Source: Planctomycetota bacterium | GTDB taxonomy: Bacteria; Planctomycetota; UBA1135; UBA2386 | NCBI GenBank assembly: GCA_965223545.1 | Contig: OZ245006.1 | Coordinates: forward strand, 2,688,001-2,752,000 | DNA length: 64,000 nucleotides | Reading direction: 5' to 3' | Part shown: in pieces, positions 1 to 64,000 of the stretch | How the letters are laid out: every line of letters begins with the position of its first letter | Numbering within the stretch: position 1 is the stretch's first letter | Program-made: the position numbers and the translations under genes | The notes under the pieces: generated by a model | What the model saw: the letters and a program-made list of their open reading frames with translations, nothing else | Databases searched by the model: none | What the model was told of the DNA's origin: nothing

Positions 1-1
1 C

Positions 2-961
2 GCCGTTGCGGCGCAGCACATCTCCTACCCGCAAGAGACTCTCCAGTACCGCCTCGGCAACCTCCTGCCGTTGGGCTCCGGCGGAGGAGGCGCCGGCAGC
101 CAGGTCGAGGAAGGCCGCTGGCACCAGCTGATCCCCGCCGACCACTTGCCGACCCGGCCCGGGCCGATCCGCGGCCTGTCGGTCGTCATCGGCGGCCTGT
201 TCGGTGCCGAGCACGCGATCCCGTACGCCTCCTTGCGGATCAGTCTGGCACACACCAACCGGACGACGCTGAGCACCGCGTTCGCGCAGAACCTCAACAG
301 CCCGGTCACGGTCGTCGATCGGACCGACACGGTCCTGACCTGGATCGAGCAACGCTGGAACCACCTGCCGTTCGACACCCCGTTCGACTACGACGGCAAG
401 AGCGGCCTGCTGATCGAGTTCCGCAAGGAGGTCGACGCCCGCTTCCGCGGCTCTTCGTCGGCCGCGAACCAGCCGGGCAACCCCGGCAGGCCGGATCTGC
501 CCGCCGCGGTCTACTCGTTCGGCCCCGCCGGCTCGGGCGCGGCCGGCGCAGCCAATGCCGCGGTGATCGGCGCTCCGCTGCAGCTTCGCCTGCACGTCGA
601 GTCGCCGACCCTCGTGCTGCTGAGCGATCCGGTGCCGGCGTTGTTCGGCCACGTGTTCGCGTTGGCACAGAGCTTCGACGCCACGGTCACCGCCGCCGCC
701 GGCAGCCGCTACTGCACCTGGGTGGGCGCCGGTTTCGGCCCGCGTTTCTCATGGCCGGGCGCCAGCGGCGAGGGCGTCGTCCAACCCCTCGCGGTCATCT
801 CGGTCGGCGCGATCGGCGGCGAGGGCAGCGCGACGGCCAGCGTGCCGATCCCCGCCGATCCCAACCTCGTCGGCGGTCTCCTCGCCGTGCAGGCCGGCGT
901 GCTCGGTACCAACGGACAGCTCTCGTTCACCAACGCGGCCGACTTCGTCATCAACAGCTGA
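2..961 (+). CDS. Secreted hypothetical protein with shared C-terminal module (5' end outside window)
   Basis: The frame is open from base 2 (AVAAQHISYPQE..., the end of a signal peptide). It ends in ASVPIPADPNLVGGLLAVQAGVL...SFTNAADF, similar to the C-termini of other secreted proteins here. Confidence 0.75.
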   Translation, partial: AVAAQHISYPQETLQYRLGNLLPLGSGGGGAGSQVEEGRWHQLIPADHLPTRPGPIRGLSVVIGGLFGAEHAIPYASLRISLAHTNRTTLSTAFAQNLNSPVTVVDRTDTVLTWIEQRWNHLPFDTPFDYDGKSGLLIEFRKEVDARFRGSSSAANQPGNPGRPDLPAAVYSFGPAGSGAAGAANAAVIGAPLQLRLHVESPTLVLLSDPVPALFGHVFALAQSFDATVTAAAGSRYCTWVGAGFGPRFSWPGASGEGVVQPLAVISVGAIGGEGSATASVPIPADPNLVGGLLAVQAGVLGTNGQLSFTNAADFVINS

Positions 962-1021
962 CTGGACCGGTCGCGGGCGCACCGCTCGGTCTCTTCGATC
1001 CTGCTAAGATCGACCGCCGCG

Positions 1022-4000
1022 ATGCCGCTGTCCGACTTCCACCCCGCTGTCCGCCGCTGGTTCTCCGAGCAGCTCGGCACGCCGACCGAACCGCAGGCGC
1101 GCGGCTGGAGTGCGATCCGCGCCGGTGACCACACGCTGATCGCCGCACCGACCGGCTCGGGTAAGACGCTCGCGGCGTTTCTGTGCGCGATCGACGGCCT
1201 CGTCCGGCAGGGCACGGCGCTGCCGGATGCAACGCAGGTGCTGTACGTGTCGCCGCTCAAAGCGCTCGGCAACGACGTGCAGAAGAACCTGACGACACCG
1301 CTCGAGCAGATCGCCGCGCTCGACCCAGCGGTCCCCGACATCCGCGTCACCGTGCGCAGCGGCGACACGCCACAGGCGGATCGCGCGCGCATGCTGCGCC
1401 GCCCCCCAAACATCTTGGTGACGACGCCCGAGTCGCTGTACATCCTGCTCACCAGCGATGGTGGCCGCGCGATGCTGTCGTCGGTGCGCACGGTGATCGT
1501 CGACGAGATCCACGCCGTGCTCGGCGACAAGCGGGGCGCGCACCTCGCGTTGTCGCTCGAGCGATTGGCGGCGTTGTGCGGCGACGTGCAGCGCATCGGC
1601 CTGTCCGCGACGCAGAAGCCCCTCAGCGAGGTCGGCCAGTTTCTCGTCGGCACCGGGCGCCAGTGCAACACGGTCGACGCCGGCCACCTGCGCACGCTCG
1701 ACCTCGCGGTCGAAGTGCCGGGCTCCGAGCTGTCGGCGGTTTGCTCGCACGAGGTCTGGGACGAGATCTACGACCGCGTCGTCGAGCTGGTGGAAGCGCA
1801 CCGCACGACGCTGGTGTTCGTCAACACGCGCAAGCTCGCCGAGCGCGTCGCCGCCCGGCTCACCGACCGGCTCGGCGCCGAAGCCGTCACCAGCCACCAC
1901 GGCAGCTTGGCGCGCGACCGTCGGCTGCTGGCCGAGCAACGCCTGAAGAACGGCGAACTCAAGGCACTGGTGGCGACCGCCTCTCTCGAGCTGGGCATCG
2001 ACATCGGCGACGTCGACCTGGTGGTGCAGATCGGCGTGACCCCGTCGATCGCGGCTTTCCTGCAGCGCGTGGGCCGGGCCGGCCACGGCGTCGGCCGCGT
2101 GCCGATCGGCCGCATCTTTCCGTTGACGATGGACGAGCTGGTCTGTGCGACCGCCGTGCTGCGCAGCGTGCGCCGCGGCGAGCTCGACCGCACGCCCCAA
2201 CCGGCAGCGCCGCTCGACATCCTGGCGCAACAAGTCGTCGCCGCCTGCGTGGCCGAGACCTGGGAGGCCGACGCGCTGTTCGAGCGGATGCGGCGCGCAT
2301 GGCCGTATCGAGAGCTCGAGCGGAGCGACTTCGACGCGGTGATCGCACTGCACGCCGATGGTCGGCAGTCGCTGCTGCACGTCGACGGAGTCGGGGGGCG
2401 ACTGCGCGCGACAAGGAGAGCGCGGATTCCGGCGATGACGGCCGGCGGTGCCATCCCGGACACCGCCGACTACCAAGTGGTACTGCAGCCCGAGGGGCAG
2501 GTGGTCGGCACGCTGCACGAAGACTTCGCCATCGAGTCCAACGTCGGTGACATCTTCCAGCTCGGCAACACGTCGTGGCGCATCCTGCGGGTCGAGCCCG
2601 GCACCGTGCGCGTCGCCAACGCCGAGGGCCTGCCGCCAACCCTGCCGTTTTGGATCGCCGAGGGCCCGGCGCGCACGCGCGAGCTGTCGGCGTCGGTGGC
2701 CACTGTGCGCGAAGATCCGGCGGGGTCCGCCGCAGCCGCGGAACTCGGCACGGCCGCCGCCGACCAGTTGCAGCACTACATCGACGCCGGCCGCGCGGCG
2801 CTGGGCACGGTGCCGACGCAGCAGCGCATCGTGCTCGAGCGCTTCTTCGACGAAGCCGACGGCATGCAGATCGTCGTGCATGCGCCGTTTGGTGGGCGCA
2901 TCAATCGCGCCTTCGGCCTGGCGCTGCGCAAACGGTTCTGCCGCCACTTCGGTTTCGAGCTGCAGGCGGCGGCCAACGAGGAGGCGTTTCTTCTGTCGCT
3001 GGGTCCCCAGCAGAGCTTCCCGCTGGCGGAGATCGTCACCTATCTTCACCCCGACACCGCGCGCGCCGTGCTCAGCCAGGCGCTGCTGGCGGCGCCGATG
3101 TTCCAGACGCGGTGGCGCTGGAACGTGACGCGCTCGCTGTTGGTCAGCCGCACGCGCGGCGGCAAGCGCGTGCCGGCCCCGCTGCTTCGCTTCCGCGCCG
3201 ACGACGCGCTGGCGGCGGCCTTCCCGCAAGCGACTGCTTGTCCGGAAAACCTGCCCCCCGGCGACACGCCGATCCCGCTCGACAACCCCATCGTGCGGCA
3301 GACCGTCGAAGACTGTCTGCACGAGGCGATGGACGTCGACGGGCTGCTGCAGGTCCTGCAAGGCCTGCGCAGCGGAGCGATCGAGGTCGTCGCCATCGAC
3401 CGCCCGGAGCCGTCACCGTTCGCCGAGGGTATCCTCAACGCGCAGCCCTACGCGTTCCTCGACGACGCGCCCCTCGAGGAGCGGCGCAGCCAAGCCGTGC
3501 TCAACCGGCGCGCGTTCGTGCCGGAGAAGGTGCAGAAGAGCGGGCCGTTGGATCCCGAGGTCGTGCGGCGCGTGCGCGAGGAGGCCTGGCCGGCGCCGCG
3601 CGACGCCGAGGAGCTGCACGAGGCACTGCTGTGGATGGGATACGCCCGCGACGACGAGTGCGCCGACTGGCGGGTGTGGCTCACGGCGCTGGCGGCGGCC
3701 GGCCGGGTCGTGCGCGACGGCGACCGCTGGTTCGCGGCGGAGGTCGATCGCGGCGACGCGCTCGGTCTGCTGCGCGGTCGACTCGAAGCGCTCGGGCCGA
3801 TCCACTCCGACGACCCGCTCCTGCTCACCCTGGAGGCCGAAGGCGTCGCGGTGCGCTGCGCGGTCGACGGCGCGCCGGCTTGGTGCAACCGGCGGCTGCT
3901 GGCGCGCATCCACCGCTACACCGTCGAGCGGCTGCGCCAGGAGATCGCGCCGGTGGCGCCCGCTCAGCTGCTGCGCTTTCTCGCATGCTGGCAGCACGCC

Positions 4001-4873
4001 GACCCAGAGCACCGGCTCGAGGGTCCGGCCGGCGTCGAGCAGGTGCTCCGCCAGCTGGCGGGTCTCGACGCACCCGCGTGGGCATGGGAGCCCATGGTGC
4101 TGAAGGCCCGCGTGCGCGACTACAAGAAGGAATGGCTGGACGAGCTGACGCTGTCCGGCCAGTTCGCCTGGGGCAGGCTGTGGGGCAACGGCGCGTGCGC
4201 GGTACGCAGCGCGCCGCTCAGCGTCGTGCCGCGCGAGGATCTCGGGGCATGGCTCGCACTCGCGCGCGGCGAGCGACCGGAGCTCGGCGCCGACGCGGCC
4301 ATCGTGCACGAGACTCTCGCGGCGCGCGGTGCGATGTTCACCCTCGAGCTGCAGATGGCGACGCAGCTGCTGCCGAGTCGACTCGACGACGCGCTGGGCG
4401 AGCTGGTCGCGCGCGGCTGTGCCACCAGCGACGCGTTCTCCGCCCTGCGACAGCTCACCGTCCCGGCAAGTCGGCGCCGGCGCCGCGTGACGGCGTCGGG
4501 ACGGTGGAGCTTGCTCGACCCGACCGCGCACGATCCGCCGGACGTGGACTTCATCGCCGACCGGTTGCTCGCGCGCTACGGGGTGTTGTTCCGGGCTCTG
4601 CTCCAACGGGAGCGCATCCCCGTGCCATGGCGCACGCTCCTGCGTGAGCTACGGCACCGAGAACTCGCCGGCCGCATCCGCGGCGGCCGGTTCGTCACCG
4701 GTTTCGACGGCGAGCAGTTCGCGCTGCCGGAGGCAGTGCGGCTGTTGCGCGCACAGCGCAAGCGGTCGGCGCCGCCGTTGCAGGTGGCGGCCGCCGACCC
4801 GCTCAACTTGAGTGGCATCGTGACGCCAGAAGAACGGGTGTCTCCGCTGACCCACCGCACGGTCGCGGTGTAG
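1022..4873 (+). CDS. lhr: Lhr-family ATP-dependent SF2 helicase, long form with C-terminal winged-helix region
   Basis: APTGSGKT, YVSPLKAL, TTPESL, DEIH, GLSAT, HHGSL, LELGIDIG and QRVGRAGH motifs. The C-terminal RGGRFV.GF.GEQFALPEA is typical of long Lhr. Confidence 0.93.
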   Translation: MPLSDFHPAVRRWFSEQLGTPTEPQARGWSAIRAGDHTLIAAPTGSGKTLAAFLCAIDGLVRQGTALPDATQVLYVSPLKALGNDVQKNLTTPLEQIAALDPAVPDIRVTVRSGDTPQADRARMLRRPPNILVTTPESLYILLTSDGGRAMLSSVRTVIVDEIHAVLGDKRGAHLALSLERLAALCGDVQRIGLSATQKPLSEVGQFLVGTGRQCNTVDAGHLRTLDLAVEVPGSELSAVCSHEVWDEIYDRVVELVEAHRTTLVFVNTRKLAERVAARLTDRLGAEAVTSHHGSLARDRRLLAEQRLKNGELKALVATASLELGIDIGDVDLVVQIGVTPSIAAFLQRVGRAGHGVGRVPIGRIFPLTMDELVCATAVLRSVRRGELDRTPQPAAPLDILAQQVVAACVAETWEADALFERMRRAWPYRELERSDFDAVIALHADGRQSLLHVDGVGGRLRATRRARIPAMTAGGAIPDTADYQVVLQPEGQVVGTLHEDFAIESNVGDIFQLGNTSWRILRVEPGTVRVANAEGLPPTLPFWIAEGPARTRELSASVATVREDPAGSAAAAELGTAAADQLQHYIDAGRAALGTVPTQQRIVLERFFDEADGMQIVVHAPFGGRINRAFGLALRKRFCRHFGFELQAAANEEAFLLSLGPQQSFPLAEIVTYLHPDTARAVLSQALLAAPMFQTRWRWNVTRSLLVSRTRGGKRVPAPLLRFRADDALAAAFPQATACPENLPPGDTPIPLDNPIVRQTVEDCLHEAMDVDGLLQVLQGLRSGAIEVVAIDRPEPSPFAEGILNAQPYAFLDDAPLEERRSQAVLNRRAFVPEKVQKSGPLDPEVVRRVREEAWPAPRDAEELHEALLWMGYARDDECADWRVWLTALAAAGRVVRDGDRWFAAEVDRGDALGLLRGRLEALGPIHSDDPLLLTLEAEGVAVRCAVDGAPAWCNRRLLARIHRYTVERLRQEIAPVAPAQLLRFLACWQHADPEHRLEGPAGVEQVLRQLAGLDAPAWAWEPMVLKARVRDYKKEWLDELTLSGQFAWGRLWGNGACAVRSAPLSVVPREDLGAWLALARGERPELGADAAIVHETLAARGAMFTLELQMATQLLPSRLDDALGELVARGCATSDAFSALRQLTVPASRRRRRVTASGRWSLLDPTAHDPPDVDFIADRLLARYGVLFRALLQRERIPVPWRTLLRELRHRELAGRIRGGRFVTGFDGEQFALPEAVRLLRAQRKRSAPPLQVAAADPLNLSGIVTPEERVSPLTHRTVAV

Positions 4874-4971
4874 CCGTGGGCCAGGACGGCCACGGCACTT
4901 TTCCCAGATCAAGACCACGAGGCTCCCCAAGGGCAAGATCGAGGAGAACGCACCACGAAACGGAGAACACG

Positions 4972-6627
4972 ATGCGGCCGCGCGCACCTGCGTTGAAACC
5001 CCTGGCGATCTTGACCCTCGGCACCGCGCTCACCGCGCAGGGCTACCCCCTGTGGACGAGCACGTCGCCCGCGTTGCCCGTCCATCCCAGCGCGGGCACC
5101 GGCGACATCGACGGCGATGGAGTCCGCGATCTGCTCCGCGGCCCGGTGCCATTGAGCGGCGGCCCGATCGAAGTCGTCTCCGGCCGCGACGGCATCGTGC
5201 TCCGGACCCTCGCGGCTCCCGCGGGGAGCGCCGCGTTCGGTTACGCGCTTGCCCCGTTTCCCGACGCCGACGGAGACGGGGTAGCGGACATTCTGGCCGG
5301 TGATCTTCGCGCGACCGTTCCCGGGACCGGGTTGGGCAGCGTGCTCGTCGTCTCCTCGGCGACGGGCATGGTGCTCGAGCGCGTCTCTGCACCGGCCGGC
5401 GCGCAGGAATTCGGCATCGTCGTCGCTGCCGTGAGCGACCTCGACGCGGACGGGACGGCCGACATCCTGGCCGCGGCGACGACTCCGTCACAGGTCGTCA
5501 TCGCCTCCGGGCGCACCGGCCTGCCGCTGCGCACGCTCGCCGGTACCGGCCCGTTCGATGGCTATGGCGCGAGCGTGCTCGACGCCGGAGACGTCGACGG
5601 CGACGGTGTCGCGGAGATCGCGATCGGAGTCACCGAGCCCGGCAACTCGCTCGACCCACCGTTCGTGCCGACCGGCACCGGCTACGTCGAGCTCCGCTCC
5701 GGCGCCACGGGAGGCCTGCTGTGGGTCAGCCGCGGTGCCGCGGTGCGCGACGCGTTCGGCAGCGCGCTCGCGCGCGTGCACGACGTCGACGGCGATGGGC
5801 TGCCCGACTTGCTCGCCGGCGCCCCGCAACGCTACCCCTGCTCCGACATGACCTGCTACTCCGGCGCCGGCTATGCCTCGGTTCTGTCGGCGCGGACGGG
5901 CGCGGTACTGCTCACGGTGAACGGCACCGGCACCGCCGCGCAGTTCGGCGCATCGGTCACCGCGATGCCCGACGTGGATGGCGACGATGTCGATGATTTC
6001 GCGGTCGGCGCACCGGGCGACGACAACTATTTCTACGTTCCGTTTCCCGGTGTAGTGCACGTGTTCTCCGGCGCAGACGGAACCGGAATCGCGAATGCCG
6101 GCACGGCGCCCGATCTGTTCGCCGGCAGGGACGTGATCGCGCTCGGCGATGCCGACGGCGACGGCGTGCCGGATGTCGCCAGCGGTCCGCGGCTCGATGC
6201 GCGTTCGCTGGTGGGCATCGCGAACGGCGATCTGCGCGTGGGCACCGCGTGTGCGGGCGCGGGTGGACGCGCGCCCACGCTCGCGACCTACGGTGGGACC
6301 ATCGATGCGAGCGGCAACGCGCGCTTTGGCTTCGCGGTCTCGCAGGGCCGCGCCAATGCCCCCACGGCGCTGCTGCTCGGCACCGCGACCAACCCCGCCG
6401 GAGTGTCGTTCGGCGGCTGCAGGGTGCACGCCGGCGGCACCATCGTCGCCGCCGTGCCCGCGGCGACCCTGAGCAGCAACGGCCATCGGTTCCTGCCCAC
6501 GCCGGTTCCGGTGCTGCCGCCGGCGACGGCGGGATCGACGCTCACGTGGCAGGGCTTGGTGCTGGATGCGGCCAGCCCGAACGGACTCTTCAGCGTGACC
6601 GAGGCGGTGGTGACGACCGTGCGCTGA
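4972..6627 (+). CDS. FG-GAP / integrin-alpha repeat secreted protein with shared C-terminal module
   Basis: GGAG upstream of ATG 4972. Signal peptide ends ...ALTA|Q. Repeated DxDGDGxxD and FG...GAP motifs. Confidence 0.85.
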   Translation: MRPRAPALKPLAILTLGTALTAQGYPLWTSTSPALPVHPSAGTGDIDGDGVRDLLRGPVPLSGGPIEVVSGRDGIVLRTLAAPAGSAAFGYALAPFPDADGDGVADILAGDLRATVPGTGLGSVLVVSSATGMVLERVSAPAGAQEFGIVVAAVSDLDADGTADILAAATTPSQVVIASGRTGLPLRTLAGTGPFDGYGASVLDAGDVDGDGVAEIAIGVTEPGNSLDPPFVPTGTGYVELRSGATGGLLWVSRGAAVRDAFGSALARVHDVDGDGLPDLLAGAPQRYPCSDMTCYSGAGYASVLSARTGAVLLTVNGTGTAAQFGASVTAMPDVDGDDVDDFAVGAPGDDNYFYVPFPGVVHVFSGADGTGIANAGTAPDLFAGRDVIALGDADGDGVPDVASGPRLDARSLVGIANGDLRVGTACAGAGGRAPTLATYGGTIDASGNARFGFAVSQGRANAPTALLLGTATNPAGVSFGGCRVHAGGTIVAAVPAATLSSNGHRFLPTPVPVLPPATAGSTLTWQGLVLDAASPNGLFSVTEAVVTTVR

Positions 6628-6655
6628 GAGGCCGTGCGCTGAGAGGCCGTGAGCT
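6617..6655. repeat. 15-bp tandem repeat CCGTGCGCTGAGAGG, two copies plus a partial third, spanning the FG-GAP stop codon
   Basis: 6617-6631 and 6632-6646 are identical; 6647-6655 is a degenerate partial copy. Confidence 0.8.
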
Positions 6656-6709
6656 CTGGCGCCGGCCTGCCGGGTTGACCTGCCTCCGCGGTCGCCGAGG
6701 ATCTGGGTC

Positions 6710-7180
6710 ATGGTTCACCGCGCGCTCTGGATGATCATCGCTGTCGCGTGCGGGTGTGCGCAGTATTCCAAGCTCGAACACTCGACGAGCACGCCCATGA
6801 CCCCGCACCTGTTTCGTGTCATCGTCCCGGTCGGCGACATCCAGCGCGCCGAGCACTTCTACGCTCGGGTTCTCGGCCTCGCCGGTGAACGCGTGTCGCC
6901 CGGACGCCACTACTTCGACTGCGGCGGGACGCTGCTGGCGTGCTTCGACCCCCGCGCCGACGGCGACGACTTCGACGCGACGCCGAACCCGGACCACATC
7001 TACTTCGCCGTCGACGACCTGGACGCGACATACGAGCGTTGTCGTCAGGCCGAGCCGCGGCGGCTCGATGCGGAGATCGCGGTGCAACCGTGGGGTGAGC
7101 GCAGCTTCTACGTGACCGACCCGTTCGGCAATCGACTGTGCTTCGTTGCCCGGGAGACCGTGTTCAGCGGAAAGAAGTAG
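6710..7180 (+). CDS. VOC / glyoxalase / bleomycin-resistance family protein (alternative start 6797)
   Basis: AEHFYARVLGL, HIYFAVDDLD and QPWGERSFYVTDPFGNRL motifs. Confidence 0.85.
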   Translation: MVHRALWMIIAVACGCAQYSKLEHSTSTPMTPHLFRVIVPVGDIQRAEHFYARVLGLAGERVSPGRHYFDCGGTLLACFDPRADGDDFDATPNPDHIYFAVDDLDATYERCRQAEPRRLDAEIAVQPWGERSFYVTDPFGNRLCFVARETVFSGKK

Positions 7181-7181
7181 C

Positions 7182-8288
7182 GTGCGGAGGGCCGCTGCGA
7201 GGCCTGGGTCTCGACGCTGTGCCGAGGCGGCGGCGCTCATCGGCTGCGCGTTCGGCAGCGCTTGCGCGACCCGCGGTCCGGATCTCGACGCGGTCGCGCA
7301 GCGGACCCGCGCGTTCGTCGGCGCGCCCGCGTTGGGCGTCTTGGCGGGGCGCTCTGGTGCCCCGCCCGAAATCGCGGTGACCGGCGTCCGTGTGCAGGGT
7401 GCCGATGCTCTCGCGCAAGCAGACGACGCCTGGCACTGGGGATCGATCACCAAGTCGGTCACCGCCACCCTCGCGGCGCGCCTCGTCGATCAAGGGCTCG
7501 TGACGTGGGACGACAGCGTGGAGCGACACTTGGGTTCCTCGATTCCCGACATGCGGCCCGAGTTCCGGCCGGTCACGCTGCGTCATCTCCTCGCCAACGC
7601 CGGCGGCCTGCCGAACAATCTGCCGCTCCACCGCTTCGCCGAGTTCGCGACGAACCCGGACGACCCCATCGCCGATCGACGGCGTTGGGTCCGCCTGGCC
7701 CTGCGACAACCCCCGGTGGCCCGCCCCGGCGAACGCTTCGACTACTCCAACAACGGCTTCATCGTCGCCGCTGCGATGCTCGAGGCGGTGACGGGAGCCT
7801 CTTGGGAGGAGCTCGTGCAGCGCGAGGTCTTCGAACCGTTGCAGATGACCGGCGCGGGCTTCGGCGCGCCGCCGGGGGCCGCGATTCGCGGGCACGTGCG
7901 CACCGACGAAACGCCGGTGCCCGCGCCGCCGCTACGCGACAATCCCCCGGCGCTCGGCCCGGCAGGGCGCATCCACATGCCGTTGGGCGCCATGGCGCGC
8001 TATCTCGCGGCCCACGCTGACGAGCGCGCCGACTACCTTTCCGCCGACAGCTGGTCCGCCCTGCACACCGCGCACTTCGCGGCGCAGTACGGGCTCCGCT
8101 GGTTCACGACCGGAGAGACCACCCGGTGGCACCACGGCTCGAACACGATGTGGTACGCCGAGGTGGCCATCGACGTGCGCAGCGGCACTTTCGGTGCCGT
8201 GGTGGTCAACGACGGCGGGGTCGCGCGGACTCCCGATCGGTTGCGGGAGCTCCTGGACACGCTCGTGGAGGGCGGTCCGCCGAGGTAG
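7182..8288 (+). CDS. Serine hydrolase, beta-lactamase class C / AmpC-like family
   Basis: SxxK (GSITKS), LRHLL, YSN and HHGSN motifs. GTG start inferred directly after the VOC stop. Confidence 0.85.
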   Translation: MRRAAARPGSRRCAEAAALIGCAFGSACATRGPDLDAVAQRTRAFVGAPALGVLAGRSGAPPEIAVTGVRVQGADALAQADDAWHWGSITKSVTATLAARLVDQGLVTWDDSVERHLGSSIPDMRPEFRPVTLRHLLANAGGLPNNLPLHRFAEFATNPDDPIADRRRWVRLALRQPPVARPGERFDYSNNGFIVAAAMLEAVTGASWEELVQREVFEPLQMTGAGFGAPPGAAIRGHVRTDETPVPAPPLRDNPPALGPAGRIHMPLGAMARYLAAHADERADYLSADSWSALHTAHFAAQYGLRWFTTGETTRWHHGSNTMWYAEVAIDVRSGTFGAVVVNDGGVARTPDRLRELLDTLVEGGPPR

Positions 8289-8327
8289 CGCCGGGGCGGG
8301 GCGGGCGGTTGGCTGGGTGGGGTGCGA

Positions 8328-8360
8328 GGTGATGAATCGGAGCCTGGCTCCGTACTTTCA
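8328..8360. repeat. Single REP-like palindromic repeat copy
   Basis: GGTGATGAATCGGAGCCTGGCTCCGTAC (8328-8355) is identical to 56860-56887. It lies between convergent genes and abuts a stop codon. Confidence 0.8.
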
Positions 8361-9683
8361 GAAGCGTGATTCGATGCCGAAGACGAGGCTTTGGGTGGAG
8401 AGGGTGTTGCGGACGGAGGTGTTGGGGATCGCGCCGCCGATCGACTGGTAGGGGCCGTCGATCTCGTTCTCGAAGCCGTGGGTGTAGGTGAGGCTCGCCG
8501 AGCAGTGGTCGCTGAGCGCCGCGCTCAGGCCGACGCCGAGGTGGTGCTGGATGATCGCCGGCGCGGTGACGTTGATCGCCGAGATCGCGTCGGGCACGGG
8601 GTTTTGGTTGAACGAGTAGCCGCAGCGCAGGGTCAGGGTGTCGGTGGCGCGATACTGCACACCGAGGGCCAGGACCCAGATGCTGTCCCAGCCGAAGCCG
8701 CGCACCGTGCCGGTGTTGTCGAAGCCGCTCTCGCGAAAGCCGTCGGTGTTCTCGTAGTCGATGTAGCGGACATCCAGGGCGAGCTCGAGGTCGTCGAGGC
8801 CGGAGTAACCGAGGCCGAGCGAGGCGATCATCGGGAAGTCGAGGTTGAAACCGAACGCGCGCGGCGCGCCGAGCTCGTTGGTGGTGTTGAACTCGAACTT
8901 CTCGAACCACTGCGGAGTCTTGAGCGACGCGCCGAACTGCCAATCGCCGCCGTCGTAGAAGGCACCCGCTTGGGCGCCGATGCCGAACGCCGACGTCGCG
9001 GAGGTCGAGGGGTAGGTGCCGAAGCCGTCGCCGTTGGCGTCGTCCGGCGCGGTTGCGGCGAACGGCCCCATCTCGAGCGAGGCCCAGTTGATCACCGGCG
9101 CGAAGCCGACCGACCAGCCTTCCGACACCGCGTAGGCCAGCGTCGGAGCGATCTGCATCAGCTGGTACTGCGAGTAGATCCGGCCGTAGCCGAGGCCGTT
9201 CGGCGCCTGCGGCGAGGCGATCGGGTTGGTGCCGGAGACGGCGTAGTCGACGCCAAAGCCGGCGATGCCGTAGGCGCCGAGGCCACAGGTCCAGCGCGAG
9301 CCCTCCTCGCGCAGCACGAAACCGATGCCGGGAATCGGCGAGGCACCGCGCTGGCTGCTCGAGCTGCCGGCGAGCGTGGTCGACGGGAAGCCCGGCGCGA
9401 ACGCACCGCCGTCGACCCGCGACGACAGCGACGTGTCGGCATCGAACAGCTCGAGACCGAACCCGAACTCGCTGCGGCCCAGGTGCCCGATCGCGGCCGG
9501 GTTCCAGTAGAGCGCACCCAGCGAGTCGACCGGATTGCCAGTGGCCGCGCCGGCCATTGCCCGGTTGGCTGGCCCCACGCCGTTGAGCACGTGACCGGTC
9601 TGCGCCACCGCCCCGCCCGGGATCAGCGCCACCACGGCACCGAGAACCACCACCGCCAACCCGCTGCCGTCGATCAGCCGCAC
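8358..9683 (-). CDS. OmpP1/FadL-family outer-membrane transporter (long-chain fatty acid / hydrocarbon)
   Basis: GTG start with GGGGGAG RBS and signal peptide AVA|Q. N-terminal GPANRAMAGA...LYWNPA motif, amphipathic beta strands and C-terminal Phe. Confidence 0.88.
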   Translation of the reverse strand: MRLIDGSGLAVVVLGAVVALIPGGAVAQTGHVLNGVGPANRAMAGAATGNPVDSLGALYWNPAAIGHLGRSEFGFGLELFDADTSLSSRVDGGAFAPGFPSTTLAGSSSSQRGASPIPGIGFVLREEGSRWTCGLGAYGIAGFGVDYAVSGTNPIASPQAPNGLGYGRIYSQYQLMQIAPTLAYAVSEGWSVGFAPVINWASLEMGPFAATAPDDANGDGFGTYPSTSATSAFGIGAQAGAFYDGGDWQFGASLKTPQWFEKFEFNTTNELGAPRAFGFNLDFPMIASLGLGYSGLDDLELALDVRYIDYENTDGFRESGFDNTGTVRGFGWDSIWVLALGVQYRATDTLTLRCGYSFNQNPVPDAISAINVTAPAIIQHHLGVGLSAALSDHCSASLTYTHGFENEIDGPYQSIGGAIPNTSVRNTLSTQSLVFGIESRF

Positions 9684-9834
9684 TCGTGCTCCCCCGGAAT
9701 CGGACCGCCCACCGGACCGCGCTCCCGACAACCCTCCGATCGACTGGTAAGCCGGCAAGCTTGAGCGCCGAACCGCCGGCGGCAGCGCACCGATCCGAGA
9801 CCGAATTCACCGGCGCGGTGGCTATTCTCGAGAC

Positions 9835-10560
9835 GTGCTGATCGACCTCGCGCGGGGCGCGGGCTTCATGGTCCGCGGGTTCGCGATGCTCCGGCGGCCG
9901 CGCATCCGCCGGCTCGCCGCGGCACCGTTCGCCGCTGCCATCGCCGCCCTCGGCGCCGCGGTCTGGGCCGGCGCCGCCCTGTTCTCGCGTCTCCTGGACT
10001 GGCTGCTCGGCACGATTCCCACCTGGCTGCAGTGGCTCGAGCCCGTGCTCTGGGTGCTGTTCGCGGTCGGCGCGGCGGCCGCGTTCGTCGTTCTGTTCGG
10101 GGCGATCGCGAGCTTGGCCTCGTCTCCGTTCAACGGACCGCTCGCCGCCGCGGTCGAAGAGCTCGCCACCGGCCGAGCCCCTCCATCGGCGTCGTGGGGC
10201 GAGACCGTCCGCGGCGCACCGCGCATGCTGCTCGGCGAAGCCGCCAAGGTCGTCTACACCCTGGGGTGGACCGGCGGCGCGCTGGTGCTGTTCCTGATCC
10301 CCGGCATCAACGTGGCCGCCCCGGCGCTGTGGCTGCTGTGCGCCGCCTGGGTCACCGCGTTCTCCTTCTCCGACTACGGACTCGCCAACCACGGCGTCGG
10401 CCTGCGGCGCGCCCGCCAGCTGCTGCGCCGCCGGTGGGGCGCCGCGATCGGCTTCGGCGGCGCGGCACTGCTATGCTTCGCGGTCCCGCTGCTCAACCTG
10501 CTCGCAGTGCCCGCGGCGGTTTGCGGAGGAACCCTGCTCGCCGTGCACGTGCGGCGCTGA
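9835..10560 (+). CDS. cysZ: CysZ / EI24-domain membrane protein
   Basis: LDWLLGTIPTWLQWL, SSPFNGPLA..VE, FLIPGIN, FSDY and VPLLNL..VPAAV.GGTLL pattern as in CysZ. Confidence 0.72.
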   Translation: MLIDLARGAGFMVRGFAMLRRPRIRRLAAAPFAAAIAALGAAVWAGAALFSRLLDWLLGTIPTWLQWLEPVLWVLFAVGAAAAFVVLFGAIASLASSPFNGPLAAAVEELATGRAPPSASWGETVRGAPRMLLGEAAKVVYTLGWTGGALVLFLIPGINVAAPALWLLCAAWVTAFSFSDYGLANHGVGLRRARQLLRRRWGAAIGFGGAALLCFAVPLLNLLAVPAAVCGGTLLAVHVRR

Positions 10561-10592
10561 ACCACCACCCCCCGCACGCTCGTTGGACCGAC

Positions 10593-11462
10593 ATGCCCAG
10601 CCTCGCTGCCCTCTGCTGTGCCGCGCTGCTCACGAGCCAGGCAGACCTGCCCACAGCCACGGGCGATGGGTCGTTGCGCGCGACTTGCGTGGCCCTGATC
10701 GCGCACCTGGCCCTCGGCGAACCAGAGCTTCCGCCGCTGAAGAGCGAACAGGGCGCGGCGACCGCCGCGCTGCTGCGCCGCGCCGCGCAAGCCGCCGGCG
10801 GGCCGCTGGCCGACACCCGTGCCCCCGACTGGAGGTCGGACCACGCGCTGGCGACGCTCGCGCTCGGTCTCTTGGCCGAGCCGCCCCCGGAGCCCGAGCT
10901 GCGCAGTGCGTTCGCCGCCGCGGTGCAGGTGCTCGAGCACCACTGCCTGCTCGACGACCCGGCCCTCGAGCCCCAGACGCGCGTCTTCGCGGTGTGGGCG
11001 CTGAGCCTCGCCGGCCCTCTCGGCCTGCGCGTGCAGGAGTCCACGTGGCAGCGGCTGGATCATTGGTTGGAAGGCCGCAAGTCGGCACCGAAACCGCGAC
11101 GTGCCGGCGCGGCAGCGCGCCGGCAGGCGATCGCGGCACTGACGGTGCGGACGCTGCGCACCCCTGTCCGCGAGTTCGCGGACCTGAACGCGCCCTGCCT
11201 GGAGCTGCTGCACACCGCCGGACCGGGCGCGGCTGACCTCGAGCCGGTCGACTGGTTCTTCCTCGCCTTCTCGGCGTACCACCTGGGCGGCAAGCCGTTT
11301 CGCGAGTTCCAACGGCGGCAGCGACTGCCGGGAGCCGCGCGGCCGCTAGGGGACTGGCAGGGCGCGTGGGACCGCGCCGCCGGCCCGGAGACGTCGCTCG
11401 CCCTCCAGCTGACGGCGCTGGCGGTCTACTACCGCTACGCGCGGCTGTCTCGCGACTGGTAG
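10593..11462 (+). CDS. Secreted hypothetical protein, weakly similar to the C-terminal part of prenyltransferase / terpene-cyclase-like alpha-barrel proteins
   Basis: Signal-peptide-like N-terminus. The C-terminal DWFFL...HLGG...GAWD...LAVYYRYAR resembles that family from recall only. Confidence 0.55.
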   Translation: MPSLAALCCAALLTSQADLPTATGDGSLRATCVALIAHLALGEPELPPLKSEQGAATAALLRRAAQAAGGPLADTRAPDWRSDHALATLALGLLAEPPPEPELRSAFAAAVQVLEHHCLLDDPALEPQTRVFAVWALSLAGPLGLRVQESTWQRLDHWLEGRKSAPKPRRAGAAARRQAIAALTVRTLRTPVREFADLNAPCLELLHTAGPGAADLEPVDWFFLAFSAYHLGGKPFREFQRRQRLPGAARPLGDWQGAWDRAAGPETSLALQLTALAVYYRYARLSRDW

Positions 11463-11488
11463 CGGCACCGGCGATGTGACGCAGCCGC

Positions 11489-11548
11489 TTGACAATTATA
11501 AGACGGCACGTCTTAACGTTGGCGCTCGATTAAGACGACTCGTCTTAA
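11489..11548 (+). promoter_or_regulatory. Promoter (-35 TTGACA) with two palindromic operators TAAGACG-N3-CGTCTTA upstream of the BlaI-family repressor
   Basis: TTGACA at 11489-11494. Operators at 11499-11515 and 11531-11547. This is an AT-rich island in GC-rich DNA. Confidence 0.85.
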
Positions 11549-11561
11549 GAAGGCACGCCGC

Positions 11562-11960
11562 ATGCCCAAACCCGACGTCACGCCGGCCGAGCTCGCCGTC
11601 CTCCAGGTCCTCTGGCAGACCGGGGCGCGCTCCGTGCGCCAGATCACCGACACGCTGTATCCCGACGGCGGCACTCCCGAGTACGGCACGGTGCAGAAGC
11701 TGTTGCAGCGGCTCGCGGCCAAGGGGCACGTGGGCTGCGACCGCGACGCCAGCCCACACCGCTGGCAGGCGCAGACCCCTCGAGAGACCCTTGTCGACAC
11801 GCGGCTGCAAGACCTGGTCGATCAGGTCTGCGCGGGCTCGATCCTCCCCATCGTCTCCCACCTGGCGCGGCGGCGGCTCGACGCCGACGAACGCGCGGAG
11901 CTGCGCCGCTTCGTCGAGCAGCTCGACGGAGCGCCCGCCAAACGGAGGCGCCGGCGATGA
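11562..11960 (+). CDS. BlaI/MecI/CopY family transcriptional repressor
   Basis: T.AEL.VLQVLW...YGTVQKLLQRL..KG pattern. Coupled (ATGA) to the M56 gene. Confidence 0.9.
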   Translation: MPKPDVTPAELAVLQVLWQTGARSVRQITDTLYPDGGTPEYGTVQKLLQRLAAKGHVGCDRDASPHRWQAQTPRETLVDTRLQDLVDQVCAGSILPIVSHLARRRLDADERAELRRFVEQLDGAPAKRRRRR

Positions 11961-13570
11961 CCGACGCTTTCGTCATGATCCTGGCCAATACGCCGATCGC
12001 CGCGGCGATCGGCACGGCGGCGTGGGCGTGCGCGCGGGCCGGCCGGCCCGGCACTGCCCACGCCATCTACTTGCTGGCGCTACTCGAGCTCGTCACCCCT
12101 ACCTGGCTCGCGGTCGGCGCGTGGTCACCGGCACCGCAACCGCCCGAAGTACGGCGCGTGGACGGGGCGCTTTCGACAAGCCCAGCGACCGTCTCCCAGC
12201 CGGCATCCGCGACCGCCAAGCCCGCTACATCCCAGTCCAGCGCGACGCCTCCGGCTCCGCATGCCGGCGCGGCGCCCGCCTCGTCTGCGCCAACGCGCAC
12301 GCTTTCGGCGGCGAGCTTGCTGGCACCGACCTGGGCGTTGGGCGCGTTGCTCCTGGCCTCGTGCATGCTGCATCGCGGCCACCGCTTCCGCACCGCGGTG
12401 CGCGGCGCCCGACCGGCACCGACCTCATGGCAAGAAGAGGCGCGCGCGCTGCTGCCCGAGGTCGGCCTGCGCCGGTTGCCAGCGCTGTTCGCGGTGCGCG
12501 CCGACATCTCGCCGCTGGTGTACCCCACGCTGCGCGGCCCGCAGATCCTGCTGCCGGAGCCCCTGCTGGCGGGCATGCCCGCTGCGCAGCGCCAGGCCCT
12601 GCTCCTGCACGAGCTCGCCCACGTCCGCCGCCGCGACCCGTGGCTGCGCCCGCTCGAGGTCGCCCTGCTGCTCGGCCTCTGGTGGCACCCGTTGGCGTGG
12701 TGTCTGCGCGCCGGCCTGCGCGAGGCCGAGGAAGCCGCCTGCGATGCGTGGGTCACCGCCGCGCGCCCCGACGCCCGGCGCGCGTACGCGCAGGCCTTGC
12801 TCGCCGCCGCCGACGCGATCGCCGCCCCGAAACCACCTTCATTTGCCTGTGGCGCACTGCGCCTCGACCACTGGAAGCAACGCATGAACGCGATCCTGAC
12901 CCGTCCTTCTCGGCCGCGCAGCGGCCCGTTCGGCCGCGCCGCCGTCGCTGGCGTCGCCGCTCTCCTGCCGCTCGGCCTACTGCCCGCGCAGCCGGAGACC
13001 ACGCCTGCGACAACCACCACGGCGGCCGACGACGCCGAGGAGGCGACTCCGGTGGATGGCGCGCAGGTCTACGGCGCAATCCAACGCCCTGGATGGCATC
13101 AGCTCGGTGCCGAGACGACCGTGCTGGAAGTCGTGCAGGGGGCGGAGCCGACCAACGGCGCGGACCTCGCCAGACTCCTGCTGATCCGCGACACGACGCT
13201 GTTGCGGATCGATGTGCGCGCGATGGTCCTCGATGGCACCACCACGAACAACGTGATCGTGCGCGACGGCGACGTGCTGATCGTGCCGCTGGGCCCGGCG
13301 CGCGGCGAAGCCACGCCGGCACCGCGGCCACTGGCGATCGGCGATTCCATCGACTTCCTGATCGACCCGGTCATCATCGAGCAGGGCGCTGCCCTTCTCG
13401 CCGAGCTGCGCAAACCACAGGGCATCGACGAGTCGGGCCGCATTCTGATTCCCTACGTCGGGCGCGTGCTCGCCGCTGGACTGACCATCGACGAACTCGA
13501 AGCCGTGGTGCGCACCAAGCTCCGCGCGTTGTTCGCCACTGACTTCGTCCTGCACGCCCGTCGCTGGTGA
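11957..13570 (+). CDS. M56 (BlaR1/MecR1-like) metallopeptidase with C-terminal SLBB and polysaccharide-export (Wza-like) domains
   Basis: LLHELAHVRRRD, WWHPLAW and E.ACD motifs. After the last TM come VYGAIQRPG...DGDVLIVP and IDESGRILIPYVGRVLAAGLTIDEL. Confidence 0.88.
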   Translation: MTDAFVMILANTPIAAAIGTAAWACARAGRPGTAHAIYLLALLELVTPTWLAVGAWSPAPQPPEVRRVDGALSTSPATVSQPASATAKPATSQSSATPPAPHAGAAPASSAPTRTLSAASLLAPTWALGALLLASCMLHRGHRFRTAVRGARPAPTSWQEEARALLPEVGLRRLPALFAVRADISPLVYPTLRGPQILLPEPLLAGMPAAQRQALLLHELAHVRRRDPWLRPLEVALLLGLWWHPLAWCLRAGLREAEEAACDAWVTAARPDARRAYAQALLAAADAIAAPKPPSFACGALRLDHWKQRMNAILTRPSRPRSGPFGRAAVAGVAALLPLGLLPAQPETTPATTTTAADDAEEATPVDGAQVYGAIQRPGWHQLGAETTVLEVVQGAEPTNGADLARLLLIRDTTLLRIDVRAMVLDGTTTNNVIVRDGDVLIVPLGPARGEATPAPRPLAIGDSIDFLIDPVIIEQGAALLAELRKPQGIDESGRILIPYVGRVLAAGLTIDELEAVVRTKLRALFATDFVLHARRW

Positions 13571-13601
13571 CCACGGCCGCCGCGCTCGTTATTCTCGGCG
13601 C

Positions 13602-14483
13602 GTGCAAGTCCACCTCGTCGACGGGACCTACGAGCTGTTCCGCGCGTTCTACGGCGCGCCGCCGGCCACCGACGCCGATGGCCGACAGATCGGTGCCACC
13701 CGCGGGATGCTGCGTACGCTCGCCGCGCTGCTGGCGCAGCCCGAGGTCAGCCACGTGGCGTGTGCCTTCGACACGGTCATCGAGTCGTTCCGCAACGAGC
13801 TCTTCGATGGCTACAAGACCGGAGAGGGCATCGATCCGGAGCTGCACGCGCAGTTTCCACTGGCCGAACGCGCCGCCGCGGCGCTCGGCATCGAGGTCTG
13901 GTCGATGCACGACTTCGAGGCCGACGATGCGCTCTGCGCGGGCGCGGCGCGCTACGCCGCCGACCCGCGCGTCGAGCGCGTAGTGCTGTGCTCGCCCGAC
14001 AAGGACCTGGCGCAGTGCGTGCGCGGCACGCGCGTGGTGATGCTCGACCGCCGCCGCGGTACGGTGCTCGACGAGGACGGAGTCGTAGCGAAGTTCGGCG
14101 TCGAGCCCGCCTCGATCCCCGACTGGCTGGCGTTGGTCGGCGACAACGCCGACGGCATCCCGGGAATCCCGCGCTGGGGCGCGCTGTCCGCCGCGAAGGT
14201 GCTGGCGCACTACGGCCACATCGAAGCGATTCCCGAGGAAGCCGACGCGTGGCAGGTCGCGGTGCGCGGCAAGGCCGCGTTGGCGAAGAACCTGAACGAC
14301 GCGCGGGCCGACGCGGAGCTGTACCGGACGCTCGCCACGCTGCGCCCGGACGCGCCCATCAGCGACCTGGACGCCTTGGCCTGGGGCGGCGTCGACACCG
14401 ACGCCCTCGCCGCGCTGTGCGCCGAGATCGACGACCCGACGTTTCCCGACCGCGCGGCGTGGAGCCGCGACGCCAAACGCTGA
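13602..14483 (+). CDS. Stand-alone 5'-3' exonuclease / flap endonuclease (PolI N-terminal domain-like)
   Basis: LVDGT, FRNELFDGYK, FEADD, SPDKDLAQ and ALVGDNADGIPGIP (H3TH) motifs. Confidence 0.92.
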   Translation: MQVHLVDGTYELFRAFYGAPPATDADGRQIGATRGMLRTLAALLAQPEVSHVACAFDTVIESFRNELFDGYKTGEGIDPELHAQFPLAERAAAALGIEVWSMHDFEADDALCAGAARYAADPRVERVVLCSPDKDLAQCVRGTRVVMLDRRRGTVLDEDGVVAKFGVEPASIPDWLALVGDNADGIPGIPRWGALSAAKVLAHYGHIEAIPEEADAWQVAVRGKAALAKNLNDARADAELYRTLATLRPDAPISDLDALAWGGVDTDALAALCAEIDDPTFPDRAAWSRDAKR

Positions 14484-14545
14484 GACGGCCTGCGAACGGC
14501 TCGAGCGCTACACTGAGCATCTCCGCCCACGGAGTCGATCACACC

Positions 14546-15892
14546 ATGAACTCATCCGCCGCCACGCGCTGGTTCGCCTTCTGCCTTATCACCATCGCCG
14601 GTGCGCCGCTGTTCGCCCAGGACGGCACGTGGCCGCAGTTCCGCGGACCGCAAGCCCGCGGCGTCGCCGACGACGTCGCCGCGCCGGTGGAGTGGAACGT
14701 CGAGACCGGCGACAACGTGCGCTGGAAGACGCCGATCCCAGGCTTGGCGCACTCGTCACCGATCGTCTGGGGCGAGCGCATCTACCTCACTACCGCCACC
14801 AAGGAGGGCGAAGCCGAGCTCAAGGTCGGGCTCTACGGATCGGTGGAACCGGTCGCCGACGAGGGCGAGCACCAGTTCGAAGTCCTGAGCCTGGACCGCG
14901 CCTCGGGCGAGGTGGTCTGGCGGGTCACGGCTTGGCAAGGCGTGCCGGCCATCGCGCGCCACCCCAAGGGCAGCCACGCGGCATCGACTCCGGCCACCGA
15001 CGGCGAGCACGTGGTCGCGTTCTTCGGCACCGAGGGTCTCTACTGCTTCGACCGCGACGGTGAGCTGAAATGGAAGCGGGACTTCGGCGTGCTGGACTCC
15101 GGCTTCTTCATGATGCCGTCGGCGCAGTGGGGCTTCGCCAGCTCGCCGGTCTTGCACGACGGCCGCGTCTACATCCAGTGCGACGTGCAAGGCGAGGACT
15201 TCGTCGCCGCGCTGGACGTCGCCACCGGCGAGGACATCTGGCGCACCGCGCGCGACGACGTGCCGACCTGGGGCACTCCGACCGTCGACGTCGACGGCGA
15301 CCGCCGGCAACTGATCGTCAACGGCTACCGCCAGATGGCCGGCTACGACCTCGACAGCGGCGCGTTGCTGTGGACGCTGGCCAACGGCGGCGACATCCCG
15401 GTGCCGACGCCGATCGTCGCCCACGACCTCGTCTTCCTCACCAGCGCGCACGGTCCCGCCTCGCCGATCGCGGCGATCGAAGCCGGCGCGCGCGGCGAGC
15501 TCGGCCTCGATGCGGAGGCCCACGAGGCGGTCGCATGGAGCGTGATGCGCGGCGGCAACTACATGCAGACCCCGCTGATCTACGGCGACCTGCTGTACAC
15601 CTGCCGCGACATGGGCGTGCTGTCGTGCTTCGACGCCCGCACCGGCGAGCGCCACTACCGAGAGCGCATCGAGGCCGGGGTCGGCTTCACCGCGTCGCCG
15701 GTCGCCGCCGCGGGGATGCTCTACTACGCCAGCGAGGTCGGCACCGTGCACGTGGTCCGCGCCGGGCCCGAGTACGAGCTCGTCGCCAGCAACGAAATGG
15801 GCGAGACCTGCATGGCGACGCCGGCGGTGTCCGGCGGCACGCTCTACGTGCGCGGCCGCCACCACCTGTTCGCGATCGCCAATCCCGAGTGA
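14546..15892 (+). CDS. PQQ-binding-like beta-propeller secreted protein
   Basis: GGAG RBS and signal peptide LFA|Q. WPQFRGP, HSSPIVWG, ASTPATDG and xxTGxxxW repeats. Confidence 0.88.
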   Translation: MNSSAATRWFAFCLITIAGAPLFAQDGTWPQFRGPQARGVADDVAAPVEWNVETGDNVRWKTPIPGLAHSSPIVWGERIYLTTATKEGEAELKVGLYGSVEPVADEGEHQFEVLSLDRASGEVVWRVTAWQGVPAIARHPKGSHAASTPATDGEHVVAFFGTEGLYCFDRDGELKWKRDFGVLDSGFFMMPSAQWGFASSPVLHDGRVYIQCDVQGEDFVAALDVATGEDIWRTARDDVPTWGTPTVDVDGDRRQLIVNGYRQMAGYDLDSGALLWTLANGGDIPVPTPIVAHDLVFLTSAHGPASPIAAIEAGARGELGLDAEAHEAVAWSVMRGGNYMQTPLIYGDLLYTCRDMGVLSCFDARTGERHYRERIEAGVGFTASPVAAAGMLYYASEVGTVHVVRAGPEYELVASNEMGETCMATPAVSGGTLYVRGRHHLFAIANPE

Positions 15893-15960
15893 CAACCGAG
15901 CATGCTGTTGGCGCTCGCGCACGCCGGCGTTTGCTTGGGCGCCGACGCCAGTATTGCCTC

Positions 15961-16830
15961 TCAGAGCTCGCGCACGTCGGGCTCGATCGCCTCGCGCACG
16001 CGCCCCTCGGGATCGACCCAGATCTCCTGTAGACGCAGCAGCTCGCCGTCGGCCCACTGCATGCGGACGTAGTACGCCACGGTCGCGCCATCGCCGAACG
16101 AGCGGATCCTCGGCACCACTGCGGGATTGACGTAGACCGTGCCGCCACGCCGGACGAATCGGCACCGCTCGGCGCCGCGCGGGTGCATCAGCCGATCGTG
16201 CATATGGCCGGCGATGACGCAGGGCACACGCCAGCCGCTGCGCACGATCCGGTCGATGGCCTCTTGCAGGTCGGCGTCGCCCCAGTCGCCGCCGATGTCG
16301 TGGCCGAAGTCCTTGCCGTAGATGTCTTGTGGTTCGCGCGACAACCCGGTCGGGCCGTTGTGCGCCAGCACCACCAAGTCTCGGTGTTGGGCGCGCCGGG
16401 CCGCGTCGTAGATGCGCGCCGCCGACGCGTCCCGGTCGCGTACCTGGTAGAGCTCGTCGTAGACCTCGGGGCTGCGCAGGCTGGGACCGCCCCAGGAGAA
16501 CGGCCGGGCGCCGATCACCGAAACGCCGGCGCGCGGGGCCTCGCGCACGTCGTAGGCCAGATGATCCTCACCGAGTGCGGCCAAGCTCTCGCGGAGACGG
16601 CTCGTCGGACGCCGTCTAGAGAAGCTCTGCCAAGCATCGTGGTTGCCGAGCAGGACCACCTTCTCGGCGCGGATGTCGGCGATCTGCTGCACCATGTCGA
16701 CGTCCTCGTCGCCGAGGTCGCCGACGAACAGCGCCAAGTCACTGTCGGCGCGCTCGAGGAACTCGCGATCCGCGCTCCGCCAGTGGCGATGCAGATCGCC
16801 AACAACGTGGAAGGTGGCGGGGCCTGGCAC
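15961..16830 (-). CDS. Calcineurin-like metallophosphoesterase (TIGR04168-like)
   Basis: GDLH, VGD, GNHD, AHNGP and GHMH motifs. Confidence 0.85.
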   Translation of the reverse strand: MPGPATFHVVGDLHRHWRSADREFLERADSDLALFVGDLGDEDVDMVQQIADIRAEKVVLLGNHDAWQSFSRRRPTSRLRESLAALGEDHLAYDVREAPRAGVSVIGARPFSWGGPSLRSPEVYDELYQVRDRDASAARIYDAARRAQHRDLVVLAHNGPTGLSREPQDIYGKDFGHDIGGDWGDADLQEAIDRIVRSGWRVPCVIAGHMHDRLMHPRGAERCRFVRRGGTVYVNPAVVPRIRSFGDGATVAYYVRMQWADGELLRLQEIWVDPEGRVREAIEPDVREL

Positions 16831-16911
16831 ACGGGGATCCTAGTGGGCCATCGCAAAAGTTCGCATAGAAAGTCCGCGCCCCTGAACGCCGCCCCTCGCC
16901 GACGACGCGAC

Positions 16912-18789
16912 TCACTCGTCGTCGTCTTTGCCCGACGCAAGCAGGCCGTTCTTGACCAGCTTCTCGCGGTAGGTCGTCCGCGGCACGCCGAACAGCTCCG
17001 CCGCCTTGGTGAGGTTGCCACCGGCTCGCTCGAACGTCTCCTTGAGCGCGGCCTTCTCCTGCAGCTCGAGGCGCTCCTTCCACGTCGATGCGCTGGCGAG
17101 GGCCTCGCCGCCCGGGATCTCATCGCGCGCCGCCGCGGGCACCGAGCCGAGATCGAGGTGCTGCACCAAGATCGGTCCACCGGTGGCGCGCAGCGCCGCC
17201 CCCTTGATCACGTGACGCAGCTCGCGAATGTTGCCGCGCCAAGCGTGGCGGTGCATGAAGTCCAGCGTCTCGGTGGCCAGCTCGGGTGGCTGGTCGTAGC
17301 CCAGCTCGCCGGCCGCCTCGGCCAAGAACCGATTGCAGAGCATCAACAGATCCTCGCGCCGCTCTCGCAGGGCGGGCAGCTCGATCTCCAGCTCGCGCAG
17401 TCGGAAGTACAGGTCCTCCCTGAAACGCCCGTCCTTGACCATCGACTCCAGGTCCTGGTGCGTCGCGGCGAGAACGCGCACGTCGACCTTCACTTGGCGC
17501 CGTGAGCCGACCGGAGTGACGACCCGATCCTGCAGCACACGCAGCATCTTGGCCTGCAGGTCGTGCGCCATGTCGCCGATCTCGTCGAGGAAGATCGTGC
17601 CCTGGTCGGCTTCCTCGAAGTGCCCGCGGCTCGACTGGGTGGCGCCGGTGAAGGCCCCCTTCTCGTGCCCGAACAGCACGCTCTCCATCAGCGCCTCGGG
17701 GATCGCCGCGCAGTTGACCGGCACGAACGGTCCCTTGCTGCGCCGCGACAGCTCGTGCATCGCCCGCGCGATCACCTCCTTGCCGGTCCCGGTCTCGCCG
17801 CGGATCAGCACGGTGTAGTCGGTGGGCGCGTACAGCTTGACGCGCTCCACCATCTCGCCACACGCGGGACTCGACGTCTGCAGCGCGACGTGGCCGTTGC
17901 CCTCGCCGCTCGGCACGTGCTTGACCAGGCTCGAGACCAGCGTGCGGTTGCCCAGCGAGCCGGCCAGCAGGCGGCCGATGAAGGTGGCGCGCTGCAGATC
18001 CTCTCCGGTCAGGACGGTGCCGTCGCGCACGCAATCGGCGTACAGCACCCCCATGGTCTTGCCGAGCGCGCGCACCGGAATCGCGATGCTGGAGCTGATG
18101 CCCTCGCGCCGCACGCTGAGCAGCTGCGAGGCGACCGGGTCGGCGCTGGCGATCGGCACGTGCACCACGCGCCCGCCGGCGCGCACCTGATCCATCAACG
18201 ACCGCGACACGCCGAACTCGGTGCGCTCGCTCTTGTGGTTGAGATAGAACGCGGCGGTGCCGTCGACGGCGTGCTCCGGGGCCAACTCCAACAGCACCCG
18301 GTCGGCGCCGGTCGAACTCAGCACCGCTTCCATCGCGGCGGCGATCATCCGCGCGGGTTCGTGCAGCCCCTCGAGGCTGTCGGCGACCTCCATGAAGGTG
18401 TCGTACCAGGCCCCCACCGGCGATCCGGCCGCGTGGTCGTGCAGCGCGGCCGGATCGATCTCCTGCCCGCGCGCCTCACCCGCGGTCGGCAGGGCGCGAA
18501 GCCGCACCATGGCTGCCCCCACGTTGAGGGTGTCGCCATCCAGCAGCCGCTCGAACCGGCGGCCGACGTTGCCGGTCACGCTGCGCACGGGAAACGGCAG
18601 GCCCGCCTCCGCCCGCACGCTGAGGCCGCTGCTCGGATCGTCCCGGACCTCGACCGCGCGACCGACCACACCGGGCAACTCGACCTCGACCTCACAGCCC
18701 GAGCGGAGCGAGCCGACCCAGAACCCCGCGTCCTCCACCACGAGCTCGCGAAACCCTCCGCTGTCAGTGATTTCGACGTGGACGGACAT
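16912..18789 (-). CDS. Sigma-54-dependent enhancer-binding protein (degenerate FHA-like + GAF + AAA+ + Fis HTH)
   Basis: GETGTGKE, NCAAIP, GHEKGAFTGA, FLDEIGD, FREDLYFRL and WRGNIREL motifs plus C-terminal HTH. GAF ends in GVLYAD. Confidence 0.92.
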   Translation of the reverse strand: MSVHVEITDSGGFRELVVEDAGFWVGSLRSGCEVEVELPGVVGRAVEVRDDPSSGLSVRAEAGLPFPVRSVTGNVGRRFERLLDGDTLNVGAAMVRLRALPTAGEARGQEIDPAALHDHAAGSPVGAWYDTFMEVADSLEGLHEPARMIAAAMEAVLSSTGADRVLLELAPEHAVDGTAAFYLNHKSERTEFGVSRSLMDQVRAGGRVVHVPIASADPVASQLLSVRREGISSSIAIPVRALGKTMGVLYADCVRDGTVLTGEDLQRATFIGRLLAGSLGNRTLVSSLVKHVPSGEGNGHVALQTSSPACGEMVERVKLYAPTDYTVLIRGETGTGKEVIARAMHELSRRSKGPFVPVNCAAIPEALMESVLFGHEKGAFTGATQSSRGHFEEADQGTIFLDEIGDMAHDLQAKMLRVLQDRVVTPVGSRRQVKVDVRVLAATHQDLESMVKDGRFREDLYFRLRELEIELPALRERREDLLMLCNRFLAEAAGELGYDQPPELATETLDFMHRHAWRGNIRELRHVIKGAALRATGGPILVQHLDLGSVPAAARDEIPGGEALASASTWKERLELQEKAALKETFERAGGNLTKAAELFGVPRTTYREKLVKNGLLASGKDDDE

Positions 18790-18910
18790 GCCGTCGGATT
18801 TTCGGCAACAATCCGGCCACCCGTCCAGCACTCACCGTCGAATATCCGCCAATTCCGACCAGATCGGATGGCACTGGAGCCGCCCGCGCCTTGTCGACAG
18901 AATGCCGCCC

Positions 18911-21604
18911 GTGCGCCCTTGGCGCACCCACCTCTCCATGCCCGACCCCTCGCCTCACGAGCCCCAACTGGTGGCCTACTCGCGCGACCGCACCCTCTGG
19001 GCGCGCGCCGGCGCCGAAGGGCCGGAGGTGATCAAAGTCTACGAGCAGGGCAGCGCCGCCGACGCCCATGCCGAGGCCGAGCGCGGCAAGCGCCTGGCCG
19101 CAATTCCGGGCCTCGTCCGCCACCTGGGCTCCGGCCAGGATCCCGAGACCCACAAGCCCTTCGTCCGGCTGGAGCATCACCGCGGAACGGACTTGTCGCG
19201 ATGGCTGGCCGCGCGCGGGCCGCTGCCAGCGCGGAGCGCGGCGGCTGTCGCAGCGGCCATCGCCGAGACCGCGGCGGCCATGCACGCGCACCGCGACGCC
19301 GCGTTCCCGCAGGGCATCGTCCACCGCGACCTCAAGCCGAGCAACGCGCTGTTGTGCGGCGGCGACCCGCTCGACCCGGCGGTTGCCGACGTCGTCGTGC
19401 TCGACCTCGAGCACGCCACCGGAATCGGCGGAACCCAGACTCCCGGCTTCAGCGGCGGCACGCACGGCTTTGCGCCGCCCGAAGCCTACGCCGGCGCCCC
19501 GCCCACCGCGGCGTTCGACAGTTTTGGCGTCGGCGCCACCTTGCACGCCCTGCTCACCGGCAGACCGCCATTCGAGGCGAGCGGCCACCACCCCGACGAC
19601 TGGGCCGCGGCGGTGCGCGACGGTTGCCGGCGGCGGCCCGCCACCGACGGCCTGCCGGCCGCCCTGCGCGCGCTGCTCGACCGCTGCCTGGACCCCGATC
19701 CCGAGCGGCGCCCACCGTGCGGCGCCTTGGCGGAGCAGCTGCGACAGCTGGCCGGCGAGCACAGTCCGCTCGACAGAGTGCACGCCGCGATCTTGCGCGG
19801 CGACCTCGCCGAGGCCGAACGCGCGGCGGCCGCCGCCAGCGGCGATGGCGATGAGACCGAACGCAACATCGAGCTCAACACCATGGTGCGCCGGCGACAA
19901 CGCCTGCTGGCCGCGGTCGACACGCCGGACACGGACACTCCACCGGAGGGCATCGCCGAGCGGCTCGGCTGGGTCTTGAGCACGCATGCCCGCGTCGACG
20001 CGTGGCTGCGGCGGATGCCCGGCTCGCCCCGCCTCCTGCAACAGCGCGCGCGCGTCGAGGACGAGCTCGAAGAGCTGCTGGGGCGCATTCCCGAGCAAGT
20101 GGCGCGCCACAAGTACGCCGCCGAATTCGACACCGCCGAGGCGCTGCTCTTGGCGACCGGTCAAGCCGCGTTGAGGGTGCAAGCCCCCCGCGCGCCACGC
20201 GCCGGCACCGCGCAGCCGCCGGGGCCGATGCAGCGCGACCCGCTGCGCTATTTGGACGCCGCGCAGCGCGATGTGCAGGACGCGGCGCGCACGCACGGCG
20301 TCCTGCTCGAGCGACTGCGCGGCGCCGAGGCGGCGTTCGATCTCGGCGAGGCCGCCTCGGTACTCGACTCGGCGGCGTCGCTGTACAGCGGCGCCAACGA
20401 AGTCGTCGCCGGCCTGAAGGACCGCATCCACCAACTGGGCTTCTACCTCGAGCGCATCGCCGCCGGCGAAGCGGCACTGCCGCGCCTCGAGGAGCACCTC
20501 GCGCTGGCCGGCATCGACGTCGACCTGCAGCCGCTGCGCGCCCTGCAGGAGCGCTGCCAGCGCGCCAGCGCGACCCCCGACGAGGATCGCTTGGTGCCCG
20601 CCCACAAGGCGCCGACCCTGCGCAGCCTGCGCAGTGCCGTGCACGATTTGCTGGCGCAGTTCCCGCACATCGGCGAGAGCGCGGCGTCCGCTCTGGCGAC
20701 GTTGGACCACGCCTTTGCCGCACTGACCGACTGGTGCTGGGATCAGCTCGCCGACGGCCAGCGCAAGCTCGATCTGGTACCGATTCCGATCCGACCGCTC
20801 AGCGGCATCATCAACCGCGTCGATACGCTTCGCCTGGCCGAGGTGCTCGTCGACCGGCCGGACCGATCCCGCACCCAGCTGCTCGACGAGCACGAGCTGT
20901 TGCGGCTCAAGGTCGACCAGGCCCGCACCACACGGGACCGGCTGGCGCGCGGCGCCGAGGAAGCCTTCGAGCGCGGCCACCTGACCACAGCGCTCTACGA
21001 GATGGAGCGCGCCGTCGATCAGTATGGCGGCGAGACCGGAGAGCTCGAACGCGATGGTCAGCGGCTGGCCGAGCAACTGGCCGCCGCGCGCGAGCGCAAG
21101 CAAGCCATCGAGGAAGCCGCCGCGCGCAGCATGCAGCTGGCGGCGAAAGTGGCGGCGCTCGACGACGCCGACGCGAGCCCGCGCGAACGGCTGGAGGTGC
21201 TCGCCGAACGCCGACAAGTGCTCGTCTTCTTGACCCAGAACCTGCAGCGCGAGCGGGTCGCTCCGTACGAAGCGGACCTGCACCAGGTCGATGCGCAGAT
21301 CTTGGCCGCGCGGGCCGCCGAAGCCGAGGAGCGGTGGCCGGCGTGCACCGACGCTCGCGCCCGCCAGGCCTTGGCCCGGGAGAGCGTGGCGGCCTTCGAC
21401 CACCAACGCCGGTCGGTCGAGCTGCCGGAGAGCTTGCAGCGCGATCTCCACCGATGGGAGCAACGCCTGCGCGAAGCCAGCGCCGAGCTCGGCGACGAGG
21501 AACGTGCGGCAGAACGATCGATCCGGCGCCGCCGGTTGGTCTGGGTCGCCATCGCGATCGTGGTTCTCGGGGTGGTGGTCGCGGTCGTGTTGGCTGCCCA
21601 GTAG
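18911..21604 (+). CDS. Atypical Hanks-type Ser/Thr protein kinase with long helical region and C-terminal membrane anchor
   Basis: VIKVY, HRDLKPSN, DLE in place of DFG, GTHGFAPPE. C-terminal RRRRLVWVAIAIVVLGVVVAVVL. Start uncertain (18902, 18911 or 18938). Confidence 0.8.
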   Translation: MRPWRTHLSMPDPSPHEPQLVAYSRDRTLWARAGAEGPEVIKVYEQGSAADAHAEAERGKRLAAIPGLVRHLGSGQDPETHKPFVRLEHHRGTDLSRWLAARGPLPARSAAAVAAAIAETAAAMHAHRDAAFPQGIVHRDLKPSNALLCGGDPLDPAVADVVVLDLEHATGIGGTQTPGFSGGTHGFAPPEAYAGAPPTAAFDSFGVGATLHALLTGRPPFEASGHHPDDWAAAVRDGCRRRPATDGLPAALRALLDRCLDPDPERRPPCGALAEQLRQLAGEHSPLDRVHAAILRGDLAEAERAAAAASGDGDETERNIELNTMVRRRQRLLAAVDTPDTDTPPEGIAERLGWVLSTHARVDAWLRRMPGSPRLLQQRARVEDELEELLGRIPEQVARHKYAAEFDTAEALLLATGQAALRVQAPRAPRAGTAQPPGPMQRDPLRYLDAAQRDVQDAARTHGVLLERLRGAEAAFDLGEAASVLDSAASLYSGANEVVAGLKDRIHQLGFYLERIAAGEAALPRLEEHLALAGIDVDLQPLRALQERCQRASATPDEDRLVPAHKAPTLRSLRSAVHDLLAQFPHIGESAASALATLDHAFAALTDWCWDQLADGQRKLDLVPIPIRPLSGIINRVDTLRLAEVLVDRPDRSRTQLLDEHELLRLKVDQARTTRDRLARGAEEAFERGHLTTALYEMERAVDQYGGETGELERDGQRLAEQLAAARERKQAIEEAAARSMQLAAKVAALDDADASPRERLEVLAERRQVLVFLTQNLQRERVAPYEADLHQVDAQILAARAAEAEERWPACTDARARQALARESVAAFDHQRRSVELPESLQRDLHRWEQRLREASAELGDEERAAERSIRRRRLVWVAIAIVVLGVVVAVVLAAQ

Positions 21605-21688
21605 CCGAGTAGCGGCCAACCGCTCGGCGGAGGAGTAATATTGGGTCCGGCCAACAACCCAATGGTTTCCCTGTAACGGGGCGACCCG

Positions 21689-23281
21689 TTGATCGACCAA
21701 TCAGGGCCCCACGGCAGAAGCCCAACCGACGACGAGAGCGCTCGGACCCGGCTTCCCGCATATCGCCAAACCGAAATCACCCTGTCCGCGCCCCACCCCA
21801 AGCCGCCCCCCAGCCCGCGGCCCGGGCCGTCGCCCGGCGCCCTTGGCCTGCTCGCGCTCTCGATCAGTGGGTTCTGGCTGCTGGTGTTCTACCCCGGAGC
21901 CATGTCGGTCGACGGCATGATGCAGTGGGAGCAAGCCAGGGACGACATCTACTACAACTGGCACCCGCCGTTCCTGGCGCTGTTGATGCGCGCCAGCCAG
22001 ACCCTCGCGGATGGTCCTTGGCTGCTCGGACTGATCCAGGGCACCGCCTTCTGGTTCGCCGCGTTCTACCTGTTGGCCCAGCTGTTCGCGACCAGGGTCG
22101 CCTTCTGGAGCACCGTGGCCGCGACCGCCCTGCTGCCGCCGCTGTGGCTCTACTCGAACGCGCTGATCTCCAACACCTGGGCGAGTCTGTGCGTCTTGTT
22201 GGCGCTCGCCTTCTTGCTCCGCGCCCAACGAGTCCCTGCCGCCGGCGGCAAGTGGGGAGCACTCATGGTGCTGAGCCTGGCCATGGCCGTGGCCTTTCGG
22301 CGCGAGTCGATCCTGGTCGCCGCCGCGTTGATCCTGCTGTATCTGTCCACTGCCCACCGCGGGCGTTGGGGTCCGCGCAAGCTCGCCTTGGGATTGGCGC
22401 TCGGCGTCGCCACTCTGATTCCCCAGCGCTTGGTCGAGCTGCACCCCGACATCCGCACGCTCGATCACCCGGCCGCCCACGGCGTCTTCAATCAGTACGT
22501 CGGGACCATGGTCAACGCGCGGCACTCCATGGAAGCGCGCGCGGTAGACGCCGAGCGAACAGCGGTCGACGCGGAGTTCGGCGAGGGCACGTTCGACACC
22601 TTGCTGGAGGCGTACCGTTGCTACTCGGGTGACTACATCCTGGTCCACCGTCACGTTCCGGCGGTGATCGGCCGCAACCGCCTCAGCTTGGAGTTCGCCG
22701 CGAGCAAAACGGTCTCGGCCGCGTTGCACCACCCGATCGCTTGGCTCAAGCACGTTCGCTGCTACCTCTGGCGCTTGGCGCAAGGGCCGCAACTCACCTA
22801 TCAGGGTTGGGGCGTCGTCGACGACGACCCCGGGGTCGTCGCGCTGCGCAACCGCAACGGCCTGCAATGGGACTCGCGCCTGCCAGCGGTTCGGGCGGCC
22901 TACGCCAGCCTGATGGGTCGGCTGCTCGAAGACCCGGTGCTGTCCGTGCTCTTCAAGCACTGGGTGTTTCTGCTGATCCTGCTGGCCGGGTTCGCGGTGG
23001 GCGTCGCGACTCGTGACGCGCCGCTGTTCGCGGTCGGCCTCGCCGGCCTGAGCTACCCCATCGGCTATCTGGTCGCCGGGCCATCCACCCTGTGGCGTTA
23101 CCTGATGCCGTCGTACCTCTGCGGATGGATCACCCTGTTCTTGCTGGTCGGCTGGATCATTGACCGGCGAACACGCCGCGGGTCCGCACTGCCAACGGGG
23201 ACGGTGCGAACCCTGCCCGTCCCACGTCCCTCGGATCAGGGCCGGCGGCCCATTGCCGCGGCGGACAGCCACCGCGGATGA
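21689..23281 (+). CDS. Polytopic membrane protein, GT-C / DUF6020-like
   Basis: FYPGAMSVD..QW.QA....YNWHPP after TM1, many TMs and a terminal RYLMP. Start uncertain. Confidence 0.7.
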   Translation: MIDQSGPHGRSPTDDESARTRLPAYRQTEITLSAPHPKPPPSPRPGPSPGALGLLALSISGFWLLVFYPGAMSVDGMMQWEQARDDIYYNWHPPFLALLMRASQTLADGPWLLGLIQGTAFWFAAFYLLAQLFATRVAFWSTVAATALLPPLWLYSNALISNTWASLCVLLALAFLLRAQRVPAAGGKWGALMVLSLAMAVAFRRESILVAAALILLYLSTAHRGRWGPRKLALGLALGVATLIPQRLVELHPDIRTLDHPAAHGVFNQYVGTMVNARHSMEARAVDAERTAVDAEFGEGTFDTLLEAYRCYSGDYILVHRHVPAVIGRNRLSLEFAASKTVSAALHHPIAWLKHVRCYLWRLAQGPQLTYQGWGVVDDDPGVVALRNRNGLQWDSRLPAVRAAYASLMGRLLEDPVLSVLFKHWVFLLILLAGFAVGVATRDAPLFAVGLAGLSYPIGYLVAGPSTLWRYLMPSYLCGWITLFLLVGWIIDRRTRRGSALPTGTVRTLPVPRPSDQGRRPIAAADSHRG

Positions 23282-23290
23282 CCCGCCCGC

Positions 23291-24133
23291 TCAGTCCCCG
23301 CGGGCCTTCGTGCCCGCCGGCCGGAACGGCGAGGTCTCACTCTTCTCCGGCTGCGGCCACGACGCGGACTTGTGGTCGTTCCACCAACTCTGCCAGGCGA
23401 CGCCGGTCGCATGCTCGACGCCGGTCAGCCGGGTGAGGGTCGCGAGCCAGGGCTTCTTGATCGCGTCGAGGCGGCGCTGGGCCATGTCGGCGGTGAGGTT
23501 GACCGGTTCGCCAGGCCGCCCCATGACGGTTTGGCCCTCGGCGCCGGCGAGCTCGAGCACCAGGCGCTTGACGATGTCTTTGCGCACGGCCTCGGCCGCG
23601 CCGGCAAACTCGGCGAGCGCCTCCCCCGCCGCGGCCTGCAGCGCGGGCTCGATCGCCCGCGACGCGGCCTTGAGCAGGACGTCGACCGCAGCCGGCTGCC
23701 GGGTCCGGCCGATCGCGCGCAACAGCGCGCAGCGCACTTCGACGGCCTCGCCGCGGGTCGGGAGGCGCTTGCCGTCGTAGGCGCGGCGCAGCTGGGCGAG
23801 TCCGTCCTTGCCCAGCTGTGCCAAGACCTCCGCGACTCCCTCGTACAGCGGGTAGCGCTCGGGCGGGAGTGGCCGCCCGCGGTTGAGCAGCGCGCCCGCT
23901 GTGCGCGCCAGCTTCTTCGCTTCCGCGCCCGACGGTGGAGGCGCCGCTTCGAGAGCGGCCGCTGCCCCGCGCAGCGACGCCAACGCGTCGGCGTCGCGCT
24001 CGCCCCCGGCGGCGATCGCGGTCTTGGTGATCTCGAGCAGATCGGCCGAACTCTCCGCCGCGTCGGGCGGAGACTGCGCGACCGCTGCACCGACGGCCAG
24101 CAGGCCCGTCGCCATGATCAAGGCGCACCGCAT
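23291..24133 (-). CDS. Secreted HEAT-repeat-like hypothetical protein
   Basis: Signal peptide AVA|Q. Helical repeats (ALLRAIGRT, AAGEALAEF) and terminal L.RLTG......WQSWW. Confidence 0.72.
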   Translation of the reverse strand: MRCALIMATGLLAVGAAVAQSPPDAAESSADLLEITKTAIAAGGERDADALASLRGAAAALEAAPPPSGAEAKKLARTAGALLNRGRPLPPERYPLYEGVAEVLAQLGKDGLAQLRRAYDGKRLPTRGEAVEVRCALLRAIGRTRQPAAVDVLLKAASRAIEPALQAAAGEALAEFAGAAEAVRKDIVKRLVLELAGAEGQTVMGRPGEPVNLTADMAQRRLDAIKKPWLATLTRLTGVEHATGVAWQSWWNDHKSASWPQPEKSETSPFRPAGTKARGD

Positions 24134-24297
24134 GGTCCCGCTATCCTCCGGCCAAGCCGCCGGCGTGGCAAGCGCCCGAGGTCGAACACGCTGCGCCGCG
24201 TACATGAGAAGCCTCGTCGGCCCCGACCGTCACGGGCTCGCCCCGGGCAGCGAGAACGCCTCATCACGCAGAACGAGTCTGGCACGATAGTTCGGTT

Positions 24298-25790
24298 GTG
24301 GACGAGCAACAGAACAATTCGAGCACCGGGCAGGTCGACGACGCCGAGGACATCAAGTGCCTGGTTGCCGCCGGCACGGCGCTGCAGCGCTTGTTCTACC
24401 TCCAGCTCCTCGTCGCGCTGGTGGTTCTGTATTTGCTGGTCGAAGCCTTGGGGTTCAGTGTGTTCGCCACCGACGAGGGAAACCGCGTGCGCCAAGCCGT
24501 GGATGGGCAGTTGGTGACGCTGGAGCCGCTCCTGGTGCTTAATGACGCGCTGTATCAAGACCCACGGACGGCAGCCGACTACCAGCAGTTCCTCGCGCCC
24601 TTCGCGGCGATCGAGTCGACGGCCGTGACCGCAATCGTCGGCGCGGACGTGTCTTCGGCCGAGTGGAAGAAACTCGACCCGCGCGACCTGGATCGAGCCG
24701 GGACACGAACCACTCGCTCACTGGCTTAGGGGTGCAGCTGGACCTCTACAGCAATGACGACTACCGCGAGCTGCCGGTCTTCAACCTGATCGACTTCGCC
24801 CGGCTGTTCGTACACCCCGAGCCACTGGACCATGCCACGCTCGTACAAAACCTGCGTGCCGGCTTGCGCGTCGCAGAAGGTCTGGATCATGCGGTGCCAG
24901 CGCCGCCGGAGCCGTGGCCGAACTCGTTCGCCTTCCCGCACTACGCGCGCGAAGTCCGCGGCGACGACGAGCTGGTGCGCTTGATCGAGGCGTGTCCGAG
25001 CATGGAGGAGATCCGCGCCGCGGTCGCTGCGGTCCAGCACTTCGCGGCGCAGAACGACCTCACCAACCCGAACGACACACCACGCGGGATTCGCGGTCTC
25101 TTGACCGCCGAGAAGCAGAACCTCGAGTCGCTGGAGGGTGGCGACAAGGTCGACATTTCGTTCCTCCCAACCGGCGTCGAGCGCATGCTGCTACTGATCG
25201 CGTCGCCGCTCGCACTGACGTTCCTGGGCCACCTCTTCCTCGGGCAGTACCGGCGTCGCCGCGCCATCCTGGCTCAGCTCGTGCGCACGAGACCGCGGTC
25301 CGATCTGGCTCTGCGGGAGTATCCGTGGCTGCTCAGCAACCTCGACCTCGAGGGATCGGTGGCGGCCAACGGCTCGGTGCTACGCGCCCTGCTGGTGGTT
25401 GGGCTCGGCGCGCCGCTCGCGTGCCAAGGCTCGATCGCGGCCTTCGCGTGGACGAACCTGCAGGCCGACACCGGGCGCTGGCTGGTGCTCGTTCTGACAT
25501 CGGTCTGTCTGGTGCTGTCGTCGTGGGCGACGTGGCACGTGGTACGCGACCGGATGCGCTGGACGCACGCCACACCGAGACGAGACTCGGACGGTGAGGG
25601 CTCTCTCGAGCCCCCCGCTACGGACCAGACCGAAGGCGACCGCGCAGGGTCCTATGTCGGCACGCTCCAGGGGCGCTGCTTCCATCTGCCGACGTGTGCC
25701 CGCGTCGATGGTCTCGACGGCCTGATCGCCTGGAGCAGCCGGGAGTTGGCGTCGCGAGACCGCCGCGCCTGCAGGGTCTGTAGCCCGTGA
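24298..25790 (+). pseudogene. Frameshifted membrane protein with C-terminal Ada-type Zn-binding motif (ORFs 24298-24729 and ~24702-25790)
   Basis: One extra base in the GGG run at ~24700-24702 joins the two ORFs (...DLDRAG|DTNHSL...). C-terminus is YVG....FHLPTC...RACRVCSP. Could be a sequencing error. Confidence 0.6.
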
Positions 25791-25850
25791 GGCATTGGCG
25801 GCCGTGCTCGACGACCTGGGGTAGCCGGGAACTCAGCGCTGCCAGCGTAT

Positions 25851-27203
25851 TCAGCGGCTTCCCACCCGCGCTTCGAGCGTGTGCTCCTCCTCGCCCCGTT
25901 GCACGACGACCTGCACTGGCGCGCCGACGGTCAGCGAAGACAGCACCTGCATGTAGCTCTCCATGTCGAGCACCGCGCGCCCGTCGAGCTCGACGATCAC
26001 GTCGCCCGCGCGGATGCCCGCCGCCGCCGCGGCACCGCCTCCGGTCACCATCTCGACCTGCACCCCATCGACATCGGCCTCGTAGGCCGGCATGAAGCCG
26101 AGCGCCGGCCGGCCGCCGGCCGGGCGACCAGCCGGTGCCGGGGCCGCCGACGCGGCGGCCTCCGGCGCGGAGGGCTGCGAGGTCGGAGCCTCCTCGGGCG
26201 CGGCCGGGGCGGTCTCTTCGGCCACAGCGACGGTCTCGTCTGCCGGCCGTACCGCGCCGGCGCCGGCTGCGCTCGAGGCGCGGGCGACCGGCGCCCGCAT
26301 CGTCACCGGCGGCACCGCCAAGACGAAGTCGGCCGGCGGATCCTCCAGGCCGACAGCCTCGGCGCGGGGGTCGGGCATCGCCTGCATGCTCATGCTGGCG
26401 ATGCGCAGCCCGGCGTCGCGCTGACGCACCCGCGCCAGGGTTCCGAGCCCGTGGTCGGAGTGGAACTTGCCACACAGGTGGACGACCAGCGGCCGCTCGC
26501 CGCCGTGCGCGTGGATCGCGCGCACGATGGACTCGGCCATCGTGTCGTCCTTCATGCACTGCGATTGGTAGTAGCGGTACAGCTTGGCCTCCGCTTCGGC
26601 CTGGGCGTCGGCATCGTTCTCGTCGACATCATCGTCGACTCCCATGTGCCCGCGCATCGCCTCGGCGAAGCGCTCGAAGTACGCATCGCGCGGCGCGGCA
26701 CTCTCGCGCGCCACGTGCGGGCTGCCGAGCACGCCGTCGGGCCCCTCCTTCGCCACCTGCGCCGCCATCTTCCGCGGCATGTTGGCCGCCACCACCGGCA
26801 GGCCGTGGGCGCGCGCGTACTCGACCACGCCGCGATAGTGATCGCGGTATCGCGGCCACGGCCGGCTGTCGGCCAAGAACTGCTCCTCGTCGATCTCCCC
26901 CGCGAGATAGGCGTCGAGGACCGGCTGGACATCCCGTTCGAACATCTCCATCGACACGATCAGCGCGGGCCGCCGGGCGTGCAGCAGCCGCACCAGCTCG
27001 AGCTGCGCCGCGTGCCCGGCATCGCTGGCGTGGTTCTCGCCGAGAAACACGACGTCGGCGGCGGCGAGCGCCTCGGCGGCGCGCGCGGTCTCGACCGCGG
27101 CGCCGGTCGAGGTGTCCACCATCACCGCGGTGCTGGCGCAGCTGCCCAGCCCGAACAACATCACGACGGCGCAGAGCCGGGCCCACGGGCGAGAGTCGCT
27201 CAT
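25851..27203 (-). CDS. ChaN-family (haem-uptake-like) lipoprotein with C-terminal PDZ domain
   Basis: Lipobox LGS|C. VFLGENH, SMEMFE, Q...DDTMAESI and GKFHS motifs. PDZ: LGFMP...GGAAAAAGIRAGDVIVELDG. Confidence 0.85.
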   Translation of the reverse strand: MSDSRPWARLCAVVMLFGLGSCASTAVMVDTSTGAAVETARAAEALAAADVVFLGENHASDAGHAAQLELVRLLHARRPALIVSMEMFERDVQPVLDAYLAGEIDEEQFLADSRPWPRYRDHYRGVVEYARAHGLPVVAANMPRKMAAQVAKEGPDGVLGSPHVARESAAPRDAYFERFAEAMRGHMGVDDDVDENDADAQAEAEAKLYRYYQSQCMKDDTMAESIVRAIHAHGGERPLVVHLCGKFHSDHGLGTLARVRQRDAGLRIASMSMQAMPDPRAEAVGLEDPPADFVLAVPPVTMRAPVARASSAAGAGAVRPADETVAVAEETAPAAPEEAPTSQPSAPEAAASAAPAPAGRPAGGRPALGFMPAYEADVDGVQVEMVTGGGAAAAAGIRAGDVIVELDGRAVLDMESYMQVLSSLTVGAPVQVVVQRGEEEHTLEARVGSR

Positions 27204-27305
27204 CGGGCCCACACAACCCCACAGCGGCCGGAAATGCAAGCCGGGGGCCGGCCGCCGCGCGTCTGACTGGATCCGGGCCGGGCTCCGGCCAGAATGGACC
27301 CGGCC

Positions 27306-28085
27306 ATGAAGATCGCGACCTGGAACGTCAACTCGGTGCGCGCGCGCATGCGCCTGCTCGTCGACTGGCTGCGCGAGCACGAGCCCGACGTGCTGCTGCT
27401 GCAGGAGACCAAGGTCGAGGACGCCGAGTTCCCGCACGAGTTGCTTGAGGACGAGGGCTACAACATCGAGATCTTCGGCGAGAAGACCTACAACGGCGTC
27501 GCGGTCCTGGCGCAGTGGGAGATCGAGGACGTCGTGCGCGGGCTGCCCGGCGACCCGCCCGACGGCGACCGGCGCGTGCTCGGCTGCCGCGTCCGCGACT
27601 TCTCCCTGCTCAATCTGTACGTGCCCAACGGGCACTCGCTCGACAGCGACAAGTACACCTACAAGCTGGACTGGCTGGCGCGCTTGGCGGCGATGGTCGG
27701 CGAGCGCTACTCGATGGACGACAGGGTCGTCCTCGCCGGCGACTTCAACATCACCTTCGACGATCGCGACGTGTGGGACCCCGCCGGCATGCACGAGGCG
27801 ATCCACTGCTCGACGCCGGAACGGCGCGCCCTGGCCGACGTCATGGCGGTTGGCCTGACCGACGGTCTGCGGCGATTCCACGAGGAACCGGGAATCTATA
27901 CGTGGTGGCATCACCGCGGCGCTGGCCTACAGCGCAACCACGGGATGCGCATCGATCACGTGTTGTTGAGCCCGAAAGCCCTCGAGGGGTGCACCGGCAT
28001 CGAGGTCGACGTCGACGCCCGCCGCGCCCCCAACCCGAGCGATCACGCGCCGGTGATCGCCACCTTCGAGGAACCCGGCTCGTGA
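27306..28085 (+). CDS. xth: Exodeoxyribonuclease III
   Basis: MKIATWNVNS, LQETK, YNGVA, YVPNG, GDFN, YTWW, RIDH and SDHAPV motifs. Confidence 0.95.
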   Translation: MKIATWNVNSVRARMRLLVDWLREHEPDVLLLQETKVEDAEFPHELLEDEGYNIEIFGEKTYNGVAVLAQWEIEDVVRGLPGDPPDGDRRVLGCRVRDFSLLNLYVPNGHSLDSDKYTYKLDWLARLAAMVGERYSMDDRVVLAGDFNITFDDRDVWDPAGMHEAIHCSTPERRALADVMAVGLTDGLRRFHEEPGIYTWWHHRGAGLQRNHGMRIDHVLLSPKALEGCTGIEVDVDARRAPNPSDHAPVIATFEEPGS

Positions 28086-29377
28086 ACACCGCCCGACACC
28101 TTCCGCGGCCCGCGCTGCGCGGGCTCGCCTGCATCCTGTGCTGCTGTCTGACCGCGGTCGCGCAGAAGGATCTGCGCGACCGAGTCCTCACCACCAACGG
28201 GGGAGAGGTCCGCGGCCGCGTCCTGCAGCGCTACGCAGCGGACGAGGTCGTCGTCGTGCAGGGGGGCAAGCGAGTGCGCGTGCCCAAGAAGCACGTCACC
28301 GAGATGCGCACGGTGCTGGACAGCCTGCGCGAGTTCTTCGGCCACCGGCATCGCACCACCGGCAACATCGATCGCGAGTGGATGCTGGCGGAGTGGGCGC
28401 AGGCCAACCAGCTGCCGGCGATGGCGCGGCTGCAGGCCATGCACGTCCTCTTGCTCGAGCCCGAGCACGAAGCCGCACACCGGCTGCTCGACCACCGCAA
28501 GCGCGGCAAGCACTGGATGTGGAAGCGGAACTCGAGCTGGATGACCTTGCTCGCCTACGAGGCGAAGACCAGCAGCTTCGGCACGCCGAAGATCCTCGAC
28601 AGCGAGCACTTCGTGGTGCGCACCAACACCGATCTGCGGCGCGCCATCGACGCGCTGTTCGACCTCGAGCGGTTCTACGTCGACTGGTACGACACGTTTG
28701 GCGAGGCGCTGCACCCGCGCGAGATCCTCGAGCCGCTGGAGTTCCACCTGCACGCTTCGGCGGCGTCGTTTCCGGCGTTCACCGTGCTCGGCTTCCCTTA
28801 CTACTTCCCGCACCCCAACGGCAACGTCGCCTACACCTTCTTCGCCGGCGAAGCGCGCCGGCCCGATCTCCTGTTCCAGCTCGCGAGTGAGCAGCTGCTC
28901 TACAACGCGCTCGCCGACGGCATGAGCATCGGCCGCACCAATCCGCGCGACCGACTCGCGGCGTGGGTCGAGATCGGCATGGGCCAGTGGTGCGAGCGCC
29001 GGATGCAGGGCCCGGCAGGCTACGCCGAGCCGGCTCCGGCGGCAGCCGACCGGCAGCACGCCCGCACCGCGCTGCATCGCGAGACCCTGCTGACCAATCT
29101 GCTCGGCCGGCGCTACGGCCAGTTTCACGAGCCCGCCTCCCGCACGCTCGAGCATTGGGCGCTGGCCTCGTCGTTCGTGTCGTTCTTGTTGGACGCGGGC
29201 GCCGGCGCGGAGCGGCGCAAGAAGTTCTTGACCTTCGTGCGCGACGCCTACGCCGGCGGCAAGGGCAGCAGCACGTCACTGCTCGACCGCGCCCTCGGCG
29301 AGAAGCTCGAGGCGATCGAACCGCAGTGGCAGAGCTGGTTGCAAGGCGTCGCGGCCACGCGATCCGACGGCGGCTGA
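28082..29377 (+). CDS. Secreted hypothetical protein (DUF1570 / gluzincin-like fold, no HExxH)
   Basis: GTGA overlap with xth and signal peptide AVA|Q. SEHFVVRTN, AWVEIGMGQW and terminal LE....WQSW. Confidence 0.65.
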   Translation: MNTARHLPRPALRGLACILCCCLTAVAQKDLRDRVLTTNGGEVRGRVLQRYAADEVVVVQGGKRVRVPKKHVTEMRTVLDSLREFFGHRHRTTGNIDREWMLAEWAQANQLPAMARLQAMHVLLLEPEHEAAHRLLDHRKRGKHWMWKRNSSWMTLLAYEAKTSSFGTPKILDSEHFVVRTNTDLRRAIDALFDLERFYVDWYDTFGEALHPREILEPLEFHLHASAASFPAFTVLGFPYYFPHPNGNVAYTFFAGEARRPDLLFQLASEQLLYNALADGMSIGRTNPRDRLAAWVEIGMGQWCERRMQGPAGYAEPAPAAADRQHARTALHRETLLTNLLGRRYGQFHEPASRTLEHWALASSFVSFLLDAGAGAERRKKFLTFVRDAYAGGKGSSTSLLDRALGEKLEAIEPQWQSWLQGVAATRSDGG

Positions 29378-29444
29378 GAGGGGTGGACCGTCGCGCACCG
29401 AACGCGGTGCAGACGCGGCCGGCGCCAGCTGCCAAGATGGGCGC

Positions 29445-30455
29445 ATGAGCCACTCCGTCACTTTGATCCCCGGCGACGGCATCGGTCCCGAAGTCACCCG
29501 CGCGGCCCGGCGCGTGGTCGACGCCACCGGAGTTTCGATCGACTGGGACGAGCACGAGGCCGGCGGTGACGTCGTCGCCCGCTACGGCACGCCGCTGCCG
29601 CAGCAGACCGTCGACGCGATCACGCGCAGCGGCACGGCTCTCAAGGGACCGATCACGACGCCGGTCGGCTCGGGCTTTCGCTCGGTCAACGTGGCACTGC
29701 GCAAGACCCTCGACCTGTTCGCCAACTTCCGGCCGGCGCGCTCGATCCCGGGCGTCCCGTCGCGCTACGAGGACATCGATCTGATCGTCGTGCGCGAGAA
29801 CACCGAAGGGCTGTACAGCGGCTTGGAGCACATCGTCATCCCGGGCGTCGTCGAGAGCTTGCGCGTCATCACCGAGCGCGGCTCGGAGCGAATCCTGCGG
29901 TTCGCCTTCGACACCGCCCGCCAGCAGGGGCGGCGCAAGGTCACCGCGGTGCACAAAGCGAACATCCTCAAGATGAGCGATGGCTTGTTTCTCGAAGTCG
30001 CCCGCCGGATCGCGCGCGAGTATCCGGACATCGAGTACGAGGAGGCGATCGTCGACGCGACCGCCATGCGGCTCGTGCTGCAACCGGAGAAGTTCGACGT
30101 GCTGGTGATGGAGAACCTGTTCGGCGACATCGTCTCCGATCTGACCAGCGGGCTGGTCGGCGGCCTGGGCATGGCGCCGAGCGCCAACCTCGGCGAGAAG
30201 TACGCCGTGTTCGAAGCCGTGCACGGCTCGGCCCCCGACATCGCCGGCCGCGGCATCGCCAACCCGACCGCGCTGATCCTGACCGCCGCGCTGATGCTGC
30301 GCCACCTCGGCGAGGAGGCCGCCGCCAGCAACATCGAGACCGCGGTGCGTGGGGTGATCACGGCGCGCGAGACCGTGACGGGCGACCTCGGCGGCAGCGC
30401 GAACACACAGCAGTTTGCCGACGCCGTCATCACCGCGGTGGAGCGCGCTTCGTGA
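29445..30455 (+). CDS. Isocitrate / isopropylmalate dehydrogenase family, probably NAD-dependent isocitrate dehydrogenase
   Basis: LIPGDGIGPEV, KGPITTP...SVNVALRK, RENTEGLY, HKANILK, NLFGDIVSD and EAVHGSAPDIAG motifs. Confidence 0.9.
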   Translation: MSHSVTLIPGDGIGPEVTRAARRVVDATGVSIDWDEHEAGGDVVARYGTPLPQQTVDAITRSGTALKGPITTPVGSGFRSVNVALRKTLDLFANFRPARSIPGVPSRYEDIDLIVVRENTEGLYSGLEHIVIPGVVESLRVITERGSERILRFAFDTARQQGRRKVTAVHKANILKMSDGLFLEVARRIAREYPDIEYEEAIVDATAMRLVLQPEKFDVLVMENLFGDIVSDLTSGLVGGLGMAPSANLGEKYAVFEAVHGSAPDIAGRGIANPTALILTAALMLRHLGEEAAASNIETAVRGVITARETVTGDLGGSANTQQFADAVITAVERAS

Positions 30456-31003
30456 GCGGCGAACGCAGGGTGGCCAGCGTCGCGCGCATCACCTGTGTCC
30501 GTGGTGACCTGACGGCCGAGTCGACGGACGCCATCGTCAACGCGGCCAACGAGACGTTGCGCGGCGGGGGCGGCGTCGACGGCGCGATCCACGAGGCCGC
30601 CGGACCGGAGCTGCTGGCCGAGTGCGTCCGCCGCTATCCCGACGGCTGCCCCACCGGTGAGGCGCGGATCACGGCGGGCCACCGGCTCGCCGCGGCTTGG
30701 GTGATCCACACGGTCGGCCCGATCTACCGCGACGGCGCGCACGGCGAACCGGAGCTGCTCGCCGCCTGCCACCACAACAGCATCGCGCTCGCCGCCAACC
30801 ACGGGCTGCGCAGCGTGGCGTTTCCCGCGATCTCCGCCGGGGCCTTCGGCTACCCCTGGGCCGATGCGGCGGCGGTGAGTCTGCGCGCCTTGGCCACCGC
30901 GCTCGACGCGCATCCCGGCGTGGCGCAGGTGCGCGTCGTGCTGTTCAACGACGAGCTCCGGTCGATCTACGACGAGGCGCTGGCGCACCTCGCGCGCGGC
31001 TGA
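30452..31003 (+). CDS. Macrodomain protein (O-acetyl-ADP-ribose deacetylase, YmdB-like)
   Basis: GDLT, DAIVNAAN, GGGGVDGAIH, HTVGP and AFPAISAGAFGYP motifs. Start may be 30470. Confidence 0.92.
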   Translation: MSGERRVASVARITCVRGDLTAESTDAIVNAANETLRGGGGVDGAIHEAAGPELLAECVRRYPDGCPTGEARITAGHRLAAAWVIHTVGPIYRDGAHGEPELLAACHHNSIALAANHGLRSVAFPAISAGAFGYPWADAAAVSLRALATALDAHPGVAQVRVVLFNDELRSIYDEALAHLARG

Positions 31004-31019
31004 GCGTGCCAGCCGCGCG

Positions 31020-32087
31020 TCACTGCGCGAGGGTCACGCGCACCGGGTTGCTGGCAAACACCGCCATCGACCCCGACAGCACGACGTAGGCGTGGTCGAT
31101 GTTCAAGCCGACGAGCGCCGGGATGGCGAGGGGCGGCAACGAGAACGCCGCTGAGGCCAGGCCGATCGCGTCGAGGTTGCCGAACGACGCCGTCAACGGC
31201 GGCGTGTTCGGCGCGCTGACCGTTTGGGAAGTGTAGCCGTCGGGGTTGAGCGGCACCGTCACCGCGCCGACGGTGAAGCCGGGAGACGTGCCACTGATCG
31301 AGCCGGCGACGACGTACACCGCGCCGCCATGCGTCGTCCCCGCCGACAGCCTCAGCCCCTGCGTGCCGCCGGTGGCGAGCGAGATGCTGTCGGTGTCACT
31401 CGAGAACGGCACGTCGTCCGCGACGAGCGTGCCGTTGAGCGTGAGCGATCCGCTGCTGCCGGTGGCCGGGTCGGCGAACGAGAACGTGGTCGCGACCGGC
31501 ACCGACAGCCGGATGCCACCGGGCGTCGGCACGAACGTCCCGTTGACCGGCTGCGGCGCGCTCTGCTGGCCGCCGAGCGAGACGGTCTGGACCGAGCCCA
31601 GGGCGTTGATGTTGGCCGTTCCCGCCAACATGGTGGCGACCATCGACGTGCTGAAGGCGCCACCCGCACCGATCGCGAAGGACGCCGGCGCGAGGGTGGC
31701 GGGATCGACCGAGGCGAAGGCCACGCGCGCGCCGCTCACCGTGATCGTCGCCAGCGGCGGCAGGAACGGAAACGGGTTGGGCACGCTGGCCGACAGCGTC
31801 GGCACCACGACCTCCGAGCCGCCGTCGACGAGCTGACCCGTGGTCAGCGCCCCCGCCGCCGCGGTCAGCACCGCGTCGGCTTCGCCCGAGACGTTGAAGG
31901 TCGAGGGGTTGCCGACCAGCGGTCCGGACACGCCTTGATAGGTGACCGATCCCGAGAACGAGAACGAGGACTGCGCCTGGTCGACGACGAACAGGTGCTG
32001 GCCCTGCGCGGTGAGCGGAGAGACGAGGAGCGCGGCGGCGAAGAGTGCCTTCCGCGAGACGATGCAGGTGGTGTTCGCGCTGGTCAT
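31020..32087 (-). CDS. Secreted beta-rich hypothetical protein with shared C-terminal module
   Basis: Signal peptide LTA|Q with GAGG RBS. Ends GLASAAFSLPP..IPALVG....AYVV....ASNPVRVTL. Confidence 0.78.
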   Translation of the reverse strand: MTSANTTCIVSRKALFAAALLVSPLTAQGQHLFVVDQAQSSFSFSGSVTYQGVSGPLVGNPSTFNVSGEADAVLTAAAGALTTGQLVDGGSEVVVPTLSASVPNPFPFLPPLATITVSGARVAFASVDPATLAPASFAIGAGGAFSTSMVATMLAGTANINALGSVQTVSLGGQQSAPQPVNGTFVPTPGGIRLSVPVATTFSFADPATGSSGSLTLNGTLVADDVPFSSDTDSISLATGGTQGLRLSAGTTHGGAVYVVAGSISGTSPGFTVGAVTVPLNPDGYTSQTVSAPNTPPLTASFGNLDAIGLASAAFSLPPLAIPALVGLNIDHAYVVLSGSMAVFASNPVRVTLAQ

Positions 32088-32190
32088 GGGTACCTCGAGG
32101 TGGTTCGGGCAGGCGCACCCCGCGACGGCCGGCGCCGAACGCCTGCATCCTATCAGCGCGCGGCCGCCCGGCGTGTCGCCAAGTCGGAGG

Positions 32191-35064
32191 TCAACCGCGA
32201 TGGTCGGGATTGGGCAGCTCGACCGAGTGCACGCCCCCGAGCTCGCTGCCCGCACCCGCGGCATCGATGCGAAGGCGGCTTTCGCCACTCCCACCCAACA
32301 CGCGCAGCACGTAGTCCCCGGGGCCTTGGTGCTCGAAGCGCACCCGACCGTCCTCGTCGGTGGGTGCGACGTCGATCGGCTCCGGAGAGCCTTCGATCAC
32401 CTTCTCCAGCACGACGATGTAGAGCTCGCCGCGCCCACCGCCGATGCCGCGGACGCGTGCCTCGATCGTGCTGCCTGGACGCATCACGACCCGCACCGGG
32501 TCAGGACGCAGCAGGTCCGCCGGCAGACTCAGATCGTGCACCGCGACCGCGAAGCCCTTGGCGATGGCGACGATGCGGCCGGACGACGCCGACACGCCCG
32601 ATAGCGAGAAGCTGCCGTCTGCCGCGGCAAACGACTGCTCGCTGGCGACGTGGAGCGGCACGCGATCGAACTCGTCGCCGAGATGGAGGTGGGCACCGGC
32701 GATCGGCGCACCCTCTTCGTCGACGACCACCCCGCGCACCGTCGCCCCCGGCTCGAGCAACAAGTCGGGCAGGGGCACGGTCTGCCCCGCGGCGACGTCG
32801 ACCTCCACGGTGACCGGCTTGAACCCCTCGCACTGCAAGGTGAGCTCCGAACGACCGGCCGGGAACGGCTCGAGCCGGAGCTCGCCGGCCGCGATCTCGA
32901 CCCAGCGCGCGCGCACGTTGCGCTGCCGGTCGCAGACCGGGTCACCCGACGCGGGGTCGAGCGAGCGCAGCCGCACGATGCCCCCGGCCACCGGGGTGCG
33001 GTCCGGCAAACCGGCGACGCGCGCCTGCAGGACGCCCGCGGGCACCAGCGGTAGCTCGATACTCAGCTCGCCGGCGAACCGCGCCGGCACGGCGACCACC
33101 TTGCGCACGTTGAAATCGTGCAGCGGAAGGTTGGAGAACACCTCCAGATCGACCGCGCGCTCGGGCACCTGGATCCGGAAGCTGCCGTTCGCGTCGCTGA
33201 TGTGCGTACCGCCGCGCATGCCGCGCACCAAGATCACCGCACCGCTCACCGGCGCACCGTCCGGATCGCGCACTTCACCGCGCACCTCGCGCACCGCCGG
33301 CAGCACCAGGCGGACCTCCTCGACATCGTGCTCGCTGACCGTCGTCGTCTTCTCGGACGACCACAGCGGGCGGTTGGAGTACGAGACCTTGAGCCGGTAC
33401 TCCCCCGCCGGCAATCCCGCCAGCTCGAAGTTGCCTTGCGGCCCGGTGACCGCCTTCTGCATCGAGTGTATCAGGTTGCCGGTGAACACCACCGCGCCGG
33501 CGACGCCGACGCCGCTCGCCGTTGTGACCCGCCCGCGGATGCGGCCGGGGCGCGCCATGCGCACCGGTGGCAGCTCGAGCTCTTGGCCGGGGGCCGCGCC
33601 GGGAAACGGCACTTCGACCGTGGCGAAGCCCTCGCACTCGAAGACGAAGCGCGCCGTCGACACCAGCCCGGGCAGCAGCAACGCGCGCGGCATGCCGCGC
33701 ACCTCGTACTGACCACCCGCGTCGGTCACGGCCAGCAGCGGCATCGGCGCGCGCAGGCCGGTGTCCGGCCGGCGCCACAGCACCCGCACGCCGGCGATCG
33801 GCGCACCCTCGCCGTCGATCACCATCCCGGCGGTCACCGACGCGGGCTCGACCGCGAGCTCGACTTCGGCGACCTCCTGCTCCGGCACCTCGATGCGAGC
33901 ACGCCGGCTGCCCGACCGCGAGAAGCAGAGCGAGCCTTCCAGCAGCTGCAGCTCCGCCTGTCCCACCGAGACCTTGTCCTCGAAGGCGAACGAACCGTCT
34001 TCCGCGACCGCGGCGTAGACCGGCGCGTCGCCCGCCTGCTCGAGCCGCAGCCGCGCACCAGCACCGAGCGGTGCGCCGGTCAGCGCGCCGGTCAACGCCG
34101 TGCGCCCGTACAGCTCGACGGCGACGTCGGCCGCCTCTTCGCTCACCGAAACCAACCGCTGCCGAGTCGAGAAGTCCGCGTGCGAGAACTCGAACACCAT
34201 GTTGCCCACGTCCAGCCCGTCCAGCACAAACCCACCGTCGGCGGCGGTCGTCGTCTCGAACGGTACGAACAACCGCCCGTTCCACGCGTCCGGGTAGGCT
34301 CGCACGGCGACACCGGCCAGCGGACGACCATCGGTCGCCGCGGTCACCACGCCGCCCATCGACAGCGCCGGCCGCGAGCTGAACCGCAGCTGCTCCAGCC
34401 GATCGGTGCCGACGGTCACCGACTCCGACACCGGTCCGTAGCGCGCGTGCCGCGCGGTCAACCGCAGCGGCCCGGCGCGCACGCCTTCGAACTCGAAGCG
34501 GCCGTTGGTGTCGGTGACGGTGCGCAGCGAGCGCTGGTTGCTGGCCGCGGAGGGCTCGAGCACGACGACGCAGCCGACCATCGGCTCCCACTGCGGGCCG
34601 CGCACCAACCCGCGTACACGAAACCCGTACTCCATGCGCACGACCAGCTCCGGGTCGAGCGGGGCTGCGGTCACCTCCGTCCGCGCCAGCCGATCGCCGG
34701 TGACGACCACGCGAAGATCCGGACCGCGCGCCGTGGCAAAGCGAAACCTGCCGTCCGCTTCGGCGACGACGGTCTCCAACAGCTGGGTCTGCAGTGCCGG
34801 CCATGGCGACAGCACGCGCTGCAGCTCGACCCGCACGAACGGCTCCGGCTCACCACCGGGACCGAGAACCCGACCGGACACCGGGTCGGCGGCGGCCACC
34901 GGCTCGACCGGCACCCGCGGCGGCGGCGCCTCGGCCGCCCCGGCCGGCGGCGGCGGCTCGACCGGCAGCGCGGGCCCGGGTTCGGCGGAGCCGCGCACGA
35001 GCCAGGCCGCGACGGCGAGGGCGACGACCACGACCAACAACCCTGCTACAAGACGTCCCGTCAT
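32191..35064 (-). CDS. Membrane-anchored protein with multiple carboxypeptidase-regulatory-like (Cna-B / transthyretin-like) repeats
   Basis: N-terminal TM and repeated G.V....G.P..G..V ... T...G.F...G...G...L units. ATGA overlap with the kinase stop. Confidence 0.85.
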   Translation of the reverse strand: MTGRLVAGLLVVVVALAVAAWLVRGSAEPGPALPVEPPPPAGAAEAPPPRVPVEPVAAADPVSGRVLGPGGEPEPFVRVELQRVLSPWPALQTQLLETVVAEADGRFRFATARGPDLRVVVTGDRLARTEVTAAPLDPELVVRMEYGFRVRGLVRGPQWEPMVGCVVVLEPSAASNQRSLRTVTDTNGRFEFEGVRAGPLRLTARHARYGPVSESVTVGTDRLEQLRFSSRPALSMGGVVTAATDGRPLAGVAVRAYPDAWNGRLFVPFETTTAADGGFVLDGLDVGNMVFEFSHADFSTRQRLVSVSEEAADVAVELYGRTALTGALTGAPLGAGARLRLEQAGDAPVYAAVAEDGSFAFEDKVSVGQAELQLLEGSLCFSRSGSRRARIEVPEQEVAEVELAVEPASVTAGMVIDGEGAPIAGVRVLWRRPDTGLRAPMPLLAVTDAGGQYEVRGMPRALLLPGLVSTARFVFECEGFATVEVPFPGAAPGQELELPPVRMARPGRIRGRVTTASGVGVAGAVVFTGNLIHSMQKAVTGPQGNFELAGLPAGEYRLKVSYSNRPLWSSEKTTTVSEHDVEEVRLVLPAVREVRGEVRDPDGAPVSGAVILVRGMRGGTHISDANGSFRIQVPERAVDLEVFSNLPLHDFNVRKVVAVPARFAGELSIELPLVPAGVLQARVAGLPDRTPVAGGIVRLRSLDPASGDPVCDRQRNVRARWVEIAAGELRLEPFPAGRSELTLQCEGFKPVTVEVDVAAGQTVPLPDLLLEPGATVRGVVVDEEGAPIAGAHLHLGDEFDRVPLHVASEQSFAAADGSFSLSGVSASSGRIVAIAKGFAVAVHDLSLPADLLRPDPVRVVMRPGSTIEARVRGIGGGRGELYIVVLEKVIEGSPEPIDVAPTDEDGRVRFEHQGPGDYVLRVLGGSGESRLRIDAAGAGSELGGVHSVELPNPDHRG

Positions 35065-37661
35065 CGCGATTCCTGGCTGAACTGAGCGAGCAGTGCGCTG
35101 CACTGCTCGCGCTGCGCGCTGTCCCGCGGCGATCGATCGATCTCCGCCCGCAGCACGCGGTCGATCTCGCCGCGGGCCCAATCGGCGTCGTGCGCGTTCT
35201 GCAAGAGCTCCACGCCGCACATCCCGGCCTTGACCCAGTCGGTGCCGGCGCGCACCTCGGCCTCGAAGCGGGCCAGCAGCGGCGCCGGCGCGCCCGGCTG
35301 CAGCCGATACCACGCGTCCGCGCTCTGCGACAACGCCTGCAAGTCCGCGGTGACCAGCGCCACCCGCGCGCGCAGCTCCGCACCGGTCGGGCTGTCGCGC
35401 GGCGGATCGAGCTCGGCCAACCGCGTCGCCAGCGCGTCGACGAACGGCGGCCGCGAGTCCAGCTGCATCAACACGCGCAGCAGGTCGAGCCACCCGCGCA
35501 GCTGCACGTCTTGGCCGGCGCCGCGGGCGACGCGCAGCGTCGCCACCGAGAACGCGTTGCTCTGCACCTCGAACACCGTCCGCCAGCTCTGCAACGGCGA
35601 GCGCGGGTGTACGTCTTGCTGGATCGAGCTCATCCGCTCGCGCAGCGCGGCGGCCTGCTGCACGGCGTCGCCGAACGTCATGTCCTGCGCGAGGCCGGCC
35701 AGCTCGGCCTCGAAGCCACTCCAGTGTCCGGTGGCGGGCGCCGGCAGCTCGTCGGGCAGCATGGCGCTCGACCGGAGGTGCAGCTCGCGGCGCACCACGT
35801 AGCTCATCTCGAAGTGCACCAGGTTGCTGCCCGGCCACGGCTGCAACCCGGCGACCGCGCGCAGCAGCACGCCGGCGACCTCGCGCGCGCGCGGCGGCCC
35901 GCCGGCGACGATCGGCTCGAGATCGGCCATCAGCGGGTCCACGCCAGTGACCGGATCCCAGTCGATGATGGCGATCAGCAGCTTGGGGAAGAACGCCGCG
36001 GACCGCACCAGCTCGGCGGCCGACAGGTCGCGGCGCGCCTGGTCGACGTCGCCCACCGCGCGCATCAGGCCGGCGACCGCGCGCCCCACGTAGAGGCGGT
36101 AGAGCCGCAACCACGTGGCGTCGTCGGGCGCCAGGCCGGCGCGCGCCGCCGCGATCGCCGGGTCGTACAGCTGCATGGCGCGATACGCGCGGCCGGTGCG
36201 CAGCAGCTGGGTCGCCGCCGGCAGCGGGTCCGACTCGTAGGCCTCGCGCAGGGTCGAGGTGACCGTGGCCCCGTGGTCGAGCAGCGCGGCCTGCTGTAGG
36301 TGCACCAGCACTTCGTCCGGTCCGACCGGCGAGACGACCTCGACGCCGACCAACCCGGAGAGCAACCCCGGCGGCCCGGCTGCGGGACCCGGCTGCCGCG
36401 CCGCGGCGCTGACCGCGGCCTGCAGGTGGTTGTCGAACAAGAGCGCGTCGCTGCCGCTGCGCACGCGCTGGTTGGCCAAGACCAGACCGAGTGAGAGCAG
36501 GCCGAGAACGCCCGCCACCGCCACCGTCGCCCACAGGTCCGGCCGCTTCTTCACCAAACGCCAGCAGCGCACCCACCACGGCTGCCGGCGGATGCGCACC
36601 GGCTCGCCTTCGGCGACGCGCCGCAGGTCGCGCGCCAGCTCCTCGCCATCCGCGTAGCGATCGCTCGGGTCCTTCTGCAGCAGCTTGTCGACCACCGCCT
36701 CGAGGTCGCGCGGCGCGCGTGGCACGACTTCGCGCAGGCGCTTGGGCCGCCCGTTGAGCAGGGCGTCGAGCATCGACTCGGTGTTGCCGCCGCGCAGCGG
36801 CAGCTCACCGGCGACCGCTTCGAACAGCGTCACGCCCAGCGAGTACAGATCGCCGGACGGAGCCGGCGCGTCGCCCCGAGCCTGCTCGGGCGGGGCGTAC
36901 GCGAGCGTGCCGAGGAAGGCGCCGCCCGCGGTCAGGCTGTGCGACTGCTCGCCGAGCATCTTCGACAGGCCGAAGTCGACCAGCGCGAGAGCGCCGTCGG
37001 GCCCGACCAGCAGATTGCCGGGCTTGACGTCGCGGTGCAGGATCCGGCGCCGGTGTGCGTGGTCGAGCGCCTCGGCGACGCCGGCGAAGCGCGCCGCCGC
37101 CTCGCGCGGCTCGATCCAGCCATCGCCCCGGCGACGGGCCGCCGCGATGTGCTTGTCCAGGCTGACGCCGTGGACCTTCTCCATCGTGAAGAACAGCACG
37201 CCCGAGGTCTCGCCGAAGTCGTAGATCGGCACGATGTGCGCGTGGTGCAAGGACGCCGTGGCGCGCGCCTCGGAGCGAAAGCGCGCGCGCATCGTCGGGT
37301 CGGCGGCGTAGACCGGTGAGAGGACCTTGAGCGCCACCTCGCGCTCCAGCGACTCCTGGAACGCCTCGTACACGGTGCCCATGCCGCCGCGCCCGAGCAG
37401 GCCGCGAATCCGATAGTCACCGAGACGCTCGGGGATGTCGCTGGTCTCGCCGACCAACGAGTCGATGAAGTCGAGCGCGTTGAGGCGGCCGAGCAAGTCC
37501 TCGGCCTCGCCGGTCCGCTCCCCCGCCAACGTCTCGCGCAGCGCCCGGCGCGGCCCCTTCTTGCGGCGCAGGATCTCGGCCATGCGCTCGTCGGCACTGT
37601 CGGCGCCGCCGGCCTCCCGCCGGGCGCCGTCCTCGTGCTCTTCGATCGACGGGCCGTCCAC
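35061..37661 (-). CDS. Transmembrane Ser/Thr protein kinase
   Basis: LGRGGMGTVY, VALK, HRDVKPGN, DFGL and GTLAYAPPE motifs. TM followed by a helical extracytoplasmic domain. Confidence 0.93.
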   Translation of the reverse strand: MDGPSIEEHEDGARREAGGADSADERMAEILRRKKGPRRALRETLAGERTGEAEDLLGRLNALDFIDSLVGETSDIPERLGDYRIRGLLGRGGMGTVYEAFQESLEREVALKVLSPVYAADPTMRARFRSEARATASLHHAHIVPIYDFGETSGVLFFTMEKVHGVSLDKHIAAARRRGDGWIEPREAAARFAGVAEALDHAHRRRILHRDVKPGNLLVGPDGALALVDFGLSKMLGEQSHSLTAGGAFLGTLAYAPPEQARGDAPAPSGDLYSLGVTLFEAVAGELPLRGGNTESMLDALLNGRPKRLREVVPRAPRDLEAVVDKLLQKDPSDRYADGEELARDLRRVAEGEPVRIRRQPWWVRCWRLVKKRPDLWATVAVAGVLGLLSLGLVLANQRVRSGSDALLFDNHLQAAVSAAARQPGPAAGPPGLLSGLVGVEVVSPVGPDEVLVHLQQAALLDHGATVTSTLREAYESDPLPAATQLLRTGRAYRAMQLYDPAIAAARAGLAPDDATWLRLYRLYVGRAVAGLMRAVGDVDQARRDLSAAELVRSAAFFPKLLIAIIDWDPVTGVDPLMADLEPIVAGGPPRAREVAGVLLRAVAGLQPWPGSNLVHFEMSYVVRRELHLRSSAMLPDELPAPATGHWSGFEAELAGLAQDMTFGDAVQQAAALRERMSSIQQDVHPRSPLQSWRTVFEVQSNAFSVATLRVARGAGQDVQLRGWLDLLRVLMQLDSRPPFVDALATRLAELDPPRDSPTGAELRARVALVTADLQALSQSADAWYRLQPGAPAPLLARFEAEVRAGTDWVKAGMCGVELLQNAHDADWARGEIDRVLRAEIDRSPRDSAQREQCSALLAQFSQESR

Positions 37662-37667
37662 GGGGCG

Positions 37668-38228
37668 CTAGAGGCGGAGCTCGGCGCGCAGCTTCTTCAG
37701 CGCCCGACCGAGCAAAAGGTAGACGGCATTCTCGCTCCGACCGAGGCGACTGGCGACCTCCTTCGCCGGCAGGTGCTCGATGCCCGACAGCAGGATCACG
37801 TCGCGGTAGTCCTCCGGCAGCCGCTCGAGCGCCTCTTCGAACAGCGCGAGCCGGTCGCGGCGATCGGCGGCGGTCACCGGGCCCGATCTACGGTCCATCA
37901 GCGGGATCGAGGTGCGCATCGTGCGCTCGCGACGCGGGTCGCGGGCGGCGACCCCGACTTGGTCACGCAACAGCCGGGCCACCTTGCGCTTGGCTAGGGT
38001 CACCAGCCACGCGCCGACCCGCTGCGGGTCGTCCAGGCTCGTCCACGAATGGATGGCCTCGATCGCGACCTCTTGCAGCACGTCCTCGGGATCCATGCGG
38101 GCGCGCAGGTCGGGCCCCATGCGCAGATAGATCACCGACAGCAAGCGCTCGCGATGGCGCTCGAAGGCGACCTCGGGCGTCAGGCCACGAGTGGGGTCGA
38201 CGACGGAGCTGGAGTCGGGGAGCGTCAT
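37668..38228 (-). CDS. ECF sigma-70 factor (planctomycete-type, kinase-associated)
   Basis: LRARMDPEDVLQE, WL..LA, RDPRRE and LERLPEDYRDVILL...KEVA..LGRSENAV...RAL. Confidence 0.88.
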   Translation of the reverse strand: MTLPDSSSVVDPTRGLTPEVAFERHRERLLSVIYLRMGPDLRARMDPEDVLQEVAIEAIHSWTSLDDPQRVGAWLVTLAKRKVARLLRDQVGVAARDPRRERTMRTSIPLMDRRSGPVTAADRRDRLALFEEALERLPEDYRDVILLSGIEHLPAKEVASRLGRSENAVYLLLGRALKKLRAELRL

Positions 38229-38326
38229 TGGCGCAGTCGAAGCGTCGATCTTAGCGCTTCGCGGCGGGCTTTCTAAGCGCCCCGCTGGCCGCCACGGCAC
38301 CGGGCGCTGCGGCCGGTGACCGCGCT

Positions 38327-38755
38327 TCAGTCGGCGAGCCGCTGCATACCGTCATCGCCGCCCAGGCGCGGCAGCCCCGGCCGCGTCGGGCACCACGGCG
38401 CCGCCCGGTCCGCGTAGACGTGCGCCTGCGGCTCGCGGTCGAGGGGGTCGGCGAGACTGGGCACGGCGACGTGCACCTCGCCCTCCCAGCGCGGCGAGCG
38501 GTAGAACAAGGTGGAGCCGCACGTGCTGCAAAAGCTGCGCGTGGCTCCCGTGTCGGTCTTGTAGTCGACCAAGCAGGAGCCGCCGCCCTCGAGCCACATC
38601 TGCTCCTCGGGCACCCCCGCCCAGGTGACCAGCGGAGCGCCGTGCGCGCGCTGGCAGTTGCGGCAGTGGCAGTGCGCGACGAATCGCGTCGGCAGCGCCA
38701 CCGAGAACTGAACCCGCCCGCAGTAGCACGCGCCGGAGATCGCGTTTGCCTGCAT
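38327..38755 (-). CDS. GFA / CENP-V family protein
   Basis: GACYCG, CHCRNCQR and RSFCSTCGS motifs. Confidence 0.9.
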   Translation of the reverse strand: MQANAISGACYCGRVQFSVALPTRFVAHCHCRNCQRAHGAPLVTWAGVPEEQMWLEGGGSCLVDYKTDTGATRSFCSTCGSTLFYRSPRWEGEVHVAVPSLADPLDREPQAHVYADRAAPWCPTRPGLPRLGGDDGMQRLAD

Positions 38756-38812
38756 GCCGACCAGGCTACCACGCCGCGCGATTCTTCTCCCAAGCGGTAT
38801 TCTGCAGCGCAC

Positions 38813-39664
38813 GTGAACTGTGCGCGATGGATCCTGCTCGGCCTGGTCTGCACGGGCTTCGCCGCCTGCAACTCCGACAAGGTGAGCTGGGAGTTCGTCT
38901 CCAGCCCCTCGGGCGGGAGTGCGGGCGGAAGTGCGGGTGGGAGCGCGGTGACCGGCGGCGCGGTGGTGCGCATCACGCAGCAGAGCGCCGGCACGTACAC
39001 CGCCTCGGCCGGCACGCTGATTGCGTCCGGCCTCCGCGGCGGCACCGCCGTCCGCGTCCACCTGGCGACGGAGTGCGACGCCGCGTGGATCGAAGCGCCA
39101 GCGCACGACGAGGTGCTGAGCCCGTCGCTGCCCGGCGGCGCGGTGCGCCTCACCGATGCCGTGGTCACCGCGCCGGGGCGCGGCGCGGCGGTGTGGGACG
39201 TGCGCCTCGCCGACGCACGGCAGGTGCACGCCAACGCGATCGGCAACGGCCGCCTGGTCGTCGCCGCGCGCGGCAACGTCGTCGCGCTCGAACACGGTGG
39301 CGGCATCGCCGTGTTCGAGATGAGCGGCGCGCAGTGGTTGCCCGCGGGCGCCAGCCTCGACCTGAGCGGCACGCACCTCGCCGTCGCCCGCGCCGGCGGC
39401 ACAGCCCAACCGCTGCCCGGCACACCAACGCCGACCGCGGCGCAGCGCCTGCGCCACAACAGCCAGCGCAACTCGGTGCGCATTCTCGGCCCGCGCGGCG
39501 AGCCCCTCGCCGAGCTGCCGGCGGCCGGAGTGCAGCTGCGCGGCGGCGCCAACGGCGCGTTCTTACTGGGCAGCTTCCCCAGCGGCACCGCCGGCAGCAC
39601 GCGGCCGTTCGCGCTGCTGGCGGCGACCGACAACCGCTACCTGTTGCAGATGGTGCAGCAATGA
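38813..39664 (+). CDS. Hypothetical lipoprotein
   Basis: GTG start, lipobox FAA|C and GGSA linker. ATGA overlap with the next gene. Confidence 0.65.
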   Translation: MNCARWILLGLVCTGFAACNSDKVSWEFVSSPSGGSAGGSAGGSAVTGGAVVRITQQSAGTYTASAGTLIASGLRGGTAVRVHLATECDAAWIEAPAHDEVLSPSLPGGAVRLTDAVVTAPGRGAAVWDVRLADARQVHANAIGNGRLVVAARGNVVALEHGGGIAVFEMSGAQWLPAGASLDLSGTHLAVARAGGTAQPLPGTPTPTAAQRLRHNSQRNSVRILGPRGEPLAELPAAGVQLRGGANGAFLLGSFPSGTAGSTRPFALLAATDNRYLLQMVQQ

Positions 39665-40494
39665 CCGAGATGGAGCCGAACGCACCCTACGTGCACGGCT
39701 ACGGCGACGCGGAGATGCAGCGCCTGACGCGCATGCAAACGCTGGTCAACGACGCCGAGCTCGCGGTGCTCGACCTGACCGGCGTCCGCACCGTCCTCGA
39801 CGTCGGCGCCGGCCTCGGCCAGATGACCCGCGCCATCGCCCACCGGCTCGGCCCCGGCAGCCGCGTCCTCGGCATCGAGCGCGACCCCCGCCAGCGCGCC
39901 GAGGCAGAGCGCCAGGCAGCGGCCGCGGGCGAAGCCGATCTCGTCGAGCTGCGCGCCGGCGATGCCACGGCTCTGCCCCTGAGCGAGGCGGAGCGCGGCA
40001 GCTTCGACCTGGCGCACGCTCGCTTCGTGCTCGAGCACGTGCCGGATCCGGAGGCTGTCGTGTGCGAGATGGTCTCGGCGGTCAAGCCGGGTGGCAGGCT
40101 GGTGCTGATGGACGACGACCACGAGCTGCTGCGCCTGTGGCCCGAACCCGCCGCGGTGCAGCACGCGTGGGAGGTGTACTGGCGCAGCTACGCGCTGCAC
40201 GGCCACGACCCGCTGGTCGGCCGGCGGCTCGGCGCGCTGCTGACCGCCGCCGGTGCGCGGGTCACGCGCGTCACGACAGTGTTCTACGGCGCGTGCCACG
40301 GCATGCCGCAGTTCGATGCGGTGGTCGACAACCTCGCCGGCGTGCTGCGCGGTGCCGCGGGCGGCCTTGCCGAGACCGGGCAGCTGGAGGCGAGCGCGAT
40401 GGACACCGCGCTGGCCGAGCTGCAGGGTTGGCGCGCCGCGAACGACGCCACTGTCTGGTACTCCCTGCCGCTGGCCGAGGGTGTCCGGCGCTGA
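39661..40494 (+). CDS. Class I SAM-dependent methyltransferase
   Basis: YVHGY...E.QRL, VLDVGAGLG, GDAT.LP, FDLAHARFVLEH and KPGG motifs. Confidence 0.9.
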   Translation: MTEMEPNAPYVHGYGDAEMQRLTRMQTLVNDAELAVLDLTGVRTVLDVGAGLGQMTRAIAHRLGPGSRVLGIERDPRQRAEAERQAAAAGEADLVELRAGDATALPLSEAERGSFDLAHARFVLEHVPDPEAVVCEMVSAVKPGGRLVLMDDDHELLRLWPEPAAVQHAWEVYWRSYALHGHDPLVGRRLGALLTAAGARVTRVTTVFYGACHGMPQFDAVVDNLAGVLRGAAGGLAETGQLEASAMDTALAELQGWRAANDATVWYSLPLAEGVRR

Positions 40495-40531
40495 CGTTCG
40501 ATGCAGTGCTACGGCAAGGCGGGGAGAGCCC

Positions 40532-41899
40532 TCACTTGGCTCCCACCACCGCGTCGATGGCATTCGACGTGACGAACCCGAGCGCAAGCGCGGGGTCCGA
40601 GGCGTAGCCCTGCAGGAACATCGACCGACCGACCAGGCTTGGGAGGTTTGCCAGGGGAAGGCTCCACTGGGTGTTGCCCCGCGCATCCGCGCGCCCTGCG
40701 AATGCGAGATCCACGGAAGCGAGCACCTGGCAGGTGCTCGGCGAGAGGGTCAACGGCAGCGTCGCCCCGAGCCATTGGGTCCGGGACACTCCGGCGGTGA
40801 GCGCGACGAATGTGCCGGGGATCGCGCCGCTCAATTGGAGCGTGGCGGGGAATCCGATCCATGGCAGAGAGGTCGCGGTCAGCGCGGGGACTCCCGACGA
40901 GCCGGGACACGGGGAGCCGTAGGGATTGGTGGTCGCCGGCGCGACGGGGCCGTAAGACCAGAGTTCCAACGCCGAGTAAGGCGTGTAAGGACCGGCCAGG
41001 AAGGTCATTGAACGCCGACGGCGGACATCGTACGCAATAGACGGTCCGAAAGGAGCATAGGCGAAAGGAACCTGCGCAGACCTCAGTCGCCAATCGGTGC
41101 CGCCCCACTCCCACGTGTCAGACGACGTTCGGGAATAGTAATAAAACCCACCAAACAATACCACTACCTCTCTGGCGGCGTCCCAAGTCATTGACGTAAT
41201 CCGAGGAGCTGGCGCATTTGATGGAACTGCCTGAATCCAGACCAAGCCATCGTATAGCCATGTGTCGCCAAGATGGCCACTCGAATGCCCCCCAAAGAGC
41301 ACAATACGTCTCCGCACCGGGTCGTAGGCCATCGCTGCGAATGCTCTTGGGCTCGGAGAAACGGGCGTGACCACTTGGATCCAGTTCACCCCGTCCCATT
41401 CCCAAGTATCGCCAAGGATCACCTGTCGCCCCGGAGATCCCGAACGCCGCATTCCACCAAACATGACGACCCGATCTCGCGCAGAATCGTAGGCCATTGC
41501 CGCCCCCTCCCGAGCAGGTCCTGAGACGGCCAACTGACGCCAAGCCACTCCATCCCACGACCAAGTATCGGCAAGCGTCATGCCTGCAGTTGCCCCTCCA
41601 AACAAAAGGATGTCTCTCGCAGAGCCTCGATAACAGTATGCCTGGTTGACTCGACGTCCAGGAGACAAAGGTGGGCTCTGCTTCATCCAGGCCGAACCCT
41701 GGAAGGTCCACGTCTGATCGGAATTCTGCCCCGCACCGTAGAGAAACAGCTGGTCGACCGCATCGTGGTAGACAAGCTGAGGCGGCCAATACGGCGAAGA
41801 CGAAGTCGGAATGACCGTCCAAGAAGTCGACTGCGCGGGAGCGACGGCACTGAGCAGACCGATCACGAGCAAACGACGACCGGCGGTGAGAGCCCTCAC
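40532..41899 (-). CDS. Kelch-like six-bladed beta-propeller secreted protein with shared C-terminal module (paralog 1)
   Basis: GTG start overlaps the stop of paralog 2. Signal peptide VAPA|Q. Repeats of AMAYD..R.R.V.FGG...DTWEWDG..W. Confidence 0.85.
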   Translation of the reverse strand: MRALTAGRRLLVIGLLSAVAPAQSTSWTVIPTSSSPYWPPQLVYHDAVDQLFLYGAGQNSDQTWTFQGSAWMKQSPPLSPGRRVNQAYCYRGSARDILLFGGATAGMTLADTWSWDGVAWRQLAVSGPAREGAAMAYDSARDRVVMFGGMRRSGSPGRQVILGDTWEWDGVNWIQVVTPVSPSPRAFAAMAYDPVRRRIVLFGGHSSGHLGDTWLYDGLVWIQAVPSNAPAPRITSMTWDAAREVVVLFGGFYYYSRTSSDTWEWGGTDWRLRSAQVPFAYAPFGPSIAYDVRRRRSMTFLAGPYTPYSALELWSYGPVAPATTNPYGSPCPGSSGVPALTATSLPWIGFPATLQLSGAIPGTFVALTAGVSRTQWLGATLPLTLSPSTCQVLASVDLAFAGRADARGNTQWSLPLANLPSLVGRSMFLQGYASDPALALGFVTSNAIDAVVGAK

Positions 41900-43271
41900 T
41901 TCGCTCCCACCACCGCGTCGATCGCGTTCGACGTGGCGAACCCGAGCGCGAGCGCGGGGTCCGAGGCGTAGCCCTGCAGGAACATCGACCGACCGACCAG
42001 GCTTGGGAGGTTTGCCAGGGGAAGGCTCCACTGGGTGTTGCCCTGCGCATCCGCGCGCCCCGCGAATGCGAGTTCCACGGAGGCGAGCACCTGGCACGTG
42101 CTCGGCAAGAGAGTCAATGGGAGAGTCGCCCCGAGCCATTGGGTCCGGGACATTCCGGCGGTGAGCGCGACGATGGTGCCGGGGATCGCGCCGCTCAACT
42201 GGAACGTGGCGGGGAATCCGATCCATGGCAGAGAGGTCGCGATCAGCGCGGGGGTTCCTGAGGGGCGAGGGCACGCGGGGCCGTAGGGACTGGTCGTCGC
42301 CGGCGAAAGGGGGCCGTAAGACCAAAGCTCCGCCGACGTGTATGGTGTGTAGGGACCGCCCAAGAAAGTCATCGTCCGCCTACGACGGCTATCGTACGCG
42401 ATCGTGGGTACGAAAGGTTCATAGAGTGGTATTTGCGCGATCTTTAGTCTCCAATCGGTGCCGTCCCACTCCCACGTGTCAGACGACTTTCGAGAATAGT
42501 CATAATACCCGCCAAACAATACCACTACCTCTCTGGCGGCGTCCCAAGTCATCGACGTAATCCGAGGGGCTGGCGCATTTGACGGAGCTGCCTGCGTCCA
42601 CGCCGACCCATCGTATAACCACGTTTCGCCAAGTGGGCGAGTCGAGTAGCCTCCAAAGAGCACGATGCGTCTCCGCACCGGATCAAAAGTCATCGCAGCA
42701 GACATCCTCGGACTTGGAGCGACCGGCGTTGCGATCTGCACCCAGTTCACGCCATTCCATTCCCATGTGTCGCCAAGCAATCCCCCGCCCCCTGACGAGC
42801 CCTGAAGACGTCGACCTCCGAATATGACGACTCGATCGCGCACAGAGTCGTAGGCCATTGCCATGTACTCCCGCGCAGGCCCCCCCACCGCCAACGGGCG
42901 CCAAGCCACCCCATTCCACGACCACGTATCCCCAAGCGTCACGCTCGCTGTGAAGCCGCCGAACAAGAGGATGTCTTTGGCGGCACTCCGGTAACAATAT
43001 GATTGACCGACCCGGCGACCAGGGGACAAAGAGGGGTTCTGATTTGTCCAGGTGGACCCCTGAAGCGTCCAGGTTTCGTCAAAATTCTGACCCGCACCGA
43101 ACATGAAGAGCCGGTCGACCGAATCGTGATACGCGAGCTGGCTCTGCCACACTGGCGAAGTTGGGGACACCAACGTCCAGGAGCTCGATTGCGCGGAAAC
43201 GGTCGAACTCAACAGGCCGACAACGAGCAAACGACGACACCAACCAAGCGAAAGTGCTTCGGGACTGGTGT
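41896..43271 (-). pseudogene. Kelch-like paralog 2, 5' end split by IS (original start 44933; first 16 codons at 44886-44933)
   Basis: Removing the IS and one target copy gives the in-frame MRWLAARAHRWGEDTSPEALSLGWCRRLLVVGLLSSTVSA|Q. The remainder of the ORF is intact. Confidence 0.82.
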
Positions 43272-44885
43272 GGGTGTGGCTCCGGCATTGAGCGGAGCAG
43301 CGTGATCGCACCCGAGATCTGGTGGTCGCAGGCTGGCTCGCCGCAAGTATTTGTGTAGAAGACACTTGTACAAGCATGCGCCCCTCCCTATCGGATACAG
43401 GATGCAACACCAGCGTCCTGGGAGGGGCGCTTCACGAGGGTACGTCCTCGTGAAGGTGCCAGTTGAGCACAAGGGGCTCGCCGAGTCGATGCAGAGCCTG
43501 GTCGACGCAACGGTGGCGGCGGCGGTGTCGAGCCGCGGCGGTCACGCGGTGGACTACGCGGACACGGAGAGGGCGATCGCCAAGCAGACCGCCGCGGTCG
43601 AGCGGGCAGCGCACGCGGAGGTGCTTCGCGCCCTCGACGTCGACGCGCCACGGATCCGGGTCCGAGGCGCTCTCTACGCCAGTTTCCGGCGCACGCCGGG
43701 CACGTACTTCACGATGGCGGGCGAGGTCAAAGTCGAGCGCACCGTCTATCGCCAAGTCGGCGTGCGCAACGGACCGATCCTCGACCCGATCAAGCTGCGA
43801 ACCGGTGCCTACGGCCGCGGTTGGCTTCCTCTCACCGCCCAGTGCATGGCGAACGACATTCAGCGCGGCCCGTCGCGCGATGCGGCGGATGCTGCCCGCC
43901 AGACAGGTCGGTTTCCCTATTCGCGGGCCAGCTTCGAGCGCGTCGCGCACCATGTCGGCGAGCACTGGCTTCGCGAACACGCGGACATCGAGGACATGCT
44001 CACGCAGGAGTTCGACGTGCCAGCGGAAGCCGTCGCCATGAGCGTGGCAGTCGACCGCGTGTCCGTGCCGATGGAAGAGGCCGCGAAGCGTCGGGCGGGC
44101 CGACCGCGCAAGGACGCGCCAAAGCGGCCCGTAGACCGGAACTTCCGGATGGCCTACTGCGCAACGATCACTTTGCACGACGCCGAAGGGGCGAGCCTGC
44201 ACACGCTCCGGTACGGGTGCATGCCGGAAAGCGACGTCGACCTGTGGTTCGCTCAGATCGCCGGCGAGGCGTACAGGCTGTTGCAGAAGAGCCCGGACCT
44301 GCGAGTGAAGCTGCTGTCCGACGGTGCCCACGAGATGTGCAACCTGCTCCACACTCACTTCCCCGCCGCGGTGTTCGGCAACGTCGAGCAAGGCATCGAC
44401 TTCTGGCACGTGGTCGAGAAGCTGGCGCCGGCCGCCGAGGTGATCTTCGGTGCAGACGGCGCCAAGTCGGAGTTGCACCGTTGGCGCGTTCGATTGCGCT
44501 GCGCGAACAGCGCAGCCGAAGAGATCCGCGCCGAACTGCGCGGTTCCGGCCTCGAGGATACTTGGCGGGACTCGAAGCGGCCCGTCCATGAGGCCATCAC
44601 CTATTTCGAAAACCACGCCGAGCGCATGCGGTTCGCCAGATCGCTGCGCCTTGGTCTGCCAATTGGCAGCGGAGCTGTCGAGGCCACCTGCAAGACACTC
44701 GTGGCCGTGCGTATGAAACGCGCCGGATCGCGCTGGAAGTCGACGACCGGCGAACACGTCCTCCGCCTGCGTGCTCTGCCGCTCAGCGACCGTTGGGATC
44801 AAGCGATGCACAAGCTCCACGAAACCCGACGTACCGCCGTGAAGGTGGCCGCATGATCGAGTTGCTCAATAGCGGATCCACACCC
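43272..44885 (+). mobile_element. Complete ISKra4-family-like insertion sequence, 1614 bp
   Basis: TIRs GGGTGTGGCTCCGGCATTGAGC (43272-43293) and the reverse complement of 44864-44885, GGGTGTGGATCCGCTATTGAGC (19/22 match). 8-bp direct repeat ACTGGTGT at 43264-43271 and 44886-44893. Confidence 0.92.
43402..44856 (+). CDS. ISKra4-family (UPF0236-like) DDE transposase
   Basis: LSDGA, IDFWHVVEKL, YFENH..RM.F and PIGSGAVEATCK.LV..RMKRAGSRW motifs. Start uncertain. Confidence 0.88.
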   Translation: MQHQRPGRGASRGYVLVKVPVEHKGLAESMQSLVDATVAAAVSSRGGHAVDYADTERAIAKQTAAVERAAHAEVLRALDVDAPRIRVRGALYASFRRTPGTYFTMAGEVKVERTVYRQVGVRNGPILDPIKLRTGAYGRGWLPLTAQCMANDIQRGPSRDAADAARQTGRFPYSRASFERVAHHVGEHWLREHADIEDMLTQEFDVPAEAVAMSVAVDRVSVPMEEAAKRRAGRPRKDAPKRPVDRNFRMAYCATITLHDAEGASLHTLRYGCMPESDVDLWFAQIAGEAYRLLQKSPDLRVKLLSDGAHEMCNLLHTHFPAAVFGNVEQGIDFWHVVEKLAPAAEVIFGADGAKSELHRWRVRLRCANSAAEEIRAELRGSGLEDTWRDSKRPVHEAITYFENHAERMRFARSLRLGLPIGSGAVEATCKTLVAVRMKRAGSRWKSTTGEHVLRLRALPLSDRWDQAMHKLHETRRTAVKVAA

Positions 44886-44933
44886 ACTGGTGTCCTCCCC
44901 CCAACGGTGGGCCCTTGCGGCAAGCCACCGCAT

Positions 44934-46313
44934 TCACTTCGCTCCCACCACCGCGTCGATCGCGTTCGACGTGACGAACCCGAGCGCGAGCGCGGGGTCC
45001 GCGGCGTAGCCCTGCAGGAACATCGAGCGCCCGACCAGGGCGGGGAGGTTCGCCAGGGGAAGGCTCCACTGGGTGTTGCCCTGCGCATCCGCGCGCCCCG
45101 CGAACGCGAGGTCCACAGACGCGAGCACTTGGCAGGCACTCGGCGAGAGAGTCAACGGCAGAGTCGCACCGAGCCACTGAGTCTGGGACACGCCCGCAGT
45201 CATCGCGACGACTGTGCCGGGCATCGCGCCGCGCAGATCGCACGTGACCGGGAAGCCGACCCAGGGCAGGGAGGTCGCGGTCAGAGCAGGGGATCCCGAC
45301 GAGCCAGAGCACGGCAACCCATAGGGAGTCGCGCTCGCTGGAGAGATGGGGCCGTACGACCAAAGTTCGCCCGGCCCCCAGGTGGGCGTGCTGGGGCCGG
45401 CCAGGAGGGCCCTCGAGCGCCGCCGGCGCCGATCGTAGCTGAGCGAGGGGAGCGCCGGAGTGTGGCCGTTGAGGCCCTGCACGGTCCTCGACTTCCAATC
45501 GGAGCCATCCCATTCCCAGGTATCAGCTACGACCTTGAAGTAGCCATAGAACCCGCCGAACAAGACAACGACCTTGCGCGCGTCGTCCCAAGTCATCGAC
45601 GTGGCCCGAGGAAACGGAGCATTCGACGGAGACGCCTGCGTCCACACCGACCCGTCATACAACCACGTGTCGCCATAGCAGCGATGCAGGTATCCCCCGA
45701 ACAGGACGATGCGCTTCCGCTCCGCGTCATAGGCCATTGCCGCGCCCAGCCTCGGACTGGGAGCCACCGGGGTCACGATCTGGACCCAGCTGACTCCGTC
45801 CCACTCCCACGTATCGCCAAGAAACCCCGGTCCCCCTGGCGACCCCGCGGTCCGCACCCCGCCGAAGACGACGATCCGATCCCGCCCGGAGTCGTAAGCC
45901 ATCGCCATGAACGATCGGGCAGGGCCACCCACCGACAACGGCCGCCACGCCAGGCCGTCCCACGACCAGGTGTCTGCGAGGGTCACGCCCGACGCGCTGC
46001 CGCCGAACAAGACGACTTCCTTCGTGGCACTCCGATAGCAAGCCCCATGCCCCACCCGCATCCCGAGGGCCAAGGGAGCACTCTGCTTGGTCCAAGTAGC
46101 CCCCCGAAAGGTCCAGGTCTCGTCCGCGTTCAAGCCCGCACCATGCATGACCAGTTGGTCGGCAAACTCATGGTACGCGAACTGGGCGGGGGAGATCGGC
46201 GGAGACGACGACGCCAACCTCGTCCAGGAGACGGATTGCGCGGGGACGACGGCACCGACCGCGCCTACGGCGAGCAAGAAACTGCGCGAGTGGTTCGAAC
46301 CTGGCGGGAGCAT
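44934..46313 (-). CDS. Kelch-like beta-propeller secreted protein with shared C-terminal module (paralog 3)
   Basis: Signal peptide VVPA|Q. Same repeats and near-identical C-terminal domain as paralogs 1 and 2. Confidence 0.85.
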   Translation of the reverse strand: MLPPGSNHSRSFLLAVGAVGAVVPAQSVSWTRLASSSPPISPAQFAYHEFADQLVMHGAGLNADETWTFRGATWTKQSAPLALGMRVGHGACYRSATKEVVLFGGSASGVTLADTWSWDGLAWRPLSVGGPARSFMAMAYDSGRDRIVVFGGVRTAGSPGGPGFLGDTWEWDGVSWVQIVTPVAPSPRLGAAMAYDAERKRIVLFGGYLHRCYGDTWLYDGSVWTQASPSNAPFPRATSMTWDDARKVVVLFGGFYGYFKVVADTWEWDGSDWKSRTVQGLNGHTPALPSLSYDRRRRRSRALLAGPSTPTWGPGELWSYGPISPASATPYGLPCSGSSGSPALTATSLPWVGFPVTCDLRGAMPGTVVAMTAGVSQTQWLGATLPLTLSPSACQVLASVDLAFAGRADAQGNTQWSLPLANLPALVGRSMFLQGYAADPALALGFVTSNAIDAVVGAK

Positions 46314-46594
46314 GCGGGGGTCACAAGAGCGGGCGAGCTCGGCCGCTTCTGCCCGCGTGCGCCACGATACAGCGAAGCGGGGCCGAGCGCTGTCGACCAT
46401 GGTCTCCCGCGTAACGCAAGCCGAGCACTCGGGTTCGATACCGTCGTCGCGTCGCCGGTCTGGCCGCCTCTCCACCGGCCGACGATGCCCGGCACCGACC
46501 CGCACCGCGGTCAGTGACGCGGCCCCGGTTCGCGACTATCCCCCGGACCGACCGTCGCTCGTCCCCCCGGTCGCCCGCGGAAAGGAGTCCCCGG

Positions 46595-48688
46595 ATGCGC
46601 CCGACCTGCCTGCTCGCCATCCTGCTGTGCTGCGCCCCCCTCGCCGCGCACGGCGGCCAGTTTCCACCGCCACCCTCGCTGCCTCGGGACATCCGGCTGC
46701 CGCCGCCGCCGGCCACCAGTCCGCCAATGCCGAGTGCGCCGTCTCCTTCGGGACCGACCACCCCGCGGCCGACGACGCCGCAGCCGGTGCCACCAGCACC
46801 CACGACGAGGTCACCGGCGCCGCCGACCACCCCGCCGCCGGCTCCGGCGACGACACCCCCGCCGAGTCAGCTCGGCCCGACCACACCGAGACCGCCAGGC
46901 GGCGGCGGGACCGCCGGGCCCGCCCGCCCCACGACCGGCCCGCGCGGCGCACCGCTGCAGGCCGATCCCACCGTCTGGGAGCTGTGGTGGCGCTACAACC
47001 ACCACCGCTTCCTGGACTTGCGCCGCGCGGTGCACGCGCAGCGCACGGCCACCGGCTCGGACGAGTTCTACATGGGTGCGCACCGGCGCCGGCGCGGCCA
47101 CGACAGTCTGCGACCGACCGCGGCGCAGCTGCAGGCCCTTGTGCTGCCGGCACTACGGGACACGCTGCGCTCCGATGTCCGCGACATCGTCTCGGCCAGC
47201 ATCGTCGCCCTCGCCAAGGTCGGCCGCGACCACCGTGACTTCCAGATCCTGCCGCTGATCCGCGCGCAGCTGCGCAGCCGCGACCAGGAGATCCGCGAGA
47301 CGGCCGCCGTCGCGCTGGGCATCGCGCAGTTGCCGGCCGCGGTGGAAGACCTCGTCGCGCTGGCGCGGGACACCGCAAAGGGCCGCGCCCTGTGTGCGCG
47401 CGGCAACGTCGATGACCGCACGCGCGCGTTCGCCTGCTACGGCCTCGGGCTGATGGCCCACGGCGGTGCCGACGGACAGGTGCGTCAGGCGTGTGCCGCG
47501 GCGCTCGGCGAGGTCGTCGAGGAGATCCTGCGCCAGGGCGGCGCCAGCCGCGACCTGCCGGTGGCCGCGATCGGCGCGATGCGTTTGCTGGCGCCGGGCG
47601 AAGGCGCGCGCCGCGACCGCGCCGCCGACACCTGCCTGGCGCAGGCGTGGAAGTTCTACCGCCGCGACCTCGGCCGCGGCTGGCAGCTGGTGCAATCCCA
47701 CGCGTTGACCACGATCGGCGCCCTCCTCGGCCGCGACGGCGACCCGGGCGCGACCTTCAAGGACGCGATCCTCGCCGAGCTGACCGGCGCCCGCGGCCGG
47801 CGGGGCAACGACATCTACCGCGCCGCGGCCTTGGCGCTGGGGCGGATGGCGAAGCCGGCCGAAGAGGACGCGGCACAGGCCAAGTACTCGAAGGGGCTGT
47901 GGACGTACGTGCGCGAAGGCCGCGACGCGCAGGCGCGCTCGTTCTGCTTGATGGCGCTGGGCCAGATCGGCGGGGACGCCAACCGCGACGGACTCCTGCG
48001 CCAGCTGCACGCCGGCAACCGGGTCCTGGTCCAACCCTGGGCCGCGCTGGCGCTGGGCGTGCTCGCGTTCCACACACCGGGGCCGGACGACACGATCGGC
48101 CACGCGCTGCAGCAGCAGCTGGTGCGGGCTTCGAGCCCGGATGCGCAGCGCGCCGTGGCGATCGCCGTGGGTCTGTGCCGCCACCGGCCGGCGGCCGACA
48201 TCGTCACCGAGATGTTGCACCGCTACCGCCAGCGCGACGAGGTCGCGGGATCGCTGTCGACGGCGCTGGCCCTCATGGACCACCGCGACGCCGTGCCGCT
48301 ATTGCAGGCGTTGGTCCACGACTCACTGCGCCGGCCGCTGCTGTTCCGGCAGGCCGCCAGCGCTCTCGGCAAGCTCGGCGACAAGGCGATCACCGACGAG
48401 CTGTTGGCGATGCTGGCCGCGGATGGCGGCCGCAGCGTGGCCCGGCTAGGCGCGGTCGCGAACGCGCTGGGCTACGTCGGCGACCGGCGCACCATCGAAC
48501 CGCTGGTCGCCCTGGCCCGCGACGAGCGCCTGCCCGGCCTGGCACGCGCCTTTGCGGTCGTCGCGCTGGGCAGCGTCGCCGACAAACAAATGCTGCCGTG
48601 GAACGCGCCGCTCGCCGCCGACATCAACTACCGGGCCGCGGTCGGCACGCTGACGAACGGGAGCACGGGGGTGTTGGACGTGTTCTAG
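46595..48688 (+). CDS. Secreted HEAT-repeat protein with Pro/Thr-rich N-terminal linker
   Basis: AAGGAG RBS, signal peptide and P/T-rich stretch. Repeated AA.ALG helical units. Confidence 0.82.
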   Translation: MRPTCLLAILLCCAPLAAHGGQFPPPPSLPRDIRLPPPPATSPPMPSAPSPSGPTTPRPTTPQPVPPAPTTRSPAPPTTPPPAPATTPPPSQLGPTTPRPPGGGGTAGPARPTTGPRGAPLQADPTVWELWWRYNHHRFLDLRRAVHAQRTATGSDEFYMGAHRRRRGHDSLRPTAAQLQALVLPALRDTLRSDVRDIVSASIVALAKVGRDHRDFQILPLIRAQLRSRDQEIRETAAVALGIAQLPAAVEDLVALARDTAKGRALCARGNVDDRTRAFACYGLGLMAHGGADGQVRQACAAALGEVVEEILRQGGASRDLPVAAIGAMRLLAPGEGARRDRAADTCLAQAWKFYRRDLGRGWQLVQSHALTTIGALLGRDGDPGATFKDAILAELTGARGRRGNDIYRAAALALGRMAKPAEEDAAQAKYSKGLWTYVREGRDAQARSFCLMALGQIGGDANRDGLLRQLHAGNRVLVQPWAALALGVLAFHTPGPDDTIGHALQQQLVRASSPDAQRAVAIAVGLCRHRPAADIVTEMLHRYRQRDEVAGSLSTALALMDHRDAVPLLQALVHDSLRRPLLFRQAASALGKLGDKAITDELLAMLAADGGRSVARLGAVANALGYVGDRRTIEPLVALARDERLPGLARAFAVVALGSVADKQMLPWNAPLAADINYRAAVGTLTNGSTGVLDVF

Positions 48689-48714
48689 AGGCGCGATCCC
48701 TCTACAACCACGTC

Positions 48715-49173
48715 ATGACCATCCCGACGCCCCGTTCCGCCGTCGCACTGATTGCACTGGCGTTCGCGGTCTGCGCCTGCAACACCACGCAACCCACCGA
48801 CGCCATGCAAGAGCCCACGGAGGAAGGCATCCTCATCCAGTACCTCGAGATCGTCACCCCCGACGTGAATGCGACGTGCGACGCCCTGGAGCAGACGCAC
48901 GGCGTGCGCTTCGGCGAGCCCGACGCCGGGTTCGGCAACGCCCGCAAGGCGGCGCTCGAAGGCGGCGGACAGATCGGAGTCCGCGCGCCCATGCGCGCGG
49001 ACGAACACCCCGTGGTACGACCGTATCGCCTCGTCGAAGACATCGAAGCCGCAGTGCAAGCGGCCGAGGCGGCGGGTGCTCAGGTCGCGATGCCGCCAAC
49101 GCCGATTCCCGGCCACGGCCAGTTCGCCATCTACATCCAGGGCGGCATCGAGCACGGCCTCTGGAAACACTGA
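48715..49173 (+). CDS. VOC-family protein with lipoprotein-like N-terminus
   Basis: IQYLEIVTPDV, Y.LVEDIEAAV..AEAAG...AMPP..IPGHGQFAIY...G..HGLW. Alternative start 48805. Confidence 0.8.
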   Translation: MTIPTPRSAVALIALAFAVCACNTTQPTDAMQEPTEEGILIQYLEIVTPDVNATCDALEQTHGVRFGEPDAGFGNARKAALEGGGQIGVRAPMRADEHPVVRPYRLVEDIEAAVQAAEAAGAQVAMPPTPIPGHGQFAIYIQGGIEHGLWKH

Positions 49174-49182
49174 GCGAGCCGA

Positions 49183-49935
49183 TCAGCCGAAGAAGCGCGC
49201 CTCGATCCACTCCACCAGCACGCGGTCCCACCGCGTGAGTCGCTCGAGCAGCTCGGGACTGTGCTGGTCGAGGCGGCGCTCCGCGGGGCCGCCGGGCGAG
49301 ACGTTGCGGCTCTTCAGCGGCTTGTAGGTCCGGCCGAGACAGCGCGCGATCTCCTGCATGCTGCGCTCGAAGTGGCCGGCGTGGCCGACGAAGTCGAAGT
49401 AGGTCTCGATGTTGTGCTGGGCGCGCTCTACGTCGGCGGCGCCGATCTCGCCCACCGGGACCCCGGGCGCACTGCCCAGGTAGCGCACGATGCCGTTGTC
49501 GATCTCGGCGATGGCCTCGCGCTCGAACAGCTCCGCCAACCCCGCCCCGGCGTGGATCGCCTCGACGTAGCGGCGCTGCGGCTGCACGCAGGACTCCGGG
49601 TCGAGGCTGCGCACGTAGTTGAACCACGACACGACCCGCGCCGCCGGGTCGCGCACGAACGCCAGGCTGCGGCACGACTCGTGCACGCGCCACTCGGGGC
49701 GAAAGACGAAGTGGCCGTAGATCACCGCGAAGCGCTGCAAGCGCTCGAGCGGCATCGCGCCCGCCTCCTGCAGAGTGCACTGCACGGCACCGGGCACTGC
49801 CACCGGCGCCGGGTAGACGAACAGCACCTCGTCGGCGGCGAAGCTGTCGTGCAAGAAGTGGCGCACCGTCGTGCCCGCGGTCTTCGGGATGTGCACGAAG
49901 AGGTACGGCGGCCGGCGGTCGGTCGACCCGCTCAT
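49183..49935 (-). CDS. Sulfotransferase family 2 protein
   Basis: FVHIPKTAGTT (5'-PSB), YGHF and FVRDPAARVVSWFNY (3'-PB) motifs. Confidence 0.88.
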   Translation of the reverse strand: MSGSTDRRPPYLFVHIPKTAGTTVRHFLHDSFAADEVLFVYPAPVAVPGAVQCTLQEAGAMPLERLQRFAVIYGHFVFRPEWRVHESCRSLAFVRDPAARVVSWFNYVRSLDPESCVQPQRRYVEAIHAGAGLAELFEREAIAEIDNGIVRYLGSAPGVPVGEIGAADVERAQHNIETYFDFVGHAGHFERSMQEIARCLGRTYKPLKSRNVSPGGPAERRLDQHSPELLERLTRWDRVLVEWIEARFFG

Positions 49936-49942
49936 CCGCGGC

Positions 49943-51472
49943 TCACGCCCATTCCAGCAGGGCGCCGGCGAGCGCCGGCACCGGTGCGCCGGTCGGCTCC
50001 CCCGCCTGCGGCCCGCCGCCATGCTCCGCCGCGCCGGCGATATCGAGGTGCAAGAACGGGGTCGGCACGGTGGTGCCCAGCTGGTGGCGATCCAAGCCCG
50101 ACGCGCGCTCCAAGAACGCGAACGGGAACTGGTGGCCCCGCGGCGTCGCCGACGACGGCGCGCTGTTGCACTGCACAGTGGGGCCGCCGTCCGCGCGCGG
50201 CGCGATCATCTCGTAGTCCTCGCGCCGGATGCGCGAGTGCTCGAACGGATCGCCGAGCGCGTCGCCGGCGTCGACCAGCCGCTGCGGCCAGCCGGCCGCC
50301 AGCGCGGCGTCGTTGCCCATGACGCTGCCGTAGTGGCCGTAGGCGCGGATGACGTGGCCGGTCAGCGTCGCGACGCTGCACAGCACCGACGGTCCGCCGT
50401 CCTCGAGACCTTCGCGGAACTCGGCCAGCAGGTCGGCCAGGACCATGCGGCCCTCGGCGTCAGTGTTGCCGACGACCACGTGCACGCCCGCCCGGCTGCG
50501 AATCACCTCATCGGAGACGTAGGCGTCCGCGCCGATGCTGTTGCGGACACAGCCCAACAACGCTGTCGCGCGCAAACCGGGCGGCTGCGCCGCGGCCAGC
50601 AGCCGGAAGAACCCGGCGACGCCGGCCGCGCCGCCCTTGTCGCCCGACATGCCGCGCATCGCACCGCCGACCTTGAGGTCGGCGCCGCCGGTGTCGTAGG
50701 TGACTCCCTTGCCGGCAAAGCAAAAGTGGGTGCCCGATCCGCCGTCGTAGTGCAGGCGCACGATGCGCGGGTGATGTCGCGGCACCGCCAAGCTGGCGCG
50801 GGCGACCGCACCGAGCAGCGGGTACTCCCGGCTGATGGCGGCGGCATCGCGCTCCACCGAGACCTGCACCGCCGAGCCGGAGAACTCGGCCTCACAGCGC
50901 GCCGCGAATCCCTCGGGTGCATGAAACTCCGGATCGCCGGCGGTGAGATCGCGCGCCATCCACCGGCCGGCCTCCAGCGCCGCCGCGCGCGCCAACAGCT
51001 CGGGATCGGCGGCGGCGACGCCGATCTCCGCCAGCTCGCTCGCCGAGCCCCACTGCGGGTGCACCCAGGCGACGTCGGCCGCCGCCGCCGCCGCCACGAC
51101 TAGCGCGCGGGCGAACCGCGGCTCGGCACACACGTCGACATACAGCGCCGGCCGCTTGGCGCCGGCGCGCACCGCGCGCCGCACGCCCAGCACCGCGGCT
51201 TCGGCGTAGCGCCGCACGTCGTCGGTGAAGTGGGACAGAGGGCCGGTCGGCGCCAGCACCATGCGGCCGCCCGGGGCGTCGCCGCAGGCCGCCATCGCGG
51301 TCTGGCCGCGGGGCGGCGCGGGCTCGATCGCCAGCCGCGCCTCCAGCGCGCCACGCACTGCCGGCGACAGGGACACCGCTCCCCAGGGCGCCGGCCCCAC
51401 GAGCACCAGGGCGTCGCAACCCGCCGCGTCGTCGAGCGAACGCAGCACCGGAATCGTCGGGCTCGCACTCAT
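49943..51472 (-). CDS. M17 leucyl aminopeptidase family protein
   Basis: GKGVTYDTGGADLK, M.GDKGG, NTDAEGR, ATLTG and HLDIAG motifs. Confidence 0.92.
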   Translation of the reverse strand: MSASPTIPVLRSLDDAAGCDALVLVGPAPWGAVSLSPAVRGALEARLAIEPAPPRGQTAMAACGDAPGGRMVLAPTGPLSHFTDDVRRYAEAAVLGVRRAVRAGAKRPALYVDVCAEPRFARALVVAAAAAADVAWVHPQWGSASELAEIGVAAADPELLARAAALEAGRWMARDLTAGDPEFHAPEGFAARCEAEFSGSAVQVSVERDAAAISREYPLLGAVARASLAVPRHHPRIVRLHYDGGSGTHFCFAGKGVTYDTGGADLKVGGAMRGMSGDKGGAAGVAGFFRLLAAAQPPGLRATALLGCVRNSIGADAYVSDEVIRSRAGVHVVVGNTDAEGRMVLADLLAEFREGLEDGGPSVLCSVATLTGHVIRAYGHYGSVMGNDAALAAGWPQRLVDAGDALGDPFEHSRIRREDYEMIAPRADGGPTVQCNSAPSSATPRGHQFPFAFLERASGLDRHQLGTTVPTPFLHLDIAGAAEHGGGPQAGEPTGAPVPALAGALLEWA

Positions 51473-51476
51473 CGCT

Positions 51477-51725
51477 TCACTGCCTCCAACCACCCATACC
51501 GTCGAACGGAGTCCGCCCCGCGCTGCCGCGCATCTTCAACGCGACCAGGACGAACAGGCCACCGAGACTCAAGAACGCCGCCGCGACCATGGCCGCCAAC
51601 AGCTGGGGCCAGATCGCGATGGCGAGGCCCACCGCGAGCAACACCACGCCGGGCACGAACACGGTCAACCACGCGCGCGGCCCGGCGGCGCGGTGTAGCA
51701 CGAACTGTCGCATCGAGGGGTCCAT
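51477..51725 (-). CDS. Small two-TM membrane protein
   Basis: Two hydrophobic segments. The stop is 4 nt from the M17 start, and the M17 RBS lies in its 3' end. Confidence 0.65.
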   Translation of the reverse strand: MDPSMRQFVLHRAAGPRAWLTVFVPGVVLLAVGLAIAIWPQLLAAMVAAAFLSLGGLFVLVALKMRGSAGRTPFDGMGGWRQ

Positions 51726-51864
51726 CGGGGCTCTCCGGCCTGCGGTCCTTGGCGCGGGGGGCGTGGGTTTGCGCGGACAACAAGACAGCTTTGCTCCACG
51801 CCCCGCCGCGGTTGCGCGTGACGGTCGAAACCCGGAATATCCGGAACGCTCACCAGCATGGTGC

Positions 51865-51881
51865 CTGGCCCGGCCGGTGCA
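51865..51881 (+). promoter_or_regulatory. Candidate sigma-54 -24/-12 promoter
   Basis: CTGGCCCGGCCGGTGCA has GG-N10-GC spacing and lies in an intergenic region 68 nt upstream of GTG 51949. Confidence 0.4.
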
Positions 51882-51948
51882 AGCGCCTAAAAGCCACGGA
51901 CCGCCGGCAAACCAATCTCGAGGCCCCACCCGGAGACGGCAGAGCGCA

Positions 51949-52485
51949 GTGTTCCACATCACCTTGTTCGGCGGCGGCCAGGGCGAAATGGCGCCCTCCG
52001 GCCTGACCGCTCTGACGCTCTTCGGCGCCACCGAGCTCCGGCGCCCCACCCTCGCCGCCGAGATCCTGCACCTGCGTGCCGAGCGCGAGCAACGCCGCGG
52101 CCTGTGGTCGCGCCTGCTCGGCCAGAACCACAACCTGGCCCTCACCTTCTTCGGCGCCACGGTCCTGGTAGCGCCCACGCTGGTCGAGGAGTACCAGGCG
52201 ATGACCGGCCTGCTGCGCAGCGGCCTGCTGACGCCGGGCGAGTCCCAGGCGCTGATCGATCAGCTCAGCTCGCAGCAGTTCGAGCGCAGCCAATGCCGGA
52301 TGCTCACCGTCTTCGGCACCTGCACGCGGCGGACGCCGAGCGCGGGGCGCGAGCGAAAGGCGTTGGAGGCGGCCGAGAAGGCCGGCACCCTCGGCAACGA
52401 CGTGCGCACCGCCCTCGAAGATCTGATCGCCGCCCCGCCGTCGGCGCGGCTGCGCGGCCTGTCCGCGCTGTGCGCGGTGTCGTAG
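51949..52485 (+). CDS. Hypothetical protein with four T-[LFV]-F-G repeats
   Basis: GGAG RBS and strong GC3 codon bias. Motifs TLFGG, TLFGA, TFFGA and TVFGT. Confidence 0.65.
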   Translation: MFHITLFGGGQGEMAPSGLTALTLFGATELRRPTLAAEILHLRAEREQRRGLWSRLLGQNHNLALTFFGATVLVAPTLVEEYQAMTGLLRSGLLTPGESQALIDQLSSQQFERSQCRMLTVFGTCTRRTPSAGRERKALEAAEKAGTLGNDVRTALEDLIAAPPSARLRGLSALCAVS

Positions 52486-52551
52486 ACCGGCGCGCATCGG
52501 TCGCGGCAGATCGCTGTTGGCTTTTGCCGGCGAACCCGGCACAACCCTTCC

Positions 52552-54318
52552 ATGATCACGGCCGCGTGGATCGGCGCCGGCGTCGGCGCCGGCTTGCTGG
52601 CGTGGTGGGCGGCGCAGCGTGAGCTGCACGGCCGGCGCCCGTTCGGCACCGGCTGCACGCGCACGTGTCCGGCCTGCGGCGCGGCGATCGGCCGCGGCGG
52701 GATGCTGCGGGTGTCGACATCAGCGGGGGCGCTGCTGACCGCGGCGGCGAGCGGGGCCGCGTTCGCCGCCGCGTGGCCTTGGCTGCCCGGCGCGGCCGAT
52801 CCCGGCGCGGCACGGCTGGTCGCACTGCTGTGCTACGGCTTCCTGCTCACCAACTTGCTCGCCGCCTGCATCGTCGATGCGCGCCAACAGATCCTGCCGG
52901 ACGCCTTCACCTATTCGCTGCTCGGCGTCGGTCCGTTGGGCGCCGCGGCGGTGCCGGCGCTGGGAGGCACGTGGAGCATTCCCGGCGCCACCGGTGTCGG
53001 CGAGACGGTGTTGGCGGCGGTACTGGGCGCAGCGGCGGGCAGCGGCGGCCTGCAGGCGATCCGCTGGCTCGGACGCCACGCGTTCCGCACCGAGGCGATG
53101 GGCTTTGGCGACGTCAAGCTGATGGCCGGCTGCGGCGCGTTCATTGGCTGGCAGGGCGCGCTGCTGGCGATTCTGCTCGCCAGCTTGATCGGCGCCGTCT
53201 GGGGTCTGGGCCGGCGGCTGTTCACCGCGTCGCGCTACCTCGCGTTCGGGCCGTTTCTGGCGCTGGGCGCAGTGCTCGCTCTGCTCGGCGGCGACGCGCT
53301 GCGGCGCGCCGTGCTCGAGTCCCACACGAGTCTGTCGGGCGCCAACCCGCAGCTTCTCCTCGGGATCAGCATCGCGCTCATGCTCGCGCTGGTCTGGCTG
53401 GTCTGGAGCGGGCGGGCCAAGCAGCGCGCACCGCGCGCCCACGGTCACATCGCGGCCGCTGCCGAGGCAATGCGCCGGCTGCAGCTCGACCAGCTGTGGG
53501 ACACCGCCCCCGACACCGGCCGCCACCGCGACCTGGTGCGCTACATGATCGCCGTGCGCATGCTCGATCCGGAGGCGGTGATCGCGGACAGCACGCTCTG
53601 GTCCGGCTCCACACTGCCGTTCGTCTTGGGCGTCACCGATGCCGACGCCGACGAGATCGATCCCGCCCTCGGTTGGCTGCTCGCGCAGCGCGACACCGTG
53701 CACCAGCGGTTGTGCGAGCGGCATGCGACGAACACGGCGCGCGGGCGGTGGACCCGGCTGACGGTCGAGACGCCCGTCGCCCCGTGCCCCTTGGCAATGC
53801 GGGGCCACCCGCCGCGCATCGATCCGCCGCGCAGCCTGCACCTCGCGGTGTTGAGCACCGAGCGCGGCTGTCCGCTGGCCGCGTTCGCGCAGGCCACCGG
53901 TAGCGGCGACCGCGGCGCGCTTGACGAGGCGATGCAGAGCTTGGCGCCAGAGCTGCCATCCCCGCCATTCGAGGACGCCGTGGATGGTGCGCGGCATCCG
54001 CTCGGCGCCGCGTTCGCCGGCCTCGCCACGGTCGAAGCCGAGCTGGAGGCCGAGCGCGACCGGCGCGGCGCGGACCGCGACCGCCTCGCCCAGGCGCACC
54101 TGCTGCTGTGCCTGTTGGCGGAGTACGTCCGCTGGCACTTGGATGCCGCGCTCGACGGGGGGTGGAGTGACGCGCGCACCGACCTCGAGGGGTGGCAGGC
54201 GCACCCGGACGACGCGAGCGCCGATGGCATGCGGCCCGACGGATCGCCGACGGCGCGCCAGCAGCAATCGCTCGCGCAAGTGGCGGCGTTGGAATGCGAA
54301 GAAGCGCCGCGACGCTGA
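52552..54318 (+). CDS. A24 prepilin peptidase fused to a ~300-aa unknown C-terminal domain
   Basis: CPAC, IVDARQQILPD, MGFGDVKL and AFGPFL motifs, followed by a soluble extension. Confidence 0.82.
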   Translation: MITAAWIGAGVGAGLLAWWAAQRELHGRRPFGTGCTRTCPACGAAIGRGGMLRVSTSAGALLTAAASGAAFAAAWPWLPGAADPGAARLVALLCYGFLLTNLLAACIVDARQQILPDAFTYSLLGVGPLGAAAVPALGGTWSIPGATGVGETVLAAVLGAAAGSGGLQAIRWLGRHAFRTEAMGFGDVKLMAGCGAFIGWQGALLAILLASLIGAVWGLGRRLFTASRYLAFGPFLALGAVLALLGGDALRRAVLESHTSLSGANPQLLLGISIALMLALVWLVWSGRAKQRAPRAHGHIAAAAEAMRRLQLDQLWDTAPDTGRHRDLVRYMIAVRMLDPEAVIADSTLWSGSTLPFVLGVTDADADEIDPALGWLLAQRDTVHQRLCERHATNTARGRWTRLTVETPVAPCPLAMRGHPPRIDPPRSLHLAVLSTERGCPLAAFAQATGSGDRGALDEAMQSLAPELPSPPFEDAVDGARHPLGAAFAGLATVEAELEAERDRRGADRDRLAQAHLLLCLLAEYVRWHLDAALDGGWSDARTDLEGWQAHPDDASADGMRPDGSPTARQQQSLAQVAALECEEAPRR

Positions 54319-54322
54319 CCGC

Positions 54323-54706
54323 TCACAGCTCCGCCGGCAAGCGACGGAGCGTTCCATGGGCATCGACCGACGCCAACGTCGTGGTCGCCTCCGCCACCAG
54401 CGCGCCGCCCTCGACGAACAGCTCGTAGCTCAAACACAACGAAGCGCGCTTGCGCTCGACCACGCGCGTGCGGATCTCGACGACGTCGTCGTAGCGCGTC
54501 GGACGGCGGTAGCGCACGTGCAGGTCGACGACCTGCAGCAACAAACCGCTGGCCTCCCAGTCGCGATACGACCGGCCGCGCGCGCGGAGCCACTCGGTGC
54601 GCGCTTCTTCGAGCCACGCCACGTAGGCACCGTGGTGCGCGACCCCCATCTGGTCGGTCTCGCAGTAGCGCACGCGCACTCGATGCACGGCTCCGCTGTC
54701 AGTCAT
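54323..54706 (-). CDS. Acyl-CoA thioesterase (YbgC / 4-HBT hotdog family)
   Basis: VRYCETDQMGVAHHGAY..WLEEAR and YRRPTRYDD motifs. Confidence 0.92.
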   Translation of the reverse strand: MTDSGAVHRVRVRYCETDQMGVAHHGAYVAWLEEARTEWLRARGRSYRDWEASGLLLQVVDLHVRYRRPTRYDDVVEIRTRVVERKRASLCLSYELFVEGGALVAEATTTLASVDAHGTLRRLPAEL

Positions 54707-55763
54707 GGCCGGCTCCAGCGCCCGCAGCTCGTTCGGCGGCCCATCGCTCGGCGACGACGAGCGGCGAGACGTCCTCGGCGGCCGCGGCGTCGAGGATCGC
54801 CCCGACGGTGTCGCCGAGCGCGCGCACCCGCGCCTCGTCCGGCGCGGCGCCGTGCAGGTGGAACCACGCGCCCTGCACCAACGCTCCCGCGTTGATGACG
54901 AAGTCCGGCGCCAACAGCACACCGCGCTCGTGCAACCGCTGGGCGATGTCCGCGCCGGCAAGCACGTTGTTCGCCGATCCCGCGATTGCGCGCGCGGGCA
55001 AGGTGCGCGCCAGCGCCTCGGTGAGCACGCCGCCGAGCGCGCACGGGGCAAAGACATCGCACTCGGTGCGCGTGATCTCGTCGACCGACACCGCGACGGC
55101 TCCAGCGGCGGCCAGCGCCGCCGCTCGAGATGGATCGCGGTCCGCCACCCAGACGCGCGCCCCTGCGGCACACAGACGACGGATCAAAGCTCCACCAACC
55201 GCGCCCGCGCCCTGCACCGCCACCCGCGCCCCGTCGAGCGCGCCTTTGCCCAAACGCGCGACTACTGCTTCGATGCCGGCGAACACTCCGAGCGCGGTCG
55301 CCTCCGCCAGATCGCCGGGGCCGCCTTCGCCGGGCAGCGTGACGAACTCGGTGCCGGCCGCCACCGCCAGCAGGTCGCGGTCGGTGGTGCCGACGTCCGG
55401 CCCGGTGTAGTAGCTGCCAGCGAGCCGCGCCACCTCGCGACCGATCAGCCGATAGGCGCCGTCGCGGTCGAGCTGCGCGTGATCGACGAGCACCGTCTTG
55501 CCCCCGCCGCCGGGCACACCGGCGATCGCGCACTTGAGCGTCATCGCCCGCGCCAGGGCCAGCGCGTCCTCGATCGCGCCGCCGAGATCGGGGTAGCTCC
55601 AGCGCCGGATCCCGCCGAACGCGGGCCCGCGGCGGGTGCTGTCGATCGCGATGACCGCGGTGGCACGGGATCGGGGGTCCGTCACGACGTGCAGCCGCTC
55701 GAACGCCGGAAACGCGGCAGAATCGCGGGCGGGGCTCACGGGGCGAGGCGTTTTAATCGCCAC
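54699..55763 (-). CDS. Glu/Leu/Phe/Val dehydrogenase (leucine dehydrogenase-like)
   Basis: GPAFGGIR, MTLK, GGGK, GPDVGT, TALGV, QGAGAVG, PCALGG, GSANN and PDFVINAG motifs. Start may be 55739. Confidence 0.92.
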   Translation of the reverse strand: MAIKTPRPVSPARDSAAFPAFERLHVVTDPRSRATAVIAIDSTRRGPAFGGIRRWSYPDLGGAIEDALALARAMTLKCAIAGVPGGGGKTVLVDHAQLDRDGAYRLIGREVARLAGSYYTGPDVGTTDRDLLAVAAGTEFVTLPGEGGPGDLAEATALGVFAGIEAVVARLGKGALDGARVAVQGAGAVGGALIRRLCAAGARVWVADRDPSRAAALAAAGAVAVSVDEITRTECDVFAPCALGGVLTEALARTLPARAIAGSANNVLAGADIAQRLHERGVLLAPDFVINAGALVQGAWFHLHGAAPDEARVRALGDTVGAILDAAAAEDVSPLVVAERWAAERAAGAGAGHD

Positions 55764-55835
55764 CGCCGGTTTTTGGGAAGCAGATCACTGCCTTCGCCAT
55801 CCAACCGCCCCCGGAACCCCGACCGCCGCCGACTC

Positions 55836-56807
55836 ATGACGCATCGCCACCTCTCGCTCACCATCGCCCTCGCGTCGGTCGCGCTGGCCGCGTGCGCCTC
55901 GGGCCCCGCCGACCGGGGCGGGATCTACGACCCCGCCCTCGAGGAGACGGTCCGCGCCCAACGGGCGGCGATGGCCGAGGCGGAGGCCAAGCTCGGCGAC
56001 TTCAACATGGTGCTGCTGAACCTCGACAAGTCGATCGACAAGTTCGTCGAGGCCACCGCGCGCAACGACTTCCAGCGCGCGGATCGACTGGCGCACAGCC
56101 TCGAGGACTACCTGCGCAAGACCGTGACCAAGCACATCGACGCGCTGATCGTCACCGCCGACGACCGCACCGAGAACTCCGGGGCCAACCGGGCCCGCGC
56201 GGTCGGCGCGCTCGGCTTCTACGTGCCAGGCGAGGACGGCCCGGCGCGCGACGTGCTCAACCCGCTGCTCAACGCCGCCCGCGACGGCGACGACGCGGTG
56301 ATCACCAACGCGGTCTTCAGCCTGGGCATGCTCGGCGATCCCGACACGCCGATCGACGTGCTCGCCGGCATCCTCGAGGACCAGCAGCGACCGGCGAAGA
56401 TGCGCATCGGCGCGGCGTGGAGTCTGCTGCGCCTGCAGCGGAACCTGCTCGAACCACGCGCCGTCGCCCCGGTGTGGATGCGGCTGTTGACCCAAGCCGA
56501 ACACGATCCCGAGCCCTGGGTGATCATCCAGTCGCTGCGCGGCCTGGGCAAGCTGCGCAACAGCGCGCACGCCGAGATCCCGACCGACTATCTGACGCAT
56601 CCGACCCCGCTGGTCCGCCAGGCGGCGGCAATCGCGCTGGGCTACATGGGCAACAGCGAAGCGAGCGAGCCGCTCATCGCCCGCCTCGGCCCCGAGGAAT
56701 CCAACGCCAACGTGCGGCTGACGATCCGCAAGGCGCTGCAAGCCCTCGCCGGCGGCACCGACCGCGGCTACGACCAAAAAGAGTGGCGCCGCGTATTCGC
56801 GCAGTAA
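55836..56807 (+). CDS. HEAT-repeat lipoprotein
   Basis: Lipobox LAA|C. HEAT units (AVGALG, AVFSLG, VRQAAAIALG). Confidence 0.8.
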   Translation: MTHRHLSLTIALASVALAACASGPADRGGIYDPALEETVRAQRAAMAEAEAKLGDFNMVLLNLDKSIDKFVEATARNDFQRADRLAHSLEDYLRKTVTKHIDALIVTADDRTENSGANRARAVGALGFYVPGEDGPARDVLNPLLNAARDGDDAVITNAVFSLGMLGDPDTPIDVLAGILEDQQRPAKMRIGAAWSLLRLQRNLLEPRAVAPVWMRLLTQAEHDPEPWVIIQSLRGLGKLRNSAHAEIPTDYLTHPTPLVRQAAAIALGYMGNSEASEPLIARLGPEESNANVRLTIRKALQALAGGTDRGYDQKEWRRVFAQ

Positions 56808-56894
56808 TGAACGTACGGAGCCAGGCTCCGATTCATCACCGGCCGCCGCTGCGGCGGCCGGTGATGAATCGGAGCCTGGCTCCGTACGTTCATT
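56806..56894. repeat. 89-bp perfect inverted repeat (44-bp arms, 1-nt centre): REP doublet / REPIN-like, may also act as terminator
   Basis: 56806-56849 is the exact reverse complement of 56851-56894. Each arm holds an internal palindrome CGGAGCC-W-GGCTCCG. Confidence 0.9.
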
Positions 56895-56998
56895 CGGTGG
56901 CGGGTCGGGGGCGCGCGGGGCGTTGTTTCAGGTAGCCGCACCGGCGCGCGTGGGAGTGATCCGACTCCTGGTGCCGGTGCACAGCCCTGGAGCCCACG

Positions 56999-59743
56999 AT
57001 GTCGAGCTACCCGCAACGCGTTCGCGTCGGCAAGGCCCCCTACGGGGTCGATTATCTGATGCAGTCTCACGTCCTCTTGCGCTTCAACGCGCAGACCAGC
57101 GACCGCGATATCGATCGCATCCTGGCCAGACACAAGCTCGCCGAACGGTCCGCACGCAGCGGGCCGCGCGGGCCGAACCCCCTGCACGCGGCGAAGATGC
57201 GCTGGGTAGAGCTCAGCGGCCAGCAGCTCGAGGGCGACGCCGGCGACGCGGCGGCTGCCTTGCGCGGCCAGATCGCCGAGGTCGAAGCCGCGCATCCGGT
57301 CTACTTCGCCGAGGGGCACGGTCCGGAGTCGGCGGCGGCGCCGGTGGACAATGTTGTGGTCCTCGAGATCGAGGCCCGGCAGCGCGACCGCGCGCTGAAG
57401 CAGCTCGCCAGCGCGGGCCTCAAGCACAACAAGCGCATGTCGGAGCTGCTGGGCGATTTCGACTACTTCGAGACGACCGGTGACGAGGAGCAGCAGTCCG
57501 GCACCGTGTTCGACCACTTGACGCGGGCGGGCCAAGTCCCCGGGGTGGTCTTCGCCGAGGCCGACTGGCTCAAGCTCGAGACCTACTTGTTGGTGCCGAA
57601 CGACACGCAGTGGGCCAACCAGTGGAACATGCAGCGCATCAATCTGGTCAACGCCTGGGACGTGCAGACCGGGGCGGCGGGGACTTGGATCGCGATCATC
57701 GATTCGGGCTTCGACCTCGGCCATCCCGACCTCGCGTTCACCCCCAACGCCGGCGCCACGCTCACGCACTTCAATGCCGACGCGGCCGCCGGCGGCGCTG
57801 CGCCTCCGTACGATGCGAGCTCGGCGGGCGTTTCCCACGGCACGGCAGTGGCGGGCCTCGCCGCCGCGACGCTCAACAACAACACCGGGGTGGCCGGCGT
57901 CGCCGGCGGCTGCACCGTCATGCCGGTGCGGCTCGGCACCGTGCCCACCGCGAGCAAGGTCACGGCCGGCGTCAACTGGGCGGCGGCCAACGGCGCGGCG
58001 GTGGCCAGCATGAGCCTGAGCACGACGCCGACCGCCGCGGCCGCCGCGGCGATGGCCAACGCCTGGACCGCCGGTCTGGTGCTGTGCGCCGCGACCGGCA
58101 ACGGTGGCGGCGACGCGGTCTCGCCCCCCGTCAGCTTTCCAGCCAACCACGCCAACGTCATCGCGGTCGGCGCCTCGGACCAGAACGACCAGCGCAAGCG
58201 CCCGGCGAGCGCCGACGGTGAGTGCTGGGGCAGCCAATTCGGCGCCGAGGTCGATGTCCTCGCACCGGGCGTCCTGTGTTGGAGCACGGACGAGCAGGGC
58301 GCCAACGGCTACAACAACAGCGGCGGCGCCGGCACGACCTGGGCGTGCGTCGCCTACGCCAGCACGGGGGACGCGGCAGGCGACTACATTTCTCTCTTTG
58401 ACGGCACCTCGGCGGCGACGCCGCATGTCGCCGGTCTCGCCGGGCTCCTGCGCTCGCAGTACCCGGCACTCACCAACCAGGAGGTCCGCGACATCATCGA
58501 ACGGACCTGCGCCAAGGTGAGCCCGGCACTGTACGCCTACGCCAACACCCCCGGCCGGCCGAACGGCACCTGGCACCAAGAGGTCGGCCACGGCCGCATC
58601 GACTGCGACGCGGCGCTGCGCTACTGCGACGTGATGATCTCGGACCACAACCTCGACGACGGCAGTGTGCCCTCGTCGGAGCTGGTCGGCGGCGCGTGGA
58701 CCCCGAGAGCGTTCTGGCGCTACCAGCCGTACGTCACCCAGGCCAGCAACCCCGGCGCCCTGCCCACCGACCACGAGCCGGCCAAGGCCGGTCAGGACAA
58801 CTACGTCCACGCCTACGTCACCAACAACGGGCCGGCGACGGCGACCAACATCCAGCTCACCTGGCACATCATGGACTACCCGGGAACCGAGCTGATCTGG
58901 CCGACCGATTGGAACGCGGGCAACCAGATCGCATCCGCGTCGATCGGCAGCTTGGCAGCCGGCGCGTCGGTGGCGGTCGAGGCGCTATGGCCGCAGGCGT
59001 TGGTCGACATCGCCTCGGCCTACGCCCACCCGTGCATGGTCGTGCAAGCGACGTGCGCGGCGGACGTCGGCGGTGATCTCAGCCCCAAGGTGTACGACTA
59101 CAACAACATCGCCCAGCACAACATCTCCTTCGCCGGCTTCTCTGCCGCCGGCGCCGGGACTGCTGGCGACGCGGACCAGCGCACGTTCACGCTGCCCTTC
59201 GCCGTCGGCCACGCGTCGGTGCGCCGCCCGCGACGCGCCACCCTCGATTTCGACCTGCGCCGCCTCGGCGCCGCCGAGGTGTTCGTCGACCTCGATCCGG
59301 CCGACGACCTGCCGTACGTCGAGCGCATCCGCGAAGTCGTGCACAAGCAACCGACCCAAGGCGCCAAGGGGTGCGGCCTGACGCTGCGCAGCGACGCCCG
59401 CGTCCTGATCGACTGCTGCGGCTGTCGCGCCGAGATCCTGGTCAAGGCCGGAACCCGCGCGCGCATGCTGTGTGGCGACCCCGGTGGCAAGCCCGACCTC
59501 GGCAACCTGACCCTGCGCAACGCGGTCCGCGTCCAACGCGGGGGACGCCCTCAGCTTCTGCTGCGCGGCCCGGTGGCCAGCGTCGAGCTCGATCTGCAAG
59601 CTGGCGAAGTCCTGCCGATGGCGATGACCGTGGTCGCGCCGGCGGACTCGGTGGCTGGCGAGGTGTTCGAGGCCGACGTCACGCAGTCGACCGATGGGGC
59701 CGCCGACGGCGGAGTGAGCCTGCGCGTCGAAGCCACCGCGTGA
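56999..59743 (+). CDS. S8 subtilisin-family serine protease with N-terminal prodomain and C-terminal beta-sandwich domains
   Basis: Catalytic IIDSG, SHGTAVAG and DGTSAATPHVAG motifs, plus ATGN oxyanion site. Confidence 0.92.
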   Translation: MSSYPQRVRVGKAPYGVDYLMQSHVLLRFNAQTSDRDIDRILARHKLAERSARSGPRGPNPLHAAKMRWVELSGQQLEGDAGDAAAALRGQIAEVEAAHPVYFAEGHGPESAAAPVDNVVVLEIEARQRDRALKQLASAGLKHNKRMSELLGDFDYFETTGDEEQQSGTVFDHLTRAGQVPGVVFAEADWLKLETYLLVPNDTQWANQWNMQRINLVNAWDVQTGAAGTWIAIIDSGFDLGHPDLAFTPNAGATLTHFNADAAAGGAAPPYDASSAGVSHGTAVAGLAAATLNNNTGVAGVAGGCTVMPVRLGTVPTASKVTAGVNWAAANGAAVASMSLSTTPTAAAAAAMANAWTAGLVLCAATGNGGGDAVSPPVSFPANHANVIAVGASDQNDQRKRPASADGECWGSQFGAEVDVLAPGVLCWSTDEQGANGYNNSGGAGTTWACVAYASTGDAAGDYISLFDGTSAATPHVAGLAGLLRSQYPALTNQEVRDIIERTCAKVSPALYAYANTPGRPNGTWHQEVGHGRIDCDAALRYCDVMISDHNLDDGSVPSSELVGGAWTPRAFWRYQPYVTQASNPGALPTDHEPAKAGQDNYVHAYVTNNGPATATNIQLTWHIMDYPGTELIWPTDWNAGNQIASASIGSLAAGASVAVEALWPQALVDIASAYAHPCMVVQATCAADVGGDLSPKVYDYNNIAQHNISFAGFSAAGAGTAGDADQRTFTLPFAVGHASVRRPRRATLDFDLRRLGAAEVFVDLDPADDLPYVERIREVVHKQPTQGAKGCGLTLRSDARVLIDCCGCRAEILVKAGTRARMLCGDPGGKPDLGNLTLRNAVRVQRGGRPQLLLRGPVASVELDLQAGEVLPMAMTVVAPADSVAGEVFEADVTQSTDGAADGGVSLRVEATA

Positions 59744-59806
59744 AACGCGGGTCGGCCCGCGGGCAGCCACTTGCCGGTGGCGACCAACGCGGCTACGACC
59801 GGATGA

Positions 59807-62410
59807 ATGTCAACCGGTGCCCGCTCGGTCGCCCAGCGCCGCTGGTGCGCCGCGGCTCTCGCCGCCGTCGTCACCACCGGCCTCGCGGGACGGACCACCG
59901 CCGCATGCCAAGCTCCGGCCGAAGCGCCAGCGCCCGCGGCGGCCGACGCTGCGGTCGAGCAGCTGCTCGACCACCACCACGGCCCGATCCGCGGCCGGTT
60001 GTCGCACTGCGTGTTGCAGCTGCGCCCTCTCGAAGAAGGCGAGGACCGCGCGCTTCGCGTCGCTCTGCAGCCGGACCGCATGCGCGTCGATCACGACGAT
60101 CGGCGCGTCGACCTGTGGATCGAGGGCACTGGCTGGAGCTGCGCGCCCGACCGCGGCGTCGAGCGGTTGCGCGGTGCGCCGCTGGCAGCGCTGGAGACGC
60201 TGCGGGAGCACGTCCGGGCGCTGCTTCTACAACCGCTCTACGACGCGCGCTCGGTGCAACCGGCGGCCGACGGCCGGCTGCGGTTGGCGCTCTCCGGCGA
60301 TGAAATCTGGTGGTTGACGCGCAGCGCGACCGGCGGCGTCGAAGAGCTGCGCGGACCAAACGGCGCGGTCGTGTTTCGCGCGCTGCTGGAGACCGGAGTC
60401 ACGCGGTTGCCGAAGGTCGCCAAACTCGGCGCGCTGGGCGAGCACGCCGTGGAGTTCGAGGGCTACGACCTGAGCTTCGACCCCTCCGTGTTCCACGATC
60501 CGTACCAGTCCGTCGACGACGAAACCGCGCCGCCGCGCTCGCGCACCGCGCAGCTGACGGGTGGCGAGGAGCTGCCGCGCCGAGCGGAGCTCCAGCACGT
60601 GGATGCGCGATCGTTCTTGGTGCTGGACGACCCCGGTGGGTGGCCGGCGCGCATCGAGGCGGTCATGGCCGCGGGAGGCACCCTGTACGACCGGGGGCAG
60701 GCACCCCGGGGACTGCCCACGTACGTCGCGCTCGGCAGTGGCCACCGGCAGCTGTGGGTCCCGTTCGGACCGGATCCAGCCCGCGGCCACGCCCCGTTTG
60801 CCGCCGCGCAAGACGAGCGCATCCGACACGCTCCGGCACAATCGTGCCTGGTGATCGGAACCGCGCCGGGCCCCTGGGACGACGTGGTCGGCGCCGCCCA
60901 CGCGAAGCTGAGAGAGACCGCCGAACGGCGCGGCATGCGCACCACCGGCCCGTTGCGCGTCATCCCCTGGACCGGGGTCGAAGTGCCCAGCGCCGCTGAT
61001 CGACAACGCATGCAGTTTCGGCTGGAGCTGCCGGTCCGAGCCAATGACGCCCGCCACGCGCCTGACAGCGCAGTCCAGGCCTCGGCGGCGGTCGGCTTCA
61101 GCGTTTCGCTGTGGGTCCGCGCAGCGCCGGAGCAAGCCGGCTTCACTCCGCTGTTCAGCAGCAAGCCGTGGTCGGTAGAGGTGATCGACGACTTCACCTC
61201 CAACCACAACACCGGTCGCGCGCCGCGCGCAGGGTTGGCGGCCGGCTGGTGCATCGCGCTGCAGCCCGATGGCTCATGGCTGTGGAACGTCGGGGACGGC
61301 GAGACACGCCTCGACTACTTGCCGACGGTGGGCACCCAGCCGGTCGCCGACGGCGAGTGGCACCACCTCGCCGCGGTGGTCGATCGCCAGGCCGGCACGG
61401 TGCGCTTGTTCCACGACGGCCGTACCGTCGCGGTCTACGACTTGGGGGCGCTGCGATCGCTGCCGGCGGGCGCCGCCGTCGCCGTCGATTCCGGTGAAGT
61501 CGAGATCGAATCCGCCTCGATCGCGGCCGGCGTCTTGCTGCGACCTGAAGACGTCCTCCAGGCGGCCGCCTCCCGCCGGCCGGCGCCACCGCCCGCCGCG
61601 ACCCTCGACGACGGCGCGCTCCGCGTCCTGGCGTGGAACATCTGGCACGGGGGCCGGCGCGACGGCGAAGAGATCGGCGTTCGCCGCGTGGTCGACGTGA
61701 TCCGCGCCAGCGGCGCCGACGTGGTCGCCATGCAGGAGACCTACGGGTCGGGTCCGCGCATCGCCGACGCACTCGGTTGGACGCTCTATCTCCGCTCGAG
61801 CAACATCAGCGTGCTGAGCCGCTTTCCGATCATCGACACGCACGCCATCTTCGAGCCCTTCCACAGCGGTGGTGTCACGCTCGACCTGGGTGCCGGCCGG
61901 CGCGCCACGGTGTTCTCGATCTGGCTGCGCCACCTGCCCGACTACGACGCTGCCATCGACGATGGCGCGGACGCAGCACAGCTGATCCTGGCCGAGGCCC
62001 CCACTCGACTGCGCGAGATCAACGCGATCCTCAGCGCGCTGCTGCCCCACGTGCGCGCGGCAAAGCGCGTCCCCCTGGTGGTCGCCGGTGACTTCAACAG
62101 CCCCTCGCACCTGGACTGGACCGAAGCGGCGCGCGACCACAACCGCGGGCTGGTCGTGCGGTGGCCGGTCAGCCGCGCGATGGCGAACCTCGGGTTCGTC
62201 GACGCGTTCCGCCGGGCACGGCCCGATCCAGTCGCCGAACCCGGCCGCACCTGGTCGCCGCGCTTCACCGACGCGCGCCAGGATCGGATCGACTACGTCT
62301 ACGTACTCGGTGACAACGTCACGATCGCCGATGCCCGCATGCTCGACCAGCACGCCGAGCGGTGGCCCAGCGACCACGCCGCGGTGTTGGCCACTCTGCG
62401 GCTGCGCTGA
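59807..62410 (+). CDS. Multidomain secreted protein: unknown N-terminus + GyrI-like + LamG-like + endonuclease/exonuclease/phosphatase
   Basis: LamG: DGEWHHLAAVVD...LFHDG. EEP: WNIWHG, MQE, AGDFN, RIDYVY and PSDH. Confidence 0.82.
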   Translation: MSTGARSVAQRRWCAAALAAVVTTGLAGRTTAACQAPAEAPAPAAADAAVEQLLDHHHGPIRGRLSHCVLQLRPLEEGEDRALRVALQPDRMRVDHDDRRVDLWIEGTGWSCAPDRGVERLRGAPLAALETLREHVRALLLQPLYDARSVQPAADGRLRLALSGDEIWWLTRSATGGVEELRGPNGAVVFRALLETGVTRLPKVAKLGALGEHAVEFEGYDLSFDPSVFHDPYQSVDDETAPPRSRTAQLTGGEELPRRAELQHVDARSFLVLDDPGGWPARIEAVMAAGGTLYDRGQAPRGLPTYVALGSGHRQLWVPFGPDPARGHAPFAAAQDERIRHAPAQSCLVIGTAPGPWDDVVGAAHAKLRETAERRGMRTTGPLRVIPWTGVEVPSAADRQRMQFRLELPVRANDARHAPDSAVQASAAVGFSVSLWVRAAPEQAGFTPLFSSKPWSVEVIDDFTSNHNTGRAPRAGLAAGWCIALQPDGSWLWNVGDGETRLDYLPTVGTQPVADGEWHHLAAVVDRQAGTVRLFHDGRTVAVYDLGALRSLPAGAAVAVDSGEVEIESASIAAGVLLRPEDVLQAAASRRPAPPPAATLDDGALRVLAWNIWHGGRRDGEEIGVRRVVDVIRASGADVVAMQETYGSGPRIADALGWTLYLRSSNISVLSRFPIIDTHAIFEPFHSGGVTLDLGAGRRATVFSIWLRHLPDYDAAIDDGADAAQLILAEAPTRLREINAILSALLPHVRAAKRVPLVVAGDFNSPSHLDWTEAARDHNRGLVVRWPVSRAMANLGFVDAFRRARPDPVAEPGRTWSPRFTDARQDRIDYVYVLGDNVTIADARMLDQHAERWPSDHAAVLATLRLR

Positions 62411-62415
62411 CGCAT

Positions 62416-63999
62416 TCAGCCCGCCACCGGCATCGCCGGTCCGAGCTGGCGCTCGATCGCCGACATCAGCACCTTGAGCCGGACCGGCTTGGTGACGAAC
62501 TCGTCACACCCCGCGGTCAGCGCACGCTCTCGGTTCTCCGCCGACGTGTTGGCGGTGACGGCGATGATCGGGCCGCGGTAGCCCTGCCGCCGGATCTCCT
62601 CGGTGGCGCCGCAGCCGTCGAGCTCCGGCATCTGGATGTCCATCAGGATGGCGCAGTAGGGGCGTCCGGCGGCAAACGAGTCCAGCACGCGCTGGACCGC
62701 CACCCGGCCGTTCTCGGCGATGTCTACCTCGAAGCCGGCCTTGCGCATGATCAGCGAGATCAGCTTCTGGTTGTCGGGCCCGTCTTCTGCCAGCAGCATG
62801 CGCACGTTCGCATCCAGCGCGTCGGCCGAGCCACCCGGATCCGGCACGGCGCACTCCACCGACGCCGGAGACTGTTGCGGCGCGTCGCGCTTGCGGCGCG
62901 CGGCGACCGCCTCTGCCAGCGATTCCACGAGCGCACCGCCGGCCGGGCCGGCATCGATGGTCGCGGTGAAGACGCTGCCGACTCCCGGCTGACTCGACAC
63001 CGTCAAGTCGCCGCCGAGCAGCCGGGTGAACCGACGTGCGATGGTCAGGCCGAGGCCGGTGCCGCCGAACGCGCGGGTCATCGATCCGTCACCCTGGCGG
63101 AACGGCTCGAAGATCGAGGACAGCGCCTCCTCGCTCATGCCGACCCCGGTATCCGCGACCGCGATGCGCAGCCGCGGCGCCGCGGTTTCCAGGCCCGGGC
63201 AGCTGACGATCACCCGCACTTCACCGGTCTCGGTGAACTTGATCGCGTTGCCGACCAGGTTGAGCAGGATCTGCAACAGCCGCGCCGGATCGGTGCGCAC
63301 GACACTCGTCACCGGGGTCGTGCTCTCCAGCAAGAACCGCAACCCCTTTTCCTCGGCGCGCGGCCGCAGAATCGCCTCGACGTCGGCCAGAATCTCGACC
63401 GCGGAGCAGTCGACGCTCTCGATCTCGGTGCCGCCGCTCTCCATCTTGGAGAGGTCGAGAACATCGCTGATCAGCGCGAGCAGGTGCTTGCCGTTGCGCC
63501 GGATCGCCTCGACGCACTGCCGCTGCTGGCCACCCGTAGCGCCCTCGGCGAGCAGGTCGGCGTTGCCGATGATCGCGTTCATCGGCGTGCGCATCTCATG
63601 ACTCATGTTGGCGACGAAGTTGGACGTCGCCTGGTGGCTCGCCTCCTCGGTCTGCAGTGCGTGCCGCATCGCCCGGCGCCAGCGTCGGGCGCAGAGCGCC
63701 ATTCCGCCGAGCACACTCCACAACGCCAACAAGCCGGCGGCGAGCCACCACGGCATGGAGGACTCGACAGCCGCCGCGTCCGCCCCTGCCGAGGCGCGAT
63801 TTCGAACGGCCAGCAAGACGAACCCATCGGCCTCATCGCCCCGCGCTTCCGGATCCTCCGGCTCGCTGAACGGAACGACATCGAGAGAATCCACGGCCAC
63901 CACCGGGGCCGCGTGGTACTCGATCCCATCCTCGAAGTGCGCCCCGCGCAGGGCCCGGGACAAAGCCTCCGGCGACACTTCGAGCCCGCCGACCAAGAC
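62416..63999 (-). CDS. Hybrid sensor histidine kinase / response regulator (5' end outside window)
   Basis: FVANMSHEMRTPMN, NLVGNAIKFT, DTGVG and GGTGLGL motifs. Receiver: AEDGPDN, MDIQMP, TAN and KP. Confidence 0.93.
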   Translation of the reverse strand, partial: VLVGGLEVSPEALSRALRGAHFEDGIEYHAAPVVAVDSLDVVPFSEPEDPEARGDEADGFVLLAVRNRASAGADAAAVESSMPWWLAAGLLALWSVLGGMALCARRWRRAMRHALQTEEASHQATSNFVANMSHEMRTPMNAIIGNADLLAEGATGGQQRQCVEAIRRNGKHLLALISDVLDLSKMESGGTEIESVDCSAVEILADVEAILRPRAEEKGLRFLLESTTPVTSVVRTDPARLLQILLNLVGNAIKFTETGEVRVIVSCPGLETAAPRLRIAVADTGVGMSEEALSSIFEPFRQGDGSMTRAFGGTGLGLTIARRFTRLLGGDLTVSSQPGVGSVFTATIDAGPAGGALVESLAEAVAARRKRDAPQQSPASVECAVPDPGGSADALDANVRMLLAEDGPDNQKLISLIMRKAGFEVDIAENGRVAVQRVLDSFAAGRPYCAILMDIQMPELDGCGATEEIRRQGYRGPIIAVTANTSAENRERALTAGCDEFVTKPVRLKVLMSAIERQLGPAMPVAG

Positions 64000-64000
64000 C

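Follow-up and report, generated by a model that had tools for sequence, protein, structure and literature searches.

Six exported proteins encoded in the window, the 64,000-nucleotide stretch of a Planctomycetota genome analyzed here, end in copies of one domain of approximately 135 residues, which is carried by about 430 of the 5,642 genes called in this genome (7.6%, relaxed set). The best explanation, on which our confidence is evenly balanced, is that the domain is an uncleaved, non-covalent docking handle that retains several hundred diverse exported proteins at the cell envelope. The six proteins are as follows.

2..961, + strand: exported protein with an unannotated N-terminal domain and a subtype-A tail (leave-out E 1.3e-10)
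4972..6627, + strand: FG-GAP beta-propeller protein with a signal peptide and a subtype-A tail (leave-out E 2.1e-15)
31020..32087, - strand: exported protein with an unannotated N-terminal domain and a subtype-B tail (subtype-B leave-out profile)
40532..41899, - strand: Kelch propeller paralogue 1, subtype A at approximately 40541-40963 (profile match; folded copy)
41896..43254, - strand: Kelch propeller paralogue 2, subtype A at approximately 41905-42327 (profile match; start codon uncertain)
44934..46313, - strand: Kelch propeller paralogue 3, subtype A at approximately 44943-45365 (profile match)

The subtype-A domain of the 2-961 protein occupies approximately 488-958 and is without the Cys pair, and that of the FG-GAP protein occupies approximately 6226-6624, with the pair present. 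In the 31020 protein, the subtype-B domain lies at approximately 31023-31406, His replaces Gln, and the flap holds a helix; the tails of its orthologues belong to subtype B, C, or D. The preliminary description of this DNA had reported an upstream Cys and a second Cys in four of the proteins, which is true of the FG-GAP protein and the three Kelch proteins. It had also assigned Sec signal peptides to all six; that of the 2-961 protein begins before the window together with its gene (44 bases ahead, with M at -43), and the start codon of the protein at 41896 is uncertain. The start of Kelch paralogue 1 is approximate (a GTG overlapping the upstream stop).

When the four independent tails were compared pairwise, their similarity was marginal (best E 1e-4 to 0.27). 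A leave-out profile made from 345 genome copies, with the proteins of the window and any close paralogues withheld, gave the five tails of the Gln type E-values between 7e-27 and 1.3e-10, and a reversed-ORF control gave 0 matches at E<1e-3 (best E 0.25). Because the leave-out profile recovers the tails, their homology is settled despite the marginal pairwise values. The 31020 tail scored E 0.89 on the subtype-A leave-out profile and E 1.3e-32 on the subtype-B leave-out profile, and the A and B profiles align with each other (probability 87.6, E 3.5e-6); on this profile evidence, the tail is a member of the sister subtype B. The earlier claim that six tails share one module stands insofar as all six ORFs and tails are present, but there are four independent cases rather than six, because the tails of the three Kelch proteins share 81-87% identity and represent recent paralogues. 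The motif quoted for the tails is shorter than the full module of approximately 135 aa; a loosened form occurred in 5/6 window tails and 0/5,212 other genes, but in just 13/430 carriers. It is hardly credible that the tails resemble one another as an artefact of composition, the proteins being rich in Ala, Gly, and Pro and the genome having 71% GC: the weak E-values obtained when the four independent tails are compared in pairs would fit, but the reversed controls were empty, the leave-out profile recovers the tails, the predicted folds are confident (pLDDT 97 and 92), the domain also occurs in one genome of 59% GC, and 33,007 representatives (50% identity) match it at E≤0.001.

In a profile search of the genome (91% complete by markers), the domain was present at E<1e-3 in 354-355 ORFs, once per ORF, consistent with the high copy number that had been anticipated, and no tandem copies occurred among 354 ORFs or 150 representatives. 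The stop codon lay within 15 aa of the domain in 317 of the 355 ORFs, and placement was C-terminal in approximately 90% (315/353 aligned copies; 148/150 top representatives). The expected C-terminal position is therefore common but not strict, as 38/353 aligned copies are followed by at least 55 aa more (55-72 aa in 24 copies, 92-93 aa in 2, and at least 200 aa in 12). Some copies are N-terminal, straight behind the signal peptide, others are inserted, and at least eight proteins consist of a signal peptide and the domain alone. The mean column identity of the domain alignment is 25%. The cargo is diverse: 321 cargo parts formed 140 clusters, 112 of them singletons, and the Pfam matches of 73 proteins included FG-GAP, Kelch, CotH+LTD, LamG, GSDH, sulfatase, ASST, Spondin_N, and MauG. 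A signal peptide with Gln was called in 276/427 carriers versus 507/4,904 other genes by our own heuristic (3/39 positives in a ribosomal/RNA-polymerase control region), which bears out the suggested co-occurrence with signal peptides; Gln behind the signal peptide is a genome-wide trait, not particular to carriers. Carriers are almost never lipoproteins (lipobox in 4/280 carriers versus 211/718 others), and the reported lack of a C-terminal TM helix also holds, with a hydrophobic window (KD19>2.0) in the last 45 aa of 1/440 carriers.

Structure models predict that the domain is an Ig-like sandwich whose flap is pinned by a disulfide. The two folded copies were all-beta sandwiches with pLDDT 97 and 92, and confident Ig-like models for subtypes A and B agree with the shared fold that had been proposed. 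The Cys pair co-varies (both 191, neither 93, single 12), and the strongest coupling was C19-C72, followed by F-G pairs, Y15-L75, and C72-Q114. Leu106, Gly108, the aromatic residue at 112, and Ser/Thr-Asn presumably resemble structural Ig/FN3 features. The domain is hydrophobic: its median GRAVY is 0.49, whereas the 135 aa before it have -0.07 and the tails of other exported proteins have -0.22. A Thr-Gln ester bond, suggested by the conserved Gln and Ser/Thr, was set aside because Gln114 couples mainly to flap/sheet positions and subtype B has His. A homodimer prediction for the domain (score 0.03) weighs neither way.

The tails of the window proteins were unmatched in Pfam and NCBIfam, as were those of 73 further carriers in Pfam at 1e-6, confirming the supposed absence from characterized Pfam domains. 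PDB sequences gave one chance-level match (E 0.045), the neighbors in the ESM Atlas were unnamed Planctomycetota clusters (named clusters score just 0.78), and Foldseek gave nothing at E≤0.001. Its weak rows included SoxY, macroglobulin domains, neocarzinostatin-type apoproteins, Der f 2, and ester-bond adhesin domains, and the best VIA-align Z scores (8.7 for A and 8.8 for B) matched generic Ig-like folds. By analogy, a lipid pocket like that of neocarzinostatin or Der f 2 may be a lead. A description of the domain was not found in the openly accessible literature searched.

Among 301 Planctomycetota genomes, 61 were domain-rich, 5 had a single copy, and 235 had none, so the presumed lineage restriction takes the form of an expansion in 61/301 genomes. 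Subtypes A and B were co-retained in 23/23 rich genomes versus 1/16 others. A genome of the same order, G021, had 0 subtype-A, 0 subtype-B, and 39 Dockerin_1 matches, and fell within the order clade on the RpoB tree with support 99/97 (one mistranslated reference row of the labelled tree was disregarded). Dockerin_1 matches numbered 0-4 in 27/27 domain-rich genomes, and 22/26 domain-poor genomes were without either expansion. The 120 orthologues of one TonB-receptor-linked protein comprised 75 with the domain family, 26 dockerin-like, 19 with another tail or none, and 0 with both; the profiles for subtypes C and D drew on 10 and 11 of these same orthologues, which were later classified with them. 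Among the G021 dockerin proteins recovered, 1/8 had a homologue in the genome studied here (G000), and that homologue carried the domain. As judged from these sequences, dockerin and the domain occupy one interchangeable slot on orthologous cargo. Because G021 is without the domain and has dockerin tails instead, the domain is likely a shared envelope handle. Cohesin (PF00963) gave 0 matches in G021 and G000 (the G000 search control was positive), so no partner was found for the dockerins of G021 either.

Dockerin anchoring in planctomycetes, the “planctosome,” is itself put forward as a hypothesis (PMC6461901). Dockerin type I (PF00404) and GC-type dockerin (NF041540) resemble the domain in being single, mostly C-terminal modules on many unrelated exported proteins, in the slot that they share, and in expansions that are mutually exclusive by genome. 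However, their sequences are unrelated (E 0.68 when dockerin tails were aligned with subtype A by hhalign), and dockerin consists of Ca-binding EF-hand-like repeats, whereas the domain is a predicted all-beta sandwich with a disulfide. PF00404 had 0 matches in G000 (control positive), and NF041540 had none on the window proteins. The T9SS type A CTD of Bacteroidota (Por_Secre_tail PF18962/TIGR04183) is likewise an Ig-like sandwich that ends hundreds of Sec-exported proteins; in that system, cleavage is followed by covalent linkage to a lipopolysaccharide. The cargo types are similar, and Gln follows the signal peptide in both, which in Bacteroidota is the “Q-rule.” In contrast, the domain is approximately 135 aa with a disulfide flap and is also found in N-terminal and internal positions. 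PF18962 and TIGR04183 were unmatched in the six window proteins, and a Pfam scan of the 73 further carriers (1e-6) gave no PF18962 match. A PF18962 search of the genome was empty, although its positive control was also silent, and the same applied to SprA and C25 peptidase searches in this 91% complete genome. The single weak PorV match (E 9e-5, 24 bits versus a cut-off of 90) was a TraF_2 barrel, and the PorU terminal domain (Z 7.3, rmsd 3.0, 94 aligned) ranked 34 among tied generic Ig-like rows. The tags of PEP-CTERM/exosortase, GlyGly-CTERM/rhombosortase, and MYXO-CTERM likewise sit at the C-terminus of varied exported cargo, in high copy number and within restricted lineages, but PEP-CTERM, GlyGly-CTERM, and MYXO-CTERM comprise a short motif, a TM helix, and a basic tail, whereas the domain is folded, with a TM-like window in 1/440.

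G000 and a second genome, G187, share the conserved type II secretion genes gspD-E-F-G along with additional pseudopilins; the system is also present in domain-negative relatives (GspD match in 5/5 domain-poor genomes). Beside the gsp genes lies orfX (G000 C1:699861-701957), which encodes a 698-aa exported protein unmatched in Pfam, NCBIfam, and PDB. A long single orfX match (E≤3.6e-20, frames 664-962 aa) occurred in 26/26 domain-rich genomes and G021, and the other domain-poor genomes gave weak partial matches in 4/25. orfX lay 3.8-7.3 kb from gspE in 15/16 genomes with both on one contig, a count that excludes 10 genomes with different contigs and 1 without a gspE match. This linkage may be housekeeping synteny, because orfX is on the strand opposite to the gsp genes, with serS between them (G000 and G187). 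Moreover, a control lipoprotein family was similarly distributed (23/26 rich genomes and G021, 0/25 others), so the orfX profile marks the clade. A rhomboid near orfX scored 40.8 bits versus a rhombosortase cut-off of 84. Partner candidates came from a comparison of G000 with G187 that yielded 919 reciprocal best hits; 276 of them combined a hydrophobic N-terminus with a count of TM helices below four, which left out multi-pass membrane proteins; 89 of the 276, chosen by eye, were scanned against Pfam, and 5 were profiled across genomes. No partner was found among the three candidate envelope genes examined (orfX, an Ig+propeller lipoprotein, and a Gly-rich lipoprotein domain), all of which are kept in the domain-less G021. 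Two secretin genes flanking ExbB/ExbD genes were also set aside as machinery, with matches in 51/52 genomes.

If the domain is a docking handle, its carriers would be exported by Sec and then fold in the periplasm, where the C19-C72 disulfide would pin the long flap over the C-F-G sheet and the conserved Gln114 would serve as a buried structural tie. The folded protein would then cross the outer membrane, most plausibly via the conserved type II secretion system, and the hydrophobic domain end distal to the cargo would bind an envelope partner (lipid or protein), replacing a lipid anchor. Carriers could possibly be periplasmic rather than surface-located. The earlier proposal of an export or surface-attachment signal left both roles in play. 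The dockerin swap and the exclusion from lipoproteins favor an attachment module, and a role as a T9SS- or PEP-CTERM-like export signal is less favored because of the N-terminal, inserted, and stand-alone copies, the lack of a TM helix, and the failure to find a T9SS gene in weak tests. As far as sequence can tell, the N-terminal, inserted, and stand-alone copies speak against a signal of the T9SS type that is cleaved off, whereas the approximately 90% terminal placement is also expected from an export signal.

It is possible, though doubtful, that the domain is a folded outer-membrane export tag read by the type II system, perhaps via orfX, with anchoring secondary or absent. One copy per protein, mostly terminal placement, T9SS-like cargo, the conserved secretion genes, and the presence of orfX in all 26 rich genomes, usually near gspE, are in its favor, but N-terminal, inserted, and stand-alone copies fit poorly, orfX lies on the opposite strand with serS in between, its distribution is shared by the control lipoprotein family, and G021 retains orfX and the secretion system without the domain. 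We consider it quite unlikely that the domain is a self-assembling coat or lattice tile, each displaying different cargo, with the domain-only proteins as fillers. These proteins, the 7.6% share of genes, the high hydrophobicity, and the joint retention of subtypes A and B would suit a lattice; a column identity averaging 25% is low for a lattice interface, there is one copy per protein, and in G021 the domain is replaced by dockerin, which is a docking module, not a lattice former. The generic Ig-like fold without a specific match, the flexible position, and the several conserved positions that we take to be structural Ig/FN3 features would also be expected of an ordinary CBM-like or FN3-like module that binds substrate or acts as a spacer, was amplified in a single lineage, and plays no part in sorting. 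Such a module is very unlikely given the absence of tandem copies, the strong exclusion from lipoproteins, the all-or-none distribution, and the either-or exchange with dockerin.

Beyond the docking handle, a rather unlikely extension is an undescribed surface-display route in early-branching Planctomycetota, in which the type II secretion system, together with the lineage-specific exported accessory protein encoded beside the gsp genes, would read a folded, disulfide-pinned Ig-like tag in four subtypes; the tag would then hold about one-third of exported proteins uncleaved on the surface, with dockerin able to fill the slot. Type II substrate selection is poorly understood, and if it is true that this system reads the domain, type II secretion would here have a recognition domain that is shared and transferable, which is rare. 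The exchange with dockerin within one order ties the tag to the question of the non-cellulosomal role of dockerins in planctomycetes. Because the domain has no Pfam or NCBIfam model, its carriers among the exported proteins of several planctomycete orders now bear the annotation “hypothetical,” and the profile makes them recognizable.

The preliminary description proposed that six secreted proteins with unrelated N-terminal parts (window 2–961, 4972–6627 with FG-GAP, 31020–32087, and three Kelch paralogues at 40532–41899, 41896–43254, and 44934–46313) share a C-terminal module, and all six open reading frames (ORFs) and their tails are present as it stated. Pfam named only the FG-GAP and Kelch cargo, and the tails had no Pfam or NCBIfam coverage. 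A profile seeded with the six tails and iterated over 53,442 six-frame ORFs of the source genome (G000; 8.1 Mb, two contigs, approximately 71% GC; the window spans C1:2688001–2752000) converged on 354–355 ORFs with one domain in each, which lay within 15 residues of the stop in 317 of 355; the reversed-ORF control gave zero matches (best E-value 0.25). The domain model has 137 columns with conserved Gly16, Cys19, Gly37, Pro65-Leu66, Cys72, Gly92, Pro101, Leu106, Gly108, Gln114 (in 94%), and Ser/Thr129. A leave-out profile of 345 rows, from which the window proteins and their close paralogues were removed, recovered five window tails (E-values 7e−27 to 1.3e−10), and the 31020 tail had an E-value of 0.89 on this subtype-A profile. 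The latter seeded a subtype B of 29 ORFs, all terminal and eight common to A; a B profile built without it still recovered it (E-value 1.3e−32), and the A and B profiles aligned with a probability of 87.6. A relaxed search of gene ends added 46 ORFs at E < 1e−3 with 0 reversed matches, and the relaxed set of carriers, which includes a few doubtful rows, comprises 430 of the 5,642 genes called by our own codon model.

Judging from their tails, which are 81–87% identical, the three Kelch paralogues represent one recent expansion. Long alternative-frame ORFs on the reverse strand (39637–40686 and 41118–42050) overlap the Kelch genes, have near-identical starts and no family match, and are shadows of the duplicated Kelch tails. 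An ISKra4-like transposase gene lies between two of the paralogues (NF033572, E-value 3e−48, below cut-off), in a stretch of lower GC (63–65%). Other features of the window are as follows:

1022–4873 (+), Lhr-type helicase, an ordinary neighbour without link to the domain
35061–37661 (−), Ser/Thr kinase, likewise
43351–44856 (+), the ISKra4-like transposase

AlphaFold2 modelled subtype A as a beta-sandwich (pLDDT 97) and subtype B with an identical order of strands, plus a helix in the long loop (pLDDT 92). Foldseek returned no match at E ≤ 0.001, and structural searches found generic Ig-like domains only (best Z 8.7 and 8.8). Most copies have either both cysteines (191) or neither (93), and 12 have one of them. 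In a coupling analysis of 568 sequences, the two were by far the strongest pair, ahead of F-G strand pairs, Tyr15-Leu75, and Cys72-Gln114; therefore, we read them as a disulfide that pins a flap over the C-F-G sheet, Gln114 acting as a buried tie. The domain is also unusually hydrophobic in composition: its median GRAVY of 0.49 compares with −0.07 over the 135 residues that precede it and −0.22 in the tails of 444 further exported proteins. From the Ig topology, the hydrophobic loop residues would gather at the end of the domain opposite the cargo.

Within the family and order of the source genome, 30 of 31 genomes matched the domain, and 301 Planctomycetota genomes divided into 61 with repeated matches (at least 6 of at most 14 scored per genome), 5 with a single match, and 235 with none; among the families itemised, presence and absence followed whole families, and three single-match genomes remained single under deeper scoring. 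Subtype B accompanied A in 23/23 domain-rich genomes versus 1/16 others, and the 2.4-Mb genome G187, from another order, had 29 A and 12 B matches. A 50%-identity library yielded 33,007 matches at E ≤ 0.001, of which the best 150 included 148 terminal copies and no protein with two. ESM Atlas neighbours and named homologues belonged to Planctomycetota. In a tree of RpoB fragments, the domain-rich genomes fell outside the clade (SH-aLRT 95) of Planctomycetia, Phycisphaerae, and anammox references, the deeper branches being without resolution.

The cargo is diverse: 321 cargo parts formed 140 clusters, 112 of them singletons. Among 73 carriers scanned with Pfam, many had no family, and the others included FG-GAP, Kelch, CotH with LTD, LamG, GSDH, beta-lactamase fold, sulfatase, arylsulfotransferase, Spondin_N, and MauG. 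By a heuristic that called 3 of 39 positives in a ribosomal/RNA-polymerase control region, a signal peptide followed by Gln occurred in 276/427 carriers versus 507/4,904 other genes. This arrangement, found in 783 genes of the source genome by the same heuristic, recalls the ‘Q-rule’ of Bacteroidota, namely pyroglutamate after the signal peptide. A lipobox was found in 4/280 signal-bearing carriers versus 211/718 other signal-bearing genes, and a TM-like C-terminal window in 1/440 carriers. The position of the domain is not fixed at the C-terminus, as judged from the Gln-to-stop distance in 353 copies (17–32 residues in 315, 55–72 in 24, 92–93 in 2, and >200 in 12). Some copies of the last group directly follow the signal peptide, before a Kelch propeller or hydrolase, as the domain does in three G187 proteins; the 55–72 group looks like a domain inserted in a cargo domain whose last strand comes after it. 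At least eight proteins consist of a signal peptide and the domain alone, leaving out two of ten regex matches that were mis-started Kelch genes. At another locus (L016 8550–14637; G000 C1:4934995–4942339), two Kelch proteins have an internal copy of the domain and then a Gly-rich 545-aa region found on large lipoproteins elsewhere in the genome; here the domain may stand in place of a lipid anchor and stalk.

Within the order, only G021 (completeness 91%, contamination 4%) was negative: it had zero subtype-A and zero subtype-B matches and 39 Dockerin_1 matches, versus 0–4 in each of 27 domain-rich genomes. It lies inside the order in the RpoB tree (support 99/97) and retains the envelope genes of the lineage. 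All four dockerin expansions (39, 34, 12, and 88 matches) fell among the 26 domain-poor genomes, of which the remaining 22 had 0–2. Tails were also compared across 120 orthologues of a protein whose gene adjoins that of a TonB-dependent receptor: 31 have an A tail, 21 C, 23 D, and 26 a dockerin-like one (recognised by pattern; precomputed Pfam identifies 10, and NF041540 exceeded its cut-off in 1 of those scanned), the remaining 19 having another tail or none. No orthologue combined a domain tail with a dockerin-like one. Related sequences in this set do not count as independent cases, and G021, whose two copies end in dockerin-like repeats, represents one event. The distant subtypes C and D align weakly but end to end with A, sharing both Cys, Gln, and Ser-Asn-Gly (E-value ~1e−3, probability 21–29), versus 0.68 for a dockerin control. 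Eight homologues of the 31020 cargo had B (2), C (5), or D (1) tails, all matched by the A profile. Only 1/8 recovered G021 dockerin proteins had a homologue in the source genome, and no cohesin was found in either genome; both results count against the swap. The G021 dockerin tails (L158–L177) often end in W-N-G-x-x-L-x-x-C-P, behind an unannotated domain. A study on freshwater Phycisphaerales proposed that dockerin/cohesin modules build a surface ‘planctosome’, itself a hypothesis (PMC6461901).

Because of the single copy per protein, the exclusion from lipoproteins, the free position, the stand-alone copies, the hydrophobicity, and the exchange with dockerin, the domain may well be an uncleaved docking or anchoring module. 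It would work like a dockerin or a T9SS terminal domain, yet it belongs to neither. The surface location, export route, and partner of the carriers are presumed. A coat that assembles from the domain itself seems improbable, and a plain binding module quite improbable. The main rival, a folded export signal for the type II secretion system (T2SS), is compatible with anchoring and, as an alternative, rather unlikely. A T2SS operon, a PilMNOQ cluster, and a secretin pair flanking ExbB/ExbD genes are common to G000 and G187, and GspD was present in 5/5 domain-poor relatives. The secretin pair, possibly a proton-motor-linked system, is phylum-wide (51/52 Planctomycetota genomes, mostly paired ~10 kb apart). 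T9SS genes were not found in the source genome, where controls for SprA, C25, and PF18962 gave no signal either, and a weak PorV match proved to be a TraF_2 barrel. A further cluster of pseudopilin-like genes is also conserved in G000 and G187; it includes a PilM-like gene and one for a 1,737-aa protein that Pfam does not match, and no secretin was seen within the stretch. The loci are as follows:

G000 C1:7078860–7090901 (L188) and G187 L026, two large secretin genes flanking exbB, two exbD, and two large unannotated genes
G000 C1:1835390–1851773 (L186) and G187 L036, second pseudopilin-like cluster
G000 C1:699861–701957, orfX (698 aa, signal peptide, no family); neighbourhood C1:699861–704775 (L187 10365–12458) and G187 L115 11464–18120

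The orfX gene has serS on one side, across which it faces the T2SS operon, and a gene for a rhomboid-family protease on the other; this protease scores 40.8 bits against rhombosortase TIGR03902, for which the cut-off is 84. The distance from orfX to gspE is 3.8–7.3 kb in 15/16 genomes with both on one contig. Long single matches occurred in 26/26 domain-rich genomes and in G021, which keeps orfX though the domain is absent, and weak partial matches in 4/25 others; a control lipoprotein family was distributed similarly (23/26, G021, and 0/25). We regard orfX as the best machinery lead, not a result.

The domain was not described in the literature found, supplements lying outside its scope, and the accessible portions of 10.64898/2026.10.26.761892, 10.1101/817700, PMC12078418, and PMC6461901 do not mention it. 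New in this analysis are the division of the domain into subtypes, its exclusion from lipoproteins, the coupling of the putative disulfide pair, the hydrophobic composition, the copies that stand alone, and orfX as a lead.
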